Below are positions 1-64,000 of a stretch of DNA of 64,000 bases, one piece after another; position 1 is the stretch's first letter; the number at the start of each line of letters is the position of its first letter. The notes under the pieces were generated by a model, which saw only the letters and a program-made list of their open reading frames with translations, searched no databases and was not told the DNA's origin. The stretch spans positions 62,001 through 126,000 of IMG/VR virus record IMGVR_UViG_3300043449_002710; one strand, given 5' to 3'. The position numbers were made by a program, and so were the translations under genes.

Positions 1-105
1 TGGGAAAAAATCCGCCGCCAATCCAGCGAATAGACTGAGTTTTTATCCTGAATTTTTTTGTTGATAAATATATTTATATTGATAATATCTTGATAAGGAG
101 TCGCT

Positions 106-366
106 ATGAGAAACAAAGCCTTTATTGAGTACGTTTTAAGCTTTTATGGTCCTGCTGGGATCTATGGGCGCGAGTTGATTTTTGGCGGGGGAGTTTCCGA
201 AGAGGAAGTCGTGGCAGCCCTTAAAGTTCGGAAGAAGAACAAGAAGGTTCCTTTTGACGGGGACTCGTTGGATCGCGAGATTGTGCGCGATATCATGCTT
301 TATCTCCGAGGCAAAAAACACGATCTAGAATATTCCATGAAGCCCTATTTTAGGGGCGCGAAATAA
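106..366 (+). CDS. hypothetical protein
   Basis: 86-aa ORF with AAGGAG RBS just upstream; first of three tightly packed small + strand ORFs. Confidence 0.6.
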   Translation: MRNKAFIEYVLSFYGPAGIYGRELIFGGGVSEEEVVAALKVRKKNKKVPFDGDSLDREIVRDIMLYLRGKKHDLEYSMKPYFRGAK

Positions 367-379
367 TCAGGGAGGAAAG

Positions 380-691
380 ATGAAAAAATCATCGTTAAAA
401 AAAATCATAAGGCTCAAGGCCGACTTCATCGTCCAAGCCGCCAAGATGGAAGGCATCGACCTCCCGCAGTATATGCGCCAGATCGACGAACTAGCCAACA
501 AGGCACAGCAAATGCCTACCCGGGGCTTCAAGCAACGCGAGCGCAGAGACGCTGTTTACGCAGAGATTGATCAGAAGATCAAAAAACTCATTCTCCGCCT
601 CGGTAACGCTGTGCTCGATTCTTATCATTTCTGCGGAGCCAACGAGGCGTTGTTGTCAGATGAACAAGTGAAAGAGCTTTTTGGGAAATGA
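380..691 (+). CDS. hypothetical protein
   Basis: 103-aa ORF, GGGAGG RBS, stop overlaps next start (ATGA). Confidence 0.65.
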   Translation: MKKSSLKKIIRLKADFIVQAAKMEGIDLPQYMRQIDELANKAQQMPTRGFKQRERRDAVYAEIDQKIKKLILRLGNAVLDSYHFCGANEALLSDEQVKELFGK

Positions 692-1047
692 CCATGAAGG
701 TTTTTGTCTACAAGAACTTGAACAGAGATTGCTGGAGTATCCGCTCCGTGGAAAGCGGGCTTGTCGTTTCTTACCGGCATAAAGTTCTTCTGCGCGATTG
801 CGTCTTCAAGGTCGGTGAAGGGGGTAGGCAAAGAGTCGTCAAACTCAAATCCAAGTTCGTTCATGCGGGGGTCCAAGGTTTTGTCACCACCTCGCAGGTT
901 GAAGAAAAAAATTGGGTTCGGATCAATTACAATCCCTATAAGGGTCCTGACTTTTATGAAGTTGAAACTGGCAAACCGATTGTCTCAGCCAAGTTTGTTC
1001 AGTTCCGAGAAGATGGCGTTTATGCCATCGGTTTAGAGTGGAGGTAA
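688..1047 (+). CDS. conserved phage hypothetical protein
   Basis: KVFVYKNLN..CWSIR...GRQRV..K.K.VHAGV.G pattern recognised from small phage proteins of unknown function. Confidence 0.7.
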   Translation: MTMKVFVYKNLNRDCWSIRSVESGLVVSYRHKVLLRDCVFKVGEGGRQRVVKLKSKFVHAGVQGFVTTSQVEEKNWVRINYNPYKGPDFYEVETGKPIVSAKFVQFREDGVYAIGLEWR

Positions 1048-1110
1048 AATGTTTATTTTGCTGTTTTTCATACTTTTTTACGGAGCCCTTTTTGGAGTAG
1101 CCGTATTTCT

Positions 1111-1404
1111 TTGGGAAATTCATCCCATCCTCGGAATCATGTTCGCGATTTGGTTTTATCACGATTTGCAGAAGGGAAAGAAAAAATGAAATACTATTGG
1201 GCTGTCGGATTGAACTTTGATTACGATATTCTGCTGCTCGAAGCAGGGGATGAACCCTCGTCTCAAGCGCACGCTTCGATCAAAGGCCCTTTTAAAAATC
1301 TCTCTGACGCAAAAAAACAAGTGAGGGAATGGATCTCTAGTGACCGAAGCCATCTTCAAGACCAGCTTGAAAACATTAACAGCCTAAAAAAAGATTCATT
1401 TTAA
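1111..1404 (+). CDS. hypothetical protein (likely start ATG 1186)
   Basis: ORF track; ATG at 1186 follows a purine-rich tract. Confidence 0.5.
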   Translation: MGNSSHPRNHVRDLVLSRFAEGKEKMKYYWAVGLNFDYDILLLEAGDEPSSQAHASIKGPFKNLSDAKKQVREWISSDRSHLQDQLENINSLKKDSF

Positions 1405-1749
1405 AGCTTCAAACTCTTCTTTAGGCAATCTAAAAAGCCTCAACAGGCTTTGAACCTTGATTGTGTACTTTCCAAAATCCGGGTGCGGCAGGTCGATCCA
1501 ATAAAAGACCAGAAGCTCTTGGGTCAGAGTCCTCAAATGCAATAATGCGCTTGGGTCGCACTCTGGGATTTTTGGAAATTGCGTGGGATACATCTCTTGG
1601 ATCTGAAGCGTGAGATCCAAAATATCGTAGCATTCGACAAATTTTTTGACTGGTTCTACTTTGTAACAAGACCGAATCAGGCCCATCGTATCTTGTTTTA
1701 AGTCCTTCAATATCGTCTTCTCATCCATGAGTTTGACAATCTGAGCCAT
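1396..1749 (-). CDS. hypothetical protein
   Basis: 117-aa ORF with AGGAG upstream on the minus strand; converges with the preceding gene. Confidence 0.55.
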   Translation of the reverse strand: MAQIVKLMDEKTILKDLKQDTMGLIRSCYKVEPVKKFVECYDILDLTLQIQEMYPTQFPKIPECDPSALLHLRTLTQELLVFYWIDLPHPDFGKYTIKVQSLLRLFRLPKEEFEALK

Positions 1750-1828
1750 ATCTTCAATTTTTACTCCTACCTATTTTTAACAATAATCTGAAAACGGTAA
1801 AATCAAAGATAGACTCTTATTATCTAGG

Positions 1829-3925
1829 TTGAGGTGTGTACTTGTGCCGACCATCCATTTTAAAGATTGTTCCATTCAAGGGGATCTCGCGCAGGCGGTC
1901 TTGGACTTGGAACAACAAATTGGAGATATTGCCAAAGAACTGATCGAGCAGATTCAGTCTATCCCAGTGGACACGAGTTTGATCCCGTCTGGTCATGACA
2001 TTTTAGATCAAGAGATTTTGAAATCTCCCAATCCCCTCACGCAAGATCAGGTTTCTAACAATACAGGAATACCCAAGTCTGAACCCACGATCACAGACGA
2101 TGAGGATCGGCTCGCTGAACTAGGCCTCATTCTTTGCAAAGGGGTTTTGTATCTCGCTGACAAATCGAGCAATATTGAGAACTATCGAAGGCTTTACTTT
2201 TCGGTGGGCTCCAATATGGACACCTTTTTTTCAATCCTCAACTCGGGGAATCCTTTTGTCGTCGTTCAAACAAGGCTTCATGTGAAATCCTTGACCTATA
2301 AACCTGGGGGTTGGAACCTGACTGAGGTCAGAAAGATTTTTAATAATCCGGCCATCGAAAATATTTACTCGGCTGGGGATGAAAAGACCTACGCCGTAGT
2401 GCCAGAGTTTTTGTCTTATAACGAATCTGTCGATGCCATATCCCGAAAGACGAGTATCCCAGAAAATCAAATTTTGTCTCAGGTCTTCTGGTTAGGTCAA
2501 GTGGATCAGAACTCCCAGACGGTTGCAGAGCTGATTCGCTTAGGAATCACCGGCAATGAACTTACTGCGACTCTTTTTGGCGAAAGACTTTTAGAGACCA
2601 TCCCTAGTGCCGCAGACTCAGTTCGAGGGGCTGCAGCAATCTCTACAGGTAAAGCCATCGCTCAGCTCCAGCTTTTGAATCAAAGGTTTGCCAAACTCGA
2701 TTCTTTCTCCAAAGAGAGCCTGAAGTCAGATGCAAAGGTTTCCATCAGCGAAGCTAACTATGATTGGTTTTTAAATGCCAAGATCGCCCGCTTCTGGCCC
2801 ACAGTCTTGTCTCGAACTCAAGACATCACCGATTTCCTTTCTAGGAACACAAAAAGCGATCTAGATTACTTGTTCACCGAGAAAAGAAAAGTTTTAGGCA
2901 TCGATTTTCAAGCCACCAACAAAGAGATCCTGGATCGATTAAAGCAAGTGAGAAACATCTCCTCTGGAAGCAGCACGGTGAGTTCTCTTCTTGTGAATGA
3001 CCTCACTTTGCTTGTCGATCCAACCATAGACGTTTCCAACCAAAAGCTCATTCAAAATTTCTGCGCTGTTGGTCAGCTTCAAAGCAAGCTTCCTGTCAAA
3101 GTGGATCAAGTTCAAACCGCTTTAGCCTGTTTGAAACAGTCCTTAGTTTATCCTCATCAGCCTGAGACACCTTCTCCAACCCCTCTTGCCGGGTATGCAA
3201 GCTACGATTCTCCAGCTTCAATTATTAACCGCCGAATGGATTTTGGGGTCACTTTCAATGTCGATAAAATCCTAGAGCAGTTAACCAAAGTGGCCAATGA
3301 TCTTTCTCATCCTATCAAAATCACGGTAAACGCAATCGTATCGGTGATGAGAACTTTGAAACAGTCCATTGATAATGTTTATAATATTTTTTTGCCTCAA
3401 GTGGAAAAGCTACTGGCTCAGATCGAGGGCTTTCTTTCTAGGTTCATGGCTTTTCATGGGACGACAAGCTTAGACTCCTCTGTTCTCAAGTGCTCTCTGG
3501 GATTAGATATCCAGGTCACTCTTCCCATCTTGGATCAACTTGAGACTTTTTTGACTCTTTTAAAAGTGGCCATCGGATCGGCTTTAGCTAAAATCAATCA
3601 AGCGGTTTCTAATCTGTTGAAAAAGCTTCTTTGTATGCCGATTAATTTTCTGAATTCCTACATCACTGGAGTTTCTAGTTCTTTACCCGCTTTTTGCCAA
3701 ACCAGTAAAATCACTTTACCCTCAGAGATAGAAGTCCTTTTGATTGAGCTAAGGGATATTTTTCAGGCTCAACAACTCAATACGGTCGCTTTTAATCGGG
3801 ATCTAGTAAAAATGGGTGCAACAGTACAGGCGTTGCCTTTGAAGCTTGATCAGTTTAGAACAAGCTTATTGTGTGACTCGCCTGCCGCTAGCAACTTTTT
3901 TAAGGCTAGTAAATTTATTCTTTGA
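1829..3925 (+). CDS. large hypothetical protein, probably virion/baseplate-associated; helical C-terminal third
   Basis: 698-aa ORF heading the baseplate operon; overlaps next gene by 4 nt. Confidence 0.6.
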   Translation: MRCVLVPTIHFKDCSIQGDLAQAVLDLEQQIGDIAKELIEQIQSIPVDTSLIPSGHDILDQEILKSPNPLTQDQVSNNTGIPKSEPTITDDEDRLAELGLILCKGVLYLADKSSNIENYRRLYFSVGSNMDTFFSILNSGNPFVVVQTRLHVKSLTYKPGGWNLTEVRKIFNNPAIENIYSAGDEKTYAVVPEFLSYNESVDAISRKTSIPENQILSQVFWLGQVDQNSQTVAELIRLGITGNELTATLFGERLLETIPSAADSVRGAAAISTGKAIAQLQLLNQRFAKLDSFSKESLKSDAKVSISEANYDWFLNAKIARFWPTVLSRTQDITDFLSRNTKSDLDYLFTEKRKVLGIDFQATNKEILDRLKQVRNISSGSSTVSSLLVNDLTLLVDPTIDVSNQKLIQNFCAVGQLQSKLPVKVDQVQTALACLKQSLVYPHQPETPSPTPLAGYASYDSPASIINRRMDFGVTFNVDKILEQLTKVANDLSHPIKITVNAIVSVMRTLKQSIDNVYNIFLPQVEKLLAQIEGFLSRFMAFHGTTSLDSSVLKCSLGLDIQVTLPILDQLETFLTLLKVAIGSALAKINQAVSNLLKKLLCMPINFLNSYITGVSSSLPAFCQTSKITLPSEIEVLLIELRDIFQAQQLNTVAFNRDLVKMGATVQALPLKLDQFRTSLLCDSPAASNFFKASKFIL

Positions 3926-4491
3926 GCGTGGCTATGGCTATAGATGTTGTTCTCACCCCAGAAGATCAAGCAAAAGTCGAAGCGAATCAAAAGTCGGATG
4001 ACAAGCTACCGTCTTATTATAACGCTGACATCAAACAAGACGCCCAGATCTCTCGTGACTTTGAAGCCTTTTTAATTTTATCCCCGACCGCATTGAAAAC
4101 GTCCGCGCTTTCTTGGATTCAAAAAGCAAAGGCTTTGAACCGAGCCAACCAATTACGGGATGAGTTGACTCAACTTTCAATCAATCAGGAATTAAAAAAC
4201 GCGCAGGCAAAGATAGCGGCTTACGACCTTCAGCTTCAGTATTTTAGCGACTTCAGAAAAAACTTCCAGTCGCAGACCGCTTTCGCTGGGGTAGCCGAAG
4301 TCCAAAAATTCCTATCCGATCTGCAGCGCGTAATTGGGGAATTGGTTGTGGCTCGGGAGCGAGCTTATTTCGATCAGACTGTGTGCAAGGTGTTCTTAGA
4401 CTTCGATGCGCAAGCTGCGATCACCGATGACCAAGTGCAAGAACTCCAATCCTGGTCAGCGGTTATTTCCGAATACCTAGGCGTAGGTTAG
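3922..4491 (+). CDS. hypothetical coiled-coil protein
   Basis: 189-aa helical ORF coupled to the upstream gene. Confidence 0.65.
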   Translation: MSVAMAIDVVLTPEDQAKVEANQKSDDKLPSYYNADIKQDAQISRDFEAFLILSPTALKTSALSWIQKAKALNRANQLRDELTQLSINQELKNAQAKIAAYDLQLQYFSDFRKNFQSQTAFAGVAEVQKFLSDLQRVIGELVVARERAYFDQTVCKVFLDFDAQAAITDDQVQELQSWSAVISEYLGVG

Positions 4492-4501
4492 TTTTAAGGG
4501 T

Positions 4502-4939
4502 ATGAGCGTTACACTGAAAGTCTCTGATGGCCATATTGTCATCAGCGCAACCACAGGGGTTTTGGAAACAGTCTCAGGCAATAGCAAAGCGTCACAAGAT
4601 CTGGCCGAGTGCTTACTTCAAGAATATTCATCCTCGCAGAATTATGGCTCTTATCTGAAGGCGATTATTACTAACCCCAACCCGCTTGAGGGGGCATCCG
4701 AGCTTTTGGTGCGGCACTATGTGGCAGAAGCCGTTAAGCTTCTCGATGCAGCGCAACTGTCCGATCCGGCCATTACTTCCGATGAAAAGCTCACCCAGAT
4801 CACTCGCCTTGAAACCGCCTCCGATGACAGCGGGACAGTGGGGTTTTTCGTCCAAGTGGCTACCGAAGACGGCGGTGCATCGGTTCAAGCATCTGCGGTC
4901 CAAGCGACATCGCTCAATCATCTTACCGAGGGGTTTTGA
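4502..4939 (+). CDS. baseplate wedge protein, gp25/W-like
   Basis: 145 aa; position directly before baseplate J; G.L..V.G..K..QDL..CL pattern typical of gp25/W. Confidence 0.6.
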   Translation: MSVTLKVSDGHIVISATTGVLETVSGNSKASQDLAECLLQEYSSSQNYGSYLKAIITNPNPLEGASELLVRHYVAEAVKLLDAAQLSDPAITSDEKLTQITRLETASDDSGTVGFFVQVATEDGGASVQASAVQATSLNHLTEGF

Positions 4940-4942
4940 TCT

Positions 4943-6355
4943 ATGGCTGCTCGAACTCAACCTGAAATCCTCCAAAGTTTCCAAGACTCCGTGACGTTGA
5001 CCGACCCGACTGCTGACACCCAGAAAGGCCCGCTTTACTCGCTCGTGGGTTTACCCCTCTCGCAAGTCTTGGCCCCCGTCGAGGAAGCCGTAGACACGTT
5101 AGAGCAGACTTATTCGGCGGCCTTCGTAAAGACAGCCACCGACGATCAGGCTCAAGCCTTTTTGACCAACTGGGGGGAAAGCGCCGGAACTGGAAACCCA
5201 TCCACTGTTTTAGTTTACTTTCTCAAGTTCTCTCGACCCTTGGTATCTGAGGTCATTGATATTCCAGTGGGCACTTTGATCGGAAACGCCGACAAAACGC
5301 TGCAATACATTACGGTCGAAGCAGGTCAGATCCGTGGCGATCAAGCGGACAGCTATTATAATGCGGTGCGTAGATCTTACGAGGTTGCTTTGCTTTGTCA
5401 GGCGGTGGCCAACGGCCCACAGTATGACCTTCCGATTGGGTTGATCAATACAAAGGTTTCCCAGATCGCGGGAATTGACGCGATTGAGAACCGAGAACGA
5501 GCCAGCGGCGGTATCGCAGCCGAAAGCATTTCTAGTCAGATTGATCGCGTGCAAAACAAGTTCTTAGGGACCGCTATCAATACGGCTTCTGGGAATGAAT
5601 CTCGGATTCGAAACTACAACCCTGCTCTTGTGCTCGACGTGAAAGCCGTCTTGTCTTCGGATAAGATTCTTTTCAAACGAGTCTCATACACCCCGGCTGT
5701 AGATTATTACATCTTAGGGACACAGCCTGTGACCGTTAACGAAAGCTATACGAGCTTGATGGGTGGCGAAACCGAAATCACTTTGAAAAATGTCCCTAGC
5801 ATTTCTATCAATAGTGTGAAGATCAACAACGTTCCGATCACGAACTTCACCTTGATCTCGGATACTTCTCCTGAATACGGTGGGTCTTCCAAGGCTCAAG
5901 ATAAAGTTTTGATCCTCCCTGCCTTGATGGCGGGCGATGTGGTGGTGATCAACAACACTTATGATTCTTTATTTTCCAAAATTCAAAATGAAATCTTCTC
6001 GGCTGAAACCAAGCTCTATGCCACAGATGAGCTAGCAAGGGCTTTCAAAGAAATTCCGCTCAATATCGAGATTCAAGGAAAAGCGCTCCCAAGCTACGAC
6101 CCAACGGTGGTCGCCAATTCTGTTAAAGAGCAGCTTCAAACCCTCCTTGAGCCTGGGTATTGGCAAGAAATGTTTCAGCCCAATGATGTCTTGCAGGCTT
6201 TGAAAACGGCGGTCCCAGGTCTTTCGTCTCCGGTATTCTTGAAATTTCAGAGATCGACACTGGCCACCTCCAACATTGAAACCGTGGTGTTAAACGACAA
6301 CGAAATCGCGACTTATAGCTCCACTCATGTCGTGGTCACTATCAAGAATCTTTAA
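4943..6355 (+). CDS. baseplate J-like wedge protein
   Basis: IPVGTLI...LQYITVE, V.CQAVANGPQY, I.G...IENRE.ASGG...ES...Q..R baseplate-J motifs. Confidence 0.85.
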   Translation: MAARTQPEILQSFQDSVTLTDPTADTQKGPLYSLVGLPLSQVLAPVEEAVDTLEQTYSAAFVKTATDDQAQAFLTNWGESAGTGNPSTVLVYFLKFSRPLVSEVIDIPVGTLIGNADKTLQYITVEAGQIRGDQADSYYNAVRRSYEVALLCQAVANGPQYDLPIGLINTKVSQIAGIDAIENRERASGGIAAESISSQIDRVQNKFLGTAINTASGNESRIRNYNPALVLDVKAVLSSDKILFKRVSYTPAVDYYILGTQPVTVNESYTSLMGGETEITLKNVPSISINSVKINNVPITNFTLISDTSPEYGGSSKAQDKVLILPALMAGDVVVINNTYDSLFSKIQNEIFSAETKLYATDELARAFKEIPLNIEIQGKALPSYDPTVVANSVKEQLQTLLEPGYWQEMFQPNDVLQALKTAVPGLSSPVFLKFQRSTLATSNIETVVLNDNEIATYSSTHVVVTIKNL

Positions 6356-6363
6356 AGGGCAAC

Positions 6364-8187
6364 ATGCTGGACCCAATCAGGCCATTTCAAATCAAAACGC
6401 CTCTTCGTGGATATGACGACCTGTTTGACCAGTTGACAGGATCAATCCCTGCGGGTGATTTTTACGACACCAACTTAGGCTATCCTATTGTCGCTTGGTC
6501 GGTGAAACCCGTAGGTTTCTTTCTCGAAACCAATATTCCAGGGATTCCCATTCAAGTCGAGACGATGCGGATCGGCGATTACCACCCTGGGGTGGACGAA
6601 GGGAATCTCGTCAAATCCGTTTATTTCGTGCCCGAACTCGACCGCACTTTTTTCCAAGTGAGCTTGGGTCTTGGGCTTAACCGGATTATCGCAACTGAAT
6701 TGGTTCCCAATGGTCGGGTGGCCATCTTAGACGTGATGGCAACACCGAACGCCGTCTTGTTTGAACCTTTCGGCAGGGAAATTTTCAAGCCAGTTAATAT
6801 TTACAACCAGCAAAAAAACGCGATTTATTCCGCGTATGCCACAAGGCTTTCAGATCAGGTCATTAAATTCAGGGATCTACTTTCTGAAATTCAGTCTTTG
6901 AAGATCCTTTCAACAAAAATGTTGATCCGATCCAATGTCCATTTCCCGGGCAGGCAGATCGGGTTGAAGGATTTTATCCAGTCTTTTTCTTTTAATACCC
7001 CTGAATTTGTCTCGATGCGTGCGTCTTCTACCTACGACATTGAAGAGTCTCGCATCCAAAGAGTCCAGCAAAACTCAGCCGGTATGGAAGCTCATATTTG
7101 GTTTCCCAATCGAGCCGTCACTCGCTGGCTTGCTTTCACTCGGATGGCCGACTCCTTCAGAAATCATTACAAGTTCAAAAACATTCGTGACGATAAAGTG
7201 GAACTTGTTTACAAAGGAAAGCATCAGACTCATTTATTTGATTATGACTCGGCTGGCGCTAACTTTCTGACCAATCTGTCGATCACCGATTGCTTTGAGA
7301 ACATCGATATGTTCATGAGTTCTCAAATCAATTCGCGCTATTTCTTTTTCATGTGGACTTATACTTTTGATCTGTTCATTTCCGATCCAAGTCCATTGGC
7401 AGATCCTGTTTTAGACCCTTGGGGAGATGGTTGGGTAGGCTATAGTTTAACAGGCCGTTTCGATACCGACACGATTGGTGGACTCGATTCTTCGGTTCAG
7501 CCCGCTCTTTTTGCGCCTCGCAATTTCACGGTTTCAATCGGATCTCCCGCTTTGTTCACTCTCACCTCCCATGGATTTGTGGGGGGAGAAAGAATTCAGC
7601 TTCTCACCACAGGATCTTTACCCACGGGTCTGACCACGCAGCAAGATTACTTTGTTCTTTACGTCGATTCGAATACTTTTTCCGTGGCCACCACCCCGGG
7701 CGGGACAGCACTCAACACGACAGGAACTCAATCTGGAACGCATTCGATTGCCATGAATCTTTATGGCAGCGGTGATACCCCAGGACTAGCCGTTTATTAT
7801 AAAGGCCCTTACACTCAGTGCTTCAATACCATGAGTACCGATGTGGATTTCACTTGCCCAATCGGAGCCTCGGGGACTTTGGAAAATTATGTCGCAGGTT
7901 CTATCAATCACTTGGCAATCGATTTCCCTCTGAACTTGACCGACCTTTCCGTGGGAGATTCCTATTCGGTTGTGGTCAAATTCGCCGACTCTAATAATCA
8001 AACAGTTTCATCTGGAACTGGTATGATTCAAATCGAGGAAAGTAACGGTGGGACAATTCAAAACGTGACTGTTCTTTCAAACGGCTACGTCTTGGCGACG
8101 ATTACCCCTACTCAGACAGGATCGATTTACTGGAGTCTTTCTTCGGGATCTCTCACCGGGCAAAGCTTAGTTTTCAACGTGACTTAA
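6364..8187 (+). CDS. baseplate wedge protein (gpI/gp7-like position) with adhesin-type beta module and Ig-like C-terminus
   Basis: Follows J in W-J-I order; contains an FT..SHGF..GERIQL.TTGSLPTGL....DYFV...D.NTFSVATT module common in phage structural proteins. Confidence 0.55.
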   Translation: MLDPIRPFQIKTPLRGYDDLFDQLTGSIPAGDFYDTNLGYPIVAWSVKPVGFFLETNIPGIPIQVETMRIGDYHPGVDEGNLVKSVYFVPELDRTFFQVSLGLGLNRIIATELVPNGRVAILDVMATPNAVLFEPFGREIFKPVNIYNQQKNAIYSAYATRLSDQVIKFRDLLSEIQSLKILSTKMLIRSNVHFPGRQIGLKDFIQSFSFNTPEFVSMRASSTYDIEESRIQRVQQNSAGMEAHIWFPNRAVTRWLAFTRMADSFRNHYKFKNIRDDKVELVYKGKHQTHLFDYDSAGANFLTNLSITDCFENIDMFMSSQINSRYFFFMWTYTFDLFISDPSPLADPVLDPWGDGWVGYSLTGRFDTDTIGGLDSSVQPALFAPRNFTVSIGSPALFTLTSHGFVGGERIQLLTTGSLPTGLTTQQDYFVLYVDSNTFSVATTPGGTALNTTGTQSGTHSIAMNLYGSGDTPGLAVYYKGPYTQCFNTMSTDVDFTCPIGASGTLENYVAGSINHLAIDFPLNLTDLSVGDSYSVVVKFADSNNQTVSSGTGMIQIEESNGGTIQNVTVLSNGYVLATITPTQTGSIYWSLSSGSLTGQSLVFNVT

Positions 8188-8364
8188 ATCTTTTTTCAAT
8201 CGATCGATTTTTTCTTTCGATAGGTGATGTCTATTGGCGAAGCAAGAAACGCAGGCATACTCGTCGTAGACTTCGCCTTTTCTAATACCATGAGCGGCGT
8301 AGTGAACGGGCTGTTTTCTACAAAACTGACACACTTCTGGGATGCTTATCGTTGGTTTTGGCAC
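8167..8364 (-). CDS. small CxxC...CxxC (Zn-ribbon-like) protein
   Basis: CQFC...CVSC in a 65-aa ORF. Confidence 0.5.
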   Translation of the reverse strand: MPKPTISIPEVCQFCRKQPVHYAAHGIRKGEVYDEYACVSCFANRHHLSKEKIDRLKKDLSHVEN

Positions 8365-8543
8365 GGCGCGTTTCTAACATCAAAGAATTAGTATTCAAAA
8401 TACAATTCCCATAAAAAATACAAAACTAAACTAGACAGTAAAAGGAACATACAGTCTTGTTTGTCCAAGCCTAAGAGCAACATTAACTGAGAATAACCTG
8501 TCTTTGTTCTTAGGTTATTTTAAGAATCAGGGAGATCCTACCG

Positions 8544-9392
8544 ATGGTCAAATTTTATACTCTCCACAATGCGGCTGGTTTAATTCGTTCTAACAAGTTT
8601 CACGACAAGGCAGACGCCGTCTGTGTGGGCTCTTTTAGAGCAGAGTATTTGAACTTTCCGATCAAAATCTATGAGCATAAAGACGATGAAAAAACCTGTG
8701 TCTTGGTCTGTAACCCAGATGGCTCGGTAGAAAAACCCAAAGCTTGGGGAACGGAGATTCATGACCTAGGCAATGCGACCTCGGGCGTTTCAAATCGAGA
8801 AGCCGCGCACATTCTTCTTTCGGCCTTTGATGAACAGCCGATCACTACTTTCAATTTGAAAGCTCAGATCACTGAAGCTCAAGTCTCCGAATTGGAAAAA
8901 GCCACTGGGTGTGACATTGGCATGACCGCATCGGATTCTTTCAACGCTTATACACAAGAACCCAAGACCATCCATGCGATCGAAACTCAGCTTGTGGAAT
9001 GGGGTTTGGAGCTTTATCGTGTGTCTGAAGCTACTGTGAAAAAGAACAAAGCACACGCTGCGATGGAAGCTTCCGAGATTGAGCCTGCGCTTGAAAAAGA
9101 ATTTGCTCAAGCTTCAACCGAAGTGACGGCAGCCCGCAAAGGACATATCGAAGCGAGAGCCTCCCGGTTACCCGAACTTCGTGTTCGCGCCACGATGAAA
9201 TTTGGCGGTGGTCTGAAGTTCACCGCTCATTGTGAAAAAATTCCAGCAGAAGGAAAGAAAGCCCCAGCGATTGCAGTTTACGTCGATGGGTCAAAAGTTG
9301 GAGAAGTCAAAGATGAGCGCGGAGCTGCTCGTTTGATTTCTGAACACGCTGAAAAAGCATTCGGCAAGTTCTTGAAGAAAGAATTAGCCTAA
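8544..9392 (+). CDS. hypothetical protein
   Basis: 282-aa ORF, GGGAG RBS, TTATTTTAA motif upstream. Confidence 0.7.
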   Translation: MVKFYTLHNAAGLIRSNKFHDKADAVCVGSFRAEYLNFPIKIYEHKDDEKTCVLVCNPDGSVEKPKAWGTEIHDLGNATSGVSNREAAHILLSAFDEQPITTFNLKAQITEAQVSELEKATGCDIGMTASDSFNAYTQEPKTIHAIETQLVEWGLELYRVSEATVKKNKAHAAMEASEIEPALEKEFAQASTEVTAARKGHIEARASRLPELRVRATMKFGGGLKFTAHCEKIPAEGKKAPAIAVYVDGSKVGEVKDERGAARLISEHAEKAFGKFLKKELA

Positions 9393-9411
9393 ATTTAGTT
9401 AAAAGGTCTGT

Positions 9412-9861
9412 ATGGCAATCTCAGTTATCGCGGCATTGACGGAACTTGGAAGGCACCATATCGCGGATATGACGATTAGCGGTCGGGGCTTTCAAATCAC
9501 AAAATTCGTGGTGGGCTCAGGTGGGCATGACTCGGGAGATCCCACGGTTCCGCTCACGCCTAGCCCTACGGTGATTGCCTTACCCGATCAGACCTTTGGA
9601 CCCAAACTCTTGGTTGTTCCTGCTGCGCCCTATACGGGAACTTTGGTGACTCCGTTTTGCCCTCAGTTCACGGCCTTGCTCGATTACACTGAAGCCAACG
9701 GGTCGATCTCCAACTACGGGTTGATTGCTCAGGTTGTGTATTCTCCAATCCCAGGCGATCCCCTTTTAGGAACAGAGTTTTTGTTTGCGCATGGAAACAC
9801 CCCTCTGAAGGAAAAAACGGATTCTGATCAGTTTCAGATCACCATCACGCTGCAGACTTAA
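9412..9861 (+). CDS. tail-collar/fibre attachment-like protein (DUF3751-like)
   Basis: LTELGR..IA...I.G..FQITKFVVGSGG N-terminus; paralogue of 17407..17877. Confidence 0.55.
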   Translation: MAISVIAALTELGRHHIADMTISGRGFQITKFVVGSGGHDSGDPTVPLTPSPTVIALPDQTFGPKLLVVPAAPYTGTLVTPFCPQFTALLDYTEANGSISNYGLIAQVVYSPIPGDPLLGTEFLFAHGNTPLKEKTDSDQFQITITLQT

Positions 9862-9872
9862 AAGGAATCACA

Positions 9873-12800
9873 ATGCTCAGGACGCTGCTACATTTCAGAA
9901 ATTTTGATTCCACTCAAGACCTGAACTCCACGTTATCAGGTTTTTTCAAACGCGGGATCGTGACTGGTGGGGAAGTATTTCCCGTCCCCGGTGTATTGGC
10001 CGTGGATATCGCACCGTTCAAGCTCATCGGGCAAGACGGGATGGTGGTTCTTGAAACGAGCAACCTGACTCGCGTCTCAGTCGTGGCCGGTCAGACCAAT
10101 GTCGTTGTGTTTAAATCCAAGTACATCCCAAACTCGGCTCCGATTGCACAATTTCAGGTTTTGGAACTATCCGCTTATCAAGCTGATCCGGAGATTGCTT
10201 ATTTAACTGTTTTTGCTATCTTGGATCTTCCACCTGGAATCACTCAAGTCATTTCTTCTCAGATTGATTATTCCTCTCGGGACGTAATCGACGCGGTTTG
10301 TAGAATGACATTGAGGGGGGTTTTAGCTTCGACAAGCTTTTTGCCCCCCATTCATAATCGCCCAGGCGATGCTTACATCATCAATCAGAATCCCCCAGGC
10401 CTGCACGTTTGGGATGGGGTGAACTGGATCAACATCACCGACACTTCCGCTTTGATGGCGCTTCTGACCGCGCATATTCAAAACGCTCGAACCAACGAAA
10501 AGCATCTCACCGATCAGGAAAAAGAAGCGGCAGCCGGGACCTCGGGTTCTCCTTCTGACACCAATCGTTACGTGACAGATTTGGATGCACGTATCCCCAC
10601 GATTTTTCAGACCCAAGCTTTGGTGGGATTCCCGGGTTCTCCCTCCACGATCAATCCTTTTATCACCTCAGATTATTTTTTAGCTCAGCCTCAATCTAAG
10701 CAATTCACCGCTGCGCAGACGGTGCCTTATATTGAGCTGTATCCGAATGACGGGCCTTTTTTCATCGGCCTTGAAGATGTCACTTCGGTTAAAAAATATT
10801 TTAAACTTTATCACGCGACCGAATCTCGTGAATACGTCAATAGCTTAGGCGAAGCCGTCACGATCTCGGCCATCCAAAAGACCAATGGCTTGCCTGTCGA
10901 TCCTCTTTCCGACCCCACTGACAACAATGGATTTTATGCGGGTCAGTTGAATCTGGTTCTGACAGGAACGGTGGATCTTCCGGTTCGAGTGGTCTATGGC
11001 CAGAAAAAACCGTTTGCCAATATTTTAGATCCTTCCAAGAATTTGTTTAAGGGATCTTTACTGGTTCCTCAACCGGCCTCGGCTGAAATGAGCCAAGAGC
11101 TTTTAGTTCGGTTGAAAGATATTTCAGGCCGCTTGTTTGATGACCCCATGCAAACAGGCGAGAGCAACGTGGAGTTGAAAGACTCTGTCGATTGGCTTGA
11201 TTTGAGATTCACTCAGCTTAAGCTCATTGAAAATACAGGCAACGCAACCCGGGTGAATGTGACAGGCGTGGATGTGAACATGCCTGACTCCAAGCTTGAG
11301 ATCTCGGTTTTAAAAAATCTCCAAATCAACTTCTCAGGCTGTGAGATTCAATTCTCGGGCGGTAGCGCTGGGAATATCTACGAGTCTGACGGCGTTACTC
11401 TTCTTTCCACTTTCGCGGCGGTTACTCCGCCTGTGGGCGAGTATCAGTATTATTCGGTCAGCTTGCTCCCAGGATCTGCGGATTCCACCAACAGGCTTTC
11501 TCTTCAAGTTATTGTGGAGGCGGCTACCGCAGCGGGGGCTTCTCTCAATGCAGCGCCTAGGGCTTCGTTCATTGCAGGTGGTTGCCAGATCGGACAATTC
11601 GCCGTTCACAACAATGCGGGCACTGTGGAGTTGGCTCAGATCCTTCAAAACGGAATCGGCTCAGGATACCCGGGTGGAATCCTAGAGGCTCAGCCTTATG
11701 ACATTCCGCCAGCCGATGGGTTTCAAGCGATCGTCGTTGAAAAGTTTGAGCAGATTCCAACCGATACCAATAGCGGCGTGAAATCAACCAACGCCACTTA
11801 TGATCCGCTCAATCAGCTCTATCAGATCTCTTATGATCGAACCCCGACGATCACGACTTACGGAATTGATTTTACTTTAAGCGGAGCACCTAGCTTTGAA
11901 TTGAAAGTTGGGGATGTGGTTTTTGCGGCTGGCGTGATCCGAAAGATCGTTAGCGTTGATCCTTCTCAGACCGCAGGTCAGTTAGATGCGGTTTTCTCTC
12001 CCGATCTTTTTGGCGCTTTCTGTATGTTGAGCCAAGGCGTTTGGACCAAGGACTTGGTCAACTATGGCAAAGTTTCAGATGGAAATCTTTTCAGCTCCAT
12101 CTTTGGAGCTACCACGATCTCTAAGATCAATGTCTCCTATTTGGATTCGAAAGCTGCAGGCGATCCGGTTTATGACATTCAGTCCACAGCTTTAGTGGTC
12201 TGTGCGGCTTCCAATAGCGGCTTGATTTCAGATATAACTGATCCCAACAGCACTACCTACTCGCCTTACTATCAGCGTCCTTATGGGATGAATCAGATTT
12301 ATGATTACCCGCTGATTGAGAACGCCACTTCGCAAAGACTGCATCTGGCGTTTTTCGCTAACCCAAGCATTGTCCCGGCTAGCGGCAGTTGTAACCTGCT
12401 TGAGTATCAGTGCTCATTGTATGTGGATACTTTGGTCTACAATGGCGGGTTACTCAACTCGGCTTACTGTTTATCCGATGGGAGCGGTATTTCCAACAAT
12501 TGCTTACCACCGACAGTAGTAGGCGGAAAAACAAGACTTCAGTTGAATTTCCCATACGTCTTGCAATCGAACCCAGGTCAAGTGGGCTGCGATTTGGAAG
12601 TTTATTTGGATGGAAAGAAGATCCCACGGTACTACTCAGGCCTGACGGGCGCGTACTGGAAGGAGATCTCGACCACTACTAACACGATCGAATTTCACAC
12701 CGATCTCTCAGCTTCGGCTACTCCGATTCAAGTGGAGCGCAGGCAAGGTTACAACGACAGCAGCTTAGTCAATTCGTTAAGACTTTCCGCTATGGCTGAC

Positions 12801-13154
12801 GCGATTGTCGGATCAACCGTACAGAAGGCCTCGGGCTTGGCTACCCACGACTCCCTACAAGCCGCGCACGACGATACTCCAAGTGGCGGAAAGATTCTTT
12901 TCTTGAATCAAACGATTGTTGAAAACTTCAACTGGACCAAATCGGGAATCACAATCGAAGGCAAAGGCTACGGCAGCGTCTTGCAAGGCAACCTAACCAT
13001 GTCGGCAAGCTCGTGCATGGCGCTTGGGTTTAAAGTGGGTGGTGACATTAACTTGGCCGGAAGCAATGACAGTTTCTTCAGGCTCTGGATGGGTTCAAGC
13101 GGAACTTTCACCCCAGGCGGGGGTGGCAACCGTGTCGATATTATCGCAGAATAA
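9873..13154 (+). CDS. long tail fibre / receptor-binding protein
   Basis: 1093 aa, beta-rich; N-terminal G..V......LAVDIAP anchor motif; C-terminal beta-helix-like segment. Confidence 0.7.
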   Translation: MLRTLLHFRNFDSTQDLNSTLSGFFKRGIVTGGEVFPVPGVLAVDIAPFKLIGQDGMVVLETSNLTRVSVVAGQTNVVVFKSKYIPNSAPIAQFQVLELSAYQADPEIAYLTVFAILDLPPGITQVISSQIDYSSRDVIDAVCRMTLRGVLASTSFLPPIHNRPGDAYIINQNPPGLHVWDGVNWINITDTSALMALLTAHIQNARTNEKHLTDQEKEAAAGTSGSPSDTNRYVTDLDARIPTIFQTQALVGFPGSPSTINPFITSDYFLAQPQSKQFTAAQTVPYIELYPNDGPFFIGLEDVTSVKKYFKLYHATESREYVNSLGEAVTISAIQKTNGLPVDPLSDPTDNNGFYAGQLNLVLTGTVDLPVRVVYGQKKPFANILDPSKNLFKGSLLVPQPASAEMSQELLVRLKDISGRLFDDPMQTGESNVELKDSVDWLDLRFTQLKLIENTGNATRVNVTGVDVNMPDSKLEISVLKNLQINFSGCEIQFSGGSAGNIYESDGVTLLSTFAAVTPPVGEYQYYSVSLLPGSADSTNRLSLQVIVEAATAAGASLNAAPRASFIAGGCQIGQFAVHNNAGTVELAQILQNGIGSGYPGGILEAQPYDIPPADGFQAIVVEKFEQIPTDTNSGVKSTNATYDPLNQLYQISYDRTPTITTYGIDFTLSGAPSFELKVGDVVFAAGVIRKIVSVDPSQTAGQLDAVFSPDLFGAFCMLSQGVWTKDLVNYGKVSDGNLFSSIFGATTISKINVSYLDSKAAGDPVYDIQSTALVVCAASNSGLISDITDPNSTTYSPYYQRPYGMNQIYDYPLIENATSQRLHLAFFANPSIVPASGSCNLLEYQCSLYVDTLVYNGGLLNSAYCLSDGSGISNNCLPPTVVGGKTRLQLNFPYVLQSNPGQVGCDLEVYLDGKKIPRYYSGLTGAYWKEISTTTNTIEFHTDLSASATPIQVERRQGYNDSSLVNSLRLSAMADAIVGSTVQKASGLATHDSLQAAHDDTPSGGKILFLNQTIVENFNWTKSGITIEGKGYGSVLQGNLTMSASSCMALGFKVGGDINLAGSNDSFFRLWMGSSGTFTPGGGGNRVDIIAE

Positions 13155-13721
13155 TTGAGGTGGCTTGTGGGGAGATTAATTTCATCAACAGTTCCAACGG
13201 GGACAGTCAAAGCGTACTCAGGCACCACAGCCCCTCCTGGCTATTTACTTTGCGATGGATCTTTGCAAGGCACGACCCTTTACCCTGAGTTATTTGCCGT
13301 TATCCAATATAAGTATGGTGGCTCAGGTCTCAATTTCAGAGTTCCAGATTTAAAAGGCCGCGTGGTTGTCGGTAAGGATGACATGGGCGGTATTGCTGCT
13401 AATCGTATAACTGTATTAGGTTCTGGAATCAATGGAACACAGCTTGCGGCAAGTGGTGGATCGGAAACTCACGTTTTAACCACAGCCGAACTTCCAGCTC
13501 ACGATCACACAGCATCTGCAACGATCACCTATGCAGCCATGCAGTCTGCGGTTACTGCAGTTGTTCCTTTGATTAAATTTGCAGTCGAATCAGGAACCTC
13601 GGGGACGGTAGGCACAATTGCTTCTGACAGTGCGAGTATTGATATTGCCGATACCGGAAGCAATCAGGCGCACTCTAGCACTCAGCCATCCATGATAATG
13701 AACTACATTATCAAGTATTGA
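13155..13721 (+). CDS. phage tail collar domain protein
   Basis: PTGTVKAYSG...PPGYLLCDGS......YPELFAVI...YGG....F.VPDL.GRVVVG and GGSETH.LT..ELPAH.H, QPS...NYIIKY. Confidence 0.9.
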   Translation: MRWLVGRLISSTVPTGTVKAYSGTTAPPGYLLCDGSLQGTTLYPELFAVIQYKYGGSGLNFRVPDLKGRVVVGKDDMGGIAANRITVLGSGINGTQLAASGGSETHVLTTAELPAHDHTASATITYAAMQSAVTAVVPLIKFAVESGTSGTVGTIASDSASIDIADTGSNQAHSSTQPSMIMNYIIKY

Positions 13722-13733
13722 GGAGATTTTTTC

Positions 13734-14543
13734 ATGCCTAAGCTAACCCAACTTGATAGTAAAAGATTGATCAGACAAAGGCAGCAGATGCCTTTTAACG
13801 TCTTGCCGAAACAAAGCGTGGATGCGGCTCAGTTATCTCGTTCGGCGATAGCTTACTTGATGCAAGCCGATGCAATTGTAGGAACAAGTATTGAAGTGGC
13901 AAATGGCTTTGCCAACTATACCAACTTGACTGATGCTTATAACGACACCCCAGCCGGTGGTACGATCGTCATTACCAAAGACGTAACCTTGTCTGATAGC
14001 TTGACTATCTCCAAGCAGATCAGTGTTTTTGGTTTTGGCATCAGCTCCAAGCTCAGCGGTTCGATCACGGTTGCTACCAACAGCACTTACTGGACAGGGG
14101 TGAACTTCACAGGAACCCTGAACCATAACGCGGGGACCAACAACAACGTCTACAACGATTGCTTTTTTACAGCAGACCCCAGATTGACGGATTCTGGATT
14201 TTTAAATCACTTTAGCGGAAATATTCCTTTTGAGCAGACTGAGTATAATAACGGAACGATTAACACCGCCACTTTGACAATTGGCTGGGAAAGGTCCCAC
14301 AACCAAAGGCTGACTACTGGATCTACCAACATTACGAGCTTAACTTTCTCGAACGGGATTCCTGGGGCAAGTTACTTGTTGAAAGTGATTCAAGGGGCCA
14401 CGCCTCGAAGCATCACTTGGCCAGCAAGTGTCAGGTGGCCTTATTCCCTTCCTCCGATTTTGAGCGGCGCAGGTAAAATCGATTTAGTGACCTTTTATTA
14501 CGATGGGACCAATTATTTCGGAAGCTTTGTTACAGGCTATTAA
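13734..14543 (+). CDS. tail fibre protein
   Basis: DAIVG...beta-helix segment shared with 9873 gene; C-terminal LTFSN...GASY.L.V.Q...RSITWP.SV.W...P.LS....D.VTF domain typical of phage fibres. Confidence 0.75.
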   Translation: MPKLTQLDSKRLIRQRQQMPFNVLPKQSVDAAQLSRSAIAYLMQADAIVGTSIEVANGFANYTNLTDAYNDTPAGGTIVITKDVTLSDSLTISKQISVFGFGISSKLSGSITVATNSTYWTGVNFTGTLNHNAGTNNNVYNDCFFTADPRLTDSGFLNHFSGNIPFEQTEYNNGTINTATLTIGWERSHNQRLTTGSTNITSLTFSNGIPGASYLLKVIQGATPRSITWPASVRWPYSLPPILSGAGKIDLVTFYYDGTNYFGSFVTGY

Positions 14544-14551
14544 GGATTGAT

Positions 14552-15586
14552 ATGCCTTTACCGTTTTTCATGCTGACAAAACCTTCTTGGCCTTACGGAT
14601 CGATGGGCCATCTTGTGGTTTCGAATGGTCAAACTGTTACCTTATCCAACGGAACAGTTTATGATTATGCTAGTGTAACTGTTGATGCTGGTGGGATACT
14701 TCAATTTTCAGGTTCTGGATTTGCTTTTTTGGGTGTCAGCGGAAATTTGGTTGTCAACGGAACTATAAAAGCTTTTTTCGATGTCCCTGGTGGTTATACG
14801 CAAACAGTATCTGGTCCAAATTCTATTGGGGTTTTAAATACCGCCTTGGGTGAATCTCTTTCTTTTACTCTGCCTACGCAAACGGGCGGAAAAGGTGGAT
14901 ATGGTCCTTACATGATCTATGGGGATTGGTCCAATAATGGTGGATCACGCGGAAATCAAAACTCTGGACATGGTGGTGGCGGTGGTGGTTCTGCTTATTA
15001 CTACCATGAAGTGGATGGTGGGAGTGATTATTATTCTGTAGGGGGTATAGATAATAAAGTAGCCAAAGGTCCAGATGGATTAGATGCAACTGCTGCAGGT
15101 CCTGGGGGTCGTGCTAAAATAGCTAAATATAATAATGGTTGGGGAAATCCTCCTATTTCTAGCTATTACGATCAAGGCTATGGTGGGGCAGGTGGTGCGC
15201 GTGGAATTCATGGTGGGGCCATTTACATAAAAGTTGGCGGACTTTTATCGGGGTCTGGTGCAGTAATAGCCGATGGAAGTAATGGCGCTGATGGCGAGAG
15301 TGGTGGTGGTGCTAGCTCTTTGTATCCAGACGATACAGATCCAGATGATAGCACTGGCTTGCACTCGAAGGCCGGTGGTGCCGGTGGTGGCGGCGCTGGG
15401 GGTTCTGGTGGGGTTATTGCTGTGAAAGTTAGAAGTGGATTTTCTTACGGGCCAGGTTTTGTTCTTTCTTTTAGATTTTCAGCAAATGGTGTTCTTTTCG
15501 CAGCAAGAGCAGGTACGGCAGGGGCTAGCCCGGCTAGCGATGCAGTAGCAGGTGTTGTAGGTTCTACGACTATCGCTAATTATTAA
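14552..15586 (+). CDS. glycine-rich virion/fibre-associated protein
   Basis: GGGGG and GAGGAGGGGAGGSGG tracts; directly follows a fibre gene. Confidence 0.65.
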   Translation: MPLPFFMLTKPSWPYGSMGHLVVSNGQTVTLSNGTVYDYASVTVDAGGILQFSGSGFAFLGVSGNLVVNGTIKAFFDVPGGYTQTVSGPNSIGVLNTALGESLSFTLPTQTGGKGGYGPYMIYGDWSNNGGSRGNQNSGHGGGGGGSAYYYHEVDGGSDYYSVGGIDNKVAKGPDGLDATAAGPGGRAKIAKYNNGWGNPPISSYYDQGYGGAGGARGIHGGAIYIKVGGLLSGSGAVIADGSNGADGESGGGASSLYPDDTDPDDSTGLHSKAGGAGGGGAGGSGGVIAVKVRSGFSYGPGFVLSFRFSANGVLFAARAGTAGASPASDAVAGVVGSTTIANY

Positions 15587-15618
15587 GTTTCATTCTAGGA
15601 ATGAATGGAGGGACGAAT

Positions 15619-16044
15619 ATGGAAATGGGTCAATTGTTAGCGCAGGTTTTGGATTTTTTTAATCACTTTGGAGATATGCCACTGCCTGGAAAAATCTCAG
15701 GTTTGGTTTTGCTTCTCCTCTCGCTTTGGAAGACTTCTTTCTTGCAGCCCTATTGGAAACAATTGGGTGCTTGGAGAGCCTTGGTTCCTCCGGTCTTAGG
15801 CATCATCTTGGCTTTGGTTAACGTAAGACCATTGACTCTTGAAACTCTCGCTCAGTCCGCCATGGGTGGAGCCTTGGCGATTGCCTTGCACGAGATGTTT
15901 ACCACCGTGAAATCCATCCCAGGATTAGGTGGGTTTTACGTCCGACTGATCAATGCAGTGGAAGCTTTCTTGCGTTCGCCTAACGCTATTCAGGCTCAAG
16001 CAGTTGCAGCCAACGCAGAAGAACCTAAAAAACTCGAAGGCTAA
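15619..16044 (+). CDS. multi-TM membrane protein (holin candidate)
   Basis: About three hydrophobic segments; GGAGGG RBS before ATG 15619. Confidence 0.5.
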   Translation: MEMGQLLAQVLDFFNHFGDMPLPGKISGLVLLLLSLWKTSFLQPYWKQLGAWRALVPPVLGIILALVNVRPLTLETLAQSAMGGALAIALHEMFTTVKSIPGLGGFYVRLINAVEAFLRSPNAIQAQAVAANAEEPKKLEG

Positions 16045-16066
16045 TTTTTAGATTTCCTTCTCGGAG

Positions 16067-16103
16067 ACAAAGGCCACCCCTCAAAAGGTGGCCTTTGTTT
16101 TTT
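16067..16103 (+). terminator. Rho-independent terminator
   Basis: ACAAAGGCCACC / GGTGGCCTTTGT 12-bp stem followed by a T run. Confidence 0.85.
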
Positions 16104-16136
16104 GACTGAATTGGTAAAATCTTAAAAGGAGCGGCT

Positions 16137-17006
16137 ATGCGAAAAATCGGGCTTATCTCTTTTCTTTTCTTAATTTCTTCATGCACTTCATTTCAGCTAC
16201 GCCCAGATCCAGCGCCAAGCCCGATTGATCCGAATATTTCCCAAGCTCGGTTGGAATTCCAAGGCTGCCGAGCAGAAGATTCTCAGATCGGAACGATTGC
16301 GTGTCTGCCTGGGGATAAGCTTTCGATCGTCACTGAATTTCCAGGCACTGTGATTTATTTTTCTTCAGGCGATAAATGCTCTGTGCGAGTCGAAGCTCGG
16401 GCTACACTTCCTAAAACTGAAATTCAATTGCCCACTTTCGATTCCATCTGCCCTTTGGTAGTCTACTACCTTCCTGACTACCCTAAGGCTTCAAGTTCAG
16501 TTTATCCGATCAAAGGGCTTTTCGGAGAAGTCTCTCTTCAGCCTGACTCCAAATACGAACCGTTTGGGAACTTCTCGATCACGACAAGCGAGATTTTAAA
16601 GATTCAATTCCCAAACGCTGTCAGAGGCGCTTTCATCTCTAGGCAGCTCAGTAACCCGCAAACTTTTGAAGGCGATACCTTGGCTATGAAACCCGCTCTG
16701 GTGGGCTTGGATCTGATTCAAGTGAAGCTTTGGATGGCCGATGGAAGCAATCAGTTCAAAGTGGTGCCGGGGAATTTCTTCTCGCCCTTTGCGCTTCAGA
16801 TTCTTTTTGATCCGGTTTTAAAACCTAAGAAACTAGAAATCACTTTCCCAGAAGTGGTTTCGATTGTGACCGTCAATCATGAGATCCACACTGAGCTTAA
16901 GCTTAAGCTTGAGCCTGATTTCACAGGCGAGATCAGAGCCTATACCGTTCAAGGCAGAACGCTTTTAGCGAAGTATTCGAAGGGAGTATTACAATGGGTC
17001 CGCTAG
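16137..17006 (+). CDS. putative lipoprotein
   Basis: MRK + hydrophobic stretch + LISSC lipobox; additional Cys residues. Confidence 0.65.
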   Translation: MRKIGLISFLFLISSCTSFQLRPDPAPSPIDPNISQARLEFQGCRAEDSQIGTIACLPGDKLSIVTEFPGTVIYFSSGDKCSVRVEARATLPKTEIQLPTFDSICPLVVYYLPDYPKASSSVYPIKGLFGEVSLQPDSKYEPFGNFSITTSEILKIQFPNAVRGAFISRQLSNPQTFEGDTLAMKPALVGLDLIQVKLWMADGSNQFKVVPGNFFSPFALQILFDPVLKPKKLEITFPEVVSIVTVNHEIHTELKLKLEPDFTGEIRAYTVQGRTLLAKYSKGVLQWVR

Positions 17007-17380
17007 GTTTTCTTTTTTGGGTGTCTCCTACCGCTTCTCCTAGCCCTTTAGTTTCTCCAACTCCGCTTCCAAGCCCTGAAGTGGTTTCCTCTTCATCGAG
17101 TCTGCTCGATTCGACGATCATCGCCAAGCTTGTGTTGTCGGCTCTGACTGGGGTGATCGGGAACCCCATCGTGGGCGGCCCGGTGATGATTGCCGTGATG
17201 GGCCTCATCTATTACGCTTGGACTTATATTAAAAAGCAGCTTCGCGACATGGAAGTCAAAAGGGCCAAGGATCAGACTTTAGAAGGCCAAGAAGACTTTA
17301 TTCGCAACCAAGTCACTCAAAACAAAAACAATACAGAAAAGGATAATGAGGGAAGAGATCAGCTCGAAAAGATGCCCTGA
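16994..17380 (+). CDS. membrane protein with Pro/Ser-rich N-terminus and charged C-terminal tail
   Basis: Central hydrophobic segment; overlaps the lipoprotein gene end. Confidence 0.6.
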   Translation: MGPLGFLFWVSPTASPSPLVSPTPLPSPEVVSSSSSLLDSTIIAKLVLSALTGVIGNPIVGGPVMIAVMGLIYYAWTYIKKQLRDMEVKRAKDQTLEGQEDFIRNQVTQNKNNTEKDNEGRDQLEKMP

Positions 17381-17406
17381 TCTTAATTCTCTATTATTTT
17401 TACTTC

Positions 17407-17877
17407 ATGGCGTATATTTACACCTCTCCGTCCGACAGCATTCAGGCCTACTTAACTGATTACGCCCGTCAACTTATTGCACGCGCCACCATCGGCGAGG
17501 TGGTTTATCAGGTTGTGGGTTTTTCGGTCGGCAGGGGTGGGTACGATATTTATGATCCTGTTTTAGTTGAGCCTGTGGACACAGCAGCTCAAACTTTGGA
17601 GGATCAAGTATTCCCAGACGCGATCAATTATGCGCCGTTTGCCGCCATCGAACAGCCTACAACAACTTCTGTCATGTATGCGTGTAGGCTTCCTAGCACA
17701 CCTGCTCCGACCAACGCGGATTATGGATTAGGTGAACTTGGGGTCTGGGGTAAAATTCTCGTCTCCAACGTTCCTTCTGAGGTGAATGCTACGTTCTTGT
17801 TTGCGGCAGCGCACTTTCCGATCCGTGCCAAAACTTACCGTGATGCTTGGCTTCTTCGCGCCGTGGTGCAATTTTGA
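17407..17877 (+). CDS. tail-collar/fibre attachment-like protein, paralogue of 9412..9861
   Basis: LTDYARQLIA....G.V.YQVVGFSVGRGG...LGELGVWG...FLFA..HFP...KT aligns with the 9412 product. Confidence 0.55.
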   Translation: MAYIYTSPSDSIQAYLTDYARQLIARATIGEVVYQVVGFSVGRGGYDIYDPVLVEPVDTAAQTLEDQVFPDAINYAPFAAIEQPTTTSVMYACRLPSTPAPTNADYGLGELGVWGKILVSNVPSEVNATFLFAAAHFPIRAKTYRDAWLLRAVVQF

Positions 17878-17883
17878 GGAGGC

Positions 17884-19407
17884 TTGATGGGTAAGTATGC
17901 CGAGATCCTCAAGCTTTTAGAGAAATCGGTCCCAGAATACACTTCTTTGAAAGTCGTGCCTCGGGGGGCTCCTGTTTTCCCTGACCTTTTGATGTCAGGG
18001 GAACTTCGCTTTGGCCGTAGGCTTGGGGCTAATTTCTCGGTCATCAATCCTGACAATCAGGTCACGCTGGCTAAAGACGCCATGATTGATGAGCAGGTTT
18101 TAACCTTGTCTCGAATCCTTCCTTGGTTTGAAGCGGGTGCTTTGGTGAGCTTCAACGAAGTCGAGATGATGGAGATTCAGGATTGGGACCCGAGTCAGAA
18201 TACCTTGGTGGTCTCAAGTCCATTGAGCGCCAATAGGCCTTCTGGAACCAAGCTGACTCTTTGGGCAACCCCGTTAACCGTTCATGTGACCGCTGCCTTA
18301 GGGGATGAACAAGTTTTAGTCCGCTCGCGTTACAATCTGTTGAATGGAGATGTGCTGACGTTTCCGGTCAATGAGCTTCTTTCGAGTTTGACCCAACGAG
18401 AAGTGACTTTGGCTGAGTATGCCGGAAACTCTGGGGACTCCGAGTTTCCCCATCTTTACTTACTGCATTTAGATAGCGCCTTACCGATTGAGCTGAGAAC
18501 GACTTCGCGGATTTATCTCAGGGCATACCCAGGCTATTTGTCGAAGGTTCTCAAAGTCCCTAAATTGAAGTTTGCTCAAATGGGCCCTTTCCTTTTGGAC
18601 TATGTGGCAAGTCCTTTGGACTCTATCCCAAGTTACAAAGAAGTTTTCAGCATTCGAACCTTCAACACCGTATCTGTTCCGATCGAAGGTGCGGTCGATA
18701 GCTTAGTCACGGTTCAAAAAAACCATCCTGTGCCACAGCGCCCGATCACCGCTGATAATATGGTTTTTTGGCAGGTCGTTCGAGGCTCGGGAGGCTTTGC
18801 CACTCCGAATCTCTATCGGATGATTTCTGACAAGTACGGCAAGGCGAAAGTCTATACTCGACTGGTGCCGAGCCTCCCTGCAGGCCATAGTTGGAAGCTC
18901 AAAGTCAGGCCTCAAGCCAACGGGCTATTAAGATTTAGAACTTTTCCTAGCGGGACTTTTCAAGACTTTGTCTTACAAGACCATGTCACACAGCAGGTGA
19001 CTTTGACGATTCCACCTGGGGATAACTCTGACCGGATTGAAATCCTCGTGCGGCTAGACACTCCTAGAAAAGAAGTGACTTTGTCGGATGCCAACTACGT
19101 GGGTGAGATCGTCTCGAACTTTCAATACGGCTTGGTACTGAAAGTTATCGGCCAAACCAATTATCAGTCTACTAGCGTTATTTTAAAACCCTATTTCCTA
19201 TCGTTCTCGGATGTCACTGGTAACTACAGTGAAGGAGAAAAATATAATAGCGGGATGATCTACGGCTTTGAAAACGGGTTCAAGCCCTTGAAAGTTACCC
19301 CCATGGGCAACTACCAGAGTCCGGTCCTTCCTCCGGTTTATTTCTCTTTTGATGACCTGCCAGATCCTTATTCTGGTGGATTCGATGTGGGTCAATTTTT
19401 TGAGTAA
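17884..19407 (+). CDS. virion structural protein (hypothetical)
   Basis: 507-aa beta-rich ORF within the tail operon. Confidence 0.6.
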   Translation: MMGKYAEILKLLEKSVPEYTSLKVVPRGAPVFPDLLMSGELRFGRRLGANFSVINPDNQVTLAKDAMIDEQVLTLSRILPWFEAGALVSFNEVEMMEIQDWDPSQNTLVVSSPLSANRPSGTKLTLWATPLTVHVTAALGDEQVLVRSRYNLLNGDVLTFPVNELLSSLTQREVTLAEYAGNSGDSEFPHLYLLHLDSALPIELRTTSRIYLRAYPGYLSKVLKVPKLKFAQMGPFLLDYVASPLDSIPSYKEVFSIRTFNTVSVPIEGAVDSLVTVQKNHPVPQRPITADNMVFWQVVRGSGGFATPNLYRMISDKYGKAKVYTRLVPSLPAGHSWKLKVRPQANGLLRFRTFPSGTFQDFVLQDHVTQQVTLTIPPGDNSDRIEILVRLDTPRKEVTLSDANYVGEIVSNFQYGLVLKVIGQTNYQSTSVILKPYFLSFSDVTGNYSEGEKYNSGMIYGFENGFKPLKVTPMGNYQSPVLPPVYFSFDDLPDPYSGGFDVGQFFE

Positions 19408-19416
19408 GGTAAAACT

Positions 19417-19911
19417 ATGGCGAAACCGATTTCTAAACCAGACTGGACAGCAAGCAACTCAATTGAACCATCGCCAGAGAAGAAAGCTGCGGGTTGGGGA
19501 ATTGGTGAAAAACCTTACTCTACCCACTTCAACTGGCTTTTTAAAAATGTCTCCGAGTGGGTAGACTACTTAGATACAGATGTCGGCGACATGATCGCGG
19601 AGGAATACTCACGTGCTCTTGCCGCAGAAACCACTTTGTCACAAAACGTTTCAGATCTATCTCAAAGTGTTGTGGAAGAGACCTCTCGCGCTTTAGTTGC
19701 CGAGCAATCTTTGAGTGCTCGAATCGATAGTGGTGGCGGCGGTGGGTCGGTAATCGAATCGGGTTTCGTTTTGCCCACAGTGGATTCTTCCTACAGAGGG
19801 AAGTTTTTCTTGGTTAAAGGCAGCCCTGGGGTTCCAGACACGCTTTACTTTTGCGCCAAGGATTACCTTGACGCATACAAATGGTTTGAAGTCGTTTTGA
19901 TGAATGTTTAA
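19417..19911 (+). CDS. short tail-fibre-like protein
   Basis: KPDW....EPS..K.A.GW..GEKP....FNWLF N-terminus typical of fibre anchors; coiled-coil middle; LPT.D..YRGK...V.G..GV.D.LY.C C-terminus. Confidence 0.65.
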   Translation: MAKPISKPDWTASNSIEPSPEKKAAGWGIGEKPYSTHFNWLFKNVSEWVDYLDTDVGDMIAEEYSRALAAETTLSQNVSDLSQSVVEETSRALVAEQSLSARIDSGGGGGSVIESGFVLPTVDSSYRGKFFLVKGSPGVPDTLYFCAKDYLDAYKWFEVVLMNV

Positions 19912-19926
19912 TGGAGCTGAGAGAAC

Positions 19927-22368
19927 ATGCTTGATCAATTTTTGAAAACCGGTGGCAGTGATAAATTTTACCCAAATAGAAGCATTGTTTCTACACAAAG
20001 CTGTGTTTCTAAAGTTGGTAATTTGGCAGACAGTGCCCGCGTCTTTCGCTACCAAAAAGTAGATGTCCCTGTAAAATTAGGACACCGTTTAAATACGAAC
20101 GGCGGTTATTTAATCCCAGACGGCAAGACCTTCGCCATGGCTTACTCTAGCATTCAAGCGAATGGCGGTCCTGTGGGTACTGGTAAGGCTGCTTGGGCTT
20201 ATATCACGATTGGTAGCGGCTTGTTTTCAGATGGGGATACGATCACTTTCGGGACTAGAACGCTGACTTTAATCACATCGGGATCTTCAAGCGAAGACGT
20301 TTTGCTCATTGACGATACTGATCCGCATACCCAGCTTGATCAGATTAAAACTTATTTTTTAACGAGCGGTTTAGTTCCTTACACGAGTTTTCAATGTGAT
20401 TTTCATGGCATTATCCCAAATACTTTAGTTCTGAATGGAAATGCTCTCAACTCTAGTTTGGACACGACTGTAATTTCAGTAACATCTACAAACCCAGCAA
20501 TTTCAGTGAATTCTAACGCTGGAGTTTTCCACCCTTGGAAAGCTTGTGATCTTTTAAAAGATGTTTTTATTGTTTCTCCAAGACTTTTGTACTCGTACAG
20601 GCCAGATGATAATGTCCAAGGCGGAACTACTGATCCTTATTTTAATTCCTTGGAATACGATCTGGAAGCTGATCAAGTTATTAGAAATGTGTATTTCGGA
20701 TTACAACTGATAAGCAACAAAACGAAAAATTCTGGTTTTTATCTTCGGAAGAACACAGTTAAAAACGCTTCAGTCAGGCTCCCATACACAAATGAAGTTT
20801 ATAATTACGTTGAATTTATTTCCAAAATTCCAGGTACTGCTGGAAATTCTTTGACAATATCATTCGTTACACAGCCTGCAGTTCAGTATCAGCCTAGAGC
20901 TTCTTATTTTACGGCATCTGGCAATAACATCACTTTTCATTTAGCTTCTTCCTATTACGGCCAGGTAGTTTATAGTTATTCGGTTGAAGCTTTGTATCAA
21001 GCTTACGAAAGAAGTGAACCCGAAGTTCAAGCTCTTTTCTCTGTCAGTGGGGCTGGCAGTTTACCTGCCTTAGAGGTGGCTTCTTTAGTTCCTTTCTCTG
21101 GAGGAGAAAACTCGGCTGGATCGGATTACTGTAGAAATGCTTTTATTGACTATTACGTTTCTGGGATTTTAGATTCCGAATCGGGTGTGGGGGCTGCGAT
21201 TGCGCCTCCTGAAATGGCAGAGGATGGAACTTCTCGAATTATTCATGACGCCCCAGGCTCAGCTTGGGGGAAATATGGTTGTTTTGTGGCGAGATATCTC
21301 CCTGAGAACACCCCTATTCATGCTTACGCTCAAATTCATGACCTTTGGTTCACAGCAGTAACTGGTGGAGTGGCAGGAAACAGTATTACTATTGAATACA
21401 CTTCTGGAGGCACGGCTGGGAGCGAATCCGTTTCGGTGCTAGGCAATGCTATTACAGTTCAGATTGAAGATGGAATTAGCACCTCAGAAACTATTTTTGA
21501 TGCTTTGACTACAGGCCCCTCTGCAGCCGCTGTGAGCGCTTTGGTTAAAATCAAAAAAATGGGATTGTCCAACGATGCTCCGGTTGCGGCCATGGCTTCA
21601 CCGGTTTCTTTAGTTAAAGGAAGCGCAGGGTACACGACACCTTCTGGTTATGTTATTGTCCCTAGATTAAACGCAAGCGTAGTCACTTACACTCGATATT
21701 TTGATGTTTATTGGTCGAGCGATTTAAACACCCCTTCTAGTTTTAAATATTGCCAGGGTTTTAGTATTTCCTTTCCTTATTGGAATCCGCATTATAATGT
21801 AACTTCCTTTAGAGAATCTTTCGAGATTAAAGATGGGTACGATCTAATCGGTCCTTACGTGTCTTTTATTTATCGCAATAACCAGCAAGAATTTCGCATT
21901 CGTCCAGATACCAAAGCTTCCTTAAATTATAATTCTACACATTGGGAAGCGGTTACACCTGGATTTGCTGGGTCGGATCTTAAAATTCAGATCTTAGGTA
22001 CAAAGACGGTTGGGAATGAACTCGTGACTATGGTTGGAAACCTAATCAAAGTCGAAATTCAAAATGGGTTGAGCACCGTTCAAAGCGTTCAAACCGCGCT
22101 GAGTAACAACCCAGCCGCCGCTGCTTTAGTCTCTGTGAGCCCGGCATCTGGATATACGACTGCTAGCCCGGTTACCGTGGGTTCGGATGAATATCTGGTC
22201 GGCGGTAAAGACGCTTGGTTTGTTGATGGGATGTATGGGTTTGGTTACGTATCGTTAACGCCAAGAACTTACGCCATCAACGATGACCAAAACACTATGG
22301 TTCAGATTCCATACGCCAATAAAGATTATATGGTTATGGATACTTTTAGATTAGTAGACTTGGAGTAA
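19927..22368 (+). CDS. virion structural protein with repeated sheath-like modules
   Basis: Three copies of a (S/A)..PG.AGN.(I/L).I motif. Confidence 0.6.
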   Translation: MLDQFLKTGGSDKFYPNRSIVSTQSCVSKVGNLADSARVFRYQKVDVPVKLGHRLNTNGGYLIPDGKTFAMAYSSIQANGGPVGTGKAAWAYITIGSGLFSDGDTITFGTRTLTLITSGSSSEDVLLIDDTDPHTQLDQIKTYFLTSGLVPYTSFQCDFHGIIPNTLVLNGNALNSSLDTTVISVTSTNPAISVNSNAGVFHPWKACDLLKDVFIVSPRLLYSYRPDDNVQGGTTDPYFNSLEYDLEADQVIRNVYFGLQLISNKTKNSGFYLRKNTVKNASVRLPYTNEVYNYVEFISKIPGTAGNSLTISFVTQPAVQYQPRASYFTASGNNITFHLASSYYGQVVYSYSVEALYQAYERSEPEVQALFSVSGAGSLPALEVASLVPFSGGENSAGSDYCRNAFIDYYVSGILDSESGVGAAIAPPEMAEDGTSRIIHDAPGSAWGKYGCFVARYLPENTPIHAYAQIHDLWFTAVTGGVAGNSITIEYTSGGTAGSESVSVLGNAITVQIEDGISTSETIFDALTTGPSAAAVSALVKIKKMGLSNDAPVAAMASPVSLVKGSAGYTTPSGYVIVPRLNASVVTYTRYFDVYWSSDLNTPSSFKYCQGFSISFPYWNPHYNVTSFRESFEIKDGYDLIGPYVSFIYRNNQQEFRIRPDTKASLNYNSTHWEAVTPGFAGSDLKIQILGTKTVGNELVTMVGNLIKVEIQNGLSTVQSVQTALSNNPAAAALVSVSPASGYTTASPVTVGSDEYLVGGKDAWFVDGMYGFGYVSLTPRTYAINDDQNTMVQIPYANKDYMVMDTFRLVDLE

Positions 22369-22374
22369 TGATGA

Positions 22375-23409
22375 ATGAGCACTCCTTATAGTTTAGATAG
22401 TTTTAGCGATTCTAGTGTGGTGGAGACTTTTCCGCCATCACTACCGACTTCTAATTATACGGTGGATCAGATTCTGGCCCAAAAGCCTGAGGGCTTTTTC
22501 TTTAAAGACCCGATCCCACATCTCTCGGATCGTCTTGAGGCTCCAGACATATCTTTGGAAAGATTTGGAACCAGCACGATTCAATTTTATGCGCCTGCTT
22601 ATTCGGCAACTGAAATCACAGATAACTATAAAGTGATCGGTGTAACGTTAGATCTCATTCTAACAGAACCCGTGACGGTGGATTGGGCTGTTACGGGCGG
22701 AACCGCAGTTGATCTTCAAGATTATACGATTGCTGGCGGCACTTCTGGGACTTTGACTTTCAACCGAAATGAATGGATTAAATTCATTCCGGTGAATATC
22801 ATCAGCAATGCTTTAGCTAAACCTGCTAGAACAATTGAATTGACGCTTTCAAATCCAATCGGCTCTGGAAATTATTTTCCAAAATTTGTTTTATACTCAA
22901 ATCCAAGCCCAGGCCAATACGTGCAGATTGCGTATGATCCTGTAAATGATTATTATAATTATCATTACTTCTATTTTGGGACCGATATTACAATCGGAGC
23001 AACAAAAGAAGAAACCGCTCAGAATATAGTTTCTTACTATAATACTGTTCATGGCAATCCTAATGTCGTTGCCACGGCTATCGGAAATGAAGTTCGATTC
23101 GAACTCGATTTCCCAACAGATCGAGATCTCATATTTTCGACAGATAGCCCAAACCTTCTGACTTATCTTGGAAATTATAAATATTTTGTTTCTGGGGTCC
23201 ACGATTGGACTTTGAGTTTAGGGGCAATAGCCCAAACCATCATAACGATCGAAGGGCACCCAGCCCAGCCGGGCGTAACCATGGTTCTATCTTATAACCC
23301 GACTACAAAAACCATTAACCGGGTTTCTCAGATTCCGACTACAAGCGTTATTCAGTTACAAGAAACCTTGGATAATTTCTCTCAAAGATTACAGAACATG
23401 GGTTTCTAA
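22375..23409 (+). CDS. Calx-beta/Ig-like domain virion protein
   Basis: VTVDWAVTGGTA....DY.I.G...GTLTF...E..K.I.V.II Calx-beta signature. Confidence 0.7.
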   Translation: MSTPYSLDSFSDSSVVETFPPSLPTSNYTVDQILAQKPEGFFFKDPIPHLSDRLEAPDISLERFGTSTIQFYAPAYSATEITDNYKVIGVTLDLILTEPVTVDWAVTGGTAVDLQDYTIAGGTSGTLTFNRNEWIKFIPVNIISNALAKPARTIELTLSNPIGSGNYFPKFVLYSNPSPGQYVQIAYDPVNDYYNYHYFYFGTDITIGATKEETAQNIVSYYNTVHGNPNVVATAIGNEVRFELDFPTDRDLIFSTDSPNLLTYLGNYKYFVSGVHDWTLSLGAIAQTIITIEGHPAQPGVTMVLSYNPTTKTINRVSQIPTTSVIQLQETLDNFSQRLQNMGF

Positions 23410-23571
23410 ATGATCATACCTGATTATAGCTTGAGTGATCCGATCGTAATTTATGATAATGTTGCCAAAGGTTTTGCTGTCCCGCAGCTTTCGGTGGAGC
23501 AAATTGAGAACTTGAAGCAGCAACTAGAAGACCTAGAGACTAGGATCGAAATTGCGGAAGCCAGTCATTAG
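23410..23571 (+). CDS. small coiled-coil protein, 53 aa (not in ORF track)
   Basis: My translation: MIIPDYSLSDPIVIYDNVAKGFAVPQLSVEQIENLKQQLEDLETRIEIAEASH; starts right after the upstream stop. Confidence 0.6.
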   Translation: MIIPDYSLSDPIVIYDNVAKGFAVPQLSVEQIENLKQQLEDLETRIEIAEASH

Positions 23572-23600
23572 CTCAATAACCGTGTTATTTTTAATAAGTT

Positions 23601-24137
23601 ATGAAACGAAATCATTTTCTTCAGGCTTTAGCTCCCGATGTGGAGATCCTACTCGAAAAAAGCCCGGTCACTTCCAAGCTTTGGCAAGTGGCTAGAGAGC
23701 TTGATTTCTTCTTTACCTTGCAAGGTAGACCTAGGCAGCGGATTCGGTCTTCTCTGAAAGCCACGAGATCACAGGTGCTCAGTTCCACCGATCCCTGGGC
23801 AGAGATTCAATACCAATCTCTCTATCTGACAGACGACACGAAAGATCGGATCGTGCTGCACGAACCCGCGTCAGATGACCCGACTGTCGGGATTATGGTT
23901 TTAAAAGCCGCTCGTCTTCGTGGTGAGAGCGGTTTGGTCTATTGCGGCAAGGAAGAACAGCTTAAAAGCTTTGCTAGCAAATTAGCCGAGTACGAAGAAC
24001 GCGGTGCAGACTTGAACGAAAAAGATTTCCTTTCTTGCCTGAAGGAAGCGGCTGAAGCCGAGGGCTTGAAAGTTATTTTCGAGCGTTTGTCCCCAGAGCA
24101 CGGTGGGGAAGCCGAGATGGAAGACTGGGAGGATTGA
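23601..24137 (+). CDS. hypothetical protein
   Basis: 178-aa ORF preceded by TTATTTTTA. Confidence 0.65.
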   Translation: MKRNHFLQALAPDVEILLEKSPVTSKLWQVARELDFFFTLQGRPRQRIRSSLKATRSQVLSSTDPWAEIQYQSLYLTDDTKDRIVLHEPASDDPTVGIMVLKAARLRGESGLVYCGKEEQLKSFASKLAEYEERGADLNEKDFLSCLKEAAEAEGLKVIFERLSPEHGGEAEMEDWED

Positions 24138-24508
24138 TGCGAATCTCCAATCGATACCCAGTTCTAAAGAAAGTTTTGGCTGCACTAGAAGCCCCGCTGT
24201 TTTTGAACGCAGACGTAGAAGCGGATTGCTGGGCTGAAACCACGGGTGGGGAAACTATCTTTCATTGTGACCCCAAATCCGCCAATCTGTTACTTCCAGA
24301 AGCCGATGCCCATACCCTAGAGCATCTCAAAGAACTTCCCAAAAGTTTTGGTTTGAAAGTAAAAAAGCATTTTGAAGACGAGCAAGCTCGGGCGGCTTGG
24401 TTTTACTTTGTCTTTGATGTTGAGATTCAAGGAACCGAACAAAAAGATAACGGGATGTATGAACTTCAGTACACAGCGAAGCTGAGAGACTGGAGTTATG
24501 AAACCTAA
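24134..24508 (+). CDS. hypothetical protein
   Basis: 124-aa ORF coupled to the upstream gene. Confidence 0.6.
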   Translation: MMRISNRYPVLKKVLAALEAPLFLNADVEADCWAETTGGETIFHCDPKSANLLLPEADAHTLEHLKELPKSFGLKVKKHFEDEQARAAWFYFVFDVEIQGTEQKDNGMYELQYTAKLRDWSYET

Positions 24509-24523
24509 TCGATTGGGGGAGTA

Positions 24524-26386
24524 ATGCCAGTTACCCCTACCCTTCAGATCGCAGCCGTCTATCAACCTGACTCGGATGAAGTCTGGGTTGATTTTAAAGC
24601 CTTGGCCACGGATCAAGTCACGGTCTTGGTGGCCGATCGAATTGTTGCCAAGCTGAAAGTGGCCTCCAAGGACTTAAATGGCACGGTGACTTATCGAGAT
24701 CTAACTGAGATCACGACCACTAAAGACTATCTTCAGGCCGAGAAGAATTATCTTCTCAAGTTCAGGCATCCAAAAAGAAGAAAAGATTTGTTTCTAAGCA
24801 TTGATGCTCTTTTTGGTTCGGACGTTTTTCAAAAGCAAGTCTCGGTTGGGGAAGCGGCTTCCCCCTACACTGAAATGCAGCTTCCTGACAACGTGCTTTG
24901 GGAAAAAGACACCTTTGATGAAGGCGTGGACTTGGGAGACAATCCAGGCTTTGGTGAGAATTTTCCAAATAACAACCAAGTTGTTCTTGAGCCTAAGCTT
25001 CTAGACTACGCTCAGAAATTTGACTTCACTTTGTCTCAAGATCCTCAAGTCTTTGAGTCCCTGCTCTATCAAGGCGGTGGAAATCGCCTTTTGATGAGCA
25101 ACAAAAACAATTCCTATTTGTTTCAAAATTTGAATCAGTCCCCTTGGGGGTTGTCTTCCTATGCGTTCATGGAACCGCAAAGACAAAACCTTTTGCCCAA
25201 CCCTTTCTTCAATGCAGCTACACAAAATACACCAAACGGTTATCTGGTGGATTCGGCTGGCGCGATTTTAAATCAAACTCTAGCGCCTGATTATTTGACT
25301 GCAACGGGAGCTAAGCTTTGGACCTTACGATTCAGGCAAGCCAATATGTACTCGGCTTTCAATCAAGCTAGAGTATCTCTGAGCGCACCTATCTCAGTTT
25401 CAGAAAACCAGCCCTATACCTTTTCAATCTACACAAAGGTCACCCCTCTTTCGATGACAACCGAAGTTAATCAATTTAAACTTGCCTTGGCTTGGAAAGA
25501 TTCTTTAGGCGGAATTATTCAAACCGATGAAGAAGTCCTTCAGACTTCAAATTTTTCAAGTCTAGGGCTAGCTCAGATGCAGGTTCAATCCCCTATTGGG
25601 GCGGTGGCCGTGGAGCCCGCTTTTTATCTAGGGTCGATCGATGCTGGTGATGACGTTCAGTGGGTATTGTTTGCGCCTCAATTAGAAACGGGCACGCACC
25701 CCACGAGCCGGTGCTCGGGCAGCCGCGCTGAAGACGTGATTGAGATCCCCAACTACACTGCAGCCAATCAAAAGGTTAGGATCGAATTCATCCCAGGATT
25801 TGATTCTGGATTATCCACCGTGGCATTGACCACAGGGCCTTTGCTTCTTTCCTTGACGGCTGCCTCTAAGTTTAGAGCCGAGATTCCAAACTATACGACT
25901 TCCAATCAAGTTGTTTTTGACAGCAATAATACCTCCAATGCCCAACCTTATTTGGGAACCATACTTTATGCTAAAGGCGCTTTAGGGGTAAGCATTGTTG
26001 ATGGAACCACCGTAATTCTAACTGGTACGGCCAATGGCACAATCAGTGGTGGACAATATATAGTGAAAGATTCGCTGCCGGGTTGGTTCTATTTAACCGA
26101 TCTCAATAGTCAGCAAGTTCCATTCACAGGTAATGGTACAGGATCATTTACATTGACCTTTATTTCGGGAACAGCCGCAATCGCTGAAATCCCATTGGTC
26201 TTTTCCGCAGGCGATGTCCTGGATCTGACTGTTCAACACCAATCAGGTGGATTTTTATCTATCTACCAAAGTGGCGATCTTGCGGCTCAAGTTCCGCTCC
26301 CAGCAATCGCAGTCGCCCCATCCCCATTTTTGATCCGAGGGTTTCTAGGGGAGATCCTCAGACTGACGGTTTTCTCTCGGAAATAG
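24524..26386 (+). CDS. virion protein with carbohydrate-binding-like / spike-fibre-type domain
   Basis: RQNLLPNP.F ... YTFSIY.K ... PQLE.G..PTS...SRA.D motifs typical of phage CBM-like domains. Confidence 0.65.
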   Translation: MPVTPTLQIAAVYQPDSDEVWVDFKALATDQVTVLVADRIVAKLKVASKDLNGTVTYRDLTEITTTKDYLQAEKNYLLKFRHPKRRKDLFLSIDALFGSDVFQKQVSVGEAASPYTEMQLPDNVLWEKDTFDEGVDLGDNPGFGENFPNNNQVVLEPKLLDYAQKFDFTLSQDPQVFESLLYQGGGNRLLMSNKNNSYLFQNLNQSPWGLSSYAFMEPQRQNLLPNPFFNAATQNTPNGYLVDSAGAILNQTLAPDYLTATGAKLWTLRFRQANMYSAFNQARVSLSAPISVSENQPYTFSIYTKVTPLSMTTEVNQFKLALAWKDSLGGIIQTDEEVLQTSNFSSLGLAQMQVQSPIGAVAVEPAFYLGSIDAGDDVQWVLFAPQLETGTHPTSRCSGSRAEDVIEIPNYTAANQKVRIEFIPGFDSGLSTVALTTGPLLLSLTAASKFRAEIPNYTTSNQVVFDSNNTSNAQPYLGTILYAKGALGVSIVDGTTVILTGTANGTISGGQYIVKDSLPGWFYLTDLNSQQVPFTGNGTGSFTLTFISGTAAIAEIPLVFSAGDVLDLTVQHQSGGFLSIYQSGDLAAQVPLPAIAVAPSPFLIRGFLGEILRLTVFSRK

Positions 26387-26447
26387 TAAACTCTTGGAAC
26401 AAGAGTATTTTTAGGTTTGAGCGACCTATCAAGGATTGGGGAAAGTA

Positions 26448-29054
26448 ATGGCAAATATCTTAGGCGGTCTCAATTACGATGCTACACTCAGCGCTGAAGA
26501 TTACAAAGCTTATCGGAATTTGATCGAAAATGAGCTTTTAACTCGCTTTTTGCTCTCAGCGGGCTACCCACCCAATACTCTGCCGACCACTGGAATTGTC
26601 GATCTAATTGATCCGGCAGCGATTTCTTCCTCAGAAACGACTCGTCCATTTCTGGTCACGATCTCCGCGCTCGATCCTTTGCAGATCAAAGTCAACCCAG
26701 GCATGGCAATTACGCCAGCCGGGGCAATTATTAAAAGTGATCTGATTTTCTCAAATCCGTTAGCTCGAACTTTAGCGAATGACATCAATGTCATCTATCT
26801 TGAAAGCTCTCTTGTTCTCGGGGGGACGAATCTTCTCAATGACTATCAAGAGAGTCTTTATAGCCAAGAGATTCAAAACCCGACTTCCTTAGGGGTGGTT
26901 CTTCTTTCGGACTGGAACAACACTTCCATTTTCCCACCCGACAGAAAAAAGAACTGTGTGGTCATTGCTGTGGTTTCGGTTGTCCCCACGTCAGCCGGGG
27001 ATTTAGAGCTTCAAATCGATCACACGAGAAATATTTATTCGTTCAATCGTCCGTGGTTTTCGATCCAAGACATTCAGCATCGTTCGCAAGTGGGGGGTGG
27101 AGAAGTCACAACCAATAACCCACACGGAACTTCTTTAAACGATCTTTCAACGGCTGGGAATGTCTCCCTTTTCCAAGGGCTCTTAGATACCGGGGTAGTG
27201 GTTTCTAGGGATACCGCAATCTCAAAATTAACGGGTGCCAAGTATTGCGTGGAACAAATCCCAGTCACTCGGATCAAAACGGATTTAACAGGCTCGATCA
27301 CAGCACGTTCGATCTATGGTGGAGCCGGTTCCAAGTATTGTGAGCTTTTAACTTTCCCCACTCGAATGGGATCGATTTATCAGTCTGGAGTTAAAGCCAA
27401 CCCGATTGTGGCTGAATGGATTGAAGGCACCAACATCTTGGTCTTTGGTTCGGCAGAACCGTTGACTCATCCGCTGGTTGCTGAATACACTGAAGCCAAA
27501 GCTTTAGTTCCTCCAGTTTCAGCCAATAATTCCACGGTTCTTTCCTTTGGAACTCCTCTTTCGAATGAGATTTTGGTCTCAGGCGGTTTGACTCATACGA
27601 CGATTGCAGATCCTACAACCGATCTTGTCGGTTCGGGTCCATTTCCAAGAAGGTACGCGGTTTATCATCAGGCAAATGGAACTTTGGTCACTTATCCGCA
27701 GGTTCTAGTTCCAGCCATCTTCTTGAATGACTTAAACAGTTTCTTAGATACCACGGTGATCTATCCTGGCCGAATCCGAATCGGAATTACCAAGGCAAGC
27801 ACTGTTTCCACCATGAGTTTAGGCTTTGTTTTAAACGGCAAAGACTTATATGGGAATGCTCTTTCTGAAACGGTGACGATCTCAACTGCCAACGGCTATG
27901 TGGATGAGACGTTGCCTTCAACCAACTACGATTCTGACAATCAGCAATACATGACTCAGAACGTGTTTTCAGCGTTGGAAAACATTCAGGTCACTCGGAC
28001 AGATGATGGCCCATTGACTACGATTCAGATTTGGGTGGATTGTGAACCTACGACTTCGTCTGATCTGAATGATGCTATCAAGGTCGCAACTGTATTTTGG
28101 GATGGTCATGGGATCTCGGGCGTGGAAGATGCTCGTATGGTGTCCAAAGGGTTTTATCGACCCGGCCAAGGGCAGCTTATCAAAGCCACCGCAGAAGCCC
28201 TTTTGGATTCAGGAAGGCTTCTTAGTCAACTGACCACTCCCCCCACTTTGAATCAGGACTCAAGTCTCATCTTTTCTGAGGACTTCGAAGATCTGAAAAA
28301 TTTTGATTCTTCTCGTGGGTTTGAAAGCCAGATTGCTTCTGTTGGAACGATCGGATTATTGAACAATTCTGCCATCATTGCTGGCACCACAATCACCTTG
28401 AGGCCAGGGAAAACTTTGACCTTCACCACGTTGGCACCCGCTGTGGCAGGTGAAGTTCAAATCGGGGCAAACCTCACGGCCACCCTCAACAACATCGTGG
28501 CCGCTGTGAATGACCCTGCGTTTGCTTGCAATATCGTGGCAAGCGTTGGCAGCGCAAACACGGTAAAATTGGTGATTCAAGATCTTGTGGGTTCTTTAGG
28601 CAATGCCGTGGATTTGACCACTTCAGCAAGCTCCTCGGCTTTATATGTCGGGGGGTTCAATAGCGGTTTTGATGCCTACGGGGAATGCTACTTAGAGAGA
28701 GCGGTTGTGGGACTGAAATCGATCAAAGTCCCAGCCAATACCAATCTCAACCCCTACAATTACGGTTACAGAAACCGCTACCGATCAAGAGCCTTTGCTT
28801 GCGTGGGGTTGCAGCAGAAATTTGCTATCGCTCTTCATAAACAAAACAAAGCCTACCCGACAAGTATTCGAATTCGTGGGGCGACGATCACTGAACCCAA
28901 CCAGTGGTTACCTTGGCAAATCGCAACTCCCGCTGCGCCTGGATACTTGGGTCTTTACGTTGCTACGCTGTCTTCCTTTGTTTTTAAGGTCCAAGTGGAG
29001 ATCTACGGGGAAGCTCGCGGTTGCTCTGTTTATCAGTTAAAATCAAACGTCTAA
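26448..29054 (+). CDS. large virion structural protein
   Basis: ATG 26448 in the 872-aa ORF; LQIKVNPGMAITPAG anchor motif shared with 9873 and 29067 products. Confidence 0.65.
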   Translation: MANILGGLNYDATLSAEDYKAYRNLIENELLTRFLLSAGYPPNTLPTTGIVDLIDPAAISSSETTRPFLVTISALDPLQIKVNPGMAITPAGAIIKSDLIFSNPLARTLANDINVIYLESSLVLGGTNLLNDYQESLYSQEIQNPTSLGVVLLSDWNNTSIFPPDRKKNCVVIAVVSVVPTSAGDLELQIDHTRNIYSFNRPWFSIQDIQHRSQVGGGEVTTNNPHGTSLNDLSTAGNVSLFQGLLDTGVVVSRDTAISKLTGAKYCVEQIPVTRIKTDLTGSITARSIYGGAGSKYCELLTFPTRMGSIYQSGVKANPIVAEWIEGTNILVFGSAEPLTHPLVAEYTEAKALVPPVSANNSTVLSFGTPLSNEILVSGGLTHTTIADPTTDLVGSGPFPRRYAVYHQANGTLVTYPQVLVPAIFLNDLNSFLDTTVIYPGRIRIGITKASTVSTMSLGFVLNGKDLYGNALSETVTISTANGYVDETLPSTNYDSDNQQYMTQNVFSALENIQVTRTDDGPLTTIQIWVDCEPTTSSDLNDAIKVATVFWDGHGISGVEDARMVSKGFYRPGQGQLIKATAEALLDSGRLLSQLTTPPTLNQDSSLIFSEDFEDLKNFDSSRGFESQIASVGTIGLLNNSAIIAGTTITLRPGKTLTFTTLAPAVAGEVQIGANLTATLNNIVAAVNDPAFACNIVASVGSANTVKLVIQDLVGSLGNAVDLTTSASSSALYVGGFNSGFDAYGECYLERAVVGLKSIKVPANTNLNPYNYGYRNRYRSRAFACVGLQQKFAIALHKQNKAYPTSIRIRGATITEPNQWLPWQIATPAAPGYLGLYVATLSSFVFKVQVEIYGEARGCSVYQLKSNV

Positions 29055-29066
29055 AAAGGAATAAAC

Positions 29067-30170
29067 ATGCAAAGAATTCAACTTGCCATTGGCGATCCTG
29101 TAGATGCGGAAACCATTCAAGAGATTCTTTCATCCTTGGCCCAACCCGGGGTTCTGTTGGGGTTTGATCTCACTGTACCGGGATCTGGAACTTTAGCGGT
29201 TCAACCTGGGGCAGCCTTAACAGATTCCGGCGTTTTGATCGTGGAAGACGAAGCGATCACGATTCCTTTTTCTCCCACCCTTTCGGCGGGCAATTTCACT
29301 CTGTATTATTCCTACATTCCTAGTAATAATTTTGGGGGTAATCCCGCTGTCTTGGTGCTTCAGCCTGGGTTATTTCCAGCCGATAATTTTATCAATGGCG
29401 TTGTACTCGGTTGGCTGAAGTACCCTGGGGGTTCGGTTCAGGTCAACCCTGAAACCATGTATATCCCAGCGCCTAGGATCAGGCTTTCCATTTCTCCGTT
29501 GAAAAGGAAAAACGAGTTTCAAACTCTTTACAGCCCTCTTTCCACTCGTTGGACTCAATACCAACTGGTCGGAGGGCCAGCCTCAAAAACCGCAACTACT
29601 ACAACAGGCTCGAACACAATCATTGTCTCTAGCAATGCCGGGATTTCCGTGGGTCAATTAGTGACCGGAGATGGCATTCCCTTGGATACTTTGGTGACTG
29701 CAATCAGCGGCACGACAATCACTTTAAGTGAGGACGCCACGGCCACTGCGGCTGGGGTTTCCGTTTCTTTCACGATTGTCCCCAAAGTGATCGAAAGCTA
29801 TGATTCGACAACCAAGGTGCCTGTCACGGCTGTCTATAACCCTGATCCCAACATCGCGATTCAAGTGGGCTACATCGTTCCTTTCAGGGTGCCGTTGGAT
29901 GGCTTGGGTCAGGTTGAGCTGTATTTACAGACTGACTATGGCGCGACTGCGGCTATCTTTTTAGCCGACAGCTTAGGTAACGTGCTTTCTCCGAGTACGT
30001 TTAATATTTTTACCAACAACCCGATGAGCCGTCAGGTTTTAAATGTCCCTCAAAACGATTACCTGACTCCCAACTCAGAAATGTTTGTTCAGTTGGTTTT
30101 AAACATCCCGGCCAATTCTTACATCCGATTCAGATCGGTTGGGATCTCTAGCTATACGGACCCGTTCTAA
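29067..30170 (+). CDS. virion structural / fibre-like protein
   Basis: G.DL.V.GSGTLAVQPGAA....G anchor motif plus TTTGSNTI.V....GI.VGQ.VTG.GIP..T.V..I.GTTITLS module; AAGGA RBS. Confidence 0.65.
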   Translation: MQRIQLAIGDPVDAETIQEILSSLAQPGVLLGFDLTVPGSGTLAVQPGAALTDSGVLIVEDEAITIPFSPTLSAGNFTLYYSYIPSNNFGGNPAVLVLQPGLFPADNFINGVVLGWLKYPGGSVQVNPETMYIPAPRIRLSISPLKRKNEFQTLYSPLSTRWTQYQLVGGPASKTATTTTGSNTIIVSSNAGISVGQLVTGDGIPLDTLVTAISGTTITLSEDATATAAGVSVSFTIVPKVIESYDSTTKVPVTAVYNPDPNIAIQVGYIVPFRVPLDGLGQVELYLQTDYGATAAIFLADSLGNVLSPSTFNIFTNNPMSRQVLNVPQNDYLTPNSEMFVQLVLNIPANSYIRFRSVGISSYTDPF

Positions 30171-30171
30171 T

Positions 30172-30447
30172 ATGGCAGCCTGGGGTTATCGTCTAGAGTT
30201 ACTGAAGAGTCAGCTTTCCAAAGATGGTCTAGATGTGCGGTTTCAATCGACCTCGCATCTTCCGACCAGTTTTGAGATTAACCACAAGGTTTTTTATACT
30301 TGTTTTATTTCAGAATTAGATTCCTGGGCTACGATCTATGTATCAGATAAATTGCGAGGGCCGAGGTACTACGCTGCCATCACTGTCTCAGACAATGGCA
30401 AAGTCCATTGCTTGGAACTCAAAAAATTCCTGCATGACTCAAATTGA
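30172..30447 (+). CDS. hypothetical protein
   Basis: ATG at 30172 directly after the upstream stop. Confidence 0.5.
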   Translation: MAAWGYRLELLKSQLSKDGLDVRFQSTSHLPTSFEINHKVFYTCFISELDSWATIYVSDKLRGPRYYAAITVSDNGKVHCLELKKFLHDSN

Positions 30448-30916
30448 AAACTCTCTCATCATCTTGCGATTTCATTACGGGAACCGAGGTTCTTCAAACC
30501 CGATCATTAGTTCCACGATGGGTCGTGCAGCGGTGATCAACCATGCGTATCAAGGCAAGATGCCGCAGCCCTATACTTTATGGCTATGCCGAATTGATCG
30601 AGAGATTTCAAAAAACAAAGAACGTGGCTGTTTTGTGGTGACCCCGGTTCGAGAAATTGCCCCTGAAAAAGTTCTGAGATTAGTCCCAGGGACTTATGAC
30701 TTGGAGATTCAAAACTATAACGTGATCTGTAGGCCAAAAATTGAGGGGTATTATTGGATCGCACCCAGCTCAATTAAAAAGCTCTACATCAAGTCGGGGC
30801 GAGCAGAAATTCTATATCAGAGCGTGATTGTGCCCCTCAAGATTATCGAGGGGTTACCTGAACTTTCTGGTTATAAGACCGAGGCTGAAGAGGCCGACGA
30901 ATTACCAAAAGATTGA
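30434..30916 (+). CDS. hypothetical protein
   Basis: Internal ATG 30434 of ORF 30338..30916; overlaps the upstream gene end. Confidence 0.55.
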   Translation: MTQIENSLIILRFHYGNRGSSNPIISSTMGRAAVINHAYQGKMPQPYTLWLCRIDREISKNKERGCFVVTPVREIAPEKVLRLVPGTYDLEIQNYNVICRPKIEGYYWIAPSSIKKLYIKSGRAEILYQSVIVPLKIIEGLPELSGYKTEAEEADELPKD

Positions 30917-30949
30917 TTTTCAAGGCGCAGTCAAGGTAACGAGTGCGTC

Positions 30950-31171
30950 ATGGAAAAGACTCAGATTCATTATTGCATTCGCGATCCAGAAACCAATGAA
31001 CCACAAATTCTCATGGTAGATTACTTCACGCATGTCCCAAGAATCGGGGAAACTGTTCTTCTACCCAATCTCGGACGTTTGTATTTAGCTAAGGTTGAAG
31101 AAATCTGTACGCACGTACCACATCGTTTTGTGGCCGTTTTACTGAAGATTTTAAATGAGGTTGAGAATTAA
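30950..31171 (+). CDS. hypothetical protein
   Basis: 73-aa ORF, HVPRIGETV motif. Confidence 0.55.
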   Translation: MEKTQIHYCIRDPETNEPQILMVDYFTHVPRIGETVLLPNLGRLYLAKVEEICTHVPHRFVAVLLKILNEVEN

Positions 31172-31401
31172 GGTTTTTTCTTGGGGTGCAAAATAGCGAC
31201 ACCCTTTTCTTTGAGCATTTCAAACTTGGTCTGCTCGTACATGGCTTCAGCCCCATGTGTCTGGTAGTTCAAAGCAAGCTTAGCGAAAATATCTAAGAAC
31301 TCATTTAACAAAGGATTCTTGGTAACGTCTTCGTCTTCCACCCGGAGGAGTTCCTCTAGGGATGCGCGGAGCTTCCAGTATTTTTTCTCCTGCCAGTTCA
31401 T
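31168..31401 (-). CDS. hypothetical protein
   Basis: 77-aa convergent ORF. Confidence 0.55.
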   Translation of the reverse strand: MNWQEKKYWKLRASLEELLRVEDEDVTKNPLLNEFLDIFAKLALNYQTHGAEAMYEQTKFEMLKEKGVAILHPKKKP

Positions 31402-31560
31402 ATTTAAAAATTAACCCGAAAAGCGACAGATTGTGAATTTGATGCCTTGCGTCGAGTAAATTCACTTGCTTGGGGCGGATTTCTTTCTTACGCTGACTTT
31501 CATAACAGGCCGCACTTAGGCATATCGCCGCATTTAGGCCGCAACAGAAAGGTCGGATTT

Positions 31561-32847
31561 ATGTCGATGTCCATGTCCATGGACGATAGTGGTGAACTGC
31601 GCAAACAGAAGTTCGGAGAACGCGAACCGCGCTGGGATGAAAAAATCAAGTGGTACGAGATCCCAGATGATGCCACGCCACACGCTTATCGCTTAATCGC
31701 TCGCCCCGTTTACTACGCTCAGCACTGGATTCAAACCCGCAAGCAAGATGGCACGAATGGAAAACCATTTGCTGCTCTCTGCAAGAATTACGACTCCGAG
31801 AACAGCAAGTTCTTCGACAACGGCTGTAAGATTTGTGAGTTTGTTGATACGGCTTACAAGTCGATGCGTGAGGCGGAAAAGAATAAGCCTCCGAAGAAAG
31901 ACGAGAGCGGAAAAATCATTCCACCGAGGCTCCCTGACAACATCAGCCGTCTTCGTAGACGTGTGACCATGGCTCACAACTGCATTGTTCGCGAAGACCA
32001 AGAACAGGGTCCTCCCTCGAATAACGCGACTAACTGGTCTTTTGTCCATGCAATCAGGCTCCCTCAAGGTGTGGCTGACTCTGTCGTGGATCTGCAAGTC
32101 AAATTCGGGGCTCCCAATCCGGCTGGAGGCAAGTATGGTTTTAGCCACAAGGATTTCGGAAAAGATATCTACCTGAGCTACAACTCCCAGGCCGGAACCC
32201 CAACAGCTATGTATAGTGTGGTTGTGGGTCCAAAAGATCCGCCCACTCCTTTGACTGCTGATGAGTTGAAACACGGCCCGCATCTGGTCAATTTCTTGGA
32301 GCATCTGAACGGCAAGTACCCCAAGGATGAAACCCTTGAGGAAGCCTTGCGTAGAAATGGCTATTACGATTGGCTTGAAAAGATGAATGCTGCAGCCAAT
32401 CTGAGTCAGATTGAAAGGGTTTCTCCACCTGTTCAGGTTACTGCTCAACCCCAAGCGCACAGTGCTTTTGATGACGGTGGTGGAATGACTCATTCGTCTG
32501 GGGTAGCTCCAGCTCCCGCTAAGATGGGAAATTTCCAAGCTCCGCCCGAAGAAGATGACGTTCCGATGGATTTCCCACCGGTACAACAAGCTAAACCCGC
32601 CCCTCAAAAAGCTGCTGCTTCGGCACCAGCTTCCAACGGAAGCGATATCCAAACCAAACTTCAGGCTTTTGCAAACGAAACGGGTAAGGCCTTAACGGCT
32701 TTCGAGAAGGATTTATCCGATGTCAGTTTGAAATTTTATAAACCTGGATTGAACGTTCCTGCGTGCTTTACTCAATACTCAGCGAACGACAAAGCGGTTT
32801 GTAAAAAATGCCCAATCCGTCTGGATTGCATGATGACGGATAACTAA
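31561..32847 (+). CDS. single-stranded DNA-binding protein, T4 gp32-like
   Basis: Y..QHWI...G.PF...C.NY....CKICE pattern, KDFGKDI.L, low-complexity Pro/Ala linker; located upstream of recA. Confidence 0.65.
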   Translation: MSMSMSMDDSGELRKQKFGEREPRWDEKIKWYEIPDDATPHAYRLIARPVYYAQHWIQTRKQDGTNGKPFAALCKNYDSENSKFFDNGCKICEFVDTAYKSMREAEKNKPPKKDESGKIIPPRLPDNISRLRRRVTMAHNCIVREDQEQGPPSNNATNWSFVHAIRLPQGVADSVVDLQVKFGAPNPAGGKYGFSHKDFGKDIYLSYNSQAGTPTAMYSVVVGPKDPPTPLTADELKHGPHLVNFLEHLNGKYPKDETLEEALRRNGYYDWLEKMNAAANLSQIERVSPPVQVTAQPQAHSAFDDGGGMTHSSGVAPAPAKMGNFQAPPEEDDVPMDFPPVQQAKPAPQKAAASAPASNGSDIQTKLQAFANETGKALTAFEKDLSDVSLKFYKPGLNVPACFTQYSANDKAVCKKCPIRLDCMMTDN

Positions 32848-32858
32848 GGGGAATTGTC

Positions 32859-33167
32859 TTGGGACTGTCTCGGAACGCAACTGCAGCGGAAGTCTTGAAG
32901 TATATCGAAACTAAGCCTGTGGCGATCCTGCTTTTTGTGGATCAAACCAAGTTTAATGTCGATTATTCGAATTTCCCTTGGGTGAAATCCGAGGCAGTCA
33001 TTGTGGATATCGACTCGGAGATTCTCGATACTCTTCAGATAGGGAAAGTTCCTCAATTCCGATTTTTTGTGCGTGGGAATGAAGTGGCTTCCTTGGTGGG
33101 GACGGTATCTTATGAAGAATACTCTGAGCTTAAGACCAAAGTCTTAGGTAAGACACGGAGCTATTAA
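32859..33167 (+). CDS. thioredoxin-fold protein lacking CxxC
   Basis: VDID....LQIGKVPQFRFF..GNEV..LVG thioredoxin C-terminal signature; no Cys in the protein. Confidence 0.65.
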   Translation: MGLSRNATAAEVLKYIETKPVAILLFVDQTKFNVDYSNFPWVKSEAVIVDIDSEILDTLQIGKVPQFRFFVRGNEVASLVGTVSYEEYSELKTKVLGKTRSY

Positions 33168-33170
33168 ATC

Positions 33171-35549
33171 ATGGCAAAAACTAAGAAAGAAAAGGCTGAG
33201 TCTGCTCGCGAAGAGCGGTCTAAGGCCAGGGAAAAGAACGCCTCGAAGGCACAAGCAGATCTGATCAAGGAATACCGCGCTAAGATGCAAGCCTCGATCA
33301 ATCAGATCACCAAGAAACTCGATTGCAAGGCAATGGGTTTTGAACCACCCCAAGGAACCAATGGCGCGGTGAGCACAGGGGTTCTTTGCGTGGATCTGAT
33401 CACGGGTGGGGGGTTCCCTAAGCACCGTATGTCCACGGTGGCTGGAGACTCAGGCGCAGGCAAATCCACTTTAGTAGGCAAATCCGAAGGTACGGCTCTT
33501 CAGACGGGATTGATCTGCCATCATCTCGATCTCGAAGGCGCGGCTGACTATACCTGGATGCTCAAAAACGGAACTGACATGAATCTGTATTTGGGTAAAA
33601 GAGGCCAACCCAAGACTCTTTATTACATCCCAGATCTTCCATCTGGAGATGCTTCTTTCAGGTATATGTCTCGCGTCTTGGATGAAGCGATTGCAAACGG
33701 GGCTGAAGACCTCCCGTTTCTTTCAAATATCTTTTATCAAGACTCGATCCCGGCTTGTATCCCAGAGTCCATGCTTGAGAACGATGAAAAGGGCAATTCC
33801 CCCGACCTTGCGGTATTGACCTCTCGCGAAATTCCTCGCGTTAGAATGAAGCTGAAAAAAGCCAACGCAGCCTATGTTGCGATCAATCAAATCCGCGAGA
33901 ATCCCCGTGCGATGTTTGGTTGTTTGCATGGAGATACTCGAATTCGATTCGTAGATGGGCGAGTCCTTAAAATTAGGGATATTGTAAATCAAAAAATTGA
34001 AGGGGATATTTGGAGTTTCGATGAAAAATCTCAAACTCTAGTGCCTAAGAAAATTTTGAATTGGTTCAATAATGGCTATAGCTCTAGAGAACATTGGGTT
34101 TCGATTCGAACAGAATCTTTAGGTTCTCAACGTGGACATTATGACATTACGGTTACCCGTAACCATAAAATGCTTACCCCTTCTGGGGAATGGGTAGAAG
34201 CAGCTAGTCTCAAAGTAGGCGATAATTTGGTTAGCCAATACGAGGATCGAATTAACGGTACGTTGAGATCCTTTTTACTAGGTATGGCTGTAGGGGATTC
34301 GTCTCTGCACGAAAAATATAATCGTGGAGCCCTCACCCTTTGTAATAGGGAGCAACCTGAATACTTAGAATGGAAAGTAGACAAGTTAACCAAAGCGGGT
34401 ATTGAGTTCAAACAATACGGGGATCATGTTTTTATCTCTAAGCCACGCGCCGACTTTGAAATTTTAAGGCGGGAAACAACCAGAAGAAACCCGCTCAAGG
34501 TCTTGGATCAAATGACACCGCTGAGTATGGCTCTCTGGTTTATGGATGATGGATGTTATCATGGGAATACCCCGTTTTATAAAAATGAAAAACCTTATTT
34601 CAAACATGATGGATTCCTTTCTTTTAAACGCCTGAGAGAAGATCCGACCACTTTGGCTGGGATTGAAAAGTTTTTTAACCAAATGGGTTACTCAGGTTCA
34701 CTTTCTTCAGAGGGGGGATATCTTTTCAGTGCCGAAGGTTTTAGGAAACTCAGTCAGGATATCAGTCCGTTTGTTCCGCCTTGCATGTCTTATAAGCTCC
34801 TTCCAGAGCATAGGAATAATTACCAGGACTTTGACCTTTCTTTTGATGTGAAACAAAAAGTAGTCCCGGTAAAAATTCTTTGGGTTCGAGAGATTTCCGA
34901 CAAGAAGTCAAAAAGCTTGGGGAAATTCGATTTAGAGATTGAAGGAACCCATAATTATGTCGCTTGTAGTCAATACGGCGGTGTGGTTGTTCACAACTCG
35001 CCAATCTATGAGCCCGGGGGAAACGCACCTACTTTCTATGCGGATTTGAAGCTTTGGCTCACTCGAACCGGAAAAGCGAAAGCTTTGGACTTCAAAGGCG
35101 AGCACAAGATCACGCCCAAGGATTCCAAACTCTTTAAAGCCATGGGGGTTTCGATCGAGCAAAACCCAGATGGCACGGAAGACCGCTACTTCTACACTCA
35201 CGTCAAGACCGTCAAAAACCGAGTCTTCCCACCTTTGAAGGAAACTTACTTCAGAATGTGGATTGAAGAAAACGGTGGGGTGGGTCGCGGCATCGATCCG
35301 GTCTGGGATGTGATTCGTTTCTTTGAAGAGATCGGAATGTTGACTTTCGAGAGTATGAAAGAAGTTGTGCTCAAAGGTCAGATCTATGATTACTATGATC
35401 TGAAAAAAGAGATCCTCTCCAAGCCCGATCTTTATGAAGAAGCACGTTCACTTCTGGATTCAGGCAAAGCCTTCGATCTTTACTTCAACCGCTTGAGAGG
35501 CGGTGGTTTGGAAGTCGGTAACCCAGACCAAGAAGACGACGAAGAATAA
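33171..35549 (+). CDS. recA: RecA/UvsX-like recombinase, intein-containing
   Basis: STG...VDL..GGG.P, Walker A GDSGAGKST, Walker B-like FYQDSI, INQIREN..AMFG|SPIYEPGGNA..FYA. Confidence 0.92.
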   Translation: MAKTKKEKAESAREERSKAREKNASKAQADLIKEYRAKMQASINQITKKLDCKAMGFEPPQGTNGAVSTGVLCVDLITGGGFPKHRMSTVAGDSGAGKSTLVGKSEGTALQTGLICHHLDLEGAADYTWMLKNGTDMNLYLGKRGQPKTLYYIPDLPSGDASFRYMSRVLDEAIANGAEDLPFLSNIFYQDSIPACIPESMLENDEKGNSPDLAVLTSREIPRVRMKLKKANAAYVAINQIRENPRAMFGCLHGDTRIRFVDGRVLKIRDIVNQKIEGDIWSFDEKSQTLVPKKILNWFNNGYSSREHWVSIRTESLGSQRGHYDITVTRNHKMLTPSGEWVEAASLKVGDNLVSQYEDRINGTLRSFLLGMAVGDSSLHEKYNRGALTLCNREQPEYLEWKVDKLTKAGIEFKQYGDHVFISKPRADFEILRRETTRRNPLKVLDQMTPLSMALWFMDDGCYHGNTPFYKNEKPYFKHDGFLSFKRLREDPTTLAGIEKFFNQMGYSGSLSSEGGYLFSAEGFRKLSQDISPFVPPCMSYKLLPEHRNNYQDFDLSFDVKQKVVPVKILWVREISDKKSKSLGKFDLEIEGTHNYVACSQYGGVVVHNSPIYEPGGNAPTFYADLKLWLTRTGKAKALDFKGEHKITPKDSKLFKAMGVSIEQNPDGTEDRYFYTHVKTVKNRVFPPLKETYFRMWIEENGGVGRGIDPVWDVIRFFEEIGMLTFESMKEVVLKGQIYDYYDLKKEILSKPDLYEEARSLLDSGKAFDLYFNRLRGGGLEVGNPDQEDDEE
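33921..34997 (+). mobile_element. intein with LAGLIDADG homing endonuclease, 359 aa
   Basis: Starts C(LHGDTRI), ends VVHN followed by Ser; block B VTRNHKMLT; endonuclease blocks LLGMAVGDS and ALWFMDDG. Confidence 0.93.
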
Positions 35550-35584
35550 TTATTCTCTGCCTTAAGCCACAGAGGCAAGAGATG

Positions 35585-35633
35585 TGGCGGCTCGGCGTTT
35601 ACTTTCCTTTCTTCCGCTGGGCCGCCATTTTTT
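35585..35633 (+). terminator. probable Rho-independent terminator after recA
   Basis: TGGCGGCTCGGCG / CGCTGGGCCGCCA 13-bp stem with two G:U pairs, followed by TTTTTT. Confidence 0.6.
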
Positions 35634-35705
35634 GGGAAGTAGCTTATATGGGAGAGCACGGAGCCTAGGGCCGATGAGCGGATTCGAGCGCCGCCTTCCC
35701 AACCA
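35633..35705 (+). tRNA. degenerate tRNA-like element (pseudo-tRNA), shortened anticodon arm, encoded CCA
   Basis: Acceptor TGGGAAG/CTTCCCA + A + CCA; D-arm GCTT/GAGC; T-loop TTCGAGC; anticodon arm only 15 nt. Confidence 0.65.
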
Positions 35706-35720
35706 TTTTTAGTAAAAGAG

Positions 35721-36215
35721 ATGAGAGAGGAAATAAAAATGGAAGTTACGATTGATGTCAGAAAACTGATGACTACACTTGAGGTCATGAACCCCGAAGC
35801 CGATTTCACGCTCACCAAAGTTTATCTCTTTGACTTGGCGATGGGAAAAGAAGCTGAAGTTAAAACCCCTGCCAAGCGTGGTCGCCCCAAGAAAATTGAA
35901 GAACCTCAGATCGAAGAGTTTGTTGAAGAAGAAAAAGAACCTGAGCACGAGCAGTTGGAGCTGAATAAGATCTTATCTCCTAAGCCCAAGGCCCATTTGC
36001 CCAAAACACAAGTTGTGGTGAAAACGAATAAGACCTTAGGCAAGCCTACTCGTGAGGAAACCTTGGCCAAGAGAGCTGAGATGGAAAGACTTCGTAATAT
36101 TCCGACCAAGGAGCTTTTAGCTCAGCTCACTTCGGAAGTCCCCCGCGATGGCAATCAGTTCACAAGCGAAGGCATGGATAGCATTAGCCCAGGTGGGGAT
36201 ATTGAAATCGGTTAG
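35721..36215 (+). CDS. hypothetical protein with AT-hook-like KRGRPKK
   Basis: 164 aa, charged, low complexity. Confidence 0.65.
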   Translation: MREEIKMEVTIDVRKLMTTLEVMNPEADFTLTKVYLFDLAMGKEAEVKTPAKRGRPKKIEEPQIEEFVEEEKEPEHEQLELNKILSPKPKAHLPKTQVVVKTNKTLGKPTREETLAKRAEMERLRNIPTKELLAQLTSEVPRDGNQFTSEGMDSISPGGDIEIG

Positions 36216-36340
36216 TTTTTAATGAGGGGGGAATATGACCACACGTGAACAATTTAGGGAAATGATGAAACAAAGACCGGCTTCCACAGAGAAAACCCCC
36301 ATCCTAGGGGTGTACGAGGAAGAAGAAAAAGAAGAAAGAA

Positions 36341-36601
36341 ATGACCAAGGAGATCAACAACCTACCGAAGAAAAAACCGATGGGTAAAAGAAAAAGAAAT
36401 GAAACCGTGGATGATCTAGCCGCTTGGTTTATCGTTTTCGCTGAAGCCCACTACAACGGTCAAGACGCAAAGTGTAAAAGCATTTTGACTAACGTGCAAG
36501 CGATGCTAGAACAAGGCTTAGAATTACCGACCTCAGTTGCTGAAAAGATTGAAAACTATCGCTTAAGAATGATGATCCCCTTGGGGAATGATCCACATTG
36601 A
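36341..36601 (+). CDS. hypothetical protein
   Basis: ORF track; start uncertain. Confidence 0.5.
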   Translation: MTKEINNLPKKKPMGKRKRNETVDDLAAWFIVFAEAHYNGQDAKCKSILTNVQAMLEQGLELPTSVAEKIENYRLRMMIPLGNDPH

Positions 36602-36610
36602 GAAGTATTT

Positions 36611-37312
36611 ATGCCCATTAACTTACCTGCTCCGCATCAAGACAAAAGGTTGAAGTGTGAAACCTGCAAATGGATGTACGTAGGTTACGAAGGCAAGACG
36701 TGTCGCCAACTCAGGCAAGTGGAGTTGAGCACGCCAGCTTGTATTGAATACCAGATTTATCGGGCGACCCCTTTTCTCGCAGTGGAGCAAGACAAGTGGA
36801 TCAAGGAGATGGAAGCTTCCATCGAGGTTTTTTCTAAAGACTACTTGAAAGGCAAAGAGCGAGAACTAGAAACTTACCTGATGTATGAAGACTTCGACGA
36901 GAAAGATCCGCGTTCGTACATGAGCGAGGAGACGATGCTTCATCTTTGTCACCGCTTTGAAGTGTGCCAGAATTATATGGAGCGGGTCATGGAGTTAAAG
37001 AATGAGCTAGGCAGTAAGAAAGCTCAGCTTCTGAGTCTCCAAAAAGACGCAAGCGCTTATCTCTTCACCCAATACACGGAGCAGCTCAGGGCTTTGAAAA
37101 ACGAATCCGAGCGGTCCAATTTTTATAGGAACGCCATGCCCAAGCTTTCAAGAGCGCTCGATGAAATAGAGGCGGTCTTAGAGCAGGTGGTTTCTCTGCA
37201 AACCAATCTCAAAGACACCTACTTTTCAATGCGCCAAACCCAAGAGGGGGCTTTGGAGATCTGGAAGTCTCGGGTTCAAAGCCTAGATATTGCCAAACGC
37301 GCCCATCTCTAA
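36611..37312 (+). CDS. Cys-rich N-terminus plus long helical domain; possibly a UvsY-like mediator
   Basis: CETC..C...C cluster then coiled coil; near recA. The UvsY assignment is inference only. Confidence 0.45.
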   Translation: MPINLPAPHQDKRLKCETCKWMYVGYEGKTCRQLRQVELSTPACIEYQIYRATPFLAVEQDKWIKEMEASIEVFSKDYLKGKERELETYLMYEDFDEKDPRSYMSEETMLHLCHRFEVCQNYMERVMELKNELGSKKAQLLSLQKDASAYLFTQYTEQLRALKNESERSNFYRNAMPKLSRALDEIEAVLEQVVSLQTNLKDTYFSMRQTQEGALEIWKSRVQSLDIAKRAHL

Positions 37313-37321
37313 AAAGGGGTT

Positions 37322-37675
37322 ATGTCAAAAACCGAAGACGTGAAATTTTATTACGATCAAGCTCTCGACTTTTTAGCCAAAGCCAATCATACAAAAGCGG
37401 GGGAATACGTCAAAGACGTGTTGGTGGAGAACTGCGAGGCGGAGAAGGAATGGCATTCTGGCTTGACCTCTTTTCTAACCTTCATCCAGCAAAACGGTCT
37501 TGAGATCGAAGCCCCCACCAAATGGATGCAAGAAGTCGGTAGCAAGCTTTTTGAGATCCGATTTTTGATGAAAATGATTCATGCTTCGGGTCTAGGCAAG
37601 TATGAAGAACAAATCCTGAATTACGAAATCGAAAGACGCTGGAAGCCTGGATCTGGTCAACAAGGTAACAAATGA
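37322..37675 (+). CDS. hypothetical protein
   Basis: 117-aa ORF, AGGGG RBS. Confidence 0.6.
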   Translation: MSKTEDVKFYYDQALDFLAKANHTKAGEYVKDVLVENCEAEKEWHSGLTSFLTFIQQNGLEIEAPTKWMQEVGSKLFEIRFLMKMIHASGLGKYEEQILNYEIERRWKPGSGQQGNK

Positions 37676-37998
37676 ATTTCTTTATTGCGATGCTTTGGGC
37701 TTTTTCTGGAAGAACCACCGACTGTTTCCTTGTCGGTTCTGTCTATTTGAGATTTGAAAACGATGACCACATTGTAGGCACCGTAGGCGAGCAAGAGATC
37801 TCCTTAGGTAGATACTATGATTTTGTCTATGGCGATATCAAAGGTGCAGAGACTCGATTGGTGATTGAGCATTCAACAAACGGGGATCGGCTCAGGGGAC
37901 GTGTCGGAAATTATCACGTGGATTGGAAAATCAATACCGCAAGAAATATGGTTTTAGACTACCAGCCTTGTGTCAATGAAGGCGAGGTTCTGCCGTGA
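37672..37998 (+). CDS. hypothetical protein
   Basis: 108-aa ORF with overlapping start/stop. Confidence 0.6.
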   Translation: MNFFIAMLWAFSGRTTDCFLVGSVYLRFENDDHIVGTVGEQEISLGRYYDFVYGDIKGAETRLVIEHSTNGDRLRGRVGNYHVDWKINTARNMVLDYQPCVNEGEVLP

Positions 37999-38465
37999 AA
38001 CCCCAAGTCGTTTTGACTTTTGGTGGCGCTTGGGCGGATCTTTTTGAGGCTTCCTTGGCCAAGAAGCTTGCTGGGATCGTGCATCTACCCATCGGTAACC
38101 CGAGGTTTCAACTCACCCCAGAAACATTAGAGCAGATTGTTGGCGAGAAAAAAGAAAATGCGGATTCTATTTTAGAAAGAATCAATTCCTCTTCTCGGCA
38201 AGCCTCCGAGATTCTCTTTCGGTTGAGCTGGTTTATGTCATTCGCCGATATGGTTTTTATCGACTGTGCGCTTCTCGATACCGCGATTGGCCATCAGATT
38301 TTAATCGACGCGCAACGGATGGAGGTCCCCACCTTTGGGGTTGGGGTGGACAATCGATCCTCCCCTTTGGCAGCAGCTTTCTTGAAAGCGATTGTCTATC
38401 CCTCTCAAGCCGAGGACTTGGTGAGATTGGTTTTACAGCAAACGGCGCAAGATGGATCTTTATAA
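37995..38465 (+). CDS. hypothetical protein, possible nucleoside-deoxyribosyltransferase-like fold
   Basis: ADMVFID....DTAIG.Q...A....VPTFGV resembles the NDT-family core but lacks the usual Glu. Confidence 0.4.
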   Translation: MKPQVVLTFGGAWADLFEASLAKKLAGIVHLPIGNPRFQLTPETLEQIVGEKKENADSILERINSSSRQASEILFRLSWFMSFADMVFIDCALLDTAIGHQILIDAQRMEVPTFGVGVDNRSSPLAAAFLKAIVYPSQAEDLVRLVLQQTAQDGSL

Positions 38466-38787
38466 ACATTTCAACCGTACTCGGATGGTGGTTTGGATCA
38501 GGATTTCGGCTGATCCCCATGCCAAGGCTCGCGGTTTCAGTATTGAGAACCGAGAGTTAAGGGTGAAAGGCTACGAGCCTATTTTCGGTACGATGGAAGA
38601 CTTCAGAGGCTCGACCATGCCTGGGAAGTTCTGGGTAGTGGAAGCTTCCGAAGTTTACCGAGTCATCCCAGAGATGAGAAAGTTTCCTATCCGAGAAGAG
38701 GCTTGGTTTTTTCCTTTTGAGTTTTGTGATTCTTTTGTAAGACCTGATTATTACTTGAGCACTAAAATCGTCCATCACGAACTATAA
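38452..38787 (+). CDS. hypothetical protein
   Basis: 111-aa ORF overlapping the upstream gene. Confidence 0.55.
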   Translation: MDLYKHFNRTRMVVWIRISADPHAKARGFSIENRELRVKGYEPIFGTMEDFRGSTMPGKFWVVEASEVYRVIPEMRKFPIREEAWFFPFEFCDSFVRPDYYLSTKIVHHEL

Positions 38788-38801
38788 ACGGTCTTATTTT
38801 T

Positions 38802-39200
38802 ATGGGTATGAAAAACAGAGCCTACTTAGCCATGGATTTGGATCGCTTGATTGAAGAGCATAAAAAACTGGTCAAAGATCTAGAATCGGCTGACGAGAAA
38901 GTTCTAAAAGATGAACTGACCGAACAGAAAAAAGAATTAGAGCACTATATCGATTTAAGGCGGCAGCACACGCATAGCGCCGAAGAAGTGTTTTCGGTTC
39001 TTGTTCAGAAAGTAAATCCAAAGACGCATCGCAGAGAATGGGCCTTGCTCTCCAAGAACAAGGACAAAGTGCTCAAGTGGTTCGGGGTGCAAAAACCTTC
39101 CGAAGAGACGGTTAAAAAAGAAGAGAAACGAGTTCAGTTCTGGAAAAGTCGTTCCCATCTTTACCCCACTTTAAGTCGATTGATGTCTGAAGTTTATTGA
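38802..39200 (+). CDS. conserved phage hypothetical protein
   Basis: W.LLSK...K.L.WF....E..K.E..VQFWK motif seen in large-phage proteins; TTATTTTTA upstream. Confidence 0.65.
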   Translation: MGMKNRAYLAMDLDRLIEEHKKLVKDLESADEKVLKDELTEQKKELEHYIDLRRQHTHSAEEVFSVLVQKVNPKTHRREWALLSKNKDKVLKWFGVQKPSEETVKKEEKRVQFWKSRSHLYPTLSRLMSEVY

Positions 39201-39207
39201 GTCTTGT

Positions 39208-39293
39208 GGAGAGATACCCAAGCGGCCAAAGGGACCAGACTGTAAATCTGGCGGCGTATGCCTTCGAAGGTTCGAATCCTTCTCTCTCCACCA
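39208..39293 (+). tRNA. trnY: tRNA-Tyr (GTA)
   Basis: GGAGAGA/TCTCTCC acceptor, CCAGA-CTGTAAA-TCTGG anticodon arm, long variable arm, GGTTCGAATCC, encoded CCA. Confidence 0.97.
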
Positions 39294-39343
39294 TTAAAGT
39301 TGTCTGTTTCAATTTTAAAATTTTATGTTAGTTCTTTTGGTGT

Positions 39344-39419
39344 TCAGGGATAGCTCAGTTGGTAGAGCAACCGGCTGTTAACCGGTTGGTCGGGGGTTCG
39401 AATCCCTCTCCCTGAGCCA
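39344..39419 (+). tRNA. trnN: tRNA-Asn (GTT)
   Basis: TCAGGGA/TCCCTGA acceptor, ACCGG-CTGTTAA-CCGGT anticodon arm, GGTTCGAATCC, encoded CCA. Confidence 0.97.
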
Positions 39420-39514
39420 CTTATACTTCTTTCACTTCTTTTTGTTTCCACCCCATCCACTCAGCATAAAATATCAGATTATCTTAGTAGTAGAACCAAT
39501 CCGTGGGGTGCCAA

Positions 39515-40234
39515 ATGGCTCTTTTGAATGTTCCGGCAAGTGTGGTGAAAGGCGTTCCAGCTCAAGTAACTCTGATTAAGTCAGACGTGCTTTTATTGCC
39601 AGAAGTTCAAGCCGACAGTTTTTGGACCCAAAACGGCGGAGAAGACATCTATCAAGTCTGGGTAGACTACCGCTCTAGCGTGGGTGCTCAGCGCAAGGTT
39701 TTGATTTTCAATTTTTCAGACGCTAACCCAACGACCTCTGTCGAGTTTTCCACTAAATCTAGACCTCAGTTTGAGATCTCCAAAATCACCTTAGTCGATT
39801 TCGACGGCGGCAAACTGGTCATCAATCGAGACGCTCTTCTCGTTACTTTCCCCACTCTAACTAATACCAATATTTCTCCTCAGTCAGAATCACCCCCACC
39901 CACTTGGGGCCCAGAGCTTTCTGGCTATTTCCTTCCAGATAATTGCGATCCGATAAATGACGAGATGTTTATTACCGCAGATATAGCACCGCCCGAATTT
40001 GGAGATCTTCAGTACGTTGTGAATGGCAGAGCTGTAAAATTTGCTGGAGTTAATTTGCCTGGTGGAATGGTAGCTGGTCAAATTTATTACATCGGTTCTG
40101 CAACCGCAAACAGCAATGTTTTTTACGGTATCAATCGCTGGCGTAAAATTTATCGAGATGCGGCTCTCACTCAACTGTTAGACATCACGAGCAGTGGATC
40201 TGGTGTGATTAACGCCACTGTTGCATTAGCTTAG
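39515..40234 (+). CDS. modular virion-type protein, family X copy 1
   Basis: Shared ~120-aa N-domain with 40255 and 53115 genes; C-terminal LPGGMVAGQIYYI...LLDITSSGSG module. Confidence 0.7.
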   Translation: MALLNVPASVVKGVPAQVTLIKSDVLLLPEVQADSFWTQNGGEDIYQVWVDYRSSVGAQRKVLIFNFSDANPTTSVEFSTKSRPQFEISKITLVDFDGGKLVINRDALLVTFPTLTNTNISPQSESPPPTWGPELSGYFLPDNCDPINDEMFITADIAPPEFGDLQYVVNGRAVKFAGVNLPGGMVAGQIYYIGSATANSNVFYGINRWRKIYRDAALTQLLDITSSGSGVINATVALA

Positions 40235-40254
40235 TTTTTAATAGAGAGGTAAAA

Positions 40255-41163
40255 ATGTCTCTTTTAAGCGTCCCACAAGTAACCAAAGGCAATCGGGCTC
40301 AAATTGCTTTGATCAAAGCGGATGTTCTCGCATTACCTGAAGTCCAAGCCGATAGCTTCTGGACTCAAAATGGTGGAGAAAATATCAGGCAGGTCTTGGT
40401 AGATTACCATTCTACGGCTGGAGGGCAGAGAAAAATTCTCACCTTTAATTTTGCCGATAGTACCCCTTCCGATTTTATTTGGTTTTCTGAAAAAGCGAGG
40501 TCAGACTTTCAGATCCTCAAGATCGTTTTGATTGACTATGATGGAGGTAGACTTACCATCAATCGCAAGAAGCTTCTGGCATCTTTCCCCAATCTGACTG
40601 CAGAAGACATCTCCCTAACACTATCTATCCTAGAAACAGTTCCATTTTCTTCATTGAATGATTATGGAAACTTGGCTCACTGGTCCGAAGGTGGAGAGGC
40701 CCAAGTTGTCACCCCAGGCGCAAATGGGATTTTTTCAAAAATAACCATGGCCTTAAAACGTGACCACTTTCGCTCGTCAGCGACAATGAATTCTAATCCT
40801 TCTCCATCTTTTGATGTTAACGTTAAAGTTTATGAATTTATTGGTGGAGCAATTGGACAGTTAATTGGAACATCCGAGCCCATTAATAGCGAAACTTTTA
40901 ATCAGTATCTAGGTGGTTTTACTTTTACAGATTCAGATCTTGTTACATTTAATTTTCTCTCATCCTTTTCTTTGGAATCAGGGACGAGCTATCTTGTTGT
41001 TTTAGCTCCCCTTAATACAGTGCCTACAGGAGGAAGCATTGTAGTCGGCGTGGCCGATCAATCCTATTCCGGTGGCGAAGTCTACGAATTTGATGATTAT
41101 TTAGCTATGATAAATGCATCCTCTTGGGGGCCTGGCTACGCAATTTATTTAAAGATTCAATAA
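40255..41163 (+). CDS. modular virion-type protein, family X copy 2
   Basis: LPEVQADSFWTQNGGE identical to copy 1; different beta-sandwich-like C-terminal domain. Confidence 0.7.
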   Translation: MSLLSVPQVTKGNRAQIALIKADVLALPEVQADSFWTQNGGENIRQVLVDYHSTAGGQRKILTFNFADSTPSDFIWFSEKARSDFQILKIVLIDYDGGRLTINRKKLLASFPNLTAEDISLTLSILETVPFSSLNDYGNLAHWSEGGEAQVVTPGANGIFSKITMALKRDHFRSSATMNSNPSPSFDVNVKVYEFIGGAIGQLIGTSEPINSETFNQYLGGFTFTDSDLVTFNFLSSFSLESGTSYLVVLAPLNTVPTGGSIVVGVADQSYSGGEVYEFDDYLAMINASSWGPGYAIYLKIQ

Positions 41164-41266
41164 ATAATAATTACATCGATTTACCTGTCATTTGGAACGG
41201 TGATGGCACTAAATTCTGTGATTTACAGACCAATGTCAACATGACTAACCTGGACGTAAATGGTTT

Positions 41267-41545
41267 TCACTTCTCCTCCAGTTCGTCAGAACTGACCAGC
41301 GCGGCTCTGGCGTCTTTCAGCATGTTGTCGATTAAAAATCTGCCCATGTGAAATGCGACGATAGTGCGAATCGTGGGGTCAAACTCTTCAAGATTGCGTG
41401 GAGGACAAAAATCTTCGGAGTATGCGCGACGGTAATTTTTGAGATACTGAATGACTTCTTTTAAAGTTTCTGTACGTTCGCTCATTTCCCCTCCAGAGCT
41501 GATCGGCCCTTTTTTATTGTATGATTCCGCCTGCGCCTGTTCCAC
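41267..41545 (-). CDS. hypothetical protein
   Basis: GGAGGGG RBS before internal MSERTE start. Confidence 0.5.
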   Translation of the reverse strand: MEQAQAESYNKKGPISSGGEMSERTETLKEVIQYLKNYRRAYSEDFCPPRNLEEFDPTIRTIVAFHMGRFLIDNMLKDARAALVSSDELEEK

Positions 41546-42602
41546 CCGTCATTGGAATCAATCCAACTCCAGCACTAAAACTTCCGTTGATGGTCCCAGG
41601 CAAGTAGGAACCTATGGCATGAGCTTGGGTGTAATCCATCAAAGCCGCATAGAAAACATTTTGAAGCGGGCCTTCTGCTCCGGTTTGAGACTTTACCTGA
41701 CTTGCGCAATCTTCCCCAATCAAAGTCCCGCCTGAGATATAGGTGTAAGTGACCTCGATAGTAGTATGTGTGTCCACAGAGAAAAAAAGATTCTTTCCAC
41801 GAAACTGAGGAGCAAGCGTAGTGTTATTGGAAACTCGACTGATGCTTAAGGGGAGCTGAGTCAAGGTCACACTGTTTCCAGCAAATTGATTGGGCTCAAA
41901 GGACTCGACCGTGTCTACCGAAACATCATCGATTAGATCCCAATAAGTATAAAACACTTGGATCGGCAACGGGACACTTTGTAGGGGAGTATTACTGAGA
42001 GTGACTGTCTTGCCTAGGAATGAAAAAAGTAAATCGCTGGCTGTGACTCGGATCGAATCCGGGTCCACAGGCTGATGATTTAATGCCACGTATTTCTGCC
42101 CTACGATCCCGGTTTCATCTCCAGTGGAGTCGGTTAAGAAATCTGAAATCTTAAAGGAAACCGTTTCTTCTTGCAGCTTGTTGAAAGTGCCTTTGACGCC
42201 ACTCCCAAGCGTTAAGACCCCAGGGGAAAGCGGGGTGTTGGTGGATACCCCAAGGATAGTCCCAAAGGCGAAACTCATCTTGCCCGAGTTCATCACGTAA
42301 TTGATCACAGCCGTATTCTCTGGCATCACAAGCGGGCCCTTCAAAGCGGGAAGCGCAATCGCGGTCATCAGAGCCGGGATCAAAGTCGCTTTCCCCTCGC
42401 TAGCCGATCCTGTGACCACATTCAGTAGGCTCACCGCTTGAACCGTGCCAGAAGCGTTATTTAAAATCCCGGCCTTCAGACATGCACAAAATCCTTCGGC
42501 ATACGCAACCATCGCTTCAGGAAGCTGAACCTGACCATCTTTGTCAGGGGGTGCCCCCAAGACTCGGTAGAGAAGCTCGGCTAAGTCTTGGGCTATGAGC
42601 AT
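41514..42602 (-). CDS. virion protein downstream of spike gene
   Basis: 362 aa, coupled to the spike-like gene; LNHQPVDPDSIRV motif also found in the sheath. Confidence 0.55.
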   Translation of the reverse strand: MLIAQDLAELLYRVLGAPPDKDGQVQLPEAMVAYAEGFCACLKAGILNNASGTVQAVSLLNVVTGSASEGKATLIPALMTAIALPALKGPLVMPENTAVINYVMNSGKMSFAFGTILGVSTNTPLSPGVLTLGSGVKGTFNKLQEETVSFKISDFLTDSTGDETGIVGQKYVALNHQPVDPDSIRVTASDLLFSFLGKTVTLSNTPLQSVPLPIQVFYTYWDLIDDVSVDTVESFEPNQFAGNSVTLTQLPLSISRVSNNTTLAPQFRGKNLFFSVDTHTTIEVTYTYISGGTLIGEDCASQVKSQTGAEGPLQNVFYAALMDYTQAHAIGSYLPGTINGSFSAGVGLIPMTGGTGAGGIIQ

Positions 42603-43771
42603 TAAAAAGACCCTTTGAGAGGTGCCAAACGGGCTGCAAGCTGGGCGTAGGTCGCAACCCCGGTGATTGGGGCCCCAAACCCAACGGCAGTCTCAATCGA
42701 AAGCGCCTGGAGGGTTTGAATTAAGATATCCACTAATTCGACCGTATCGTTGCCTAGCGCCACCTTACTGCCTGTGAGTCTGAGCTTGGCTCCCGAGCCC
42801 TCTAAAAACGCCTCAGAGGCCGTAGCACGGTAGTTTCCTTCGACGGTTAGGGTAGAGTCTCCCCCCACGGTCGTTTCTTGATCCACGCCCACCTGAAAGC
42901 TCAAATCCCCATCTGGGATCTGAAGCTCATACCCCGTCTCTGCTGTCGAAGGTAAGGAGACAAGCCAGTTGCCGTTTTGGTCAATCGCTTGTTGAGCAAA
43001 TTCGTCGGTTGTTGTGTACCAAGTCTTCTGAGATCTCAGAGGGACGGATGTTGAGGAATGCAAAACTTCCACTCCAAGATCGTCGTAGACATGCCCTTCT
43101 TGGGATTTGAATAAAACGGCGGGGGCAGACCCTGCTGGGTTTTTCAACTGCAGGTAGTGCTCGGCCAAGAACTTCTTATTCTTCTGCGGGAAGAATTCAT
43201 CGATGGCTGAACTCCAGCGTTTGATCACCCCAAGTCTCTCTTCGTCACCCATTTGCCCGACATCGTGAAATAAAAGCTCGCGCTTGAAGGTGGGGGCAGA
43301 ATCACTTTTGCTTTGATTGTCACGAGAGAGCTGGCTTTTAATCGTGGCACCAGATCTCAAATCCAAGTGTCCTCGCTTGCTGAAATAAGCCAAAGCCCCA
43401 CCCGAGGAAGCCAGATCATGTTCACCGGGTTCTAGGGTCCGATAAAGATTCAGGCCTTTTGTATAGTCTTGGGATCTTTTCCCTGGGGACATCGGCATGG
43501 TCTTGATCGCTTCGGCTTGCCCGGTGTCGAATCGGTTTTGCATCAAAAAACGAGATCCGGTTTCGGGCACAGATCTGATCCAACTTGTCAGCCCCGTGAA
43601 GGGGTGCTGAATCGGCATTTTTCTTTCGCGAGTCGGACCAAAAGAAACCCCCATCTCATCCGCATCACTTTGAATGGAAACCACTAGGCCTTCAAAGGGA
43701 CCTAGTTTTCCTTGCTCATAAGCTTGGGTGCGGGCGGCTTCGCGTGACGCTATCTGGATTGGAGTTTCCAC
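42602..43771 (-). CDS. baseplate central spike / puncturing protein (gp5/gpV/Mu gp45-like)
   Basis: N-terminal G.VVSI...P...SWIRSVPE.GS OB-fold-like pattern; C-terminal VG.D..TTVGGD..LTVEGN beta-helix repeats. Confidence 0.65.
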   Translation of the reverse strand: METPIQIASREAARTQAYEQGKLGPFEGLVVSIQSDADEMGVSFGPTRERKMPIQHPFTGLTSWIRSVPETGSRFLMQNRFDTGQAEAIKTMPMSPGKRSQDYTKGLNLYRTLEPGEHDLASSGGALAYFSKRGHLDLRSGATIKSQLSRDNQSKSDSAPTFKRELLFHDVGQMGDEERLGVIKRWSSAIDEFFPQKNKKFLAEHYLQLKNPAGSAPAVLFKSQEGHVYDDLGVEVLHSSTSVPLRSQKTWYTTTDEFAQQAIDQNGNWLVSLPSTAETGYELQIPDGDLSFQVGVDQETTVGGDSTLTVEGNYRATASEAFLEGSGAKLRLTGSKVALGNDTVELVDILIQTLQALSIETAVGFGAPITGVATYAQLAARLAPLKGSF

Positions 43772-43866
43772 AGCAGAACCTTCTTAAAGTTAAAAAGCAG
43801 GGGTCTCATCCATGAGACCAAAGTCCTCCATGACTTCCTGCTCATTAAACAATAAACTTATATTTG

Positions 43867-43914
43867 ATTAAGCTTCTTCAAAGGGCTGTTATTAAGCTTC
43901 TTCAAAGGGCTGTT
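43867..43914. repeat. perfect 24-bp tandem duplication
   Basis: ATTAAGCTTCTTCAAAGGGCTGTT at 43867-43890 and 43891-43914. Confidence 0.95.
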
Positions 43915-44551
43915 CTGGTTGAGCGTGTAGCTCAGCTAATGCCGATTCTGCGAAGCTCCGAATCGTGGTTTCGTTTTTACATTGGCTAATGATAAAAGCG
44001 AAATCCGCTTCATTCAGGGCGGGCTTCATTCTTTTGAGCTGCAAGAGTGTATCTTTGGAAGACTTCTCTTTGGATTGGAAGGATACGATTAGGCCTTTTA
44101 CTTTCAAAGAGACCTCATCGGAATCGTCACTCTGATTGAGTACGTCTGCGGCTGAAAGAACCGGGCCTTGAGATTTTTTGTTCAAGCGCTCCATGGTATC
44201 TCTCACGGCATTGGAAGGAGCACTGTCCGAATAGACGGACATGGAAAGCGCTTTCATTTGCTCTTTGGCTTCCTTGGTATTCAACTGCTTCATAGCCGCT
44301 TCTGGATCGACCAAAAGCAAGGTCTGATTGAAAAGAAGGCGGCGGATGTCTGTGCTCTCGCGAATCGAATCGCTAGAAAACTGTGCCGAGACATTGATAG
44401 GAATATCGGTCGGAGGAATCTTGAGCGTCTGATTTCTTCCGTTTTTATCCTTCAAAGCGATAACCAGCAAAAGCTGGGTCTTCAGTGCGTTGTTTCTCAC
44501 GAACACAGGTTTTTTGTTATCGAGTAAATCGTCCAAATCGAGCTTTCTCAT
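43892..44551 (-). CDS. hypothetical protein
   Basis: 219-aa ORF, GGGGA RBS. Confidence 0.7.
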   Translation of the reverse strand: MRKLDLDDLLDNKKPVFVRNNALKTQLLLVIALKDKNGRNQTLKIPPTDIPINVSAQFSSDSIRESTDIRRLLFNQTLLLVDPEAAMKQLNTKEAKEQMKALSMSVYSDSAPSNAVRDTMERLNKKSQGPVLSAADVLNQSDDSDEVSLKVKGLIVSFQSKEKSSKDTLLQLKRMKPALNEADFAFIISQCKNETTIRSFAESALAELHAQPEQPFEEA

Positions 44552-44610
44552 TTAGTCCCCTTTTCAAATACAGTTTGAATTAGTTTTACTAATTCGAGTG
44601 TTATTTTTAA

Positions 44611-45435
44611 TTGGGGAGGCTTACCCTTATGGATTTACTCAAGAAAATGACCGAATTTTTCTCGGGTCTTTATCTGCAAGCAATCACCAAGCAAGAACCC
44701 GCGAGGCCAAATCCTGAAGTCACCCTCTCGGCTATTAGGGAAGCCATCGATCCCAAAGAAGCCCCTTTAGAAGTGATCGCTCAACCCCCAGTAGCTGAAG
44801 TCACAAAGCTCACCAATTTACCCGAACAAGTCTTGTGGTGCCCTTTTGCGGTGAAACGTAAAGAAGCGATGACCACTCGCGGCAAGTACAGAAAGGGCTA
44901 CCCTGAAGGGGCAATCGTTCACTTTACGAGCGGCTCATCGGCTGAAAGTTCCTTTCAGCATGGGTTGAGATCGGGGTATTGTTTTTTTGTCATTCATGAG
45001 GATGGAACGATCTGGCAATCTTTTCCATTAGACTCTTGGGGTTATCATGCGGGCGAATCCTTCCACCCTAAATTAGGCAACGGGGTATCTCGTTATCTAG
45101 TTGGGATTGAAATTTCAAATGCTGGGGTTTTGACAAAAAAACCAGACGGTACTTTTGAAACTTGGTTCGGAAGATTGATCCCATCTTCTCAGGTCAGGCA
45201 TATCCCTAAAAAAATGGAAAACATGCAGCCTGGATATTATGCAAGATACACAGAGAACCAAGAGCAGAGTTTAAGAAAATTGGTTCAATGGCTAAAGATG
45301 AACCACCCCACGGTTTTTGATTACTCTTTGGTTCTTGGGCACGATGAGGTTGCGCCACAAAGGAAATCAGATCCCGGTGGGGCTTTATCCGTCACCATGG
45401 TTGACTTCAGGGATTCTTTGAAAAAGAGCGTCTAA
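44611..45435 (+). CDS. N-acetylmuramoyl-L-alanine amidase (Amidase_2), probable endolysin
   Basis: IVHFT, FVI..DGTI.Q......YHAG, VGIE, LGH.EVAP.RK.DPG Zn-amidase motifs; likely start ATG 44629. Confidence 0.88.
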   Translation: MGRLTLMDLLKKMTEFFSGLYLQAITKQEPARPNPEVTLSAIREAIDPKEAPLEVIAQPPVAEVTKLTNLPEQVLWCPFAVKRKEAMTTRGKYRKGYPEGAIVHFTSGSSAESSFQHGLRSGYCFFVIHEDGTIWQSFPLDSWGYHAGESFHPKLGNGVSRYLVGIEISNAGVLTKKPDGTFETWFGRLIPSSQVRHIPKKMENMQPGYYARYTENQEQSLRKLVQWLKMNHPTVFDYSLVLGHDEVAPQRKSDPGGALSVTMVDFRDSLKKSV

Positions 45436-45741
45436 TTATCGGCCTTTTCTTTTCTTAGACAGCCGCTCTTCGGTTTCATCGTGTGCATCAGCCGGGTCGT
45501 ATTTAGGCTGCTTTTTCTTTTTGTCTTTTTTAACTTCTCTCGAAATGGCATCCGAGATCTTTGTGATGTGAACGGCGTTGACGGTGATCAGGGAATTTCT
45601 ACCTGCTTCGGGAGGTATCTTCACTAGCCAGTGAGTGCCATAGGCGATTCCAACTAATTCGCCTAGACCCGTGTAACCTGATTTAGAACAGGTGACTTCT
45701 ACGCAATCTCCTTCGTTCAGGAGCTTCATGCTTACCACCAT
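45436..45741 (-). CDS. hypothetical SH3-like/basic protein
   Basis: 101-aa ORF, GD.VEV...G.GELVG pattern, Lys-rich tail. Confidence 0.5.
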   Translation of the reverse strand: MVVSMKLLNEGDCVEVTCSKSGYTGLGELVGIAYGTHWLVKIPPEAGRNSLITVNAVHITKISDAISREVKKDKKKKQPKYDPADAHDETEERLSKKRKGR

Positions 45742-45854
45742 CCTTGGTAATTTAAAGGGAAAAGTAGAAATGGGAAGTTTCCATAGCCCTACGACCCTTA
45801 AGTAGAAAATAAGTGTGAAAATGTTGTACTTTTACGTCCCGAGAAGGAATAAAT

Positions 45855-47519
45855 GTGGGGATGAGGCATAACCAAAAATACACAACTGAACAGATCAATA
45901 CCTTGATCTTAGCTCGGGGTTATTTGGTTGACCCGGAATTTGTGTGGTTGGGAGCTAACAAAAGCGATATTTCTTTTTTTTGTCCCCGCCATGGCAAGAG
46001 GACTACACATTGGTCCAATTTCCGAAAAGGAAAAAGTTGTAAGTTGTGCGCTAGCGAGCAACAAGCTCAGAAAAAAATCAGTAAAATCGATTGGCCTACC
46101 CGGGTTAACGAACTTTTAAATGAAAGAAATTTTAGCCTGCTAGAAAGACCTGAAACACTTTATTCTTTCGCTAAAATAAAAGTACGCTGTAATGTGGATC
46201 AGCACGAGTGGTGGACTTGCTACAACCACCTAAAAGCGCACAAAAAAGGTTGTTTGGTTTGCGCGGGTTTATTGAAAACTTCTTTTACCGAGGTTAAAAA
46301 GAAACTGCAGGAAGAAGAGTTTAAAGTTACTGGGGATCTTCTTCCTATTACTTTCAACAGCCAAACTCCAATAGAAGTGATTTGTCCCCAAGGGCACGCT
46401 ACAACCACCAATGCAAACAAAGTGCAGCGAGGTTATGGCTGCAAATATTGCGCTGAAAAAGCACTCACCCAAGAAGAGGTCATACAACGCCTTAAAACAC
46501 GTGGGTTCACAAGCACGGATTCGTACAAAGGAGTGCATACTCCAATGCACTTAGTTTGCGAAAATGGGCACGATGTTTTTAAGTCCTACATGGCGATATG
46601 GCATGATGAAACTCAGTGCTCCTCTTGTCGTCCCCCTTATTCATCTAAGCCGGAAGAAGAAATTTCCTCTTGGCTGAAGACTCTCCTCCCAGAAAACGAT
46701 ATTTTAAGAAGCGATCGGATTCTTTTGGATGGGAATGAAGTGGACATTTACATTCCTTCCAAAAAGCTGGGGATTGAATTCAATGGTCTTTATTTTCATA
46801 CAGAAATTGCCTTGATGCGATCGGGGCGCACACTTCTGGAAGCTCAAGCTTACCATCAGAGTAAAACGGTTCGTGCGGCCCAAAAAGGGGTTCAGCTCAT
46901 CACCCTATGGGATTTCGAATGGGAGATGCGGCAGCAGGCTGTGAAAACAAGATTGAAATCTCTGTTGGGCCTAAATTCATTTAGAGTGGGTGCAAGAAAG
47001 ACCACACTCAGGTCTTTGAATAAAAATGAGTGGAGAACAGTTCGGGATTTCCTAAACACTTACCACATTCAAGGCTCAGCTTCTTTTAAGTATGCTTACG
47101 GGCTTTTTTTAAAAGACGAGTTGGTCAGCGTCATGACTTTTCAAAATCACCACAGACAAAACGTGGATAGAGGCACTTTGGTTTTGAATCGTTATTGTGT
47201 GAAAGAAGACTTTTCTATTAGTGGAGGAGCTACAAAACTCTTTCAATATGCACACAAAGAACTGTCATGCCCCATCTTGAGTTATTCTGACAATCGTTGG
47301 TCCACGGGTGATGTGTATGAAAAATTGGGATTTACTGCCATCAAAAGATCCAGGCCTGATTATTTTTACTCTTTTAGGGGGAAGGGACCTTTTTCGAAGC
47401 AGTCATTAAAGAAAACGCCCGAAGAAAGAAAGTCTGATAAAACAGAACGGGATTTGCGATTGGAACAGGATTACCAGCGGGTTTGGGACTGCGGAAAGAT
47501 CACTTGGCTTTATAAATAA
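45855..47519 (+). CDS. putative free-standing homing endonuclease (Hef-like): Zn-ribbon repeats + PD-(D/E)XK + GNAT-like domain
   Basis: Four C..GH...C..C repeats; S.PE.EI, EVDIYIPSKKLGIEFNGLYFH; C-terminal YSDNRWS.G.VY..LGF..PDY...DCG. Confidence 0.75.
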   Translation: MGMRHNQKYTTEQINTLILARGYLVDPEFVWLGANKSDISFFCPRHGKRTTHWSNFRKGKSCKLCASEQQAQKKISKIDWPTRVNELLNERNFSLLERPETLYSFAKIKVRCNVDQHEWWTCYNHLKAHKKGCLVCAGLLKTSFTEVKKKLQEEEFKVTGDLLPITFNSQTPIEVICPQGHATTTNANKVQRGYGCKYCAEKALTQEEVIQRLKTRGFTSTDSYKGVHTPMHLVCENGHDVFKSYMAIWHDETQCSSCRPPYSSKPEEEISSWLKTLLPENDILRSDRILLDGNEVDIYIPSKKLGIEFNGLYFHTEIALMRSGRTLLEAQAYHQSKTVRAAQKGVQLITLWDFEWEMRQQAVKTRLKSLLGLNSFRVGARKTTLRSLNKNEWRTVRDFLNTYHIQGSASFKYAYGLFLKDELVSVMTFQNHHRQNVDRGTLVLNRYCVKEDFSISGGATKLFQYAHKELSCPILSYSDNRWSTGDVYEKLGFTAIKRSRPDYFYSFRGKGPFSKQSLKKTPEERKSDKTERDLRLEQDYQRVWDCGKITWLYK

Positions 47520-47549
47520 AAAAGGAGGGGAGTTTCCTCCCCTCCTTTT
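47520..47549. terminator. bidirectional Rho-independent terminator
   Basis: AAAAGGAGGGGAG-TTTC-CTCCCCTCCTTTT perfect inverted repeat between convergent genes. Confidence 0.9.
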
Positions 47550-47562
47550 AATGCTAAGCGTC

Positions 47563-50535
47563 TTACTTCAAAGCTACGCCGGTTGAGAAGTCATTGCTGT
47601 TCAGAGCATAAAGTCCGAACAAGCGCTTGATGACGTTTCTCGAATACCAAGCATAGTTGAAGTAAAAGAGAGTCGGATCGTTCTTGTCTTGGAAGACAAT
47701 GATGTCCTTGGTCGGATCGAAGTTTCTGTCGTTTCCATCGGCGTCTTGATACTGCCCGATGAGACCGCGAGCCAGAAGACCCCTTAAGATCGAAGCCAAT
47801 TTGCCACGGACAATCGATTTGGCAGCCGTTCCAGAAGCCGGGGTGATGCCCACCAAAGAGGCCATTTCTCTCACCACAACTTTCGTGACAAAATGCCGCT
47901 GAGTCATGACCTGGATCAGGTTGAAGTCCTTGGCGGTATCGACCGTCATGTCTTCACCCCAAGTGTAAACGCCAGGGCTGCCATTGACGTAGTTGATCTG
48001 AGCTTGACCGAGAAGCATGATCTGATCTTTCCGATACATCTCAATCGTGTCAAAGCCGTTGACCAACTGACCTAAGAGGTCTGTAGCAGGGTCAGCGAAA
48101 CTTGCCACCCGAGCCGCACCCGCGAGAGCCACAAACGAACCGTCCAAAGTCACGGTCGTTGTCAGGCCGTTGTCGAGCACGATGGTCTTGGTAGCACGAG
48201 TCGGGGCCACCAAGATTCGAGAGCCGTGAGCAGCCGAATCGCCTGCCACCTGAAGGGTTTTGCGGGCTGTGAAGACCAGAGTGCCTTCGGTATTTTCGTC
48301 TCCGATCGGAGTGCCAATCGGCATACCGAACCAGACCAGATTCGGACGCTGTTCGAATGGATCGTTTCCAATCAGATTCTGATTGAGAACTTCAGACAGA
48401 GCCGCAGGGTAATTCAATAAGCACAGATCCGTAATCCGAGGATAGTTCTTGACCGATTGAACAGCGGCCACGAAATCGGGAATCGAGTACACACCAGAGC
48501 CATCTGTATTCTTAGGTTGAATCAGATAGACGCCTGGGGCGTTGTTGTTCCAAGCAATTTCGTTGCCGATATACAGGTCATTGTCCACAGCAGAAGGAGC
48601 CGCAAAATTACGACCGTCTTCCAAGCGGAGGACCAGATACGGGGTGTTGTAGAAAGACTCTGGACGTAAGAACAGAGTCGTCAGGTAATAAGCCTGACCT
48701 GGATCTGGCTCAGCGCCTTTGGAGGTGTAGGTCACTTTAACTGCAACAGCCGGATCTACTGTGAAGTAGACAAACGGAGTTCCAAACACCCAGTTGAAGC
48801 TGATCTCAGCGTTCGTGTTGTAATTCTTCACACGAATCGAATCATGGTCGGTCGGAACTTTGGAGAGGATCAAATAGCGTTGACCGGCTACTCCTGTGAT
48901 CTGACCGTTCATATCCGTCTTGTAATCGGTGAGCTGACGGATATCTTCAGTCTTGGCTTTCAAAGACCAATCCAAAACGTTGGAAATGAAGATCGCGTAC
49001 TCGAAGATATCGAGGGTAGCGTAGCTTTCCGTGTTTCTGAAAGCAATCGAGACGTTGTCTGGGAGCAAAGCGTAACCGTCTTTGCCAGCAACCAACGGAT
49101 CAAATTCAGCCGTGAAAGTTCCGAAGCGTCCTTCGGTGGTGCTTGTGGAGAAGCCACCGAACAAAGTGACTGCGTCACCCGCCACAATCGGAGCTTGCAG
49201 AGTGAGTTTGTACTCGCGAGCGTCTTTGGCTGTGTAGTAGATGCGAGGAGCCTTGGCGACGATCTCCCAGGTTGTTCCCACAGCAGCAGCCGTAGGGCCA
49301 ATCACGAAATCCAGCTTCACGCCGTCTACCAGTGTAGGCGAAAGGGAAACGAGGTTGTTTTCAGTGACGGTGAAAGAACCCGAGATCGGAAGAACGTCCC
49401 CGTAACGAGCCCAAACAAATTGCATCACCCGAGCCGGGGTCACGCCCGATACGCTCATGAGCTTGATGCGGTATTTGTTGTTCCGAGCGTGGGTGTAAAG
49501 AGCTTCAGGGTTGATCTGGATTCTGAAGTCGTTCTGAAAGCCACCGACGACATAAGGGGTTTCAATGGTGGCGAACTGAGCATTGCCGTAGCGGCTGTCG
49601 ATTTCGACCATGCCTGGGCCGTGCGCTGTTACAACAAACGAGTCACCTGCGACAAAGTTTGCACCGTTGAAATTGAAATCCAAAGCTAAGCCAAATTCCA
49701 AAGCCCCTGACAGCGAACCCGTTTCATTGATGGTGAAAGTCGGGAAAGTGTCGAGTGCAGCAAGCGGAACCGGAGGAGCGGCATAGTTACCACCCGAAAG
49801 GGGTGTTGCAGTCCAGTGGAAAGTAGCGGTACGAGAACCCACAGCGCCCGAAGCGCTTGTGCAGGTCACCGTGTATTTTCTAGAATAAGCGTGAACAAAG
49901 CTTGCTGTTGGAGAAACCAGAGCAGAGCCTGTGGAGCCCGGCTGCAAAGTCGCGGCCACGGTTCCGAAGTAAGCTGCCGGATGTACGTTGGCGGCGTCCG
50001 CAGTCACTGGGCTGAAAGAAGCCGGGACAAAGTAATCTTTGTATTCTGTGTATTGGCTTGAATCCAACTGATTGCCAATGAACCGGATCTGACGGATCTC
50101 AGAAACCGGGATCGGGTCCTGAACCGCACGATCATTCGATTGGTAATCGAGGTAGTAGGTCGCCAATGCGTCAAACGACTCATCTCGAATCTGAATCGAG
50201 AGGTATTTGCCGCCTGTTGAAAGATACTGCCACTCTTCTTGGCGAAGCTCGGTGCCGTCTTGTTTGAACAAGCGGTTGGGCTTCAGCTTTGCGCCTGTGG
50301 CTTCGTGGAGCAGCAGAGCGACATAAGGGGCGGAGTTAGAAAACGTCAACTGCTCGCCTTGGATGAAGGCCCTGATGATCGGGCTGTTTTTAGCTACAGC
50401 TAAACGAGATCCCTTGGCGATGATGGCCGGGATACGGGCATCAGCGGAAAGATTCGTGCTTTCAGGGTTCAGAATCTGCCCCACATAAGCGCCCGGTTCA
50501 GTGTAACGGGATGTTGTTAATGTCAAATTAGCCAT
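47563..50535 (-). CDS. tail sheath protein
   Basis: EPGAYVGQI N-terminus; C-terminal DGSFVA.A.AA, L....V.GF, GV..WGED.T, IQVM...FV...R sheath domain; 990 aa. Confidence 0.88.
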   Translation of the reverse strand: MANLTLTTSRYTEPGAYVGQILNPESTNLSADARIPAIIAKGSRLAVAKNSPIIRAFIQGEQLTFSNSAPYVALLLHEATGAKLKPNRLFKQDGTELRQEEWQYLSTGGKYLSIQIRDESFDALATYYLDYQSNDRAVQDPIPVSEIRQIRFIGNQLDSSQYTEYKDYFVPASFSPVTADAANVHPAAYFGTVAATLQPGSTGSALVSPTASFVHAYSRKYTVTCTSASGAVGSRTATFHWTATPLSGGNYAAPPVPLAALDTFPTFTINETGSLSGALEFGLALDFNFNGANFVAGDSFVVTAHGPGMVEIDSRYGNAQFATIETPYVVGGFQNDFRIQINPEALYTHARNNKYRIKLMSVSGVTPARVMQFVWARYGDVLPISGSFTVTENNLVSLSPTLVDGVKLDFVIGPTAAAVGTTWEIVAKAPRIYYTAKDAREYKLTLQAPIVAGDAVTLFGGFSTSTTEGRFGTFTAEFDPLVAGKDGYALLPDNVSIAFRNTESYATLDIFEYAIFISNVLDWSLKAKTEDIRQLTDYKTDMNGQITGVAGQRYLILSKVPTDHDSIRVKNYNTNAEISFNWVFGTPFVYFTVDPAVAVKVTYTSKGAEPDPGQAYYLTTLFLRPESFYNTPYLVLRLEDGRNFAAPSAVDNDLYIGNEIAWNNNAPGVYLIQPKNTDGSGVYSIPDFVAAVQSVKNYPRITDLCLLNYPAALSEVLNQNLIGNDPFEQRPNLVWFGMPIGTPIGDENTEGTLVFTARKTLQVAGDSAAHGSRILVAPTRATKTIVLDNGLTTTVTLDGSFVALAGAARVASFADPATDLLGQLVNGFDTIEMYRKDQIMLLGQAQINYVNGSPGVYTWGEDMTVDTAKDFNLIQVMTQRHFVTKVVVREMASLVGITPASGTAAKSIVRGKLASILRGLLARGLIGQYQDADGNDRNFDPTKDIIVFQDKNDPTLFYFNYAWYSRNVIKRLFGLYALNSNDFSTGVALK

Positions 50536-50624
50536 CGGATCTCTCCCTCAATACCTTTTTGAAGAAACTTTCTCTCTCTCTTAAAATAATGCAGATTTAA
50601 GAGTACCTAAAATTTTCTAATAAC

Positions 50625-51128
50625 TTACTTCATTAGTTTTTCGGTTAGCCACGCAATCAGAGCGGTGGTTAAAAAAATACCTAGCGTGGGGCCTAAAATT
50701 GTTTTCACGGTGTCGATGATTTCATCGAGCAAACTGACTTCTTGAAACCCTTTATCCGACCAGTTTTTTAGGAGCTTATTGATCTGTACGGTTTCGACTT
50801 TCAGGCTCTTGGTGTTTTGAACGACCACGTCATCGGCCACGAGTCGGAGGATCTTATATTTTTCTTTGGACTTAGCGGACGAGGAGAAGGTCTTGCCTGG
50901 GAGGATCGAGTAGCGATTCAAAGGTTTTGTGGCAGCTACGATCCGGTTGCCCGAGCAATCCATTTCATTCAAAACAATCTGTAGATGCTCTTTTTCTTTC
51001 TCTTTGGCATCGGAAAGAGCTGCGTGGATTTTTGGGGCTATCGACTCATAGAAGAAAGGTCTAGTCACTTGCTTTTGATCCATCCAATCAGTCCGGTCCA
51101 GAAGAGCATGAAGATCCCGTACATCCAA
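50625..51128 (-). CDS. hypothetical protein with C-terminal TM anchor
   Basis: C-terminal ILGPTLGIFLTTALIAWL. Confidence 0.6.
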   Translation of the reverse strand: MDVRDLHALLDRTDWMDQKQVTRPFFYESIAPKIHAALSDAKEKEKEHLQIVLNEMDCSGNRIVAATKPLNRYSILPGKTFSSSAKSKEKYKILRLVADDVVVQNTKSLKVETVQINKLLKNWSDKGFQEVSLLDEIIDTVKTILGPTLGIFLTTALIAWLTEKLMK

Positions 51129-51364
51129 GTGCGGTCACGTTTGATCTGAACAATCTCTTTTTCGTTGTCTTGAATCTTTTTACTAATTAAGCTTTGATTC
51201 TCTCGGATGAGTTTTTCTAGCTCAGAGTAATTGGCTCTTCTCTCTTGGCTATGCTGCTCTAGGATCTCTTTCAAAGAGCACAACTCTTTTTGAGTGATGA
51301 GCGTTCGCTCATCAATTCTACCCAATTTCTCTTGGAGATCGGATAAATTCCGAGATGACGACAT
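51065..51364 (-). CDS. coiled-coil protein with C-terminal TM (holin/XhlA-like candidate)
   Basis: LGRIDER..coiled coil..WMYGIFMLFWTGLIGWI. Confidence 0.5.
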   Translation of the reverse strand: MSSSRNLSDLQEKLGRIDERTLITQKELCSLKEILEQHSQERRANYSELEKLIRENQSLISKKIQDNEKEIVQIKRDRTWMYGIFMLFWTGLIGWIKSK

Positions 51365-51376
51365 AATTCAACCCCT

Positions 51377-51712
51377 TCAAACCATCTTCCCTGAGATTTT
51401 AAAGGCTGCGTACTTGGCCACTTCTTGTGACTCGAAAGGCCCTTCTAGGAAACGGAATTCGGAATTCTCCAATCCTGCTTCCACGGGTTCGAAGGATTGA
51501 AAGACCAAAGGGTTTTGATTTTTGTCCTTCGGAAATCCCACGTACCAGTCCGAGATACATGCTTTGGACACATAGATTTTTTGGGCGTGATTCTTTGCAT
51601 ATTGAACGGATCTATTCATGGCATGAGATAAGACATCAAACCGTGAGATGACCACACCACAATGCTTCAATTCGTATCGACCTTCTTCGTTTCTATCCAA
51701 AAGCAAGCTCAT
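51377..51712 (-). CDS. hypothetical protein
   Basis: 111-aa ORF. Confidence 0.55.
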   Translation of the reverse strand: MSLLLDRNEEGRYELKHCGVVISRFDVLSHAMNRSVQYAKNHAQKIYVSKACISDWYVGFPKDKNQNPLVFQSFEPVEAGLENSEFRFLEGPFESQEVAKYAAFKISGKMV

Positions 51713-51787
51713 GAATAGAAAATAACTCGAACTGAACTTATTTTAAGAAAGGAGCAAAGGAAGGCTCCCAGAAAGCAGAAATGACCG

Positions 51788-52024
51788 GTGCTAAGACACA
51801 AGAAGGATAGTACGATTATCGCTTACTTGCTCAAGGACAAAAACGGGAATTATTTTCACGCGGAATTAGAGGATATCACGGAAGACGGGCTGATTTTTAA
51901 AGTAACGGATAAAGAACTAGCTCAAAGCGGTCATTTTCCAGACAACTATATTGACTCAAGGTACTTGGATGCTTTGGGTCTAACTCTGATTTGGGTTCTG
52001 GAAGAGCCCATGCAAGAGCACTAA
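51788..52024 (+). CDS. hypothetical protein
   Basis: 78-aa ORF divergent from 51712, ends at a terminator. Confidence 0.5.
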   Translation: MLRHKKDSTIIAYLLKDKNGNYFHAELEDITEDGLIFKVTDKELAQSGHFPDNYIDSRYLDALGLTLIWVLEEPMQEH

Positions 52025-52057
52025 AAAGAAAGCCCCACGCCTTTCGGTGTGGGGCTT
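52025..52057. terminator. Rho-independent terminator (U-tract on minus strand)
   Basis: AAGCCCCACGCC-TTTC-GGTGTGGGGCTT stem with an A run on the left. Confidence 0.8.
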
Positions 52058-52066
52058 AATCAAAAA

Positions 52067-53115
52067 TTAAAGATTGTAGGTACTCATGAGAGAAGCTTCG
52101 ATCGATGCACGATCAGTATCTCCCAGTGCTTTATTATAAATACGGAATTCGCAGATCTTGGCATTTAACCGATCCTGATCTGTAAAACCTCTTTGCCCGA
52201 TAGCTGTTTGACCTATGCCATTAGATGGCATGGGGAAACCGGCTCCTTGCAGAGCTTTCAAATCATAGCTTGCCCAACTGCTAACTGTGTATCTCAATGT
52301 TCCATTTTTATACACTTTGAGAGAATTTGAACTTTGGACGATTGAGACTAGAGAGTTTCCAGACCAGTTTGAAAAGCTGTCCACAGGATCAAGACTAGCT
52401 GGTTCAGTTTGTGAGTAAGACATCTGCTTAACAGCATAAACATCAGTAGTAATTGGACAGATCGGCGACCAGGAAAGCCCCAAAGAATTGGTAGAATGAC
52501 CAATCAGATCTTGGTAGTATTCCGAAGAAACCCAGTCAGCCACAACAGCAAAAATTGTAGCTTCAGAACTAGAAAACATCGAGGCCGAGCCAATCGCGTT
52601 TGGAAACACGAGACCGCCAGAACCAAATACCATTCCAGGATATCCATTCAAACTTGTAGCCGTGGTAATTGTTCCATCAACAGTCGGAGTTTGAATCGGG
52701 GAGTCTGACACCATATTCAGGATTGTAAGCCGTGAGCATTGAAGCTGGGATAGTATAGACGCCATTGTCGTAAGAGGTTCCAGTAATCTGATAAACTAGA
52801 CCCGATAAATCGATGCCATCTGTCATTATCGACAAGAAGCACTTTTTCTACAATCCAGGCATCTTTGGCAGAAGAAGAAAATACAATACTCGAAATTGGA
52901 TTGTTCTGCGAGTAATCAAATTTGAAAACTTTCGTTTGTCTTCCTGTTATAGACGCATAATGAACAAATACCGATTTAATATCGTTGTTGGATAAAGAAT
53001 TATCTCCCGTTTGAGATACGTAGTTCGCTAAGATAGTGGGGATTTGATTTTTGTTTAAAAAAACTGGGACGGAAGCTCCTTTCGAAGGAGCTGTAGGGAA
53101 ATTTAATAGATTCAT
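52067..53115 (-). pseudogene. family X copy 3, apparently split by frameshifts; C-terminal LamG-like domain
   Basis: N-domain homologous to 39515/40255 ends abruptly at LVDND (~52822); protein-like sequence continues in a second frame (52826-52677), then in ORF 52765-52067 (LNGYPGMVF, ICEFRIYNKAL...R..IE..L). Confidence 0.55.
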
Positions 53116-53130
53116 TTTTCTTTTCCATTC

Positions 53131-53163
53131 AAAAAAAGTGGCGCAAATTAGAATTTGCGCCAC
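53131..53163 (-). terminator. Rho-independent terminator after tail tube gene
   Basis: GTGGCGCAAATT / AATTTGCGCCAC 12-bp stem then 7 U on the minus strand. Confidence 0.85.
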
Positions 53164-53182
53164 ATAATTTAAAAAATTTTAA

Positions 53183-53704
53183 TTAAAGGACCTTGATGCG
53201 AGAAACGTAGGCGAGCTGGCCAGAGATCTTGTGGATGTAGTTACCGTCAGCGGTCCAGGCTTCGGGGTTTTTGGTTTTGAGCCAGCAACCCGAATACTGA
53301 TAAATCCGATAAGGATCAGTTCCTTTGTAAAGATATTCTTGCACCACAAAAGGACGGGTCTGATCGGTCAGATCCGTGAACACGTCTGCGTAGCCCAAGG
53401 TCTTCTCAAGTTCCTGATCCCAGACTTCGGTGCGAGCGAAGCTCACTGTGAAGCCGGTTGCTTTGCCAGGAACATAATCCACAGGCTTACCCATGGTGAC
53501 TTTGGAAAGCTCATACACGTGCTCGCCATCGCGGTTGTAAGCGCCTTCAGGCTGCCAGGAGTTGATGCGGCCCACAAGATTTCCGCCGACAACCAAGGCG
53601 GCCCCATGGTAGGTCATTGTTGACGGAGAACCCGGGTCGTTAAAATCAATGGATGCGGTCTGGACCCCAAACTTGTTGGTGGCAAAAGGGCTCGGATTTG
53701 GCAT
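53183..53704 (-). CDS. tail tube protein
   Basis: 173 aa; VG.I.S..P....EHVYEL...P.DYVPG....V...RTE.W, PF...E....Y.Y.GCW pattern of myophage tube proteins; near the sheath gene. Confidence 0.75.
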   Translation of the reverse strand: MPNPSPFATNKFGVQTASIDFNDPGSPSTMTYHGAALVVGGNLVGRINSWQPEGAYNRDGEHVYELSKVTMGKPVDYVPGKATGFTVSFARTEVWDQELEKTLGYADVFTDLTDQTRPFVVQEYLYKGTDPYRIYQYSGCWLKTKNPEAWTADGNYIHKISGQLAYVSRIKVL

Positions 53705-53819
53705 GGAAAAGTTCTCCTAAATTTTTAAACTTTTTCTTCTACTCAAATAATAAGCTAGAAAATCGAGCGAAGTTAAAATTGAACTGGTTCTCATCTTTAT
53801 TATAGTGTACTGTTAAAGT

Positions 53820-55583
53820 ATGTTATTTGAAGATGCTTTAAGAGTTGCAAAAACTGCTGGATTGAAAGTTCTAGAAACTGGGCTTGTCAATTCTGCAAAA
53901 AGACAACTGATCGATGTTGTCTGTAAGGCTGGGCACTCACGTAGAATGCCTCGCAATAAATTCAGCAACAGACCCCCTCAAAATTGTCCTGTTTGTTTAA
54001 AAGAACAAGGCCCTGATCTGGATAAAATTCTAACTGATCCTAAAATCAAAACTAGGTTAGATGAGGGGTATCATCTCAAAAAAGCTTTTTCCGAAGATCA
54101 TGAAATCCAGTTAGAAGTTGTCTGCCCACAAGGTCACACCTATTCTATTGCTAAATGGAAATTTACTAAAGGGACTCAATGCGGCTCTTGCTCAGGTAAG
54201 AATCGGGACCTTACTTTTTTTAACATCAAGCAAGAAATGGAAGCCGAGGGTTTTGAAGTTTTATCGAAGGAATATCAAAATCAGTATCAAAAGCTCCATC
54301 TGATTGACCCTGACGGTAACGAACAATGGATCTCGGCAGATTCTTGGAAACGCGGTTATAGGTCAGAGCGAGGACCGACTCAGCAGACTAGAGACCGCAC
54401 AATCGAAGAAGTAAAAAAAGATTTTGAAGCCGAAGGCTATCAGCTTTTGGAAACCAAATTTATCAATGTTAAAACTAAAATGAGAGCAGTATGCCCTAAA
54501 GGGCATGAGTTTCGAGTGCATTGGAATCATTGGAAAGATGCTGGCGTTAGGTGCTCGGTTTGTTTTGGCACCCCTATGATGACTTTAAAAGAAATTCAAG
54601 AGCATCCAGAAACTATCCAATCTGGTTACCAAGCCTTACGCCGAGAGCGGATTGGTGCTCGTTTGGGTTGCGTTTTTTTATGTCCAAAAGGTCATGAATG
54701 GACTTCCACTCTCCCAGATTTTTTTTCAAAAAAATACCGATGTTCCTCTTGTAACCCGAAGTCTAGCTTGGCGGAATTGGAATTCCTAGAAGAAGTGAAG
54801 AAAACATATCCATCGGCAAGAAAAAGTTTGGATTTCGGTTTTGAAATCGACATCTACATTCCCGAGTTAAAATTAGGAATTGAGTATTGTGGTCTTTATT
54901 GGCATTGCGAAAAAGAAAAACAACCTAATGCACATAAGGACAAGTTTTTAAAAGCTCAAAAAAATGGAATCAAGCTGTTGACCATTTTTGAAGACGAGTG
55001 GTTTTATAAAAAAGAAATTGTCTTGCGAAGAATCTTGAGATCCAAAAAGATCTCGGCTCGCGAAACTCAATTCAAAGAGATATCTAAAGTGGAGGCAGAT
55101 AAATTTTTTGAGGAGAATCATCTTCAAGGAAAATCAGCTACTACAACAAAACAGCATTTTGGTCTTTTTTATCTAGGGTCTTTAGTTGGTGCTATTGCGT
55201 ATGGACCCCACCATAGAAAGGATACGGGAGAATGGGTGCTAAGCCGACTTTGTTTTGGAGAATTTGATATTGTCGGGGGTACGGAAAAGTTATTCAAAAA
55301 CAGTCTGCGTTATTTACCTAAAGTCAAACTAATCTCATGGTCCGACAACAGGTATTCTAACGGGTCAGTCTATGCGAGACTAGGTTTTATCAAAGAGGAG
55401 GATTTAGGTCCCGATTACTCTTATGTGAAACCTGGGCATTCCCCAATTCGGGTTTCCAAGCAATCCATGAAAAAAACCAAAGAAGAGCAAGCATCAGGGA
55501 AAACCGAGCACGAACTCCGATTAGCGCAGGATTGGTACAGGATCTACGACTGCGGCAAAATCCGGTGGGCTTACCCACGCTGA
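53820..55583 (+). CDS. putative free-standing homing endonuclease (Hef-like), paralogue of 45855..47519
   Basis: Four intact and one degenerate CP.GH...C..C repeats; SLAE.E, FEIDIYIPELKLGIEYCGLYWH; SWSDNRYS.GSVY..LGF..PDY...YDCG. Confidence 0.75.
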   Translation: MLFEDALRVAKTAGLKVLETGLVNSAKRQLIDVVCKAGHSRRMPRNKFSNRPPQNCPVCLKEQGPDLDKILTDPKIKTRLDEGYHLKKAFSEDHEIQLEVVCPQGHTYSIAKWKFTKGTQCGSCSGKNRDLTFFNIKQEMEAEGFEVLSKEYQNQYQKLHLIDPDGNEQWISADSWKRGYRSERGPTQQTRDRTIEEVKKDFEAEGYQLLETKFINVKTKMRAVCPKGHEFRVHWNHWKDAGVRCSVCFGTPMMTLKEIQEHPETIQSGYQALRRERIGARLGCVFLCPKGHEWTSTLPDFFSKKYRCSSCNPKSSLAELEFLEEVKKTYPSARKSLDFGFEIDIYIPELKLGIEYCGLYWHCEKEKQPNAHKDKFLKAQKNGIKLLTIFEDEWFYKKEIVLRRILRSKKISARETQFKEISKVEADKFFEENHLQGKSATTTKQHFGLFYLGSLVGAIAYGPHHRKDTGEWVLSRLCFGEFDIVGGTEKLFKNSLRYLPKVKLISWSDNRYSNGSVYARLGFIKEEDLGPDYSYVKPGHSPIRVSKQSMKKTKEEQASGKTEHELRLAQDWYRIYDCGKIRWAYPR

Positions 55584-55584
55584 T

Positions 55585-55794
55585 TCACTCGATCAAGCCT
55601 TGGAAGTGCTCCCAAAACAGATCCGAGATTTGCTGGTAGATTTTGATGGCGTCCTCGTCGAGGTCTCCGTACTTTAACTGGCTGCGCAAAGCCTTTGAGA
55701 AGGCCCAGGCGGCGGAAGAAAGAGCGCCCGCCTTTTGAGTGAGTTCAAACTCTTCTTTTTCCTCAGGTAGGTTGAATTCCAGAATTGCTTTCAT
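55585..55794 (-). CDS. conserved phage hypothetical protein
   Basis: MKAILEFNLPEE.EEF...G....W.....LR...KY pattern common in phages. Confidence 0.7.
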   Translation of the reverse strand: MKAILEFNLPEEKEEFELTQKAGALSSAAWAFSKALRSQLKYGDLDEDAIKIYQQISDLFWEHFQGLIE

Positions 55795-55894
55795 GAGAGC
55801 CGCTCGTAAAATAATATAGAAAATTCTTGAGAAGATTTCAAAGATTCTATAGTTTTTCTAAATAACATTATTTTCATAGCAGGTGTGAGCCCAA

Positions 55895-56188
55895 GTGAAA
55901 ACACAGGGCCATTCGGGCTCACACCCCTACGCAGGGGTTTGGGGTATGCTTCCATCTTGGCTGATTTGTCTTCTAGCGATCAATACCGCATCAGATCGAT
56001 GGGGTGTCTACCCTGGAATTGGCCTGTTGTTTTGCCAGCAATTAAATTCCCCCCTCGGGTTAGATCTCCTCGACGAAGAAGGCATCTTCCAAGATTCATA
56101 TGACGCAGACGACTCAGACGACTCAGATGAGGAAGATGAAATCGAAACGTGCCGTGTCGTTACGGCGCAGCCTCTAATCAGGGTCTGA
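55895..56188 (+). CDS. small protein with acidic tail (start possibly ATG 55946)
   Basis: DSYDADDSDDSDEEDE tract; start uncertain. Confidence 0.4.
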   Translation: MKTQGHSGSHPYAGVWGMLPSWLICLLAINTASDRWGVYPGIGLLFCQQLNSPLGLDLLDEEGIFQDSYDADDSDDSDEEDEIETCRVVTAQPLIRV

Positions 56189-56202
56189 CTTATATTTAGG
56201 GT

Positions 56203-57264
56203 ATGTCCAAAATTCAAAACGAAGACATTAAAAGCGTGGCCGAGCTTACTCTTCAAGGGTTGACCGAATCGAGTCTGCCGCACGATGATAAAGTCTTTTT
56301 GACAGCCAATTCACTCAACAAAACTTTATACCAAGCCATCGTGGATGGTGACCTATCGGGGGCAGCGAGCGGAGAGATGAGAAAAGCGCAATACTTTACG
56401 TCGAGCGGAAATTTCACGGTCCCTTCCAATGTCTACGTGGTCTATGTCACGGCCTGGGGCGGCGGGGGTGGTGGGGGCGGGGGCGGAACCTATTCCACGA
56501 ACTCGGGCGGTGGGGGCACGGGTGGAGGCGGGGGCTATTTTATCTATGACCGTTCGGTTTCAGTTACCCCAGCCGAAGTAATTGCAGTCACTATCGGGGG
56601 CGGCGGGGCCGGGGGTTCTTCTAGTGCAGATGGTTCCTCAGGCGGAAATACCTTGTTTGGTTCTTATTTGACGGTTCGAGGGGGCGGTAGCGGTTCCGCA
56701 GGGTCTAATGGAAACGTGAGTAATGCCGCAGGCGGGAGTTTTGTAAAACTCGGAATCACCGCAGGCGGAGGTGGTGGAAGTGGCTACACTGGCCCAGGGG
56801 GTGCGTCTTTAGGAAATTTGGGGGGAACTTCTGTCAACGGCTATGCAGGTTTTGGCGTGGACGGTGGTAGTGGATTGGGCGGCAAACAAGGCCCTGGGGG
56901 CCTTGGGGGTATCTCCTATTCGAGCACGACTAGGAAAGGTTCTGGCGGGGGCGGGGGTGCATCCGGTAGTGGGGGCGGTGCAGGGGGAAGCCTAGAGATC
57001 AATGAAATCGGAATCTGTGGGATCGGCGGGACGGGCGGAACCGGCGGCAATCTAGCCAACGCTTACTGTGGCGGGGGCGGGGGCGGCGGGGCCGGATTCA
57101 ATGGGGATGGCGCAAACGGAGGCTCCTCTGCCGCAGGGAGTTCAGCCTTAAGCAACAGCGGCGCAGGCGGAGGCGGTGGAGCGGGCGGGATCTCCACGAG
57201 TGTGAATGGATATTCAGGGGGCGCAGGCGGATCTGGCGGGTTGATTGTCTATTGGTTTGAGTAA
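56203..57264 (+). CDS. glycine-rich domain virion/fibre-like protein
   Basis: FTSSGNFTVP..V..VYVTAWGGGGGGGGG ... GGAGGSGGLIVY, the phage glycine-rich domain. Confidence 0.75.
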   Translation: MSKIQNEDIKSVAELTLQGLTESSLPHDDKVFLTANSLNKTLYQAIVDGDLSGAASGEMRKAQYFTSSGNFTVPSNVYVVYVTAWGGGGGGGGGGTYSTNSGGGGTGGGGGYFIYDRSVSVTPAEVIAVTIGGGGAGGSSSADGSSGGNTLFGSYLTVRGGGSGSAGSNGNVSNAAGGSFVKLGITAGGGGGSGYTGPGGASLGNLGGTSVNGYAGFGVDGGSGLGGKQGPGGLGGISYSSTTRKGSGGGGGASGSGGGAGGSLEINEIGICGIGGTGGTGGNLANAYCGGGGGGGAGFNGDGANGGSSAAGSSALSNSGAGGGGGAGGISTSVNGYSGGAGGSGGLIVYWFE

Positions 57265-57303
57265 ACTTGAGTTATTTTTAAGGGGCTGACTTGAGGACAA
57301 AAC

Positions 57304-57633
57304 ATGGCTAACGCCCCGACCCCTTTAAAATCCGAACGACTTTTGCAGGTAGCGCGAGCTACACTGGAAAAGGGGGATTTAGATTTGGCCAAAGAAATCA
57401 CAGTTTTAGCTCTGAGATCTGAAGACGCCGTCGAAGCTTTAGACAAATTGCTTCCGACCGTTCCAGAGCCTGAAATTCCTGAAGACGAATTAGAATTGTC
57501 GGATAATCAGGTGGCCAAAATTCGAGCTGTAGCCAACGAGCTTTTTGATCTGAAAAAGCAGAAGCTCGCCCATACTATCCTTGCCCGGTTGGATCGCATT
57601 GACGCAGCTAAGAAAAAACGCAAGTCGTCATAA
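57304..57633 (+). CDS. hypothetical helical protein
   Basis: 109-aa ORF, GAGG RBS, TTATTTTTA upstream. Confidence 0.65.
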   Translation: MANAPTPLKSERLLQVARATLEKGDLDLAKEITVLALRSEDAVEALDKLLPTVPEPEIPEDELELSDNQVAKIRAVANELFDLKKQKLAHTILARLDRIDAAKKKRKSS

Positions 57634-57795
57634 CTACTACCGCAAGGGTTCCTGGGATGACCCCAGGAACCCTGATAATTAGAGAGAGAGGAGTAGTATG
57701 CGAAGATGGTGCAAAAGATAAGCCCAACGCACAAGGGTCCCCCAAGCTAGCGGTCTGACTAAATACAATTTCTATTCCGACTTATTTTTTATAGT

Positions 57796-57972
57796 ATGCG
57801 TATTCAAATTTGCCCAGAATGCCATGTCGCTTTATTAGAGCCCTACCCGCATCGGCAAACTTTGCCGCCTTGGATGAAATGCCCGTGCTGCGGGTACACT
57901 GAGGCCGCGCAAGAACGAGAAGCGGCAGAATCAGATCTGAATTCAAGAGAGTCTAAAAATAGACCTGGGTGA
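57796..57972 (+). CDS. small Zn-ribbon protein, 58 aa (not in ORF track)
   Basis: My translation: MRIQICPECHVALLEPYPHRQTLPPWMKCPCCGYTE...; TTATTTTTTA just upstream. Confidence 0.6.
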   Translation: MRIQICPECHVALLEPYPHRQTLPPWMKCPCCGYTEAAQEREAAESDLNSRESKNRPG

Positions 57973-57974
57973 GG

Positions 57975-58139
57975 TTAATTTTTTGTGCAGTTGCAATAAC
58001 AGCATTTAAACCCGAAGTCGTTTGAGTTCTTGCAGACTTCACAGACCCACTTTGAAAACAAAGGATCGATTTCCACCTGACACTTAGGACGATTTGAAAA
58101 TTCTTTTTGGCTGTCGTCGGTGATTAGCTCAGGTTTCAT
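57975..58139 (-). CDS. small RanBP2-like Zn-finger protein, 54 aa (not in ORF track)
   Basis: My translation ends KWVCEVCKNSNDFGFKCCYCNCTKN. Confidence 0.55.
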   Translation of the reverse strand: MKPELITDDSQKEFSNRPKCQVEIDPLFSKWVCEVCKNSNDFGFKCCYCNCTKN

Positions 58140-58277
58140 CTTTTCATCTTTTTTCTTTTCCTGTAGTTCGAGGATCGGAATGCCTCACATCTTTTACAGA
58201 TCTGTGCCCCGGTCTTCGTATGCCTTCTGATGTTGTTCTCTAAAAGAGCGTGCCCTCTTTTACAGAATTCGCGTTCT

Positions 58278-58526
58278 TTAATCGGAGATTTCTCGGACAC
58301 GATAAGAAGTTTTCCTTTCAGACTGAACCAAAAATTTCCGAGGCGTGTCGTGCTTAGTATCTTTTAACCAGATCCCGCGTTCCGATCTGAAGTCGGTCGC
58401 TAAAAGATCCAAGGTGTGGCTCTCCATAATTTCCTGGGCGGTTTGATGATAACCGTAAGGGGACTGCCAAAGCTTGGCTTTCTCGGATTCCCACTCCCCG
58501 AAACAATAAAGATATTGAAATCTCAT
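58278..58526 (-). CDS. hypothetical protein
   Basis: 82-aa ORF, GGGGA RBS. Confidence 0.5.
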   Translation of the reverse strand: MRFQYLYCFGEWESEKAKLWQSPYGYHQTAQEIMESHTLDLLATDFRSERGIWLKDTKHDTPRKFLVQSERKTSYRVREISD

Positions 58527-58607
58527 GGTTCCCCTGAATCTAAAATGTGTTTTAGGCTGAAAAGCTTATTTCAAATAAGCTTTGATGACTAGGTTATTTT
58601 TTAGGGG

Positions 58608-58946
58608 ATGAGACCTTTGGACACCTTAACCGATCGTTATCCTCTAATCGCGGCAGTCCTTGCGGATCTTCCTCTGCCTAAATTGAGTAAGCCTCAATTC
58701 TGGAAACGAAACTTTGTTCAAACTAAGAACCGACCCGCTAAAAGACTTGGAATTGAACTGAAGACTTTCTTCGATTGGAACAGAAATAAACACCCTAGGG
58801 GTTCTTATGTGACCCCCAAAGATTTGATTCGAATCCTGAATATGAGCGACAAGGAAAGGGTTCGAATCCCGATGGTCATTGAATACCTGCTCGCTAGAAA
58901 AACCATTCAAAAAACCAGTATCCCTGACAAGTATCGACTGATCTGA
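58608..58946 (+). CDS. hypothetical basic protein
   Basis: 112-aa ORF, AGGGG RBS, TTATTTTTTA upstream. Confidence 0.6.
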   Translation: MRPLDTLTDRYPLIAAVLADLPLPKLSKPQFWKRNFVQTKNRPAKRLGIELKTFFDWNRNKHPRGSYVTPKDLIRILNMSDKERVRIPMVIEYLLARKTIQKTSIPDKYRLI

Positions 58947-58955
58947 GGAGGAGAG

Positions 58956-59249
58956 ATGCAGTACGGGAAATTGATCAGTTTAAAAACCCAAAAGACTTGG
59001 CAAGGGTATTATTCTAATCCGCCTTGTCCTGGGGAGACTTTCCTCTTGTCAGGAGATGCCGATAGCCTTAGTTTTCAAACCACGGTTGTTTTCAGAGTCA
59101 TTAAGATCCCATCCCAACTGAGAAAAGTAACCCTCTTCACTCAAGCTTATCCTGAGCAATCAAGGCCAGGGGATTATTTCTTTGTCACCCAAGAAGAATC
59201 CTTTTTGCTTCAGCCCTACTCTCCACCATTTACTAATGATGCCGCTTAA
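58956..59249 (+). CDS. hypothetical protein
   Basis: 97-aa ORF, GAGGAG RBS. Confidence 0.6.
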   Translation: MQYGKLISLKTQKTWQGYYSNPPCPGETFLLSGDADSLSFQTTVVFRVIKIPSQLRKVTLFTQAYPEQSRPGDYFFVTQEESFLLQPYSPPFTNDAA

Positions 59250-59260
59250 TTTAGTAAAAA

Positions 59261-60181
59261 TTGATAATGAAGAAATGTCGGTTTCCTGATTGCCCTGCCA
59301 CCAAACTTCAGCGTTTTGGCCTATGCAATAAACATCGGAAATGGGTTGAAAAAGGTTATTACTCGGAAGACCTTCGGCTTTTAAAACCCATGACGAGGAC
59401 GAGTACCCCCACGGTTTGCAAAATCAAGGACTGCAAAAACCCCCACGCCTCTCTCGGGTTTTGCGTGAAACATTACCGCAGATTTAAAGATGGGATTCTC
59501 GATGCAAACGGTGATCAGCTTAGGGAATTCAAACGCCCGATCAAATACCCCAAAGACATGGAATGCTTTTTGTGTGGGAAAAAAGGAAAGATCGTCAAAG
59601 GGTTTTGCCGGTTCCATTACCCTCAGTATTTAAAAGGCATCATCGACTACGATGGGGTGACATTAAGAAAATTAAAACGAGTGCAACGATACGAAAGTTG
59701 GCAGACGTGTAAAGCCAAAGGGTGCCGGAAAAAACCCAGAGCCAAAGGCTGGTGCAATTCCCATAAAGCTTCTTTTGACCGTGGGCTCTATAATCTCAAG
59801 GGCGAGAGGCTGGCTCCCTCGTTTGCTAAAAACAAAGACAGGCCTTGCTCTACTCCTCAATGTGGCCAGCCCGCTCACTGTAAAGGGCTATGCAGGCTTC
59901 ACTACAATCGGCAACGCACAGGCTATCTCGGGCCTGCTGGGTTTAAAAACGTGGGCCACCCCTGTAGTGAAACAGGGTGCTCAAAAGAAGCCTATTGTCG
60001 AACCCTTTGCGTGCAGCACTATTTCAAATGGAAGAGAAAGAATTCCCCTAAAACCAAGGCAAATCCTTCCGGTCAGATTTCTTCAGGTACTCTAGAAAAC
60101 TCGATTGCTTCTGATCTCGAACAGAAAGAATCGGGTTTTGAATCGGCCACTCGATCCGAAGCTCTGGGTCATTCCACATGA
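59261..60181 (+). CDS. six-repeat CCCH zinc-finger protein
   Basis: Six C-x(2-4)-C-x(8-10)-C-x2-H units; highly basic. Confidence 0.75.
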   Translation: MIMKKCRFPDCPATKLQRFGLCNKHRKWVEKGYYSEDLRLLKPMTRTSTPTVCKIKDCKNPHASLGFCVKHYRRFKDGILDANGDQLREFKRPIKYPKDMECFLCGKKGKIVKGFCRFHYPQYLKGIIDYDGVTLRKLKRVQRYESWQTCKAKGCRKKPRAKGWCNSHKASFDRGLYNLKGERLAPSFAKNKDRPCSTPQCGQPAHCKGLCRLHYNRQRTGYLGPAGFKNVGHPCSETGCSKEAYCRTLCVQHYFKWKRKNSPKTKANPSGQISSGTLENSIASDLEQKESGFESATRSEALGHST

Positions 60182-60614
60182 TCCCGCCCTCGGTTTTGGG
60201 ATTATAGAGCTGATCGACTTTGTAAAGGACATCGGCAGGCTCATCACCTAAGACGCAAAAGCCATGAGCAAAGCCTGCTGGAATCCAAAGAAGCTTACCA
60301 TTCATGTCGCTCAATTCCACGCCAACATGCTTTCCAAAAGTGGGACTATCGACGCGGATATCCACCGCGACATCCCAGATCCTGCCTCGGATAACGCCCA
60401 CAAGCTTTCCTTGCGCGGGTTGTTCTTGGTAGTGAAGCCCTCGGAGGATGCCTGGGGCCGAGCGGGAATGATTGTCTTGGGCGAAAAGGGCGGGAAGCCC
60501 TGCCTCCAAAAACTTTTCCTTTTGGAAGCGCTCCACAAAAAAACCTCGCTCATCGCCGTGGAGGTTCAACTCGACCAATTTCAGTCCTTCTAGTCTAAGA
60601 GAGGTGACTTTCAT
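60048..60614 (-). CDS. rmlC: dTDP-4-dehydrorhamnose 3,5-epimerase
   Basis: D.RGFF.E, QDNHSRS..G.LRGLHYQ, DVAVD.R..SPTFG, LWIP.GFAHGF. Confidence 0.96.
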   Translation of the reverse strand: MKVTSLRLEGLKLVELNLHGDERGFFVERFQKEKFLEAGLPALFAQDNHSRSAPGILRGLHYQEQPAQGKLVGVIRGRIWDVAVDIRVDSPTFGKHVGVELSDMNGKLLWIPAGFAHGFCVLGDEPADVLYKVDQLYNPKTEGGIMWNDPELRIEWPIQNPILSVRDQKQSSFLEYLKKSDRKDLPWF

Positions 60615-61464
60615 ATTCTTCCCAGCAATCGTCTAAGCCTCGTTTCCAAGGCGGAAGTTTAACTCCTAAAGTCTTAAAAACCTTTTCCGTGTTCAATTTA
60701 GAATTCTTGGGCCGTTGAGCGCGAGTCGGAAACTCGGCACTTTTAATCGGTCGAACCTTTAAGGGGATTTTTGCTCGGTGAAAAATGGCTTGGGCAAACT
60801 CATACCAAGATGTCTCCCCCGAATTACACAGATGATAAACCCCACTAGGAAACTCGGGAAGATCAAGCGCTCGATCCAAAGCTCTCAAAGTCGCTGCAGC
60901 TAAATGCGGAGCATAAGTTGGGGCACCGACTTGGTCAAAGACAATTGAGATCTCAGACATCTTTTCGCCAAGTCTCAGCATGGTTCGAAAGAAATTTTTT
61001 CCGTAAGCATCATAGACCCAAGAAGTCCGAAAGATGAGGCTCTTAGGAGCCCGCTGAAGAACCGAGGCTTCGCCTAGAAGCTTGGCAGCCCCGTAGGCAT
61101 TGATGGGCTTCGGTATATCGTCTTCGCGCCAAGGCAGAAAACCTGTGCCCGGGAAAACATAGTCTGTCGAGTAATGGATCAAGGGGATCTCTCGCTTGGC
61201 GCACCAATCGGCTAAAATCCCTGGCGCGTAGGCGTTCACCGCGAGATTGATTGAATTGTCCTGCTCCGCTTGATCGACTTGAGTGTAAGCCGCCGCATTG
61301 ATGATCGCTTTAGGCGGCTCTGGGCAAAGCCGAGTTAAATCTGCCTCCAAATGATCGAATAAACGAAAGTCGAGCTGCTGAGAATTAAACCCAACGCCTT
61401 CTGACCCCAGAAGATGGAGCAAAGCTCTTCCCACTTGGCCTGAGGCTCCAAGCACCGCAATCAC
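60595..61464 (-). CDS. rmlD: dTDP-4-dehydrorhamnose reductase
   Basis: [47 protein letters not shown]. Confidence 0.96.
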
Positions 61465-62339
61465 AGCACACGTCCTTCCTTGAGCACTTGCTCCAAATAA
61501 GTCCCGTAGGAAGTCTTACTATGGCGATCGGCATGAGCTTGAAGTTGATCCTCGGAGATGAATCCGTTTCGGTAGGCGATCTCTTCGAGACAGGCGATCT
61601 TCAAGCCTTGTCTTTTTTCAACCGTCTGCACAAAAAGTGAAGCGTCTAAGAGTGAGTCATAGGTTCCGCTATCGAGCCACGCCACCCCACGCCCCATTTT
61701 ATTGACCCTCAAGGCCCCTTGCCCTAAGTAGATTCGATTGATGTCGGTGATCTCCAATTCCCCGCGAGCCGAAGGCTTTAAGTTTTTCGCGATCTCCACT
61801 ACCTGCGAGTCATAGAAGTAAAGCCCGGTGACAGCCCAATTCGACTTGGGAAATTTTGGCTTTTCCTCGATACTCAAGGCTCTGCCTGTTCGGTCAAACT
61901 CGACCACCCCATAACGCTCAGGGTCGCTGACATGGTAGGCATAGATTTCAGCACCAGACTGAAGTTGGGTGGACAGTTGAAGATTTTTTCCCAACTGCTC
62001 AGAGTGAAAGATGTTGTCGCCTAAGATCAAACAGACTGGGGAATCTTGTAAGAACTCAGCCCCAAGCACAAAAGCCTGGGCGATCCCCTCAGGCCTAGGC
62101 TGTTCGACATACGAAAGCTCAACCCCAAAATCCGAACCATCCCCTAAGAGGGTTTGGATGCGGGGCAGGTCTTGAGGTGAGCTGATCACTAGGATCTCTC
62201 GGATGTCTGCAAGCATCAGAGTTGAAAGTGGGTAATAAATGGCGGGCTTGTCATAGACGGGCAAAAGCTGTTTGTTCACCGCTTTGGTGAGCGGGTAAAG
62301 CCTTGTCCCACTTCCTCCAGCCAAAACAATCCCTTTCAT
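61461..62339 (-). CDS. rmlA: glucose-1-phosphate thymidylyltransferase
   Basis: [58 protein letters not shown]; ATG 62339 overlaps the rmlB stop. Confidence 0.97.
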
Positions 62340-63352
62340 TTGGATCTCCTCATCGTCACTGCCTGACACCAAGCCTCGTTTTCGAGATACCACTGCACGG
62401 TGTCTTTCAACCCCGCTTCAAAATTCGAATACTTGCGCTTAAAACCTAATTCTCGCTCCGCCAAAGAGTCGTCAATCGCATAGCGGTGGTCATGACCTAG
62501 CCTGTCTGTCACGAATTTGATCGCGCTTTCATGCGGTTTCCCATCGGAGCGCGGGTGCATTTGATCGAGTTCTTGGCAAATCGTTTTGACGACCTCTCTA
62601 TTGTTTCTTTCGGATCTTCCGCCAAAACAATAAGTGGCCCCAGGTCTTCCTTTTTCCAAAGCCAAGGAAATGCCTCGGCAGTGATCCTCGACATGAATCC
62701 AGTCTCGAATATTCCCACCGTCTCCATAAAGAGGGAGGTATTTGTCGGAAAGAGCGCAAGTGATCATGTAGGGAATGAGCTTCTCTGGGAATTGTCTTGG
62801 TCCATAATTGTTTGAGCAGTTGGTGATGATTGTAGGCAGTCTATAAGTATGATGCCAAGCGCGGACCAACATATCACCTGAAGCTTTGGAAGCCGAGTAA
62901 GGAGAGTTAGGCAGGTATGGGCTTTCTTCTGTGAAAAATCCTGTTGAGCCTAAAGAACCGTAAACCTCATCGGTTGAGACTTGGAGAAACTTGAAGTCTT
63001 TTTTCCTGCCTTCGGTATTCCAATATTCCAAAGAAGCCTGCAAGAGAGTGAAGACGCCTTGGATATTGGTTTCGATGAAAGCAGACGGATGATCAATGGA
63101 GCGATCGACATGGGATTCTGCAGCGAAGTTCACCACCGCATCCACAGAATATCGATTCAAGATCCCGCTCACCAAAAAAGAATCACAGATGTTCCCTGTG
63201 ACAAAGTCTAGCTCCAAGCCCTCTAGGTTTTCTCTGTGTCCCGCGTAGGTCAGAGCATCGAGCACGACGATCTGATCGCCTTGCTCTAGTCTTTGACGAA
63301 CAAAGGTGCTTCCAATAAACCCAGCCGCCCCAGTCACAAGAAGAGTCGCCAT
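62336..63352 (-). CDS. rmlB: dTDP-glucose 4,6-dehydratase
   Basis: [60 protein letters not shown]. Confidence 0.97.
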
Positions 63353-63378
63353 GACTAGGGTTTTACTAGAATCGCTAC

Positions 63379-63750
63379 TTATTTTTTATCGGCTGCATCC
63401 ATTTGGCGGCAGATCTTCTTGGCCCAAGACCAACCCGCATTTCCGCCCCAGAGAAGCCAAGCCACGTACCCCGCAGTCGTGTCATCGCCTTTGTATTTTA
63501 AATCGTCGGATTGATGGCGATCGAAGTAAGCTTTCATCCTACGCACAGTCGAAGGGGACAGAACCTTCCGATTGGAAAGATCCCTAGCTCTAGCGACACC
63601 CACTTCGGTCCCACCGCGATTGAGTTTCTTTCTTAACTCCAGCCCTCTTTTGGCATTGGAAGCCATCTGCTCAGTAGGTTTGAAGTTAATATGCTTATAT
63701 TTTTCAGGCGAAGAAGCTAATATTTTTTCTAGTGTGGGGTATTTAGACAT
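63379..63750 (-). CDS. conserved phage protein (RGLELR...GGT.VG.ARA...WGG.AG domain)
   Basis: NA.RGLELR....GGT.VGVARARDL...LS..TV.RM..YF.RH...AW.LWGG..G..W, a domain I recognise from phage genomes; function unknown. Confidence 0.7.
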   Translation of the reverse strand: MSKYPTLEKILASSPEKYKHINFKPTEQMASNAKRGLELRKKLNRGGTEVGVARARDLSNRKVLSPSTVRRMKAYFDRHQSDDLKYKGDDTTAGYVAWLLWGGNAGWSWAKKICRQMDAADKK

Positions 63751-63765
63751 AAACTAACAATAAGC

Positions 63766-64000
63766 TTATTGTTTTTTCACCCCGTAGAAATATAAATCCC
63801 TAGGATAAGAATTCACGAAAAAAGCAAACTCACTGAAAATGGCGTCCACGTGCAAGACTTGGCGAATATCTTTTTCGGTCAAATTCTTATAGTAATCAAA
63901 CCAATCGCCATGCGCCGCCAAGAGCGGGGCAGAGTTAGGATCTGTCCTGCGCGTGCCGTGTTCTGGCCTGCCTTCAGTTGCGCAGGTGAAAAGAAACAAC
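63766..64000 (-). CDS. C-terminal part of a probable class I SAM-dependent methyltransferase (5' end outside window)
   Basis: FTCAT.GRPEHGT.RT.P..AP.....DYY.NLTE.D...DLYF.G.K matches the C-terminus of a methyltransferase family I recall from glycan-related loci. Confidence 0.55.
   Translation of the reverse strand, partial: LFLFTCATEGRPEHGTRRTDPNSAPLLAAHGDWFDYYKNLTEKDIRQVLHVDAIFSEFAFFVNSYPRDLYFYGVKKQ

What the first reader, a model, noticed from the sequence alone, without database searches (positions are those of the whole stretch)
8515..58603. Recurrent TTATTTT(T)A motif a few bases upstream of start codons: candidate phage promoter
Seen on + at 8515, 17394, 23585, 26406 (TATTTTTA), 38794, 44601, 51738, 57272, 57782 and 58594. 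Seen on - at 50581-50589 (sheath), 55807-55814 and 51718-51725 (variant). TTATTGTT variants precede the minus-strand genes starting at 1749, 63750 and near 43771. Several downstream genes (17407, 23601, 57796) have no Shine-Dalgarno and start 4-8 nt after the motif, suggesting leaderless or short-leader mRNAs. Established: T4-like late promoters are short -10-only AT-rich elements. Inference: a phage-sigma or phage-RNAP promoter. Caveat: intergenic DNA is AT-rich and the motif also occurs inside a CDS (10673).
Basis: partly seen in the sequence, partly recalled or inferred. Interest (0 to 1): 0.65.

Follow-up and report, generated by a model that had tools for sequence, protein, structure and literature searches.

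The report
Jumbo-phage late promoter, often leaderless
The recurring TTATTTT(T)A word is a real, directional signal in front of genes of an uncultured 223-kb freshwater jumbo phage. It is most likely a single-element (-10-only) promoter read by host RNA polymerase carrying the phage's own sigma factor, and in about a third of cases it sits so close to the ATG that the mRNA would have almost no leader.

Summary
The window is part of a 223,260-bp virus record. TTATTTT is the commonest A/T-only 7-mer in its intergenic gaps (47 observed, 10.5±3.5 expected). 44 of those 47 point at the 5' end of the next gene. There is no conserved sequence further upstream, so no -35 element.

The distance from the first T to the start codon is bimodal. 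Sixteen sites lie 12-16 nt away; all have ATG and none has a properly spaced Shine-Dalgarno (SD). Sites 20 nt or more away mostly carry a GGAG-type SD.

Eight related phage contigs (40-57% GC) keep the element at orthologous places. The leader there switches between about 0-2 nt without SD and 11-15 nt with SD, which argues for a promoter and against a ribosome site.

The genome has no detectable RNA polymerase and no gp55-like sigma. It has one diverged RpoD-like sigma with regions 2 and 3 and a degenerate region 4. That gene sits just upstream of the terminase/portal operons and carries one copy of the motif in its last codons.

Genes downstream include a sheath-like protein, endolysin, the baseplate-J operon, terminase and portal. 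No RNA data exist, so start sites and the sigma-motif pairing are inferred. This is a new member of a known kind; the closest analogues are T4 late promoters and the leaderless transcripts of Thermus phages.

The parts
4488..4496 (+). Variant element TTAGTTTTA, first T 14 nt before ATG 4502. It heads the gene 4502-4939, which is followed by the baseplate-J-like gene 4943-6355. No SD.
   Evidence: Baseplate_J Pfam hit. The same T-to-G variant at position 4 occurs at orthologous sites in relatives.
8515..8523 (+). TTATTTTAA, 29 nt before ATG 8544 (282 aa), with GGGAG between them. Leadered type.
17394..17402 (+). TTATTTTTA, 13 nt before ATG 17407 (156 aa), no SD. Leaderless geometry.
23585..23593 (+). 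TTATTTTTA, 16 nt before ATG 23601 (178 aa), no SD. Short-leader geometry.
26405..26413 (+). Weak variant GTATTTTTA ahead of the 872-aa gene (TTG 26436 or ATG 26454). Uncertain member.
   Evidence: not recovered by the strict pattern scans
31406..31414 (-). Variant TTAATTTTT, 13 nt before ATG 31401 (gene 31168-31401, 77 aa), no SD.
38794..38802 (+). TTATTTTTA, 14 nt before ATG 38808 (an in-frame ATG also lies at 38802), no SD.
44601..44609 (+). TTATTTTTA, 28 nt before ATG 44629 of the amidase/endolysin gene (to 45435), with GGGGAGG between them.
   Evidence: PHROG amidase/endolysin; Amidase_2; called start
45804..45812 (-). TTATTTTCT, 71 nt before ATG 45741 (101 aa). Candidate with a long leader.
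50581..50589 (-). TTATTTTAA, 54 nt before ATG 50535 of the 990-aa sheath-like gene, with GAGGGAG near the start.
   Evidence: sheath-like by ESM Atlas features and structure
51717..51725 (-). TTATTTTCT, 13 nt before ATG 51712 (111 aa), no SD. It lies back to back with the site at 51738 in a 75-nt gap.
51738..51746 (+). TTATTTTAA pointing rightwards. The downstream ORF is uncertain (GTG 51788, 78 aa, not called by the public gene caller).
55806..55814 (-). TTATTTTAC, 20 nt before ATG 55794 (69 aa). A sigma70-like TTGAAA-N17-TATATT overlaps it.
55868..55876 (+). TTATTTTCA, 27 nt before the called GTG 55895 (97 aa). Divergent partner of the site at 55806.
57272..57280 (+). TTATTTTTA, 32 nt before ATG 57304 (109 aa), with GAGG between them.
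57782..57790 (+). TTATTTTTT, 14 nt before ATG 57796 (58-aa ORF, MRIQICPECH..., not called by the public gene caller), no SD.
58594..58602 (+). TTATTTTTT, 14 nt before ATG 58608 (112 aa), no properly spaced SD.
63755..63763 (-). Variant TTATTGTTA, 13 nt before ATG 63750 (123 aa), no SD.

Best explanation
TTATTTT(T)(A/T), consensus (G)-T-T-A-n-T-y-T-T-A, is the core and only conserved element of a phage-specific promoter class. It runs the late genes: packaging, head, tail and lysis genes, plus several of unknown function.

Read as a sigma70-family -10 element, it is T(-13) T(-12) A(-11) n T y T(-7). The positions that never vary among orthologous copies (T-12, A-11, T-7) are the ones every sigma70-family region 2 reads (TAnnnT). 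No -35 partner exists.

The proposed cascade runs as follows:
1. Host RNA polymerase first transcribes early genes from sigma70-like promoters.
2. The phage's single, diverged RpoD-like sigma (genome 147,720-149,018, outside the window) is expressed from a different element, TTGGTAAAA.
3. That sigma then redirects host core polymerase to TTATTTTTA.

Initiation about 6-7 nt after the last conserved T falls on or 1-3 nt before the A of ATG at about a third of the sites. Those mRNAs would be leaderless or near-leaderless; all have ATG and none has a usable SD. At the other sites the leader is 10-40 nt and carries a normal SD.

Shown: the enrichment, the orientation, the geometry, the conservation, the presence of the sigma, and no detectable phage RNAP or gp55-like sigma in an 81%-complete record. 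Inferred: that the element is a promoter, where transcription starts, which sigma reads it, and the late timing.
For: 1. Enrichment and direction. TTATTTT occurs 47 times in gaps against 10.5±3.5 expected, and 44 of 47 point at a 5' end although only 58% of gap strand-positions do. It is the top 7-mer of any composition 13-15 nt before ORF-opening ATGs.

2. Single element. There is no information content from -40 to -6 relative to the motif. G is mildly enriched just upstream (42% at the base before the motif) and 3-6 nt downstream of it.

3. Two leader classes. Sixteen sites have the first T 12-16 nt from the start; all have ATG and none has a properly spaced SD. Most sites with a 20-60 nt leader (11 of 20) carry a GGAG, GAGG or GGGG.

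4. Comparative test in eight loci from related phages (sigma 42-73% identical, 40-57% GC):
- TTATTTTTA occurs 11 times against 0.99 expected in the seven sigma-flank loci (P about 1e-8).
- 18 of 31 TTATTTT copies lie 9-60 nt upstream of an independently called same-strand start, where only 3.4% of positions lie (p about 5e-19).
- The degenerate motif peaks 13 nt upstream of independently called starts.
- Upstream of the 'MLTVKEL' gene all 8 genomes keep TTATTTT while the distance to the start varies from 13 to 28 nt. An SD appears only at 24 nt or more.
- At orthologous copies only positions 4, 6, 8 and 9 vary (TTAGTTTTA, TTACTTTTA, TTATTCTCA).

5. Divergent gaps carry back-to-back copies: window 51717/51738 and 55806/55868, and genome 213011/213018.

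6. Polymerase and sigma inventory.
- No PF00623, PF00562 or PF00940 hit, and no DxDGD motif in ORFs of 300 aa or more.
- No gp55-like family.
- One sigma with Sigma70_r2, Sigma70_r3 and phrog_351, and no paralogue.
- No Sigma70_r4 hit on it even at E<=10.
- Its AlphaFold model lacks the first helix of the region-4 helix-turn-helix.
- The whole chain matches RpoD by profile and by fold.

7. The sigma gene lies directly upstream of the terminase and portal operons in all relatives. Its last codons (..IFK*) encode one copy of the motif.

8. Downstream genes include a sheath-like protein, endolysin, the baseplate-J operon, TerL and portal. DNA polymerase and helicase have no copy directly upstream.

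9. Sigma70-type two-hexamer promoters are not enriched in window 43-62 kb: 14 found against 18.7±4.0 expected.

10. Outgroup. Phage PaBG, the nearest isolate by portal protein (32% identity), has no ortholog of this sigma and no TTATTTTTA in 258 kb.

11. Precedent. In Thermus phages Lalka27a and YS40 all promoters share TANNNT with the start site 6 nt downstream, each temporal class has its own -10 consensus, and most transcripts are leaderless (bioRxiv 10.64898/2026.04.20.719267). Group 2 jumbo phages lack an RNAP and carry sigma factors (PMC7824862).
Against: - No transcript 5' ends are available; only one DNA run holds the sequence. The start site, the timing and leaderless translation are therefore inferred.
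- The sigma-motif pairing rests on co-occurrence, synteny and elimination. The genome is only about 81% complete, so a second factor could lie in the missing part.
- A purine/G-rich stretch (AGGGG, AAGGG) follows the motif at most sites, including those abutting the ATG. It could be read as an SD with 0-1 nt spacing, or as part of a translation signal.
- Some downstream genes are not obviously late (PcfJ-like, nucleotidyltransferase-like). Most are of unknown function.
- About half of all TTATTTT copies lie inside coding sequence, so the 7-mer alone is not sufficient.
- A few copies double as the T-tract of terminator hairpins, for example genome 48,821 and 49,916.
- One ortholog (L017) would need a GTG as the leaderless start.
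Confidence: 0.65

Rival explanations
1. The element is a promoter, but the phage's RpoD-like sigma does not read it. It would instead be read by host holoenzyme, through the weak -10 TATTTT helped by a phage activator or sigma appropriator, or by an undetected minimal gp55-like sigma or novel RNAP encoded in the missing 19% of the genome or among the many unannotated ORFs.
For: The sigma-motif link is only correlative. The genome is estimated 81% complete. Most proteins have no family match. T4's gp55 and the crAss and phiKZ polymerases are notoriously hard to detect. TATTTT matches TATAAT at 4 of 6 positions, including A-11 and T-7.
Against: - gp55 profiles (phrog_234, phrog_12791), three RNAP Pfam families and a DxDGD scan were all negative.
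- Clearly sigma70-like early promoters (TTGAyA-N16-TGATAATAT) exist and look different.
- The sigma and the motif co-occur in nine genomes and are both absent from PaBG.
- The sigma gene itself uses another element, as expected if it acts upstream of the TTATTTT class.
Confidence: 0.2
2. The element is not a promoter but an mRNA signal for translation. It would be an A/U-rich ribosome (protein S1) landing site or enhancer, like the T7 gene 10 epsilon sequence TTAACTTTA. With the adjacent purine run it would replace or boost an SD inside polycistronic transcripts.
For: It lies immediately upstream of start codons. A G-rich stretch follows it at most sites. Its form resembles the T7 epsilon enhancer (from my own knowledge, not tested here). 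Many copies lie inside long same-strand gene runs where a new promoter is not strictly required.
Against: - The distance to the start codon ranges from 12 to more than 50 nt. Among orthologs it shifts from 13 to 28 nt while the motif stays and a separate, normally spaced SD appears.
- At 12-16 nt the purine run abuts the ATG (0-1 nt spacing), which is too close for SD pairing.
- Sequence-specific invariance of T, A and T at the -12, -11 and -7 equivalents fits sigma region 2, not S1.
- Back-to-back copies sit in divergent gaps, where two promoters are required.
- All short-distance starts are ATG, as leaderless initiation requires.
Confidence: 0.1
3. The element is a compositional by-product of AT-rich intergenic DNA, of terminator T-tracts, or an RNA-processing site, with no role in initiation.
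For: Gaps have 40% GC against 46% genome-wide. A few copies follow GC-rich hairpins, at genome 48,821 and 49,916. Half of the copies are inside genes.
Against: - It is 4.5-fold over a Markov-1 model of the gaps themselves and ranks first among all 128 A/T-only 7-mers.
- Orientation is biased 44 to 3.
- The position is sharp, at 13-14 nt.
- It persists in relatives of 53-57% GC, where chance predicts 0.04-0.09 copies per locus.
- No conserved hairpin lies upstream.
Confidence: 0.03

Closest known systems
Bacteriophage T4 late promoters (TATAAATA, read by gp55 with gp33 and the gp45 clamp)
   Same: A short AT-rich single element at about -13 to -6 with no -35 element. It lies upstream of virion, packaging and lysis genes. 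A phage-encoded sigma-family protein redirects host core polymerase. If TTATTTTTA is numbered -14 to -6 as for T4, +1 falls on the A of the ATG at the commonest spacing (14 nt).
   Different: The consensus differs (TTATTTTTA, not TATAAATA). No gp55-like protein was detected. The sigma here is a 432-aa RpoD-like protein with regions 2, 3 and a vestigial region 4. T4 late mRNAs have leaders with SD.
Thermus phages phiYS40 and Lalka27a: class-specific -10 elements and leaderless transcripts (bioRxiv 10.64898/2026.04.20.719267)
   Same: All promoters share TANNNT with the start site 6 nt downstream. Temporal classes differ in the -10 consensus. Late promoters lack a -35. Most transcripts start at the A or G of the initiator codon.
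   Different: There the start sites are mapped; here they are only inferred. The late consensus there is TAGGGT with a conserved C at -25, and the factor is unknown. The host there is a high-GC thermophile known for leaderless translation; here the host is unknown, the source is freshwater, and only about a third of the sites have the leaderless geometry.
RpoD-like sigma factors of group 2 jumbo phages (Iyer et al. 2021, PMC7824862) and other phage sigmas with -10-only promoters (phiEco32 gp36; SPO1 gp28 and gp34, from my own knowledge)
   Same: A jumbo phage without its own RNAP that encodes a sigma to recruit host core polymerase. The portal is related to that of PaBG, which that paper places in subgroup 2.2.
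   Different: No cultured phage has an ortholog of this sigma; the best phage hits are 28-33% identical over at most about half of its length. About 36 orthologs occur only in metagenome contigs. No promoter consensus has been reported for such sigmas, as far as the library search showed.
phiKZ/AR9 non-virion RNAP late promoters
   Same: Jumbo phage; short AT-rich late promoter close to the start site.
   Different: Those need phage multisubunit RNAPs, and none is detectable here. AR9 leaders are 26-491 nt (PMC5312081).

Membership tests
sigma70-family -10 promoter element (TAnnnT) | T at -12, A at -11 and T at -7 on the non-template strand | tested here: met
   In TTATTTT, positions 2, 3 and 7 are invariant in the orthologous copies that fit the motif, while positions 4, 6, 8 and 9 vary (TTAGTTTTA, TTACTTTTA, TTATTCTCA).
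sigma70-family -10 promoter element (TAnnnT) | Lies 6-8 nt upstream of a mapped primary transcript 5' end | not testable with these tools
   No RNA run holds the sequence. Only the geometry relative to ATG is known: a peak at 13-14 nt from the first T.
sigma70-family -10 promoter element (TAnnnT) | Directional, intergenic, upstream of genes, above compositional expectation | tested here: met
   47 observed against 10.5 expected; 44 of 47 oriented towards a 5' end. In relatives, 18 of 31 copies lie in the 3.4% of positions that are upstream zones.
sigma70-family -10 promoter element (TAnnnT) | A cognate sigma factor is available | tested here: inconclusive
   One phage sigma with regions 2 and 3 is present and co-occurs with the motif. 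Binding and specificity were not tested.
T4-type late promoter system (gp55/gp33/gp45) | Consensus TATAAATA at -13 to -6 | tested here: not met
   The consensus is TTATTTTTA. TATAAATA-containing repeats exist, but in AT-rich gaps near replication genes, not before structural genes.
T4-type late promoter system (gp55/gp33/gp45) | gp55-like minimal sigma encoded by the phage | tested here: not met
   phrog_234 and phrog_12791 (the families hit by T4 gp55) gave no match at E<=10. The genome is 81% complete.
T4-type late promoter system (gp55/gp33/gp45) | No -35 element | tested here: met
   Information content is 0.1 bit or less at all positions from -40 to -6.
Jumbo-phage multisubunit RNAP promoters (phiKZ, AR9) | Phage-encoded beta/beta'-like subunits | tested here: not met
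   PF00623 and PF00562 gave no match while the controls matched in 14 of 14 genomes. No DxDGD motif was found.
Leaderless mRNA genes | Start codon at or within about 3 nt of the transcript 5' end; AUG preferred; no SD | tested here: inconclusive
   The sequence features are met: sixteen sites in the phage's own genome at 12-16 nt, all ATG and none with a usable SD, plus 13 independently called genes in relatives. The 5' end itself is unmapped.
Extended -10 promoters (TGnTATAAT) | TG at -15/-14 | tested here: not met
   There is only a partial G preference at the -14 equivalent (21 of 50) and no T preference at -15. In the HMM alignment the positions aligned with the region-3.0 stretch of RpoD that I take (from my own knowledge of E. 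coli numbering, H455/E458) to contact the TG are not conserved.
Primary (group 1) sigma factors | Region 4.2 helix-turn-helix that reads the -35 element | tested here: not met
   No Sigma70_r4 hit on the sigma even at E<=10. The model has helices 387-397 and 410-424 joined by a proline-rich loop where the first HTH helix should be. The profile alignment to RpoD region 4 is of low confidence.

The most novel reading that the evidence does not exclude
A whole clade of uncultured freshwater jumbo phages, known from about 36 sigma orthologs and contigs of up to 250 kb, runs its late programme through an RpoD-derived sigma that has lost the -35-reading helix-turn-helix. This sigma would read a single 9-nt element placed so that a third or more of late mRNAs begin at or next to the AUG. 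Between orthologs the same gene switches freely between a leaderless form and an SD-leadered form. One promoter copy is written into the sigma gene's own last codons, which would couple sigma synthesis to the packaging operon. A second promoter-like class (GAATTnGTAAAA) with the same 13-15 nt geometry suggests that leaderless expression is a general strategy of these phages and says something about their unknown hosts.
Probability: 0.45. Interest if true: 0.65.

Novelty: new member of a known kind. Interest (0 to 1): 0.55.

Why it matters
- It gives a testable transcription map for a phage lineage in which most genes have no recognisable function. About 50 predicted promoters define late transcription units.
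- It pairs an orphan family of phage sigma factors with a candidate recognition sequence. This could be tested with purified components even though the host is unknown.
- It flags roughly 25 genes in this genome that standard gene callers miss or start wrongly because they lack a ribosome-binding site. The ORF at window 57796 was not called, and the L017 ortholog was started 85 nt too late.
- Widespread leaderless geometry may also narrow the host search towards bacteria that translate such mRNAs well.

Tried and rejected
- Searching IMG/VR for relatives, with the baseplate-J protein and with the sigma alignment, found nothing. Relatives came only through the protein word search and exact-protein contig look-ups.
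Only about 20 kb around each sigma gene could be compared, so the window's own sites could not be checked for orthologous conservation.
- The protein chosen to fetch window-syntenic loci (window 53820-55583) turned out to be a mobile Mom-domain/endonuclease-like gene and gave only two useful loci.
- There are no RNA runs.
- PHROG and Pfam scans left most motif-associated genes unnamed. Scanning 143 small proteins as one pseudo-alignment showed only the top 25 families and could not exclude a weak sigma hit. Direct gp55 family searches replaced it.
- An unconstrained PWM iteration drifted into coding T-rich words and was dropped.
- A Markov simulation timed out and was replaced by analytic expectations.
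- Rejected readings: phiKZ-type RNAP promoters (no RNAP), T4 gp55 promoters (no gp55, different consensus) and a composition artefact.
- GCCCTGCGG words near ATGs are collagen-like coding repeats, and the G-run enrichment is a poly-G at the contig end.

Full report
WHAT THE WINDOW IS. The window is bases 62,001-126,000 of a single 223,260-bp virus record (IMG/VR, linear, CheckV about 81% complete, 46% GC). It is a myovirus-type jumbo phage.
- Terminase large subunit and portal lie at genome 149,931-153,035 and 155,288-157,543.
- The window holds a baseplate-J-like gene (4943-6355), an amidase endolysin (44629-45435) and a 990-aa protein (47563-50535, minus strand). The last resembles tail sheaths by ESM Atlas features and structure.
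- The nearest cultured relatives by portal are Pseudomonas phage PaBG and the Erwinia Y3 and Dickeya JA phages, at 32% identity.
- Most proteins match no family.
- The only public run that holds the sequence is a freshwater metagenome, DNA only.

CHECK OF THE OBSERVATION. In the window TTATTTTA occurs 8 times (3.2±1.7 in shuffles) and TTATTTTTA 6 times (1.04±0.96); none of 100 shuffles reached these counts.

Genome-wide the 7-nt core TTATTTT occurs 125 times on both strands. Non-coding gaps make up 14.4 kb (6.4% of the genome, 40% GC). In them TTATTTT is the most frequent of all 128 A/T-only 7-mers: 47 copies against 10.5±3.5 under a first-order Markov model of the gaps themselves (maximum 22 in 300 simulations).

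Of the 47 copies, 44 point at the 5' end of the next gene and 3 at a 3' end, whereas 58% of gap strand-positions point at a 5' end.

A scan that assumes nothing about the motif gave the same answer. Among all 7-mers starting 13-15 nt upstream of any ATG that opens 60 codons or more, TTATTTT is first (15), followed by its own shifted versions. At a control offset no word exceeds 5.

ANATOMY. Aligning 50 oriented sites shows no information from -40 to -6 relative to the motif, so there is no second element. G is weakly preferred just upstream (21 of 50 at the base before the motif). T, then A, then A follow the core, and positions 10-13 are G-rich.

The distance from the first T to the start codon is bimodal:
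- Sixteen sites at 12-16 nt (mode 14). Every one has ATG and none has a Shine-Dalgarno at usable spacing.
- The rest at 20 to about 70 nt. Most of those with 20-60 nt (11 of 20) have GGAG, GAGG or GGGG at normal spacing before the start.

In the window the short class comprises 4488, 17394, 23585, 31414(-), 38794, 51725(-), 57782, 58594 and 63763(-). The leadered class comprises 8515, 44601, 50589(-), 55814(-) and 57272.

Several short divergent gaps carry one copy on each strand pointing outwards: window 51717/51738 and 55806/55868, and genome 213,011/213,018. That is what two divergent promoters look like.

About half of all copies lie inside coding sequence, so context matters. A few copies double as terminator T-tracts.

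COMPARATIVE EVIDENCE. The phage's sigma factor has about 36 orthologs (42-73% identity) in metagenome assemblies, on contigs of up to 250 kb. I fetched about 20 kb around seven of them and one further syntenic locus (L014-L018, L021-L023; 40-57% GC). Synteny is conserved: sigma, a gene of about 250 aa, one of about 73 aa, terminase, one of about 113 aa, then portal.

In the seven sigma-flank loci:
- TTATTTTTA occurs 11 times against 0.99 expected (P about 1e-8).
- 18 of 31 TTATTTT copies lie 9-60 nt upstream of a same-strand start called by the public pipeline, a zone that holds 3.4% of positions (p about 5e-19).
- The degenerate form TTAnTyT peaks 13 nt before those independently called starts, with a second cluster at 24-34 nt and almost nothing beyond 46 nt.

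Four groups of orthologous genes keep the element.
- Upstream of the 'MLTVKEL' gene of about 165 aa, all eight genomes have TTATTTT. The distance to the start is 14, 16, 28, 24, 13, 25, 26 and 27 nt, and an AGGGG/GGAGG box is present only at 24 nt or more.
- The copy ahead of the gene after sigma lies inside the last codons of sigma. It reads TTATTTTTAA, TTACTTTTAA or TTAGTTTTAA, so the amino acids change (VIFK or ISFK) while T, T, A and the T-run stay.
- Ahead of the small gene before portal it is TTATTTTTA/T or TTATTCTCA, at 12-14 or 24 nt.

Across these copies positions 2, 3 and 7 (and 1 and 5) do not vary, while positions 4, 6, 8 and 9 do. This is the TAnnnT pattern of sigma70-family -10 elements (T-12, A-11, T-7).

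The leader length switches between orthologs while the motif is retained, and an SD is gained exactly when the leader is long enough to hold one. This is the strongest argument that transcription starts just downstream of the motif and that the motif is not itself the ribosome-binding site.

WHICH POLYMERASE.
- Pfam models for the catalytic domains of multisubunit RNAP (PF00623, PF00562) gave nothing, while the controls matched in 14 of 14 genomes.
- The T7-type model PF00940 gave nothing, but its control matched nowhere, so that result is uninformative.
- No ORF of 300 aa or more has a DxDGD-type motif.
- The PHROG families that T4 gp55 belongs to gave nothing at E<=10.
- One gene (genome 147,720-149,018, 432 aa) has Sigma70_r2, Sigma70_r3 and phrog_351 'RNA polymerase sigma factor'. 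It has no paralogue.

A profile of its orthologs matches primary sigma factors in the PDB over regions 1.2 to 4 (E about 1e-26). Its AlphaFold model (mean pLDDT 74) matches full-length E. coli sigma70. No Sigma70_r4 match falls on it even at E<=10. In the model the C-terminus has helices 365-382, 387-397 and 410-424, with a proline-rich loop where the first helix of the 4.2 helix-turn-helix should be.

In the alignment, region 2.3/2.4 is diverged. RpoD has FSTYATWWIRQAI where the phage sigma has FSVVAKTWIKQSI; the residue numbering and roles are from my own knowledge of E. coli sigma70.

A sigma that keeps regions 2 and 3 but has a degenerate -35 reader fits a single-element promoter. The sigma gene itself is preceded by a different conserved element, T(T/A)GGTAAAA, 10-15 nt before its start in the phage's own genome and four relatives. 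This places sigma one step earlier in the cascade than the TTATTTT class. PaBG has no ortholog of this sigma and no TTATTTTTA in 258 kb. This outgroup is a single genome, so the co-occurrence is suggestive only.

MECHANISM PROPOSED.
1. Early genes use sigma70-like promoters (TTGAyA-N16-TGATAATAT and TATAAATATAAATA repeats in large AT-rich gaps).
2. Sigma and some other genes use GAATTnGTAAAA.
3. Sigma then directs host core polymerase to TTATTTTTA in front of packaging, head, tail, lysis and other genes.

Numbering the motif as -13 to -7 (or -14 to -6 for the 9-mer, as for T4's TATAAATA) puts +1 at 13-14 nt from the first T. That is on the A of the ATG at the commonest spacings. Canonical two-hexamer promoters are not enriched in window 43-62 kb (14 found against 18.7±4.0 expected). 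DNA polymerase and helicase lack the element directly upstream.

Inferred, not shown: the start site, the timing, the sigma-promoter pairing and leaderless translation.

RIVALS.
- A promoter read by something other than this sigma (probability 0.2) cannot be excluded without biochemistry.
- A translational enhancer (0.1) is disfavoured by the variable distance, the separate SDs, the divergent pairs and the position-specific invariance. The G-rich run after the motif, which abuts the ATG in the short class, keeps it alive.
- Composition, a terminator by-product or an RNA-processing site (0.03) is contradicted by the statistics.

COMPARISON WITH WHAT IS KNOWN.
- It works like T4 late promoters: a single AT-rich element with no -35, before late genes, read through a phage sigma. 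It fails membership, because the consensus differs and there is no gp55.
- It works like the Thermus phages YS40 and Lalka27a. There all promoters share TANNNT, classes differ in the -10 consensus, and most transcripts are leaderless.
- Iyer et al. (PMC7824862) noted that group 2 jumbo phages lack an RNAP and carry minimal or RpoD-like sigmas.
- No paper in the library connects TTATTTTTA with a phage promoter.

The finding is therefore a new member of a known kind. The consensus is new and belongs to an orphan sigma family in an uncultured clade. The predicted leaderless share is large, and the leader switches between forms across orthologs.

LIMITS. The genome is incomplete and the host is unknown. 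No RNA data exist. Relatives were visible only around the sigma gene, so the window's own sites could not be compared with orthologous sites. My gene starts come from a simple ORF model, although the public gene calls in relatives give the same geometry.

Noticed in passing
window 1759-1764(-), 16114-16119(+), 44584-44589(-), 63361-63366(-); also genome 147,705 (before the sigma gene): A second promoter-like class, GAATTnGTAAAA, has its G 13-15 nt before ATG, the same leaderless geometry, or lies further away with an SD. It precedes the sigma gene, where it is conserved in relatives as T(T/A)GGTAAAA.
   Followed up: partly
window 64-90 (both strands); genome 5,482, 7,284, 33,192, 59,930, 61,395, 143,288, 170,204, 217,803: TATAAATATAAATA repeats and near-consensus sigma70-type promoters (TTGAyA-N16-TGATAATAT) occur in large AT-rich gaps, mostly near replication-type genes. 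These are probably early promoters for the host's primary sigma.
   Followed up: partly
window 60048-63352 (-): A four-gene dTDP-sugar operon (RmlC-, RmlD-, RmlA- and RmlB-like Pfam hits) is carried by the phage.
   Followed up: no
window 53820-55583 (+): A 587-aa protein with a Mom domain has more than 100 scattered homologs carrying zinc-ribbon, endonuclease or HTH domains. It looks like a mobile or homing-type gene and is not syntenic between relatives.
   Followed up: partly
window 47563-50535 (-): The 990-aa protein has no Pfam or PHROG hit but is sheath-like by ESM Atlas features and structure (TM by target 0.62-0.82 to Phage_sheath clusters). A strong bidirectional terminator hairpin follows it at 47520-47549.
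   Followed up: partly
window 57796-57972 (+); L017:3227 onward: ORFs with the leaderless geometry are missed or started too late by the public gene caller. The 58-aa zinc-ribbon-like ORF in the window is not called, and the MLTVKEL ortholog in L017 is called 85 nt downstream of its likely GTG.
   Followed up: partly
genome 16,323-30,859 (L004) and 40,945-45,039 (L005), outside the window: There are giant 1645-aa and 2451-aa proteins with GNAT, NUDIX and RNase T domains (polyvalent-protein type); the 2451-aa one has the motif 14 nt before its ATG. There is also a family A DNA polymerase interrupted by an intein with a LAGLIDADG domain.
   Followed up: no
genome 173,200-175,000 and 223,207-223,222, outside the window: Collagen-like (GCCCTGCGG, Gly-X-Y) coding repeats occur in two minus-strand genes. 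A 16-nt poly-G run lies at the very end of the contig and is probably an assembly artefact.
   Followed up: no
L001:2150-2180 (genome about 148,990-149,020): The last codons of the sigma gene (..V/S-I-F-K-stop; F and K nearly invariant in 34 orthologs) are also a copy of the promoter motif for the downstream packaging operon. The constraint on these bases may therefore be dual.
   Followed up: partly

What the first reader, a model, noticed from the sequence alone, without database searches (positions are those of the whole stretch)
35633..35705. Cryptic tRNA-like RNA with remodelled anticodon arm and central CUA, directly after recA
Seen: a 73-nt cloverleaf with a perfect 7-bp acceptor (TGGGAAG/CTTCCCA), A discriminator, encoded CCA, U8-A9, a D-arm (GCTT/GAGC, loop ATATGGGA) and a T-loop TTCGAGC (A.G mismatch at the closing pair). 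The anticodon arm is only 15 nt (CGG-AGCCTAGGG-CCG), with CTA at the loop centre. The scaffold resembles tRNA-Pro as I recall it, while U1:A72/G2:C71/G3:C70 is Gln-like. Inference: either a decaying tRNA, or a functional tRNA mimic such as a decoy for anticodon nucleases, an uncharged-tRNA or synthetase sponge, or a weak amber read-through RNA. The intact acceptor stem and CCA with a degenerate anticodon arm argue for selection on a non-decoding role.
Basis: partly seen in the sequence, partly recalled or inferred. Interest (0 to 1): 0.75.

Follow-up and report, generated by a model that had tools for sequence, protein, structure and literature searches.

The report
Degenerate tRNA copy inserted after recA
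A 73-base tRNA-derived sequence with a crippled anticodon arm was found only in this one large freshwater phage, between its recombinase gene and the next gene, and is most likely a captured tRNA copy that no longer decodes, not a proven new regulatory RNA.

Summary
Window 35633-35705 (+) is a tRNA-derived cloverleaf and is not a chance match: a skeleton test gave 0 hits in 60 simulated genomes, and my own tRNA covariance model scored it 41.9 bits against a background maximum of 9.4.

It is clearly sub-canonical:
- The anticodon stem has 3 Watson-Crick pairs plus an A.G mismatch.
- It has C33, G32 and G38.
- The invariant G53-C61 pair is replaced by A.G.
- It is missed by ARAGORN at default settings and by Rfam's tRNA model.
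- The cloverleaf is not its minimum-energy fold.

It is a singleton. All eight RecA relatives examined leave only 0-66 nt after recA, and no tRNA-like signal appears in 82 kb of syntenic DNA from seven of them. Pattern scans of viral, metagenome and genome collections found no homologue. It looks like a 78-nt insertion flanked by an 8-nt direct repeat, lying between the recA terminator and a conserved motif upstream of the next gene.

The 15-nt anticodon arm is 11/15 identical to the element's own T-arm core, which suggests an intragenic copy. The genome uses the standard code, and TAG is an ordinary stop. No RNA data were available.

The best reading is a captured, rearranged tRNA copy that no longer decodes (about 0.55). 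A functional mimic is not excluded.

The parts
33171..35549 (+). RecA/UvsX-like recombinase gene (792 aa) interrupted by a LAGLIDADG intein; ends in TAA
   Evidence: Pfam RecA, Intein_splicing and LAGLIDADG_2; PHROG UvsX-like recombinase; homologues with and without the intein
35584..35633 (+). GC-rich hairpin (14-bp stem, 17-nt loop, 35584-35628) followed by a run of six T (35628-35633): a terminator-like end of recA. The last T is base 1 of the element.
   Evidence: Present in both the MFE and centroid folds of the intergenic region, z = -2.37. The simple terminator scan missed it because its loop exceeds 8 nt. L054 has a smaller hairpin plus T-run at the same place.
35625..35632 (+). Left copy of the 8-nt direct repeat CCATTTTT
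   Evidence: Read from the sequence; the right copy is at 35703-35710
35633..35705 (+). 73-nt tRNA-derived element. Acceptor 35633-39/35695-701; D arm 35642-57; 15-nt anticodon arm 35659-73 (CTA at 35665-67); 4-nt variable region 35674-77; T arm 35678-94; ACCA 35702-05.
   Evidence: ARAGORN at 92% threshold or lower; own covariance model 41.9 bits; skeleton test; not reported by ARAGORN default or Rfam
35659..35673 (+). Anticodon arm core CGGA-GCCTAGG-GCCG. It is 11/15 identical to the element's own T-arm core (35679-35693), with 8/8 identity in the stem including the A.G closing mismatch.
   Evidence: of 513 canonical tRNAs, only 3 reach 11/15 identity and only 2 have 8/8 identical stems
35679..35693 (+). 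T-arm core CGGA-TTCGAGC-GCCG, the putative template of the anticodon arm; A53.G61 replaces the invariant G-C pair
35703..35710 (+). Right copy of the direct repeat CCATTTTT (the element's CCA plus a run of five T)
35710..35718 (+). TAGTAAAAG motif upstream of the next gene, shared with relatives; a possible promoter or leader
   Evidence: The same motif lies 14-40 nt upstream of the orthologue in L054 and L056, and more weakly in L052 and L058
35739..36215 (+). 158-aa gene of unknown function, the orthologue of the gene that follows recA in relatives
   Evidence: tblastn hits in L058, L056, L059, L052, L054 and L060; no Pfam or PHROG family

Best explanation
The element is a lineage-specific, captured copy of a tRNA gene of the Gln/Asn acceptor type. 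It was inserted between the recA terminator and the upstream motif of the next gene. Its original 17-nt anticodon arm has been replaced by a 15-nt hairpin that looks like a copy of its own T-arm core. It no longer works as a decoder and is most likely an evolutionary by-product.

If it is transcribed, that happens only by read-through of the recA terminator. Its acceptor/T-arm half, U at position -1 and ACCA end would probably still let RNase P cut it out, so its main effect would be as a processing site in the recA-to-next-gene transcript.

Shown: the tRNA origin, the non-canonical anatomy, absence from relatives, the insertion-like junction and the internal repeat. Inferred: loss of decoding, the order of events and any processing.
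For: - tRNA origin is established. The acceptor, A73 and CCA are identical to tRNA-Gln(CUG) of two freshwater MAGs, and the acceptor is shared with phage tRNA-Asn and tRNA-Gln.
- It is non-canonical at positions that do not vary in real tRNAs: A53.G61, C33, and a 4-layer anticodon stem with an A.G mismatch.
- All five real tRNAs of the phage fold to the cloverleaf as their MFE. This element does not: the cloverleaf is -19.7 against -22.9 kcal/mol, and the anticodon and T stems have probabilities of 0.03 and 0.05.
- Under the same model it scores 12-22 bits below other short-armed tRNA-likes, 41.9 against 54-64 bits.
- It is absent from relatives. The gap from recA to the next gene is 0-66 nt in eight relatives, including the closest at 84% identity. 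The best tRNA-model score in 82 kb from seven of them is 12.7 bits.
- Pattern scans found no homologue.
- The junction looks like an insertion. The 78 nt are flanked by CCATTTTT repeats, and removing them restores the hairpin / T-run / AGTAAAA arrangement seen in L054.
- The anticodon arm is 11/15 identical to the T-arm core.
- It sits right after a strong hairpin plus T-run, with no sigma-70-like promoter on the + strand upstream.
Against: - Fifteen of 16 stem pairs outside the anticodon arm are intact, as are nearly all tertiary-contact bases (U8, A14, G18, G19, A21, U54, U55, C56, A58). Long neutral decay would not leave this pattern, so the copy is either recent or constrained.
- The defects cluster in the anticodon arm.
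- Between the two repeat units, the stems are 8/8 identical while the loops differ at 4 of 7 positions, which hints at maintained pairing (p about 0.03, post hoc).
- Other phages carry conserved, covarying tRNA-like genes with equally short anticodon arms, so a non-decoding tRNA-like RNA can be functional.
- There are no expression or population data.
Confidence: 0.55

Rival explanations
1. It is a functional, non-decoding tRNA mimic. A stable CCA-ended RNA presents a tRNA-like acceptor/T/D core and titrates or distracts a tRNA-binding factor, such as a tRNA-cleaving defence nuclease, a synthetase, an uncharged-tRNA sensor or a repair or CCA enzyme.
For: - The acceptor stem, ACCA end, D arm and T loop are intact while the anticodon arm is remodelled.
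- Conserved short-armed tRNA-like genes exist in other phages, some inside tRNA arrays, with compensatory changes in the acceptor, T and short stems. They score 48-52 bits with Rfam's tRNA model.
- One family has the same arm layout: 3 pairs, a purine-purine mismatch and a 7-nt loop.
- Phage tRNAs are known to counter tRNA-targeting defences (PMC10264068, PMC11464382, PMC11555353).
Against: - It is a singleton with no homologue or covariation.
- Its arm is not significantly similar to any short-armed family.
- The G53-C61 pair is kept in the conserved family but broken here, and the T stem is predicted to be unstable.
- The known counter-defence tRNAs remain canonical decoders.
- No RNA ligase or CCA-adding enzyme was found in the 81%-complete genome.
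- It lies behind a terminator.
Confidence: 0.2
2. It is an mRNA punctuation or processing element under selection. The tRNA-like fold is kept because cleavage by RNase P and 3' trimming separate the recA message, with its protective hairpin, from the downstream message.
For: - The acceptor/T-arm half, U at position -1 and the ACCA end, which are the features bacterial RNase P uses (established knowledge), are all present.
- The phage's real tRNA-Tyr and tRNA-Asn are likewise embedded between protein genes, starting 8 nt after a stop codon.
- In relatives, recA and the next gene abut or overlap, which implies co-transcription.
Against: - Relatives manage without it.
- The conserved TAGTAAAA motif may be a promoter, which would make processing unnecessary.
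- There are no transcript data.
Confidence: 0.12
3. It is a weak glutamine-inserting amber suppressor, with CUA read as the anticodon.
For: - CTA sits at positions 34-36 of a 7-nt loop in the ARAGORN fold.
- The pairs U1-A72, G2-C71 and G3-C70, plus A73 and CCA, match the phage's own tRNA-Gln and a MAG tRNA-Gln(CUG).
- The anticodon arm aligns without gaps to positions 28-42 of that MAG tRNA (9/15 identical), with CTG in place of CTA.
- Standard-code phages sometimes acquire suppressor tRNAs (bioRxiv 10.1101/2021.08.26.457843).
Against: - The anticodon stem is one pair short and has an A.G mismatch.
- C33 replaces the near-universal U33, and positions 32 and 38 are both G.
- Coding density is already 92.5% under the standard code.
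- TAG ends about 16% of genes, with a median of 7 codons to the next stop, shorter than after TAA or TGA.
- None of the four canonical CUA tRNAs seen in other phage loci has such an arm.
Confidence: 0.05
4. It is a chance cloverleaf in intergenic DNA.
For: The MFE z-score is -0.2. Relaxed ARAGORN gives many false hits. Rfam is silent.
Against: There were 0 skeleton hits in 60 simulated genomes. The element scores 41.9 bits against a background maximum of 9.4. Its 27-nt 5' part and 13-nt 3' end nearly match real tRNAs.
Confidence: 0.01

Closest known systems
Canonical bacterial and phage elongator tRNA (Rfam RF00005), especially tRNA-Gln and tRNA-Asn with a U1-A72 acceptor
   Same: It has a 7-bp acceptor identical to real tRNA-Gln(CUG), tRNA-Gln(UUG) and tRNA-Asn genes. 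It also shares U8, the D arm with G18 and G19, the TTCGA T loop, a 4-nt variable region, A73 and an encoded CCA.
   Different: The anticodon arm is 15 nt instead of 17. It has C33, G32 and G38, and A53.G61 replaces the invariant G-C pair. It is not reported by Rfam or by ARAGORN at default settings, and the cloverleaf is not its MFE.
tRNA pseudogenes and non-canonical tRNA gene copies in prokaryote and phage genomes (PMC9897764)
   Same: It is tRNA-derived, scores below threshold, lies at a variable junction and has no orthologues.
   Different: It is full length, not a 3' fragment left at an integration site. Its lesion is a discrete replacement of one arm, apparently copied from its own T arm.
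   Same: Both are 73 nt with only 25 nt between the D stem and the T loop. Both have an arm of 3 pairs, a purine-purine mismatch and a 7-nt loop. Most members encode ACCA.
   Different: That family is conserved in more than 25 contigs, shows compensatory changes, keeps G53-C61, often sits in tRNA arrays and scores 48-52 bits with Rfam. The window element is a singleton, and its arm similarity to the family is not significant.
Phage-encoded amber suppressor tRNAs of TAG-recoded phages (bioRxiv 10.1101/2021.08.26.457843; PMC9523058)
   Same: Both are phage-borne with a CUA triplet at the loop centre and a Gln-type acceptor.
   Different: Those tRNAs are canonical cloverleaves in genomes with in-frame TAG codons. 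This genome uses the standard code, and the element's arm is non-canonical.
Phage tRNAs that resist or replace targets of anticodon nucleases (PMC10264068, PMC11464382, PMC11555353)
   Same: Both are phage-encoded with an altered anticodon loop.
   Different: Those tRNAs keep canonical geometry and still decode. No defence context or repair genes were found here.

Membership tests
Canonical tRNA (RF00005) | 7-bp acceptor stem, discriminator base and a CCA-capable 3' end | tested here: met
   Seven Watson-Crick pairs, with A73 and CCA encoded
Canonical tRNA (RF00005) | D arm and T loop carrying the tertiary-contact bases (U8, A14, G18, G19, A21, U54, U55, C56, A58) | tested here: met
   All are present; compare the invariant columns of A2
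Canonical tRNA (RF00005) | 5-bp anticodon stem with a 7-nt loop, U33 and a purine at position 37 | tested here: not met
   The stem has 3 Watson-Crick pairs plus A.G. Position 33 is C and position 37 is G.
Canonical tRNA (RF00005) | 5-bp T stem closed by G53-C61 | tested here: not met
   The pair is A53.G61, while G53 and C61 are invariant in 46 tRNAs
Canonical tRNA (RF00005) | Score at or above the family gathering threshold (29 bits), or an ARAGORN call at default settings | tested here: not met
   There is no Rfam hit even at E<=10. ARAGORN calls it only at 92% threshold or lower. My own model gives 41.9 bits, but it was trained on tRNAs partly fetched with patterns taken from the element.
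Amber suppressor tRNA of recoded phages | CUA at positions 34-36 in a canonical anticodon loop | tested here: inconclusive
   CUA is central in the loop, but the loop has C33, G32 and G38 and the stem is short
Amber suppressor tRNA of recoded phages | The genome has in-frame TAG codons, or depleted TAG stops | tested here: not met
   ORF cover is 92.5% under the standard code. TAG ends 42 of 261 stops, with short extensions.
Amber suppressor tRNA of recoded phages | Aminoacylated and active on the ribosome | not testable with these tools
   This needs charging and reporter assays
tRNA pseudogene / degenerate tRNA copy | Clear descent from a tRNA gene | tested here: met
tRNA pseudogene / degenerate tRNA copy | Loss of features needed for function | tested here: met
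   Anticodon arm, U33 and G53-C61 are lost, and the cloverleaf is not favoured
tRNA pseudogene / degenerate tRNA copy | No conservation beyond the lineage | tested here: met
   Limits: the collection scans used exact patterns, and the closest relative was available as gene calls only.
tRNA pseudogene / degenerate tRNA copy | Not expressed or not processed | not testable with these tools
   No RNA run was listed. The only DNA run held is kept as contigs.
   The element's loop is AGCCTAGGG. The best arm similarity to any short-arm sequence falls within the shuffle range. Its T arm is not canonical.

The most novel reading that the evidence does not exclude
The element is an independent example of an undescribed class of phage RNAs: CCA-ended tRNA-like molecules that keep the acceptor, D and T core but carry a shortened, non-decoding anticodon arm. 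Such RNAs would act as decoys or sponges for tRNA-binding host factors, for example tRNA-cleaving defence nucleases. Here the two hairpins with identical CGGA/GCCG stems would be the recognised feature.
Probability: 0.15. Interest if true: 0.75.

Novelty: new member of a known kind. Interest (0 to 1): 0.3.

Why it matters
As it stands the element is a curiosity. It shows how a phage can pick up a tRNA gene at a recombination-prone junction and how one arm can be overwritten by an intragenic copy.

It would matter more if shown to be expressed and stable. Together these would point to a class of non-decoding tRNA mimics in phages, relevant to the current work on tRNA-targeting anti-phage defences.

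The practical lesson for annotation is that such elements fall between detectors. Rfam and default ARAGORN miss this one, while a relaxed ARAGORN threshold is flooded with false hits.

Tried and rejected
- **Amber recoding.** Rejected. Coding density is high under the standard code, TAG is a normal stop, and there are no long extensions after TAG.
- **Chance cloverleaf.** Rejected.
- **Homologue searches that found nothing:**
  - blastn against phage records.
  - Protein-guided search of IMG/VR with the RecA C-terminal extein (the part after the intein), and with a 13-sequence RecA alignment, which returned only relatives at 25-33% identity.
  - Exact-pattern scans for the anticodon arm, for the T arm plus acceptor, and for a loop-anchored pattern.
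  - A metagenome scan, which gave one hit that proved to be high-GC coding DNA without a cloverleaf.
  - A genome scan for the D arm.
- **Relatives' whole records.** These could not be searched.
- **Homology to a short-armed family.** Not supported, and widening that family by its loop motif added no new lineages.
- **Repeat of the hairpin or element elsewhere in the genome.** None found.
- **Antisense ORFs over the element.** No family hits.
- **tRNA repair or CCA-adding genes in the genome.** None found; the RNA_lig_T4_1 search was uninformative because its control found nothing.
- **Expression and microdiversity.** No RNA run was listed, and the single DNA run holds one identical contig.
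- **Unexplained.** Rfam's tRNA model is silent even in an 83-nt search, although my model gives 41.9 bits and overscores comparable RNAs by only about 8-12 bits.
- **Not available.** tRNAscan-SE was not among the tools.

Full report
**Setting.** The window is part of a 223,260-bp IMG/VR virus record. It is estimated 81% complete, has 46% G+C and comes from a freshwater metagenome. The gene ending at 35549 is a RecA/UvsX-like recombinase of 792 aa that carries a LAGLIDADG intein. The next gene on the same strand starts at 35739, so the intergenic gap is 190 nt. That gap holds a small hairpin, then a strong GC-rich hairpin (14-bp stem, 35584-35628) followed by six T, then the element, then five T.

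A relaxed ARAGORN hit is weak evidence by itself, since at 80% threshold it 'tRNAs' in 113 kb of related phage DNA. I therefore ran two independent tests.
- A skeleton test required a perfect 7-bp acceptor, U8, a T stem of at least 4/5 pairs, a TTCRA loop and NCCA. It hit three sites in the genome (tRNA-Gln, the element and tRNA-Asn) and none in 60 simulated genomes.
- A covariance model built from a gapless alignment of 46 canonical tRNAs, run with filters off over the whole window, scored the element 41.9 bits (E about 4e-10). That lies between tRNA-Asn (86.9) and tRNA-Tyr (40.1), and the next best site scored 9.4 bits.

The training set was partly fetched with patterns taken from the element, so this score is somewhat flattering. 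Comparable RNAs score about 8-12 bits higher with my model than with Rfam. The element is therefore certainly tRNA-derived.

**How tRNA-like is it?** Less than it looks.
- Rfam's tRNA model reports the five real tRNAs of the genome at 53-73 bits but never reports the element, even at E<=10 in an 83-nt search. I could not explain this silence fully.
- G53 and C61 are invariant, and T33 nearly invariant, in the 46-tRNA alignment. The element has A53, G61 and C33, plus G32 and G38.
- All five genuine tRNAs of the phage fold into the cloverleaf as their minimum-energy structure. The element keeps only the acceptor and D stems. Its cloverleaf is 3.2 kcal/mol worse than an alternative long hairpin, and the anticodon and T stems have ensemble probabilities of about 0.03 and 0.05.
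- Under the same model, other short-armed tRNA-like genes score 54-64 bits, 12-22 bits above the element.
- The encoded CCA and A73 are not distinctive. All five real tRNAs encode CCA, and three have A73.

**Where does it come from?** The acceptor TGGGAAG/CTTCCCA is typical of phage tRNA-Asn(GTT) and tRNA-Gln(TTG) genes in IMG/VR. Among 185,579 species genomes, the same acceptor with A73 and CCA occurs in tRNA-Gln(CUG) of two freshwater MAGs and in one Akkermansiaceae tRNA-Pro(TGG). The phage's own tRNA-Gln shares the top four pairs, A73, CCA and a 4-nt variable region. The element's anticodon arm aligns without gaps to positions 28-42 of the MAG tRNA-Gln(CUG) (9/15 identical), with CTG in place of CTA. 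The D arm, however, is of the Asn/Phe/Lys type, so the parent isotype stays ambiguous.

A more telling relationship is internal. The 15-nt arm CGGA-GCCTAGG-GCCG is 11/15 identical to the element's own T-arm core CGGA-TTCGAGC-GCCG, with 8/8 identity in the stem including the odd A.G closing mismatch. Among 513 canonical tRNAs, only 3 reach 11/15 and only 2 have identical stems. This suggests that the anticodon arm was overwritten by an intragenic copy of the T arm. That would explain three things at once: its length of 15 nt instead of 17, the shared mismatch, and the competing long-range fold.

**Is it conserved?** No.
- A protein search found 17 RecA relatives at 49-84% identity. I examined contigs of eight of them. 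In all of these the next gene overlaps recA, abuts it, or starts within 66 nt, including the closest relative, for which only gene calls were available.
- The 158-aa gene downstream of the element is the orthologue of the gene that follows recA in those phages. In some relatives one or two extra small ORFs lie in between, so this junction is variable.
- The tRNA model with filters off found nothing above 12.7 bits in 82 kb of syntenic DNA from seven relatives. ARAGORN at default settings found no tRNA there either.
- Exact-pattern scans of IMG/VR, 241 million metagenome records and the species genomes found no homologue. The single metagenome hit is a chance match in high-GC coding DNA.
- These scans need exact matches at the specified positions, so diverged homologues could be missed.

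**Junction anatomy.** In L054 the recA stop is followed by a small hairpin, then CCAC, TTTT and AGTAAAAAGGAG, then the orthologue's start. In the window the large hairpin ends in CCA and a T-run. The element follows and itself ends in CCA and a T-run, and then comes AGTAAAAGAG. The element thus lies between two copies of CCATTTTT (35625-32 and 35703-10). Deleting one copy together with the 70 nt between the copies (78 nt in all) restores the arrangement seen in the relative. The repeat is short and T-rich, so it is only suggestive of microhomology-mediated capture or a target duplication. The motif (T)AGTAAAAAGG recurs 14-40 nt upstream of the orthologue in several relatives, even when another ORF precedes it. 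It may be a promoter or leader. If it is a promoter, the element sits in the spacer between a terminator and a promoter and would be transcribed only by read-through.

**Decoding?** Unlikely. The genome has 92.5% ORF cover under the standard code. In a crude set of 261 genes, TAG ends 42, and the in-frame extension after TAG has a median of 7 codons, shorter than after TAA or TGA. An anticodon stem one pair short, with an A.G mismatch and C33, departs from features that are essentially universal in decoding tRNAs (established knowledge; compare). Four canonical CUA tRNAs seen in other phage loci all have normal arms. Suppressor tRNAs in standard-code phages have been reported as possible intermediates towards recoding (bioRxiv 10.1101/2021.08.26.457843), but those are canonical tRNAs.

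**A functional mimic?** This cannot be excluded. While looking for relatives, I scanned IMG/VR for tRNA 5' parts with only 25 nt between the D stem and the T loop, and found about 100 loci. Many are tRNA-like genes with perfect acceptor and T stems but shortened anticodon arms.

One family occurs in more than 25 contigs, with acceptor GCAGACG, loop GCGCCRGGA and usually ACCA.
- It has the same arm layout as the window element: 3 pairs, a purine-purine mismatch and a 7-nt loop.
- It often lies inside tRNA arrays.
- It scores 48-52 bits with Rfam's tRNA model.
- It shows compensatory changes in the acceptor, T and short stems. Nine pairs have changes on both sides, and 0 of 500 shuffles reached the observed values, although this rests on only about three independent lineages.

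Non-decoding tRNA-like genes can therefore be maintained in phages. The window element is not demonstrably homologous to any of them, and unlike them it has a broken G53-C61 pair. No CCA-adding enzyme or RNA ligase family was detected in the genome. No RNA run holding this sequence was listed, and the single DNA run shows one identical contig without variants.

**Verdict.** The element is real and tRNA-derived, but sub-canonical, lineage-specific and probably inserted. I rank the readings as follows.
- About 0.55: a captured tRNA copy whose anticodon arm was replaced, apparently from its own T arm, and which no longer decodes. If read-through transcripts include it, the intact acceptor/T half, U at -1 and ACCA make RNase P cleavage plausible. 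That step is inference.
- About 0.2: a functional non-decoding mimic.
- About 0.12: a selected processing element.
- About 0.05: a weak Gln-type amber suppressor.
- About 0.01: chance.

The good preservation of 15 of 16 stem pairs outside the remodelled arm means the copy is either young or constrained. Only orthologues or expression data can tell which.

Noticed in passing
IMG/VR loci L062-L160 (e.g. L064:4323-4395, L071:923-995(-), L099:1499-1571, L119:1824-1896): About 100 phage loci carry tRNA-like genes with only 25 nt between the D stem and the T loop. One conserved family (acceptor GCAGACG, 9-nt loop GCGCCRGGA, mostly with an ACCA end) occurs in more than 25 contigs, often inside tRNA arrays between tRNA-Thr or tRNA-Phe and tRNA-Gly. 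It shows compensatory changes and scores 48-52 bits with Rfam's tRNA model, but ARAGORN does not call it. Other types have a 5-bp stem with a tetraloop (L105, L122, L088) or a 4-bp stem with a 6-nt loop (L075, L086). I found no description of these in the papers searched.
   Followed up: partly
window 39208-39419: Adjacent tRNA-Tyr(GTA) and tRNA-Asn(GTT) genes start 8 nt after a protein gene. Seven relatives have no tRNA within 5 kb of recA. Both tRNAs have G34-U35 anticodons, the class cut by some anticodon nucleases (established knowledge), so they may be counter-defence cargo.
   Followed up: no
window 33171-35549: The RecA/UvsX-like recombinase is split by a LAGLIDADG intein of about 350 aa. 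The intein is present in some relatives (P0003, P0008-P0010) and absent in others, including the closest one (P0002).
   Followed up: partly
window 35710-35718 and L054, L056, L052, L058 upstream of the 158-aa orthologue: A conserved (T)AGTAAAAAGG / GGTAAAA motif lies 14-40 nt upstream of the start codon, even when a different ORF precedes it. It may be a phage promoter or leader element.
   Followed up: partly
IMG/VR loci L003, L009, L006, L011, L017, L022, L026, L038, L047, L049, L051: Many phage tRNA 5' halves (GGGAAGTAGCTCAG..GGTAGAGCA) are followed, from about position 27-37, by long non-tRNA sequence that recurs between contigs. These may be intron-containing or split tRNA genes.
   Followed up: no
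window 35633-35705: Rfam RF00005 gives no hit even at E<=10 in an 83-nt search, while my own canonical-tRNA model gives 41.9 bits. The discrepancy is larger than the 8-12 bits seen for comparable RNAs and remains unexplained.
   Followed up: partly
L228:4962-5035, L229:6048-6121: Two freshwater MAG contigs carry a tRNA-Gln(CUG) with exactly the element's acceptor, A73 and CCA, in AT-rich surroundings. This may be a clue to the host lineage, or the contigs may themselves be phage-derived.
   Followed up: no

What the first reader, a model, noticed from the sequence alone, without database searches (positions are those of the whole stretch)
39515..41163. Protein family with a shared ~120-aa N-terminal docking domain and swappable C-terminal modules
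Seen: 39515 and 40255 share near-identical stretches (LPEVQADSFWTQNGGE, QRK.L.FNF, L.D.DGG.L.INR) then diverge completely. A third, more distant copy at 53115 carries a LamG-like C-terminus. Inference: an undescribed virion anchor domain displaying interchangeable adhesin or lectin heads, i.e. a modular decoration or host-attachment system dispersed in the genome.
Basis: partly seen in the sequence, partly recalled or inferred. Interest (0 to 1): 0.6.

Follow-up and report, generated by a model that had tools for sequence, protein, structure and literature searches.

The report
Phage fibre-docking domain with swappable heads
An uncultured jumbo phage carries four genes that share a previously uncatalogued ~110-residue Ig-like domain joined to unrelated binding modules, and the same domain occurs in hundreds of other phages, usually right after a tail-fibre gene, so it is most likely a plug that hangs interchangeable adhesin heads on a virion fibre.

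Summary
Genes at 39515-40234 and 40255-41163 share a 61%-identical N-terminal ~120 aa and then diverge. A third copy lies on the minus strand (53115-52717), and a fourth lies outside the window, next to the major head gene. The third copy is not a fusion. Its N-domain ORF stops at 132 aa, and the weakly LamG-like ORF follows in the -1 frame.

An exhaustive profile search finds 637 protein clusters with this domain. It is almost always at residue 1. About 20% are domain-only, and the rest carry at least 70 unrelated C-termini (LamG, beta-propellers, fn3, discoidin, beta-helix). Pfam and PHROGs do not cover the domain, and two tblastn queries found it in no deposited phage record.

The AF2 model (pLDDT 93.6) is an Ig/FN3-like sandwich, closest to the N-domain of C. 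difficile Cwp6 (Z 10.9). In 11 of 14 IMG/VR loci the genes directly follow coiled-coil tail-fibre genes. This phage has one such fibre.

A complex prediction places the N-domain on that fibre's distal coiled-coil/knob junction (ipSAE 0.68, best control 0.00). Virion attachment is therefore predicted in silico, not demonstrated.

The parts
39515..40234 (+). Paralogue 1 (239 aa). The N-domain spans residues 1-~115. An unrelated ~120-aa C-terminal module follows, with no family match.
   Evidence: P0005 is the 239-aa gene call. No Pfam or PHROG hit.
40255..41163 (+). Paralogue 2 (302 aa). The N-domain spans residues 1-~115. The C-terminal ~180 aa is a beta-sandwich, lectin/CBM-like by shape only.
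   Evidence: N-domain model pLDDT 93.6. C-terminus TM 0.7-0.77 to viral and bacterial beta-sandwich modules in the ESM Atlas (a lead only).
52717..53115 (-). Paralogue 3: a domain-only ORF (132 aa), the most diverged copy.
   Evidence: E 1e-53 to the four-sequence profile; E 7e-22 to the 149-sequence profile.
52067..52765 (-). LamG-like ORF in the -1 frame relative to paralogue 3. The gene call is 215 aa from the ATG at 52714, 2 nt after the TGA of paralogue 3. It is either the detached head of a broken fusion or a stop-restart coupled partner.
   Evidence: Laminin_G_3 E 0.0011, below the cut-off; weak match to the C-terminus of the fused family member P0120; only itself in the database.
53131..53163 (-). 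Intrinsic-terminator hairpin (11-bp stem plus a T run) between the putative tail-tube gene and paralogue 3.
53183..53704 (-). 173-aa putative tail-tube or virion structural protein, directly upstream of paralogue 3 (context).
   Evidence: phrog_985 'virion structural protein', E 5e-5. Language-model neighbours are phage tail protein, Phi812_tail_tube and DUF2001 clusters, score 0.96-0.97.
39208..39419 (+). tRNA-Tyr (39208-39293) and tRNA-Asn (39344-39419), immediately upstream of paralogue 1 (context).

Best explanation
The four genes belong to a large, uncatalogued phage family. Its shared ~110-residue Ig/FN3-like domain is a docking module, and the attached part is an exchangeable binding head.

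Proposed mechanism (inferred):
- One beta-sheet face of the domain packs against the last heptads of a trimeric coiled-coil virion fibre, where the coiled coil meets the fibre's small C-terminal knob.
- In this phage that fibre is the 804-aa protein at G000:C1:160033-162456, outside the window.
- The head hangs from the domain on a linker, which is often Gly/Ser-rich.
- Heads seen across the family include lectin-like sandwiches, LamG, beta-propellers, fn3, discoidin and a beta-helix.
- The paralogues compete for, or share, the same sockets, up to three per trimer. One fibre could therefore display several host-surface binders.
- Domain-only members would occupy sockets without a head, acting as a cap, stabiliser or assembly factor.

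Shown:
- Homology and modularity.
- Purifying selection on the domain.
- The fold.
- Tandem arrays.
- Adjacency to fibre and virion genes.

Inferred:
- Presence in the virion.
- The fibre as socket.
- The adhesive role of the heads.
For: Family and modularity:
- A profile of the four N-domains hits 637 representative clusters (369 at E<=1e-10). The match starts at residue 1-10 in all but two of the 150 listed, which run from 112 to 1064 aa.
- Of 148 members, 29 are domain-only. The other 114 with extensions carry 70 unrelated C-terminal clusters.
- Pfam on the members finds Laminin_G_3 (11 members), the DUF5122 propeller (7), FG-GAP, NHL, SGL, RCC1, fn3, He_PIG, F5_F8_type_C and a CBM.
- Two proteins carry the domain at the C-terminus instead, behind a beta-helix or two LamG-like domains. 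The domain is therefore an autonomous module.

Fold and selection:
- The AF2 model has pLDDT 93.6.
- Synonymous sites are saturated while pN is 0.2-0.27.

Gene context in this phage:
- Paralogue 4 lies directly upstream of the major head gene (phrog_2522, E 9e-55).
- Paralogue 3 lies directly after the putative tube gene and its terminator.

Gene context elsewhere:
- Of the 18 other loci, 16 carry 2-5 copies, mostly in tandem.
- In 11 of 14 IMG/VR loci a 280-936-aa coiled-coil fibre gene ends 40-110 nt upstream on the same strand. Paralogous fibres with the Phage Tail Collar domain alternate with family members.
- The module order is TerL, portal, two small genes, fibre, family genes, an SU10-adaptor-like gene, then a large tail-fibre-like gene.
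- This phage encodes one homologue of that fibre, including its C-terminal knob.

Complex prediction (3 x the fibre's last 160 aa plus the N-domain of paralogue 2):
- ipSAE was 0.68, 0.66 and 0.76, against 0.00 for the best of 3 controls.
- Partner pLDDT was at least 87, and the runs agree in at least 86% of contacts.
- In the tool's calibration this mark was reached by 58 of 80 solved complexes and 2 of 110 mismatched pairs. Those counts hold only roughly for this job.
- The fibre residues in contact include alignment-invariant positions (E70, A71, next to L62).
Against: - There is no experimental evidence that any member is in a virion.
- In this genome none of the four copies is adjacent to the fibre gene. 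The nearest is 27 kb away.
- The predicted interface residues on the N-domain are less conserved than the rest of the domain (mean column entropy 2.73 against 1.79). That fits either co-evolving specificity or a modelling artefact.
- The nearly invariant polar residues (K11, K21, N43, Q58, D94, D96) mostly lie outside the predicted interface. They may mark the true functional site.
- The controls did not include an unrelated coiled coil, so a generic sheet-on-coiled-coil artefact is not excluded.
- The job used my own unpaired alignments and a 3+1 stoichiometry, unlike the tool's calibration set.
- L008, L006 and L009 show no such fibre within 10 kb. L005 is not listed here because L021, a second locus on the same 154.8-kb contig, was left out of the neighbour clustering, so that contig was only partly examined.
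Confidence: 0.5

Rival explanations
1. Lattice decoration of the Hoc or pb10 type. The N-domain binds directly to a repeated site on the capsid (major head protein) or on the tail surface, not to a fibre, and displays the heads all over the particle.
For: Paralogue 4 is the gene immediately upstream of the major head gene. Paralogue 3 follows the putative tail-tube gene, and the array in L005 also follows a Phi812_tail_tube-like gene. Several paralogues with one anchor would suit a lattice with hundreds of equivalent sites. Hair-like decorations on the head and sheath are reported for several jumbo phages (PMC7824862).
Against: In 11 of 14 smaller-phage loci the neighbour is a fibre gene, not a capsid gene. 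The only complex tested, with the fibre, passed with clean controls. No capsid or sheath pair was tested, and no sheath gene could be identified in this contig.
Confidence: 0.2
2. Tail-fibre assembly or tip proteins of the Tfa or gp38 kind. The domain binds the fibre's C-terminal end mainly to help it fold or trimerise. Domain-only members are pure chaperones, and the heads are secondary additions.
For: The genes sit directly downstream of fibre genes, and in some loci fibre and family genes alternate one to one. About 20% of members are domain-only. The predicted contact is at the fibre's distal end.
Against: There is no sequence match to the Caudo_TAP or gp38 families. Heads of 150-950 aa, such as propellers, LamG and a beta-helix, are not chaperone-like. 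In this genome the genes are not next to the fibre. The fold is a stable stand-alone Ig-like sandwich.
Confidence: 0.15
3. Not virion-associated. The shared domain is a generic Ig-like surface-binding module, as in bacterial cell-wall proteins such as Cwp6. The proteins act in or on the infected cell, for example in cell-envelope binding or superinfection exclusion.
For: The closest fold is the N-domain of a bacterial cell-wall protein (5j72, Z 10.9, rmsd 2.4 over 102 residues; Cwp6_N clusters at TM 0.68). No virion proteomics exist.
Against: By eye the N-termini begin directly with the domain and show no obvious signal peptide (no signal-peptide predictor was run). Generic adhesion Ig domains are usually internal and tandem, whereas this one is single and almost always at residue 1. 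The family is consistently placed in structural and fibre modules. The complex prediction passed.
Confidence: 0.08

Closest known systems
T2/S16-type gp38 adhesins and Mu/P2-type Tfa proteins (fibre-tip proteins encoded after the fibre gene)
   Same: They have a conserved N-terminal part that attaches to the distal end of a trimeric fibre, and a variable C-terminal part that determines what is bound. Their gene lies directly downstream of the fibre gene, as this family does in most related loci. This comparison rests on my own knowledge of those systems.
   Different: There is no sequence match to those families. The fold here is an Ig/FN3-like sandwich. The heads are large, monomer-type lectin and propeller modules. 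Several paralogues occur per genome, and in this phage they are dispersed away from the fibre gene.
Branched or modular receptor-binding proteins with conserved N-terminal anchors (Klebsiella phage RBP1/RBP2 docking peptides, CBA120/G7C tailspike sets)
   Same: They follow the same plug-and-socket logic: a conserved N-terminal anchor and exchangeable receptor-binding bodies, with several RBPs on one particle (PMC6872550 and PMC13352976, seen; otherwise my own knowledge).
   Different: Those anchors are parts of trimeric tailspikes that dock on another RBP or on the baseplate. Here the anchor is a compact Ig-like domain predicted to sit on a coiled coil, and the heads are mostly non-enzymatic binding domains.
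Capsid decoration proteins T5 pb10 and T4 Hoc
   Same: They share the architecture of one anchoring domain plus flexibly linked, outward-facing Ig or lectin-type domains thought to mediate weak adhesion (my own knowledge).
   Different: pb10 and Hoc bind capsid hexamers, and each is a single gene with a fixed head. In Hoc the anchor is C-terminal. No homology to either was detected.
Cwp6_N (PF21465), the N-terminal domain of the Clostridioides difficile cell-wall protein Cwp6 (PDB 5j72)
   Same: It is the best structural match, clearly above the generic FN3 background (Z 10.9 against <=6.9 for the rest. TM 0.68 to Cwp6_N clusters).
   Different: No sequence relationship was detected. The Pfam scans of 149 members did not report PF21465, and the family profile did not hit 5j72 at E<=10. 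The context is a bacterial surface protein with CWB2 repeats and an amidase. To my knowledge the function of that domain is itself unknown.

Membership tests
The new N-domain family itself (profile A3, 149 sequences) | A significant match of all window copies to the family profile, at the protein's N-terminus. | tested here: met
   hmmsearch E-values were 5e-39 (paralogue 1), 6e-38 (paralogue 2), 7e-22 (paralogue 3) and 9e-39 (paralogue 4). In each case the match starts at the first residue of the gene.
Cwp6_N (PF21465) | A sequence match to the Pfam model above its gathering score. | tested here: not met
   There was no Pfam hit to the N-domain in the window proteins at E<=1 or among 149 members at E<=1e-3. 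The profile against PDB sequences did not find 5j72.
Cwp6_N (PF21465) | The same fold. | tested here: met
   VIA-align gave Z 10.9, rmsd 2.4 A over 102 of 122 residues to 5j72 residues 11-118. Foldseek gave E 5e-4 and TMq 0.66. Atlas clusters carrying PF21465 matched at TM 0.68.
Laminin_G_3 / concanavalin-like lectin (ORF 52067-52765) | A Pfam match above the gathering score. | tested here: inconclusive
   E 0.0011 and 19.6 bits, against a cut-off of 27.6. Only the C-terminal half of the model is matched. No fold prediction was available for this ORF.
gp38-type adhesin or Tfa-type fibre assembly protein | Homology to GP38 or Caudo_TAP families. | tested here: not met
   No such Pfam or PHROG hits were found in the window proteins or in 149 members.
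gp38-type adhesin or Tfa-type fibre assembly protein | The gene lies immediately downstream of the cognate fibre gene. | tested here: inconclusive
   This is met in 11 of 14 IMG/VR loci. It is not met for any of the four copies in this genome, where the fibre lies at 160 kb and the copies at 101-133 kb.
gp38-type adhesin or Tfa-type fibre assembly protein | Binds the distal end of the fibre. | tested here: inconclusive
   This is supported in silico only: ipSAE 0.68 against 0.00 for the best control. Interface residues on the N-domain are poorly conserved. A binding assay is needed.
Hoc/pb10-type capsid decoration | Binds assembled capsid at a defined lattice site. | not tested
Adjacency of paralogue 4 to the major head gene is the only hint.
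Programmed -1 frameshift product (paralogue 3 plus LamG ORF) | A slippery X XXY YYZ heptamer in the frame overlap. | tested here: not met
   I read the 79-nt overlap 52795-52717 codon by codon and found no canonical heptamer. By eye there is also no Shine-Dalgarno-like sequence before either candidate ATG of the LamG ORF, unlike paralogues 2 and 4.

The most novel reading that the evidence does not exclude
The domain and the coiled-coil/knob junction form a general plug-and-socket system. It would be used by very different phages (small podovirus-like genomes and jumbo phages). One trimeric fibre would accept up to three heads drawn from a pool of paralogues, giving combinatorial, rapidly exchangeable host-surface binding. 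Domain-only proteins would tune occupancy. That would be a new class of receptor-binding architecture and a ready-made scaffold for phage display and host-range engineering.
Probability: 0.3. Interest if true: 0.75.

Novelty: new variant of a known kind. Interest (0 to 1): 0.6.

Why it matters
Host recognition is the least predictable part of phage genomes, and most uncultured-phage adhesins are unannotated. This domain marks several hundred protein clusters that are currently 'hypothetical' or are misnamed after their head, for example 'streptogramin lyase' or 'delta-60 repeat protein'. If it is a fibre-docking plug, it gives three things:
- an annotation handle for finding receptor-binding heads in metagenomic phages;
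- a testable model for how one fibre can carry several specificities;
- a compact, well-folded anchor that could be used to graft new binders onto a virion.

The general principle of a conserved anchor with variable heads is already well known for phage receptor-binding proteins. The novelty is therefore the domain, its predicted socket and its breadth, not the logic.

Tried and rejected
- Single-sequence AF2 of the whole of paralogue 2 was useless (pLDDT 39.8). Only the N-domain was modelled well, so there are no models of the heads.
- The word-index homologue search found only this genome's own proteins, both with the N-domain and with the LamG ORF.
- The viral-contig scan with the four-sequence alignment found nothing. 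The 149-sequence alignment was too diverse for pattern search. Two subfamily alignments worked.
- tblastn of two N-domains against 50,697 deposited phage records gave no match.
- Foldseek against BFVD gave only generic Ig-like hits.
- I looked for the sheath and tube by Pfam families PF04984, PF17482 and PF06841 and by PaBG proteins. Only the capsid protein and gp081 homologues were found. PF26461 is not in the library.
- Searching the records behind L005-L009 for the capsid and tube proteins failed because those records are not held.
- I rejected a programmed -1 frameshift for paralogue 3/LamG because there is no slippery heptamer.
- I rejected recent duplication because synonymous sites are saturated.
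- I considered a tube-binding decoration and set it aside, because a myovirus-type tube would be covered by a sheath. No sheath gene was identified here, so this is not excluded.
It is reported as evidence against the predicted interface.

Full report
**Where the window lies**

The window is bases 62001-126000 of a 223,260-bp linear IMG/VR virus contig, estimated 81% complete. Its major head protein (outside the window) is 36% identical to that of the jumbo Pseudomonas myovirus PaBG. Most other proteins have no PHROG match.

**The observation**

- The ORF from the ATG at 39515 to 40234 (239 aa) and the ORF 40255-41163 (302 aa) share 61% identity over their first ~121 residues (E 1e-49). They share nothing significant afterwards.
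- The third copy starts at 53115 on the minus strand and is 29-37% identical to the others.
- A fourth copy (445 aa, 75% identical N-domain) lies outside the window at contig 131982-133316, minus strand.
- An HMM search of all six frames of the contig finds these four and no more.
- Between paralogues 1, 2 and 4, synonymous differences are saturated (pS 0.71-0.79) while non-synonymous differences are 0.20-0.27. The copies are therefore old, and the domain is under purifying selection.

**The third copy is split**

- Its N-domain frame still aligns with the family through the last strand, then runs into TGA at 52719-52717 after 132 residues.
- The weakly LamG-like ORF is open from 52795 in the -1 frame. 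Gene callers start it at the ATG at 52714 (215 aa).
- I found no slippery heptamer in the 79-nt overlap and no Shine-Dalgarno-like sequence before the LamG ORF, although paralogues 2 and 4 have clear ones.
- The joined length (~350 aa) would be typical of the family. The C-terminus of the fused member P0120 weakly resembles this ORF.
- I therefore read it as a fusion broken by a frameshift (a real mutation or an assembly error) or as a stop-restart coupled pair.
- A similar split (a 90-aa N-domain ORF, then an 82-aa Laminin_G_3 ORF with an ATGA overlap) occurs in an unrelated contig (L006).

**The family**

- Pfam and PHROGs give nothing for the N-domain.
- The word-index search found only this genome's own proteins.
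- The exhaustive profile search found 637 representative clusters at E<=1e-3 and 369 at E<=1e-10. The match begins at the first residues in all but two of the 150 listed, whose lengths run from 112 to 1064 aa.
- Of 148 members, 29 are domain-only (<=130 aa). The 114 with extensions fall into 70 unrelated C-terminal clusters, 55 of them singletons. Twenty-five have an obvious Gly/Ser-rich linker.
- Pfam recognises some heads: Laminin_G_3, DUF5122, FG-GAP, NHL, SGL, RCC1 and Reg_prop propellers, DUF285, fn3, He_PIG, F5/8 type C and a glycogen-binding CBM.
- Two proteins carry the domain at their C-terminus, one behind a right-handed beta-helix and one behind two LamG-like domains. It is therefore an autonomous module.
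- PHROGs matched only 2 of 149 N-domains, both marginally.
- Two tblastn queries found nothing in 50,697 deposited phage records.
- Sources name members after their heads, or as 'hypothetical'.

**The fold**

- With the 149-sequence alignment, AF2 gives a confident model (pLDDT 93.6, pTM 0.84). It is a beta-sandwich with short inserted helices.
- Foldseek and VIA-align place it among Ig/FN3-like domains. One match stands out: the N-terminal domain of C. difficile Cwp6 (5j72 residues 11-118, Z 10.9, rmsd 2.4 A over 102 residues; the next match has Z 6.9).
- The ESM Atlas search returns Cwp6_N (PF21465) clusters at TM 0.68.
- There is no detectable sequence relationship to that domain.
- The fold alone assigns no function.

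**Gene context**

In this genome:
- Paralogue 3 follows a 173-aa putative tail-tube gene and a strong terminator hairpin.
- Paralogue 4 is the gene directly upstream of the major head gene and is followed by its own terminator-like hairpin.
- Paralogues 1 and 2 follow two tRNA genes.
- In the closest relative contig (L009, 82% identity in a 927/1019-aa virion protein), the single member sits directly upstream of tail-fibre-like and virion structural genes.

Across 18 other loci:
- The family occurs in 2-5 copies in 16 of the 18, mostly in tandem.
- I clustered all flanking ORFs. In 11 of 14 IMG/VR loci a 280-936-aa protein ends 40-110 nt upstream on the same strand, and shorter paralogues of it alternate with family genes.
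- These proteins are coiled-coil fibres. Some end in the Phage Tail Collar domain (E 1e-19 to 2e-21). Others end in a conserved ~85-residue knob.
- The module reads large terminase, portal, two small genes, fibre, family genes, an SU10-adaptor-like gene and a ~1500-aa tail-fibre-like gene.

The family is thus embedded in the virion/fibre module of small phages as well as in jumbo phages.

**The predicted socket**

- This phage has exactly one homologue of that fibre: 804 aa at contig 160033-162456, minus strand. It has the same N-terminus, repeats and C-terminal knob.
- Cultured-phage relatives of its repeats are annotated as tail fibre protein.
- The model supports binding. ipSAE was 0.68, 0.66 and 0.76, against 0.00 for the best of three controls. 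Partner pLDDT was at least 87, and the runs agree in at least 86% of contacts.
- The tool states that this mark was reached by 58 of 80 solved complexes and 2 of 110 mismatched pairs. It also states that these counts hold only roughly for a job of this kind.
- One sheet face of the domain (residues 46-63, 88-105, and 32-33) lies on the last coiled-coil heptads (fragment residues 64-72) of one fibre chain. It also touches a second chain and the knob.
- The contacted fibre positions include alignment-invariant residues.
- Against this, the contacting residues of the N-domain are more variable than the rest of the domain (entropy 2.73 against 1.79). Most nearly invariant polar residues (K11, K21, N43, Q58, D94, D96) lie outside the interface, and the D-x-D-G-G loop looks like a possible metal site. 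The interface is therefore either a co-evolving specificity surface or wrong in detail.
- No unrelated coiled coil was among the controls.

**Conclusion**

The modular 'anchor plus swappable heads' reading fits all the evidence.
- The most likely socket is a coiled-coil virion fibre rather than the capsid, sheath or tube.
- Presence in the virion and binding are predictions.
- The logic is that of known modular receptor-binding systems (gp38 and Tfa tip proteins, branched RBPs, pb10 and Hoc). What is new is the domain family, its breadth, the monomer-type lectin and propeller heads, and the predicted docking on a coiled coil.
- I rate it a new variant of a known kind, of moderate to good interest.

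Noticed in passing
window 33171-35549 (+): A 792-aa UvsX-like recombinase is interrupted by a LAGLIDADG homing-endonuclease segment (residues ~368-543), which is probably an intein.
   Followed up: no
window 45855-47519 (+), 53820-55583 (+), 59261-60181 (+); L011:2809-4566 (-): There are several large homing-endonuclease genes. Two are 554- and 587-aa paralogues (phrog_559 HNH, with a Mom-like C-terminal part). One is wedged between the putative tube gene and a Gly-rich tail-fibre-like gene. Another, a GIY-YIG/Mom-like fusion, lies directly after the major head gene. They break up the structural module.
   Followed up: partly
window 60048-63352 (-): Four genes form a nucleotide-sugar pathway: a dTDP-4-dehydrorhamnose 3,5-epimerase, two nucleotide-sugar epimerase/dehydratase-like proteins, and a phrog_3980 protein of unknown function. 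A related epimerase also lies near the family array in L006. This may indicate phage-directed modification of surface glycans or of the virion.
   Followed up: no
window 9873-13721 (+): A 1093-aa tail-fibre-like protein is followed by a 188-aa protein carrying the genome's only Phage Tail Collar domain (13200-13367; E 1.4e-18). No family member lies beside it.
   Followed up: partly
L011:7341-7658 (-) (contig 133341-133658), just upstream of paralogue 4: A 105-aa ORF begins with a collagen-like G-x-x stretch and then a beta-rich region, which by eye resembles the C-terminal knob of BclA/C1q-like fibre proteins. It has no Pfam or PHROG hit. It may be a fragment of a fibre gene.
   Followed up: no
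L006:8947-9464 (+): In an unrelated metagenomic phage, a truncated N-domain ORF (90 aa) overlaps by ATGA an 82-aa Laminin_G_3 ORF in the -1 frame. This is the same kind of split as at window 52067-53115. Splits between this domain and a LamG head may recur.
   Followed up: partly
window 44611-45435 (+): An amidase-type endolysin (phrog_1794/1493, E 6e-9) lies 3.4 kb downstream of paralogues 1 and 2.
   Followed up: no
N-domain columns K11, K21, D33, N43, S53, G56, Q58, D94, D96 (numbering of paralogue 2): These polar residues are nearly invariant across 149 diverse members, and they include a D-x-D-G-G loop. Most lie outside the predicted fibre interface. This may be a metal- or ligand-binding site, or the true docking surface.
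   Followed up: partly
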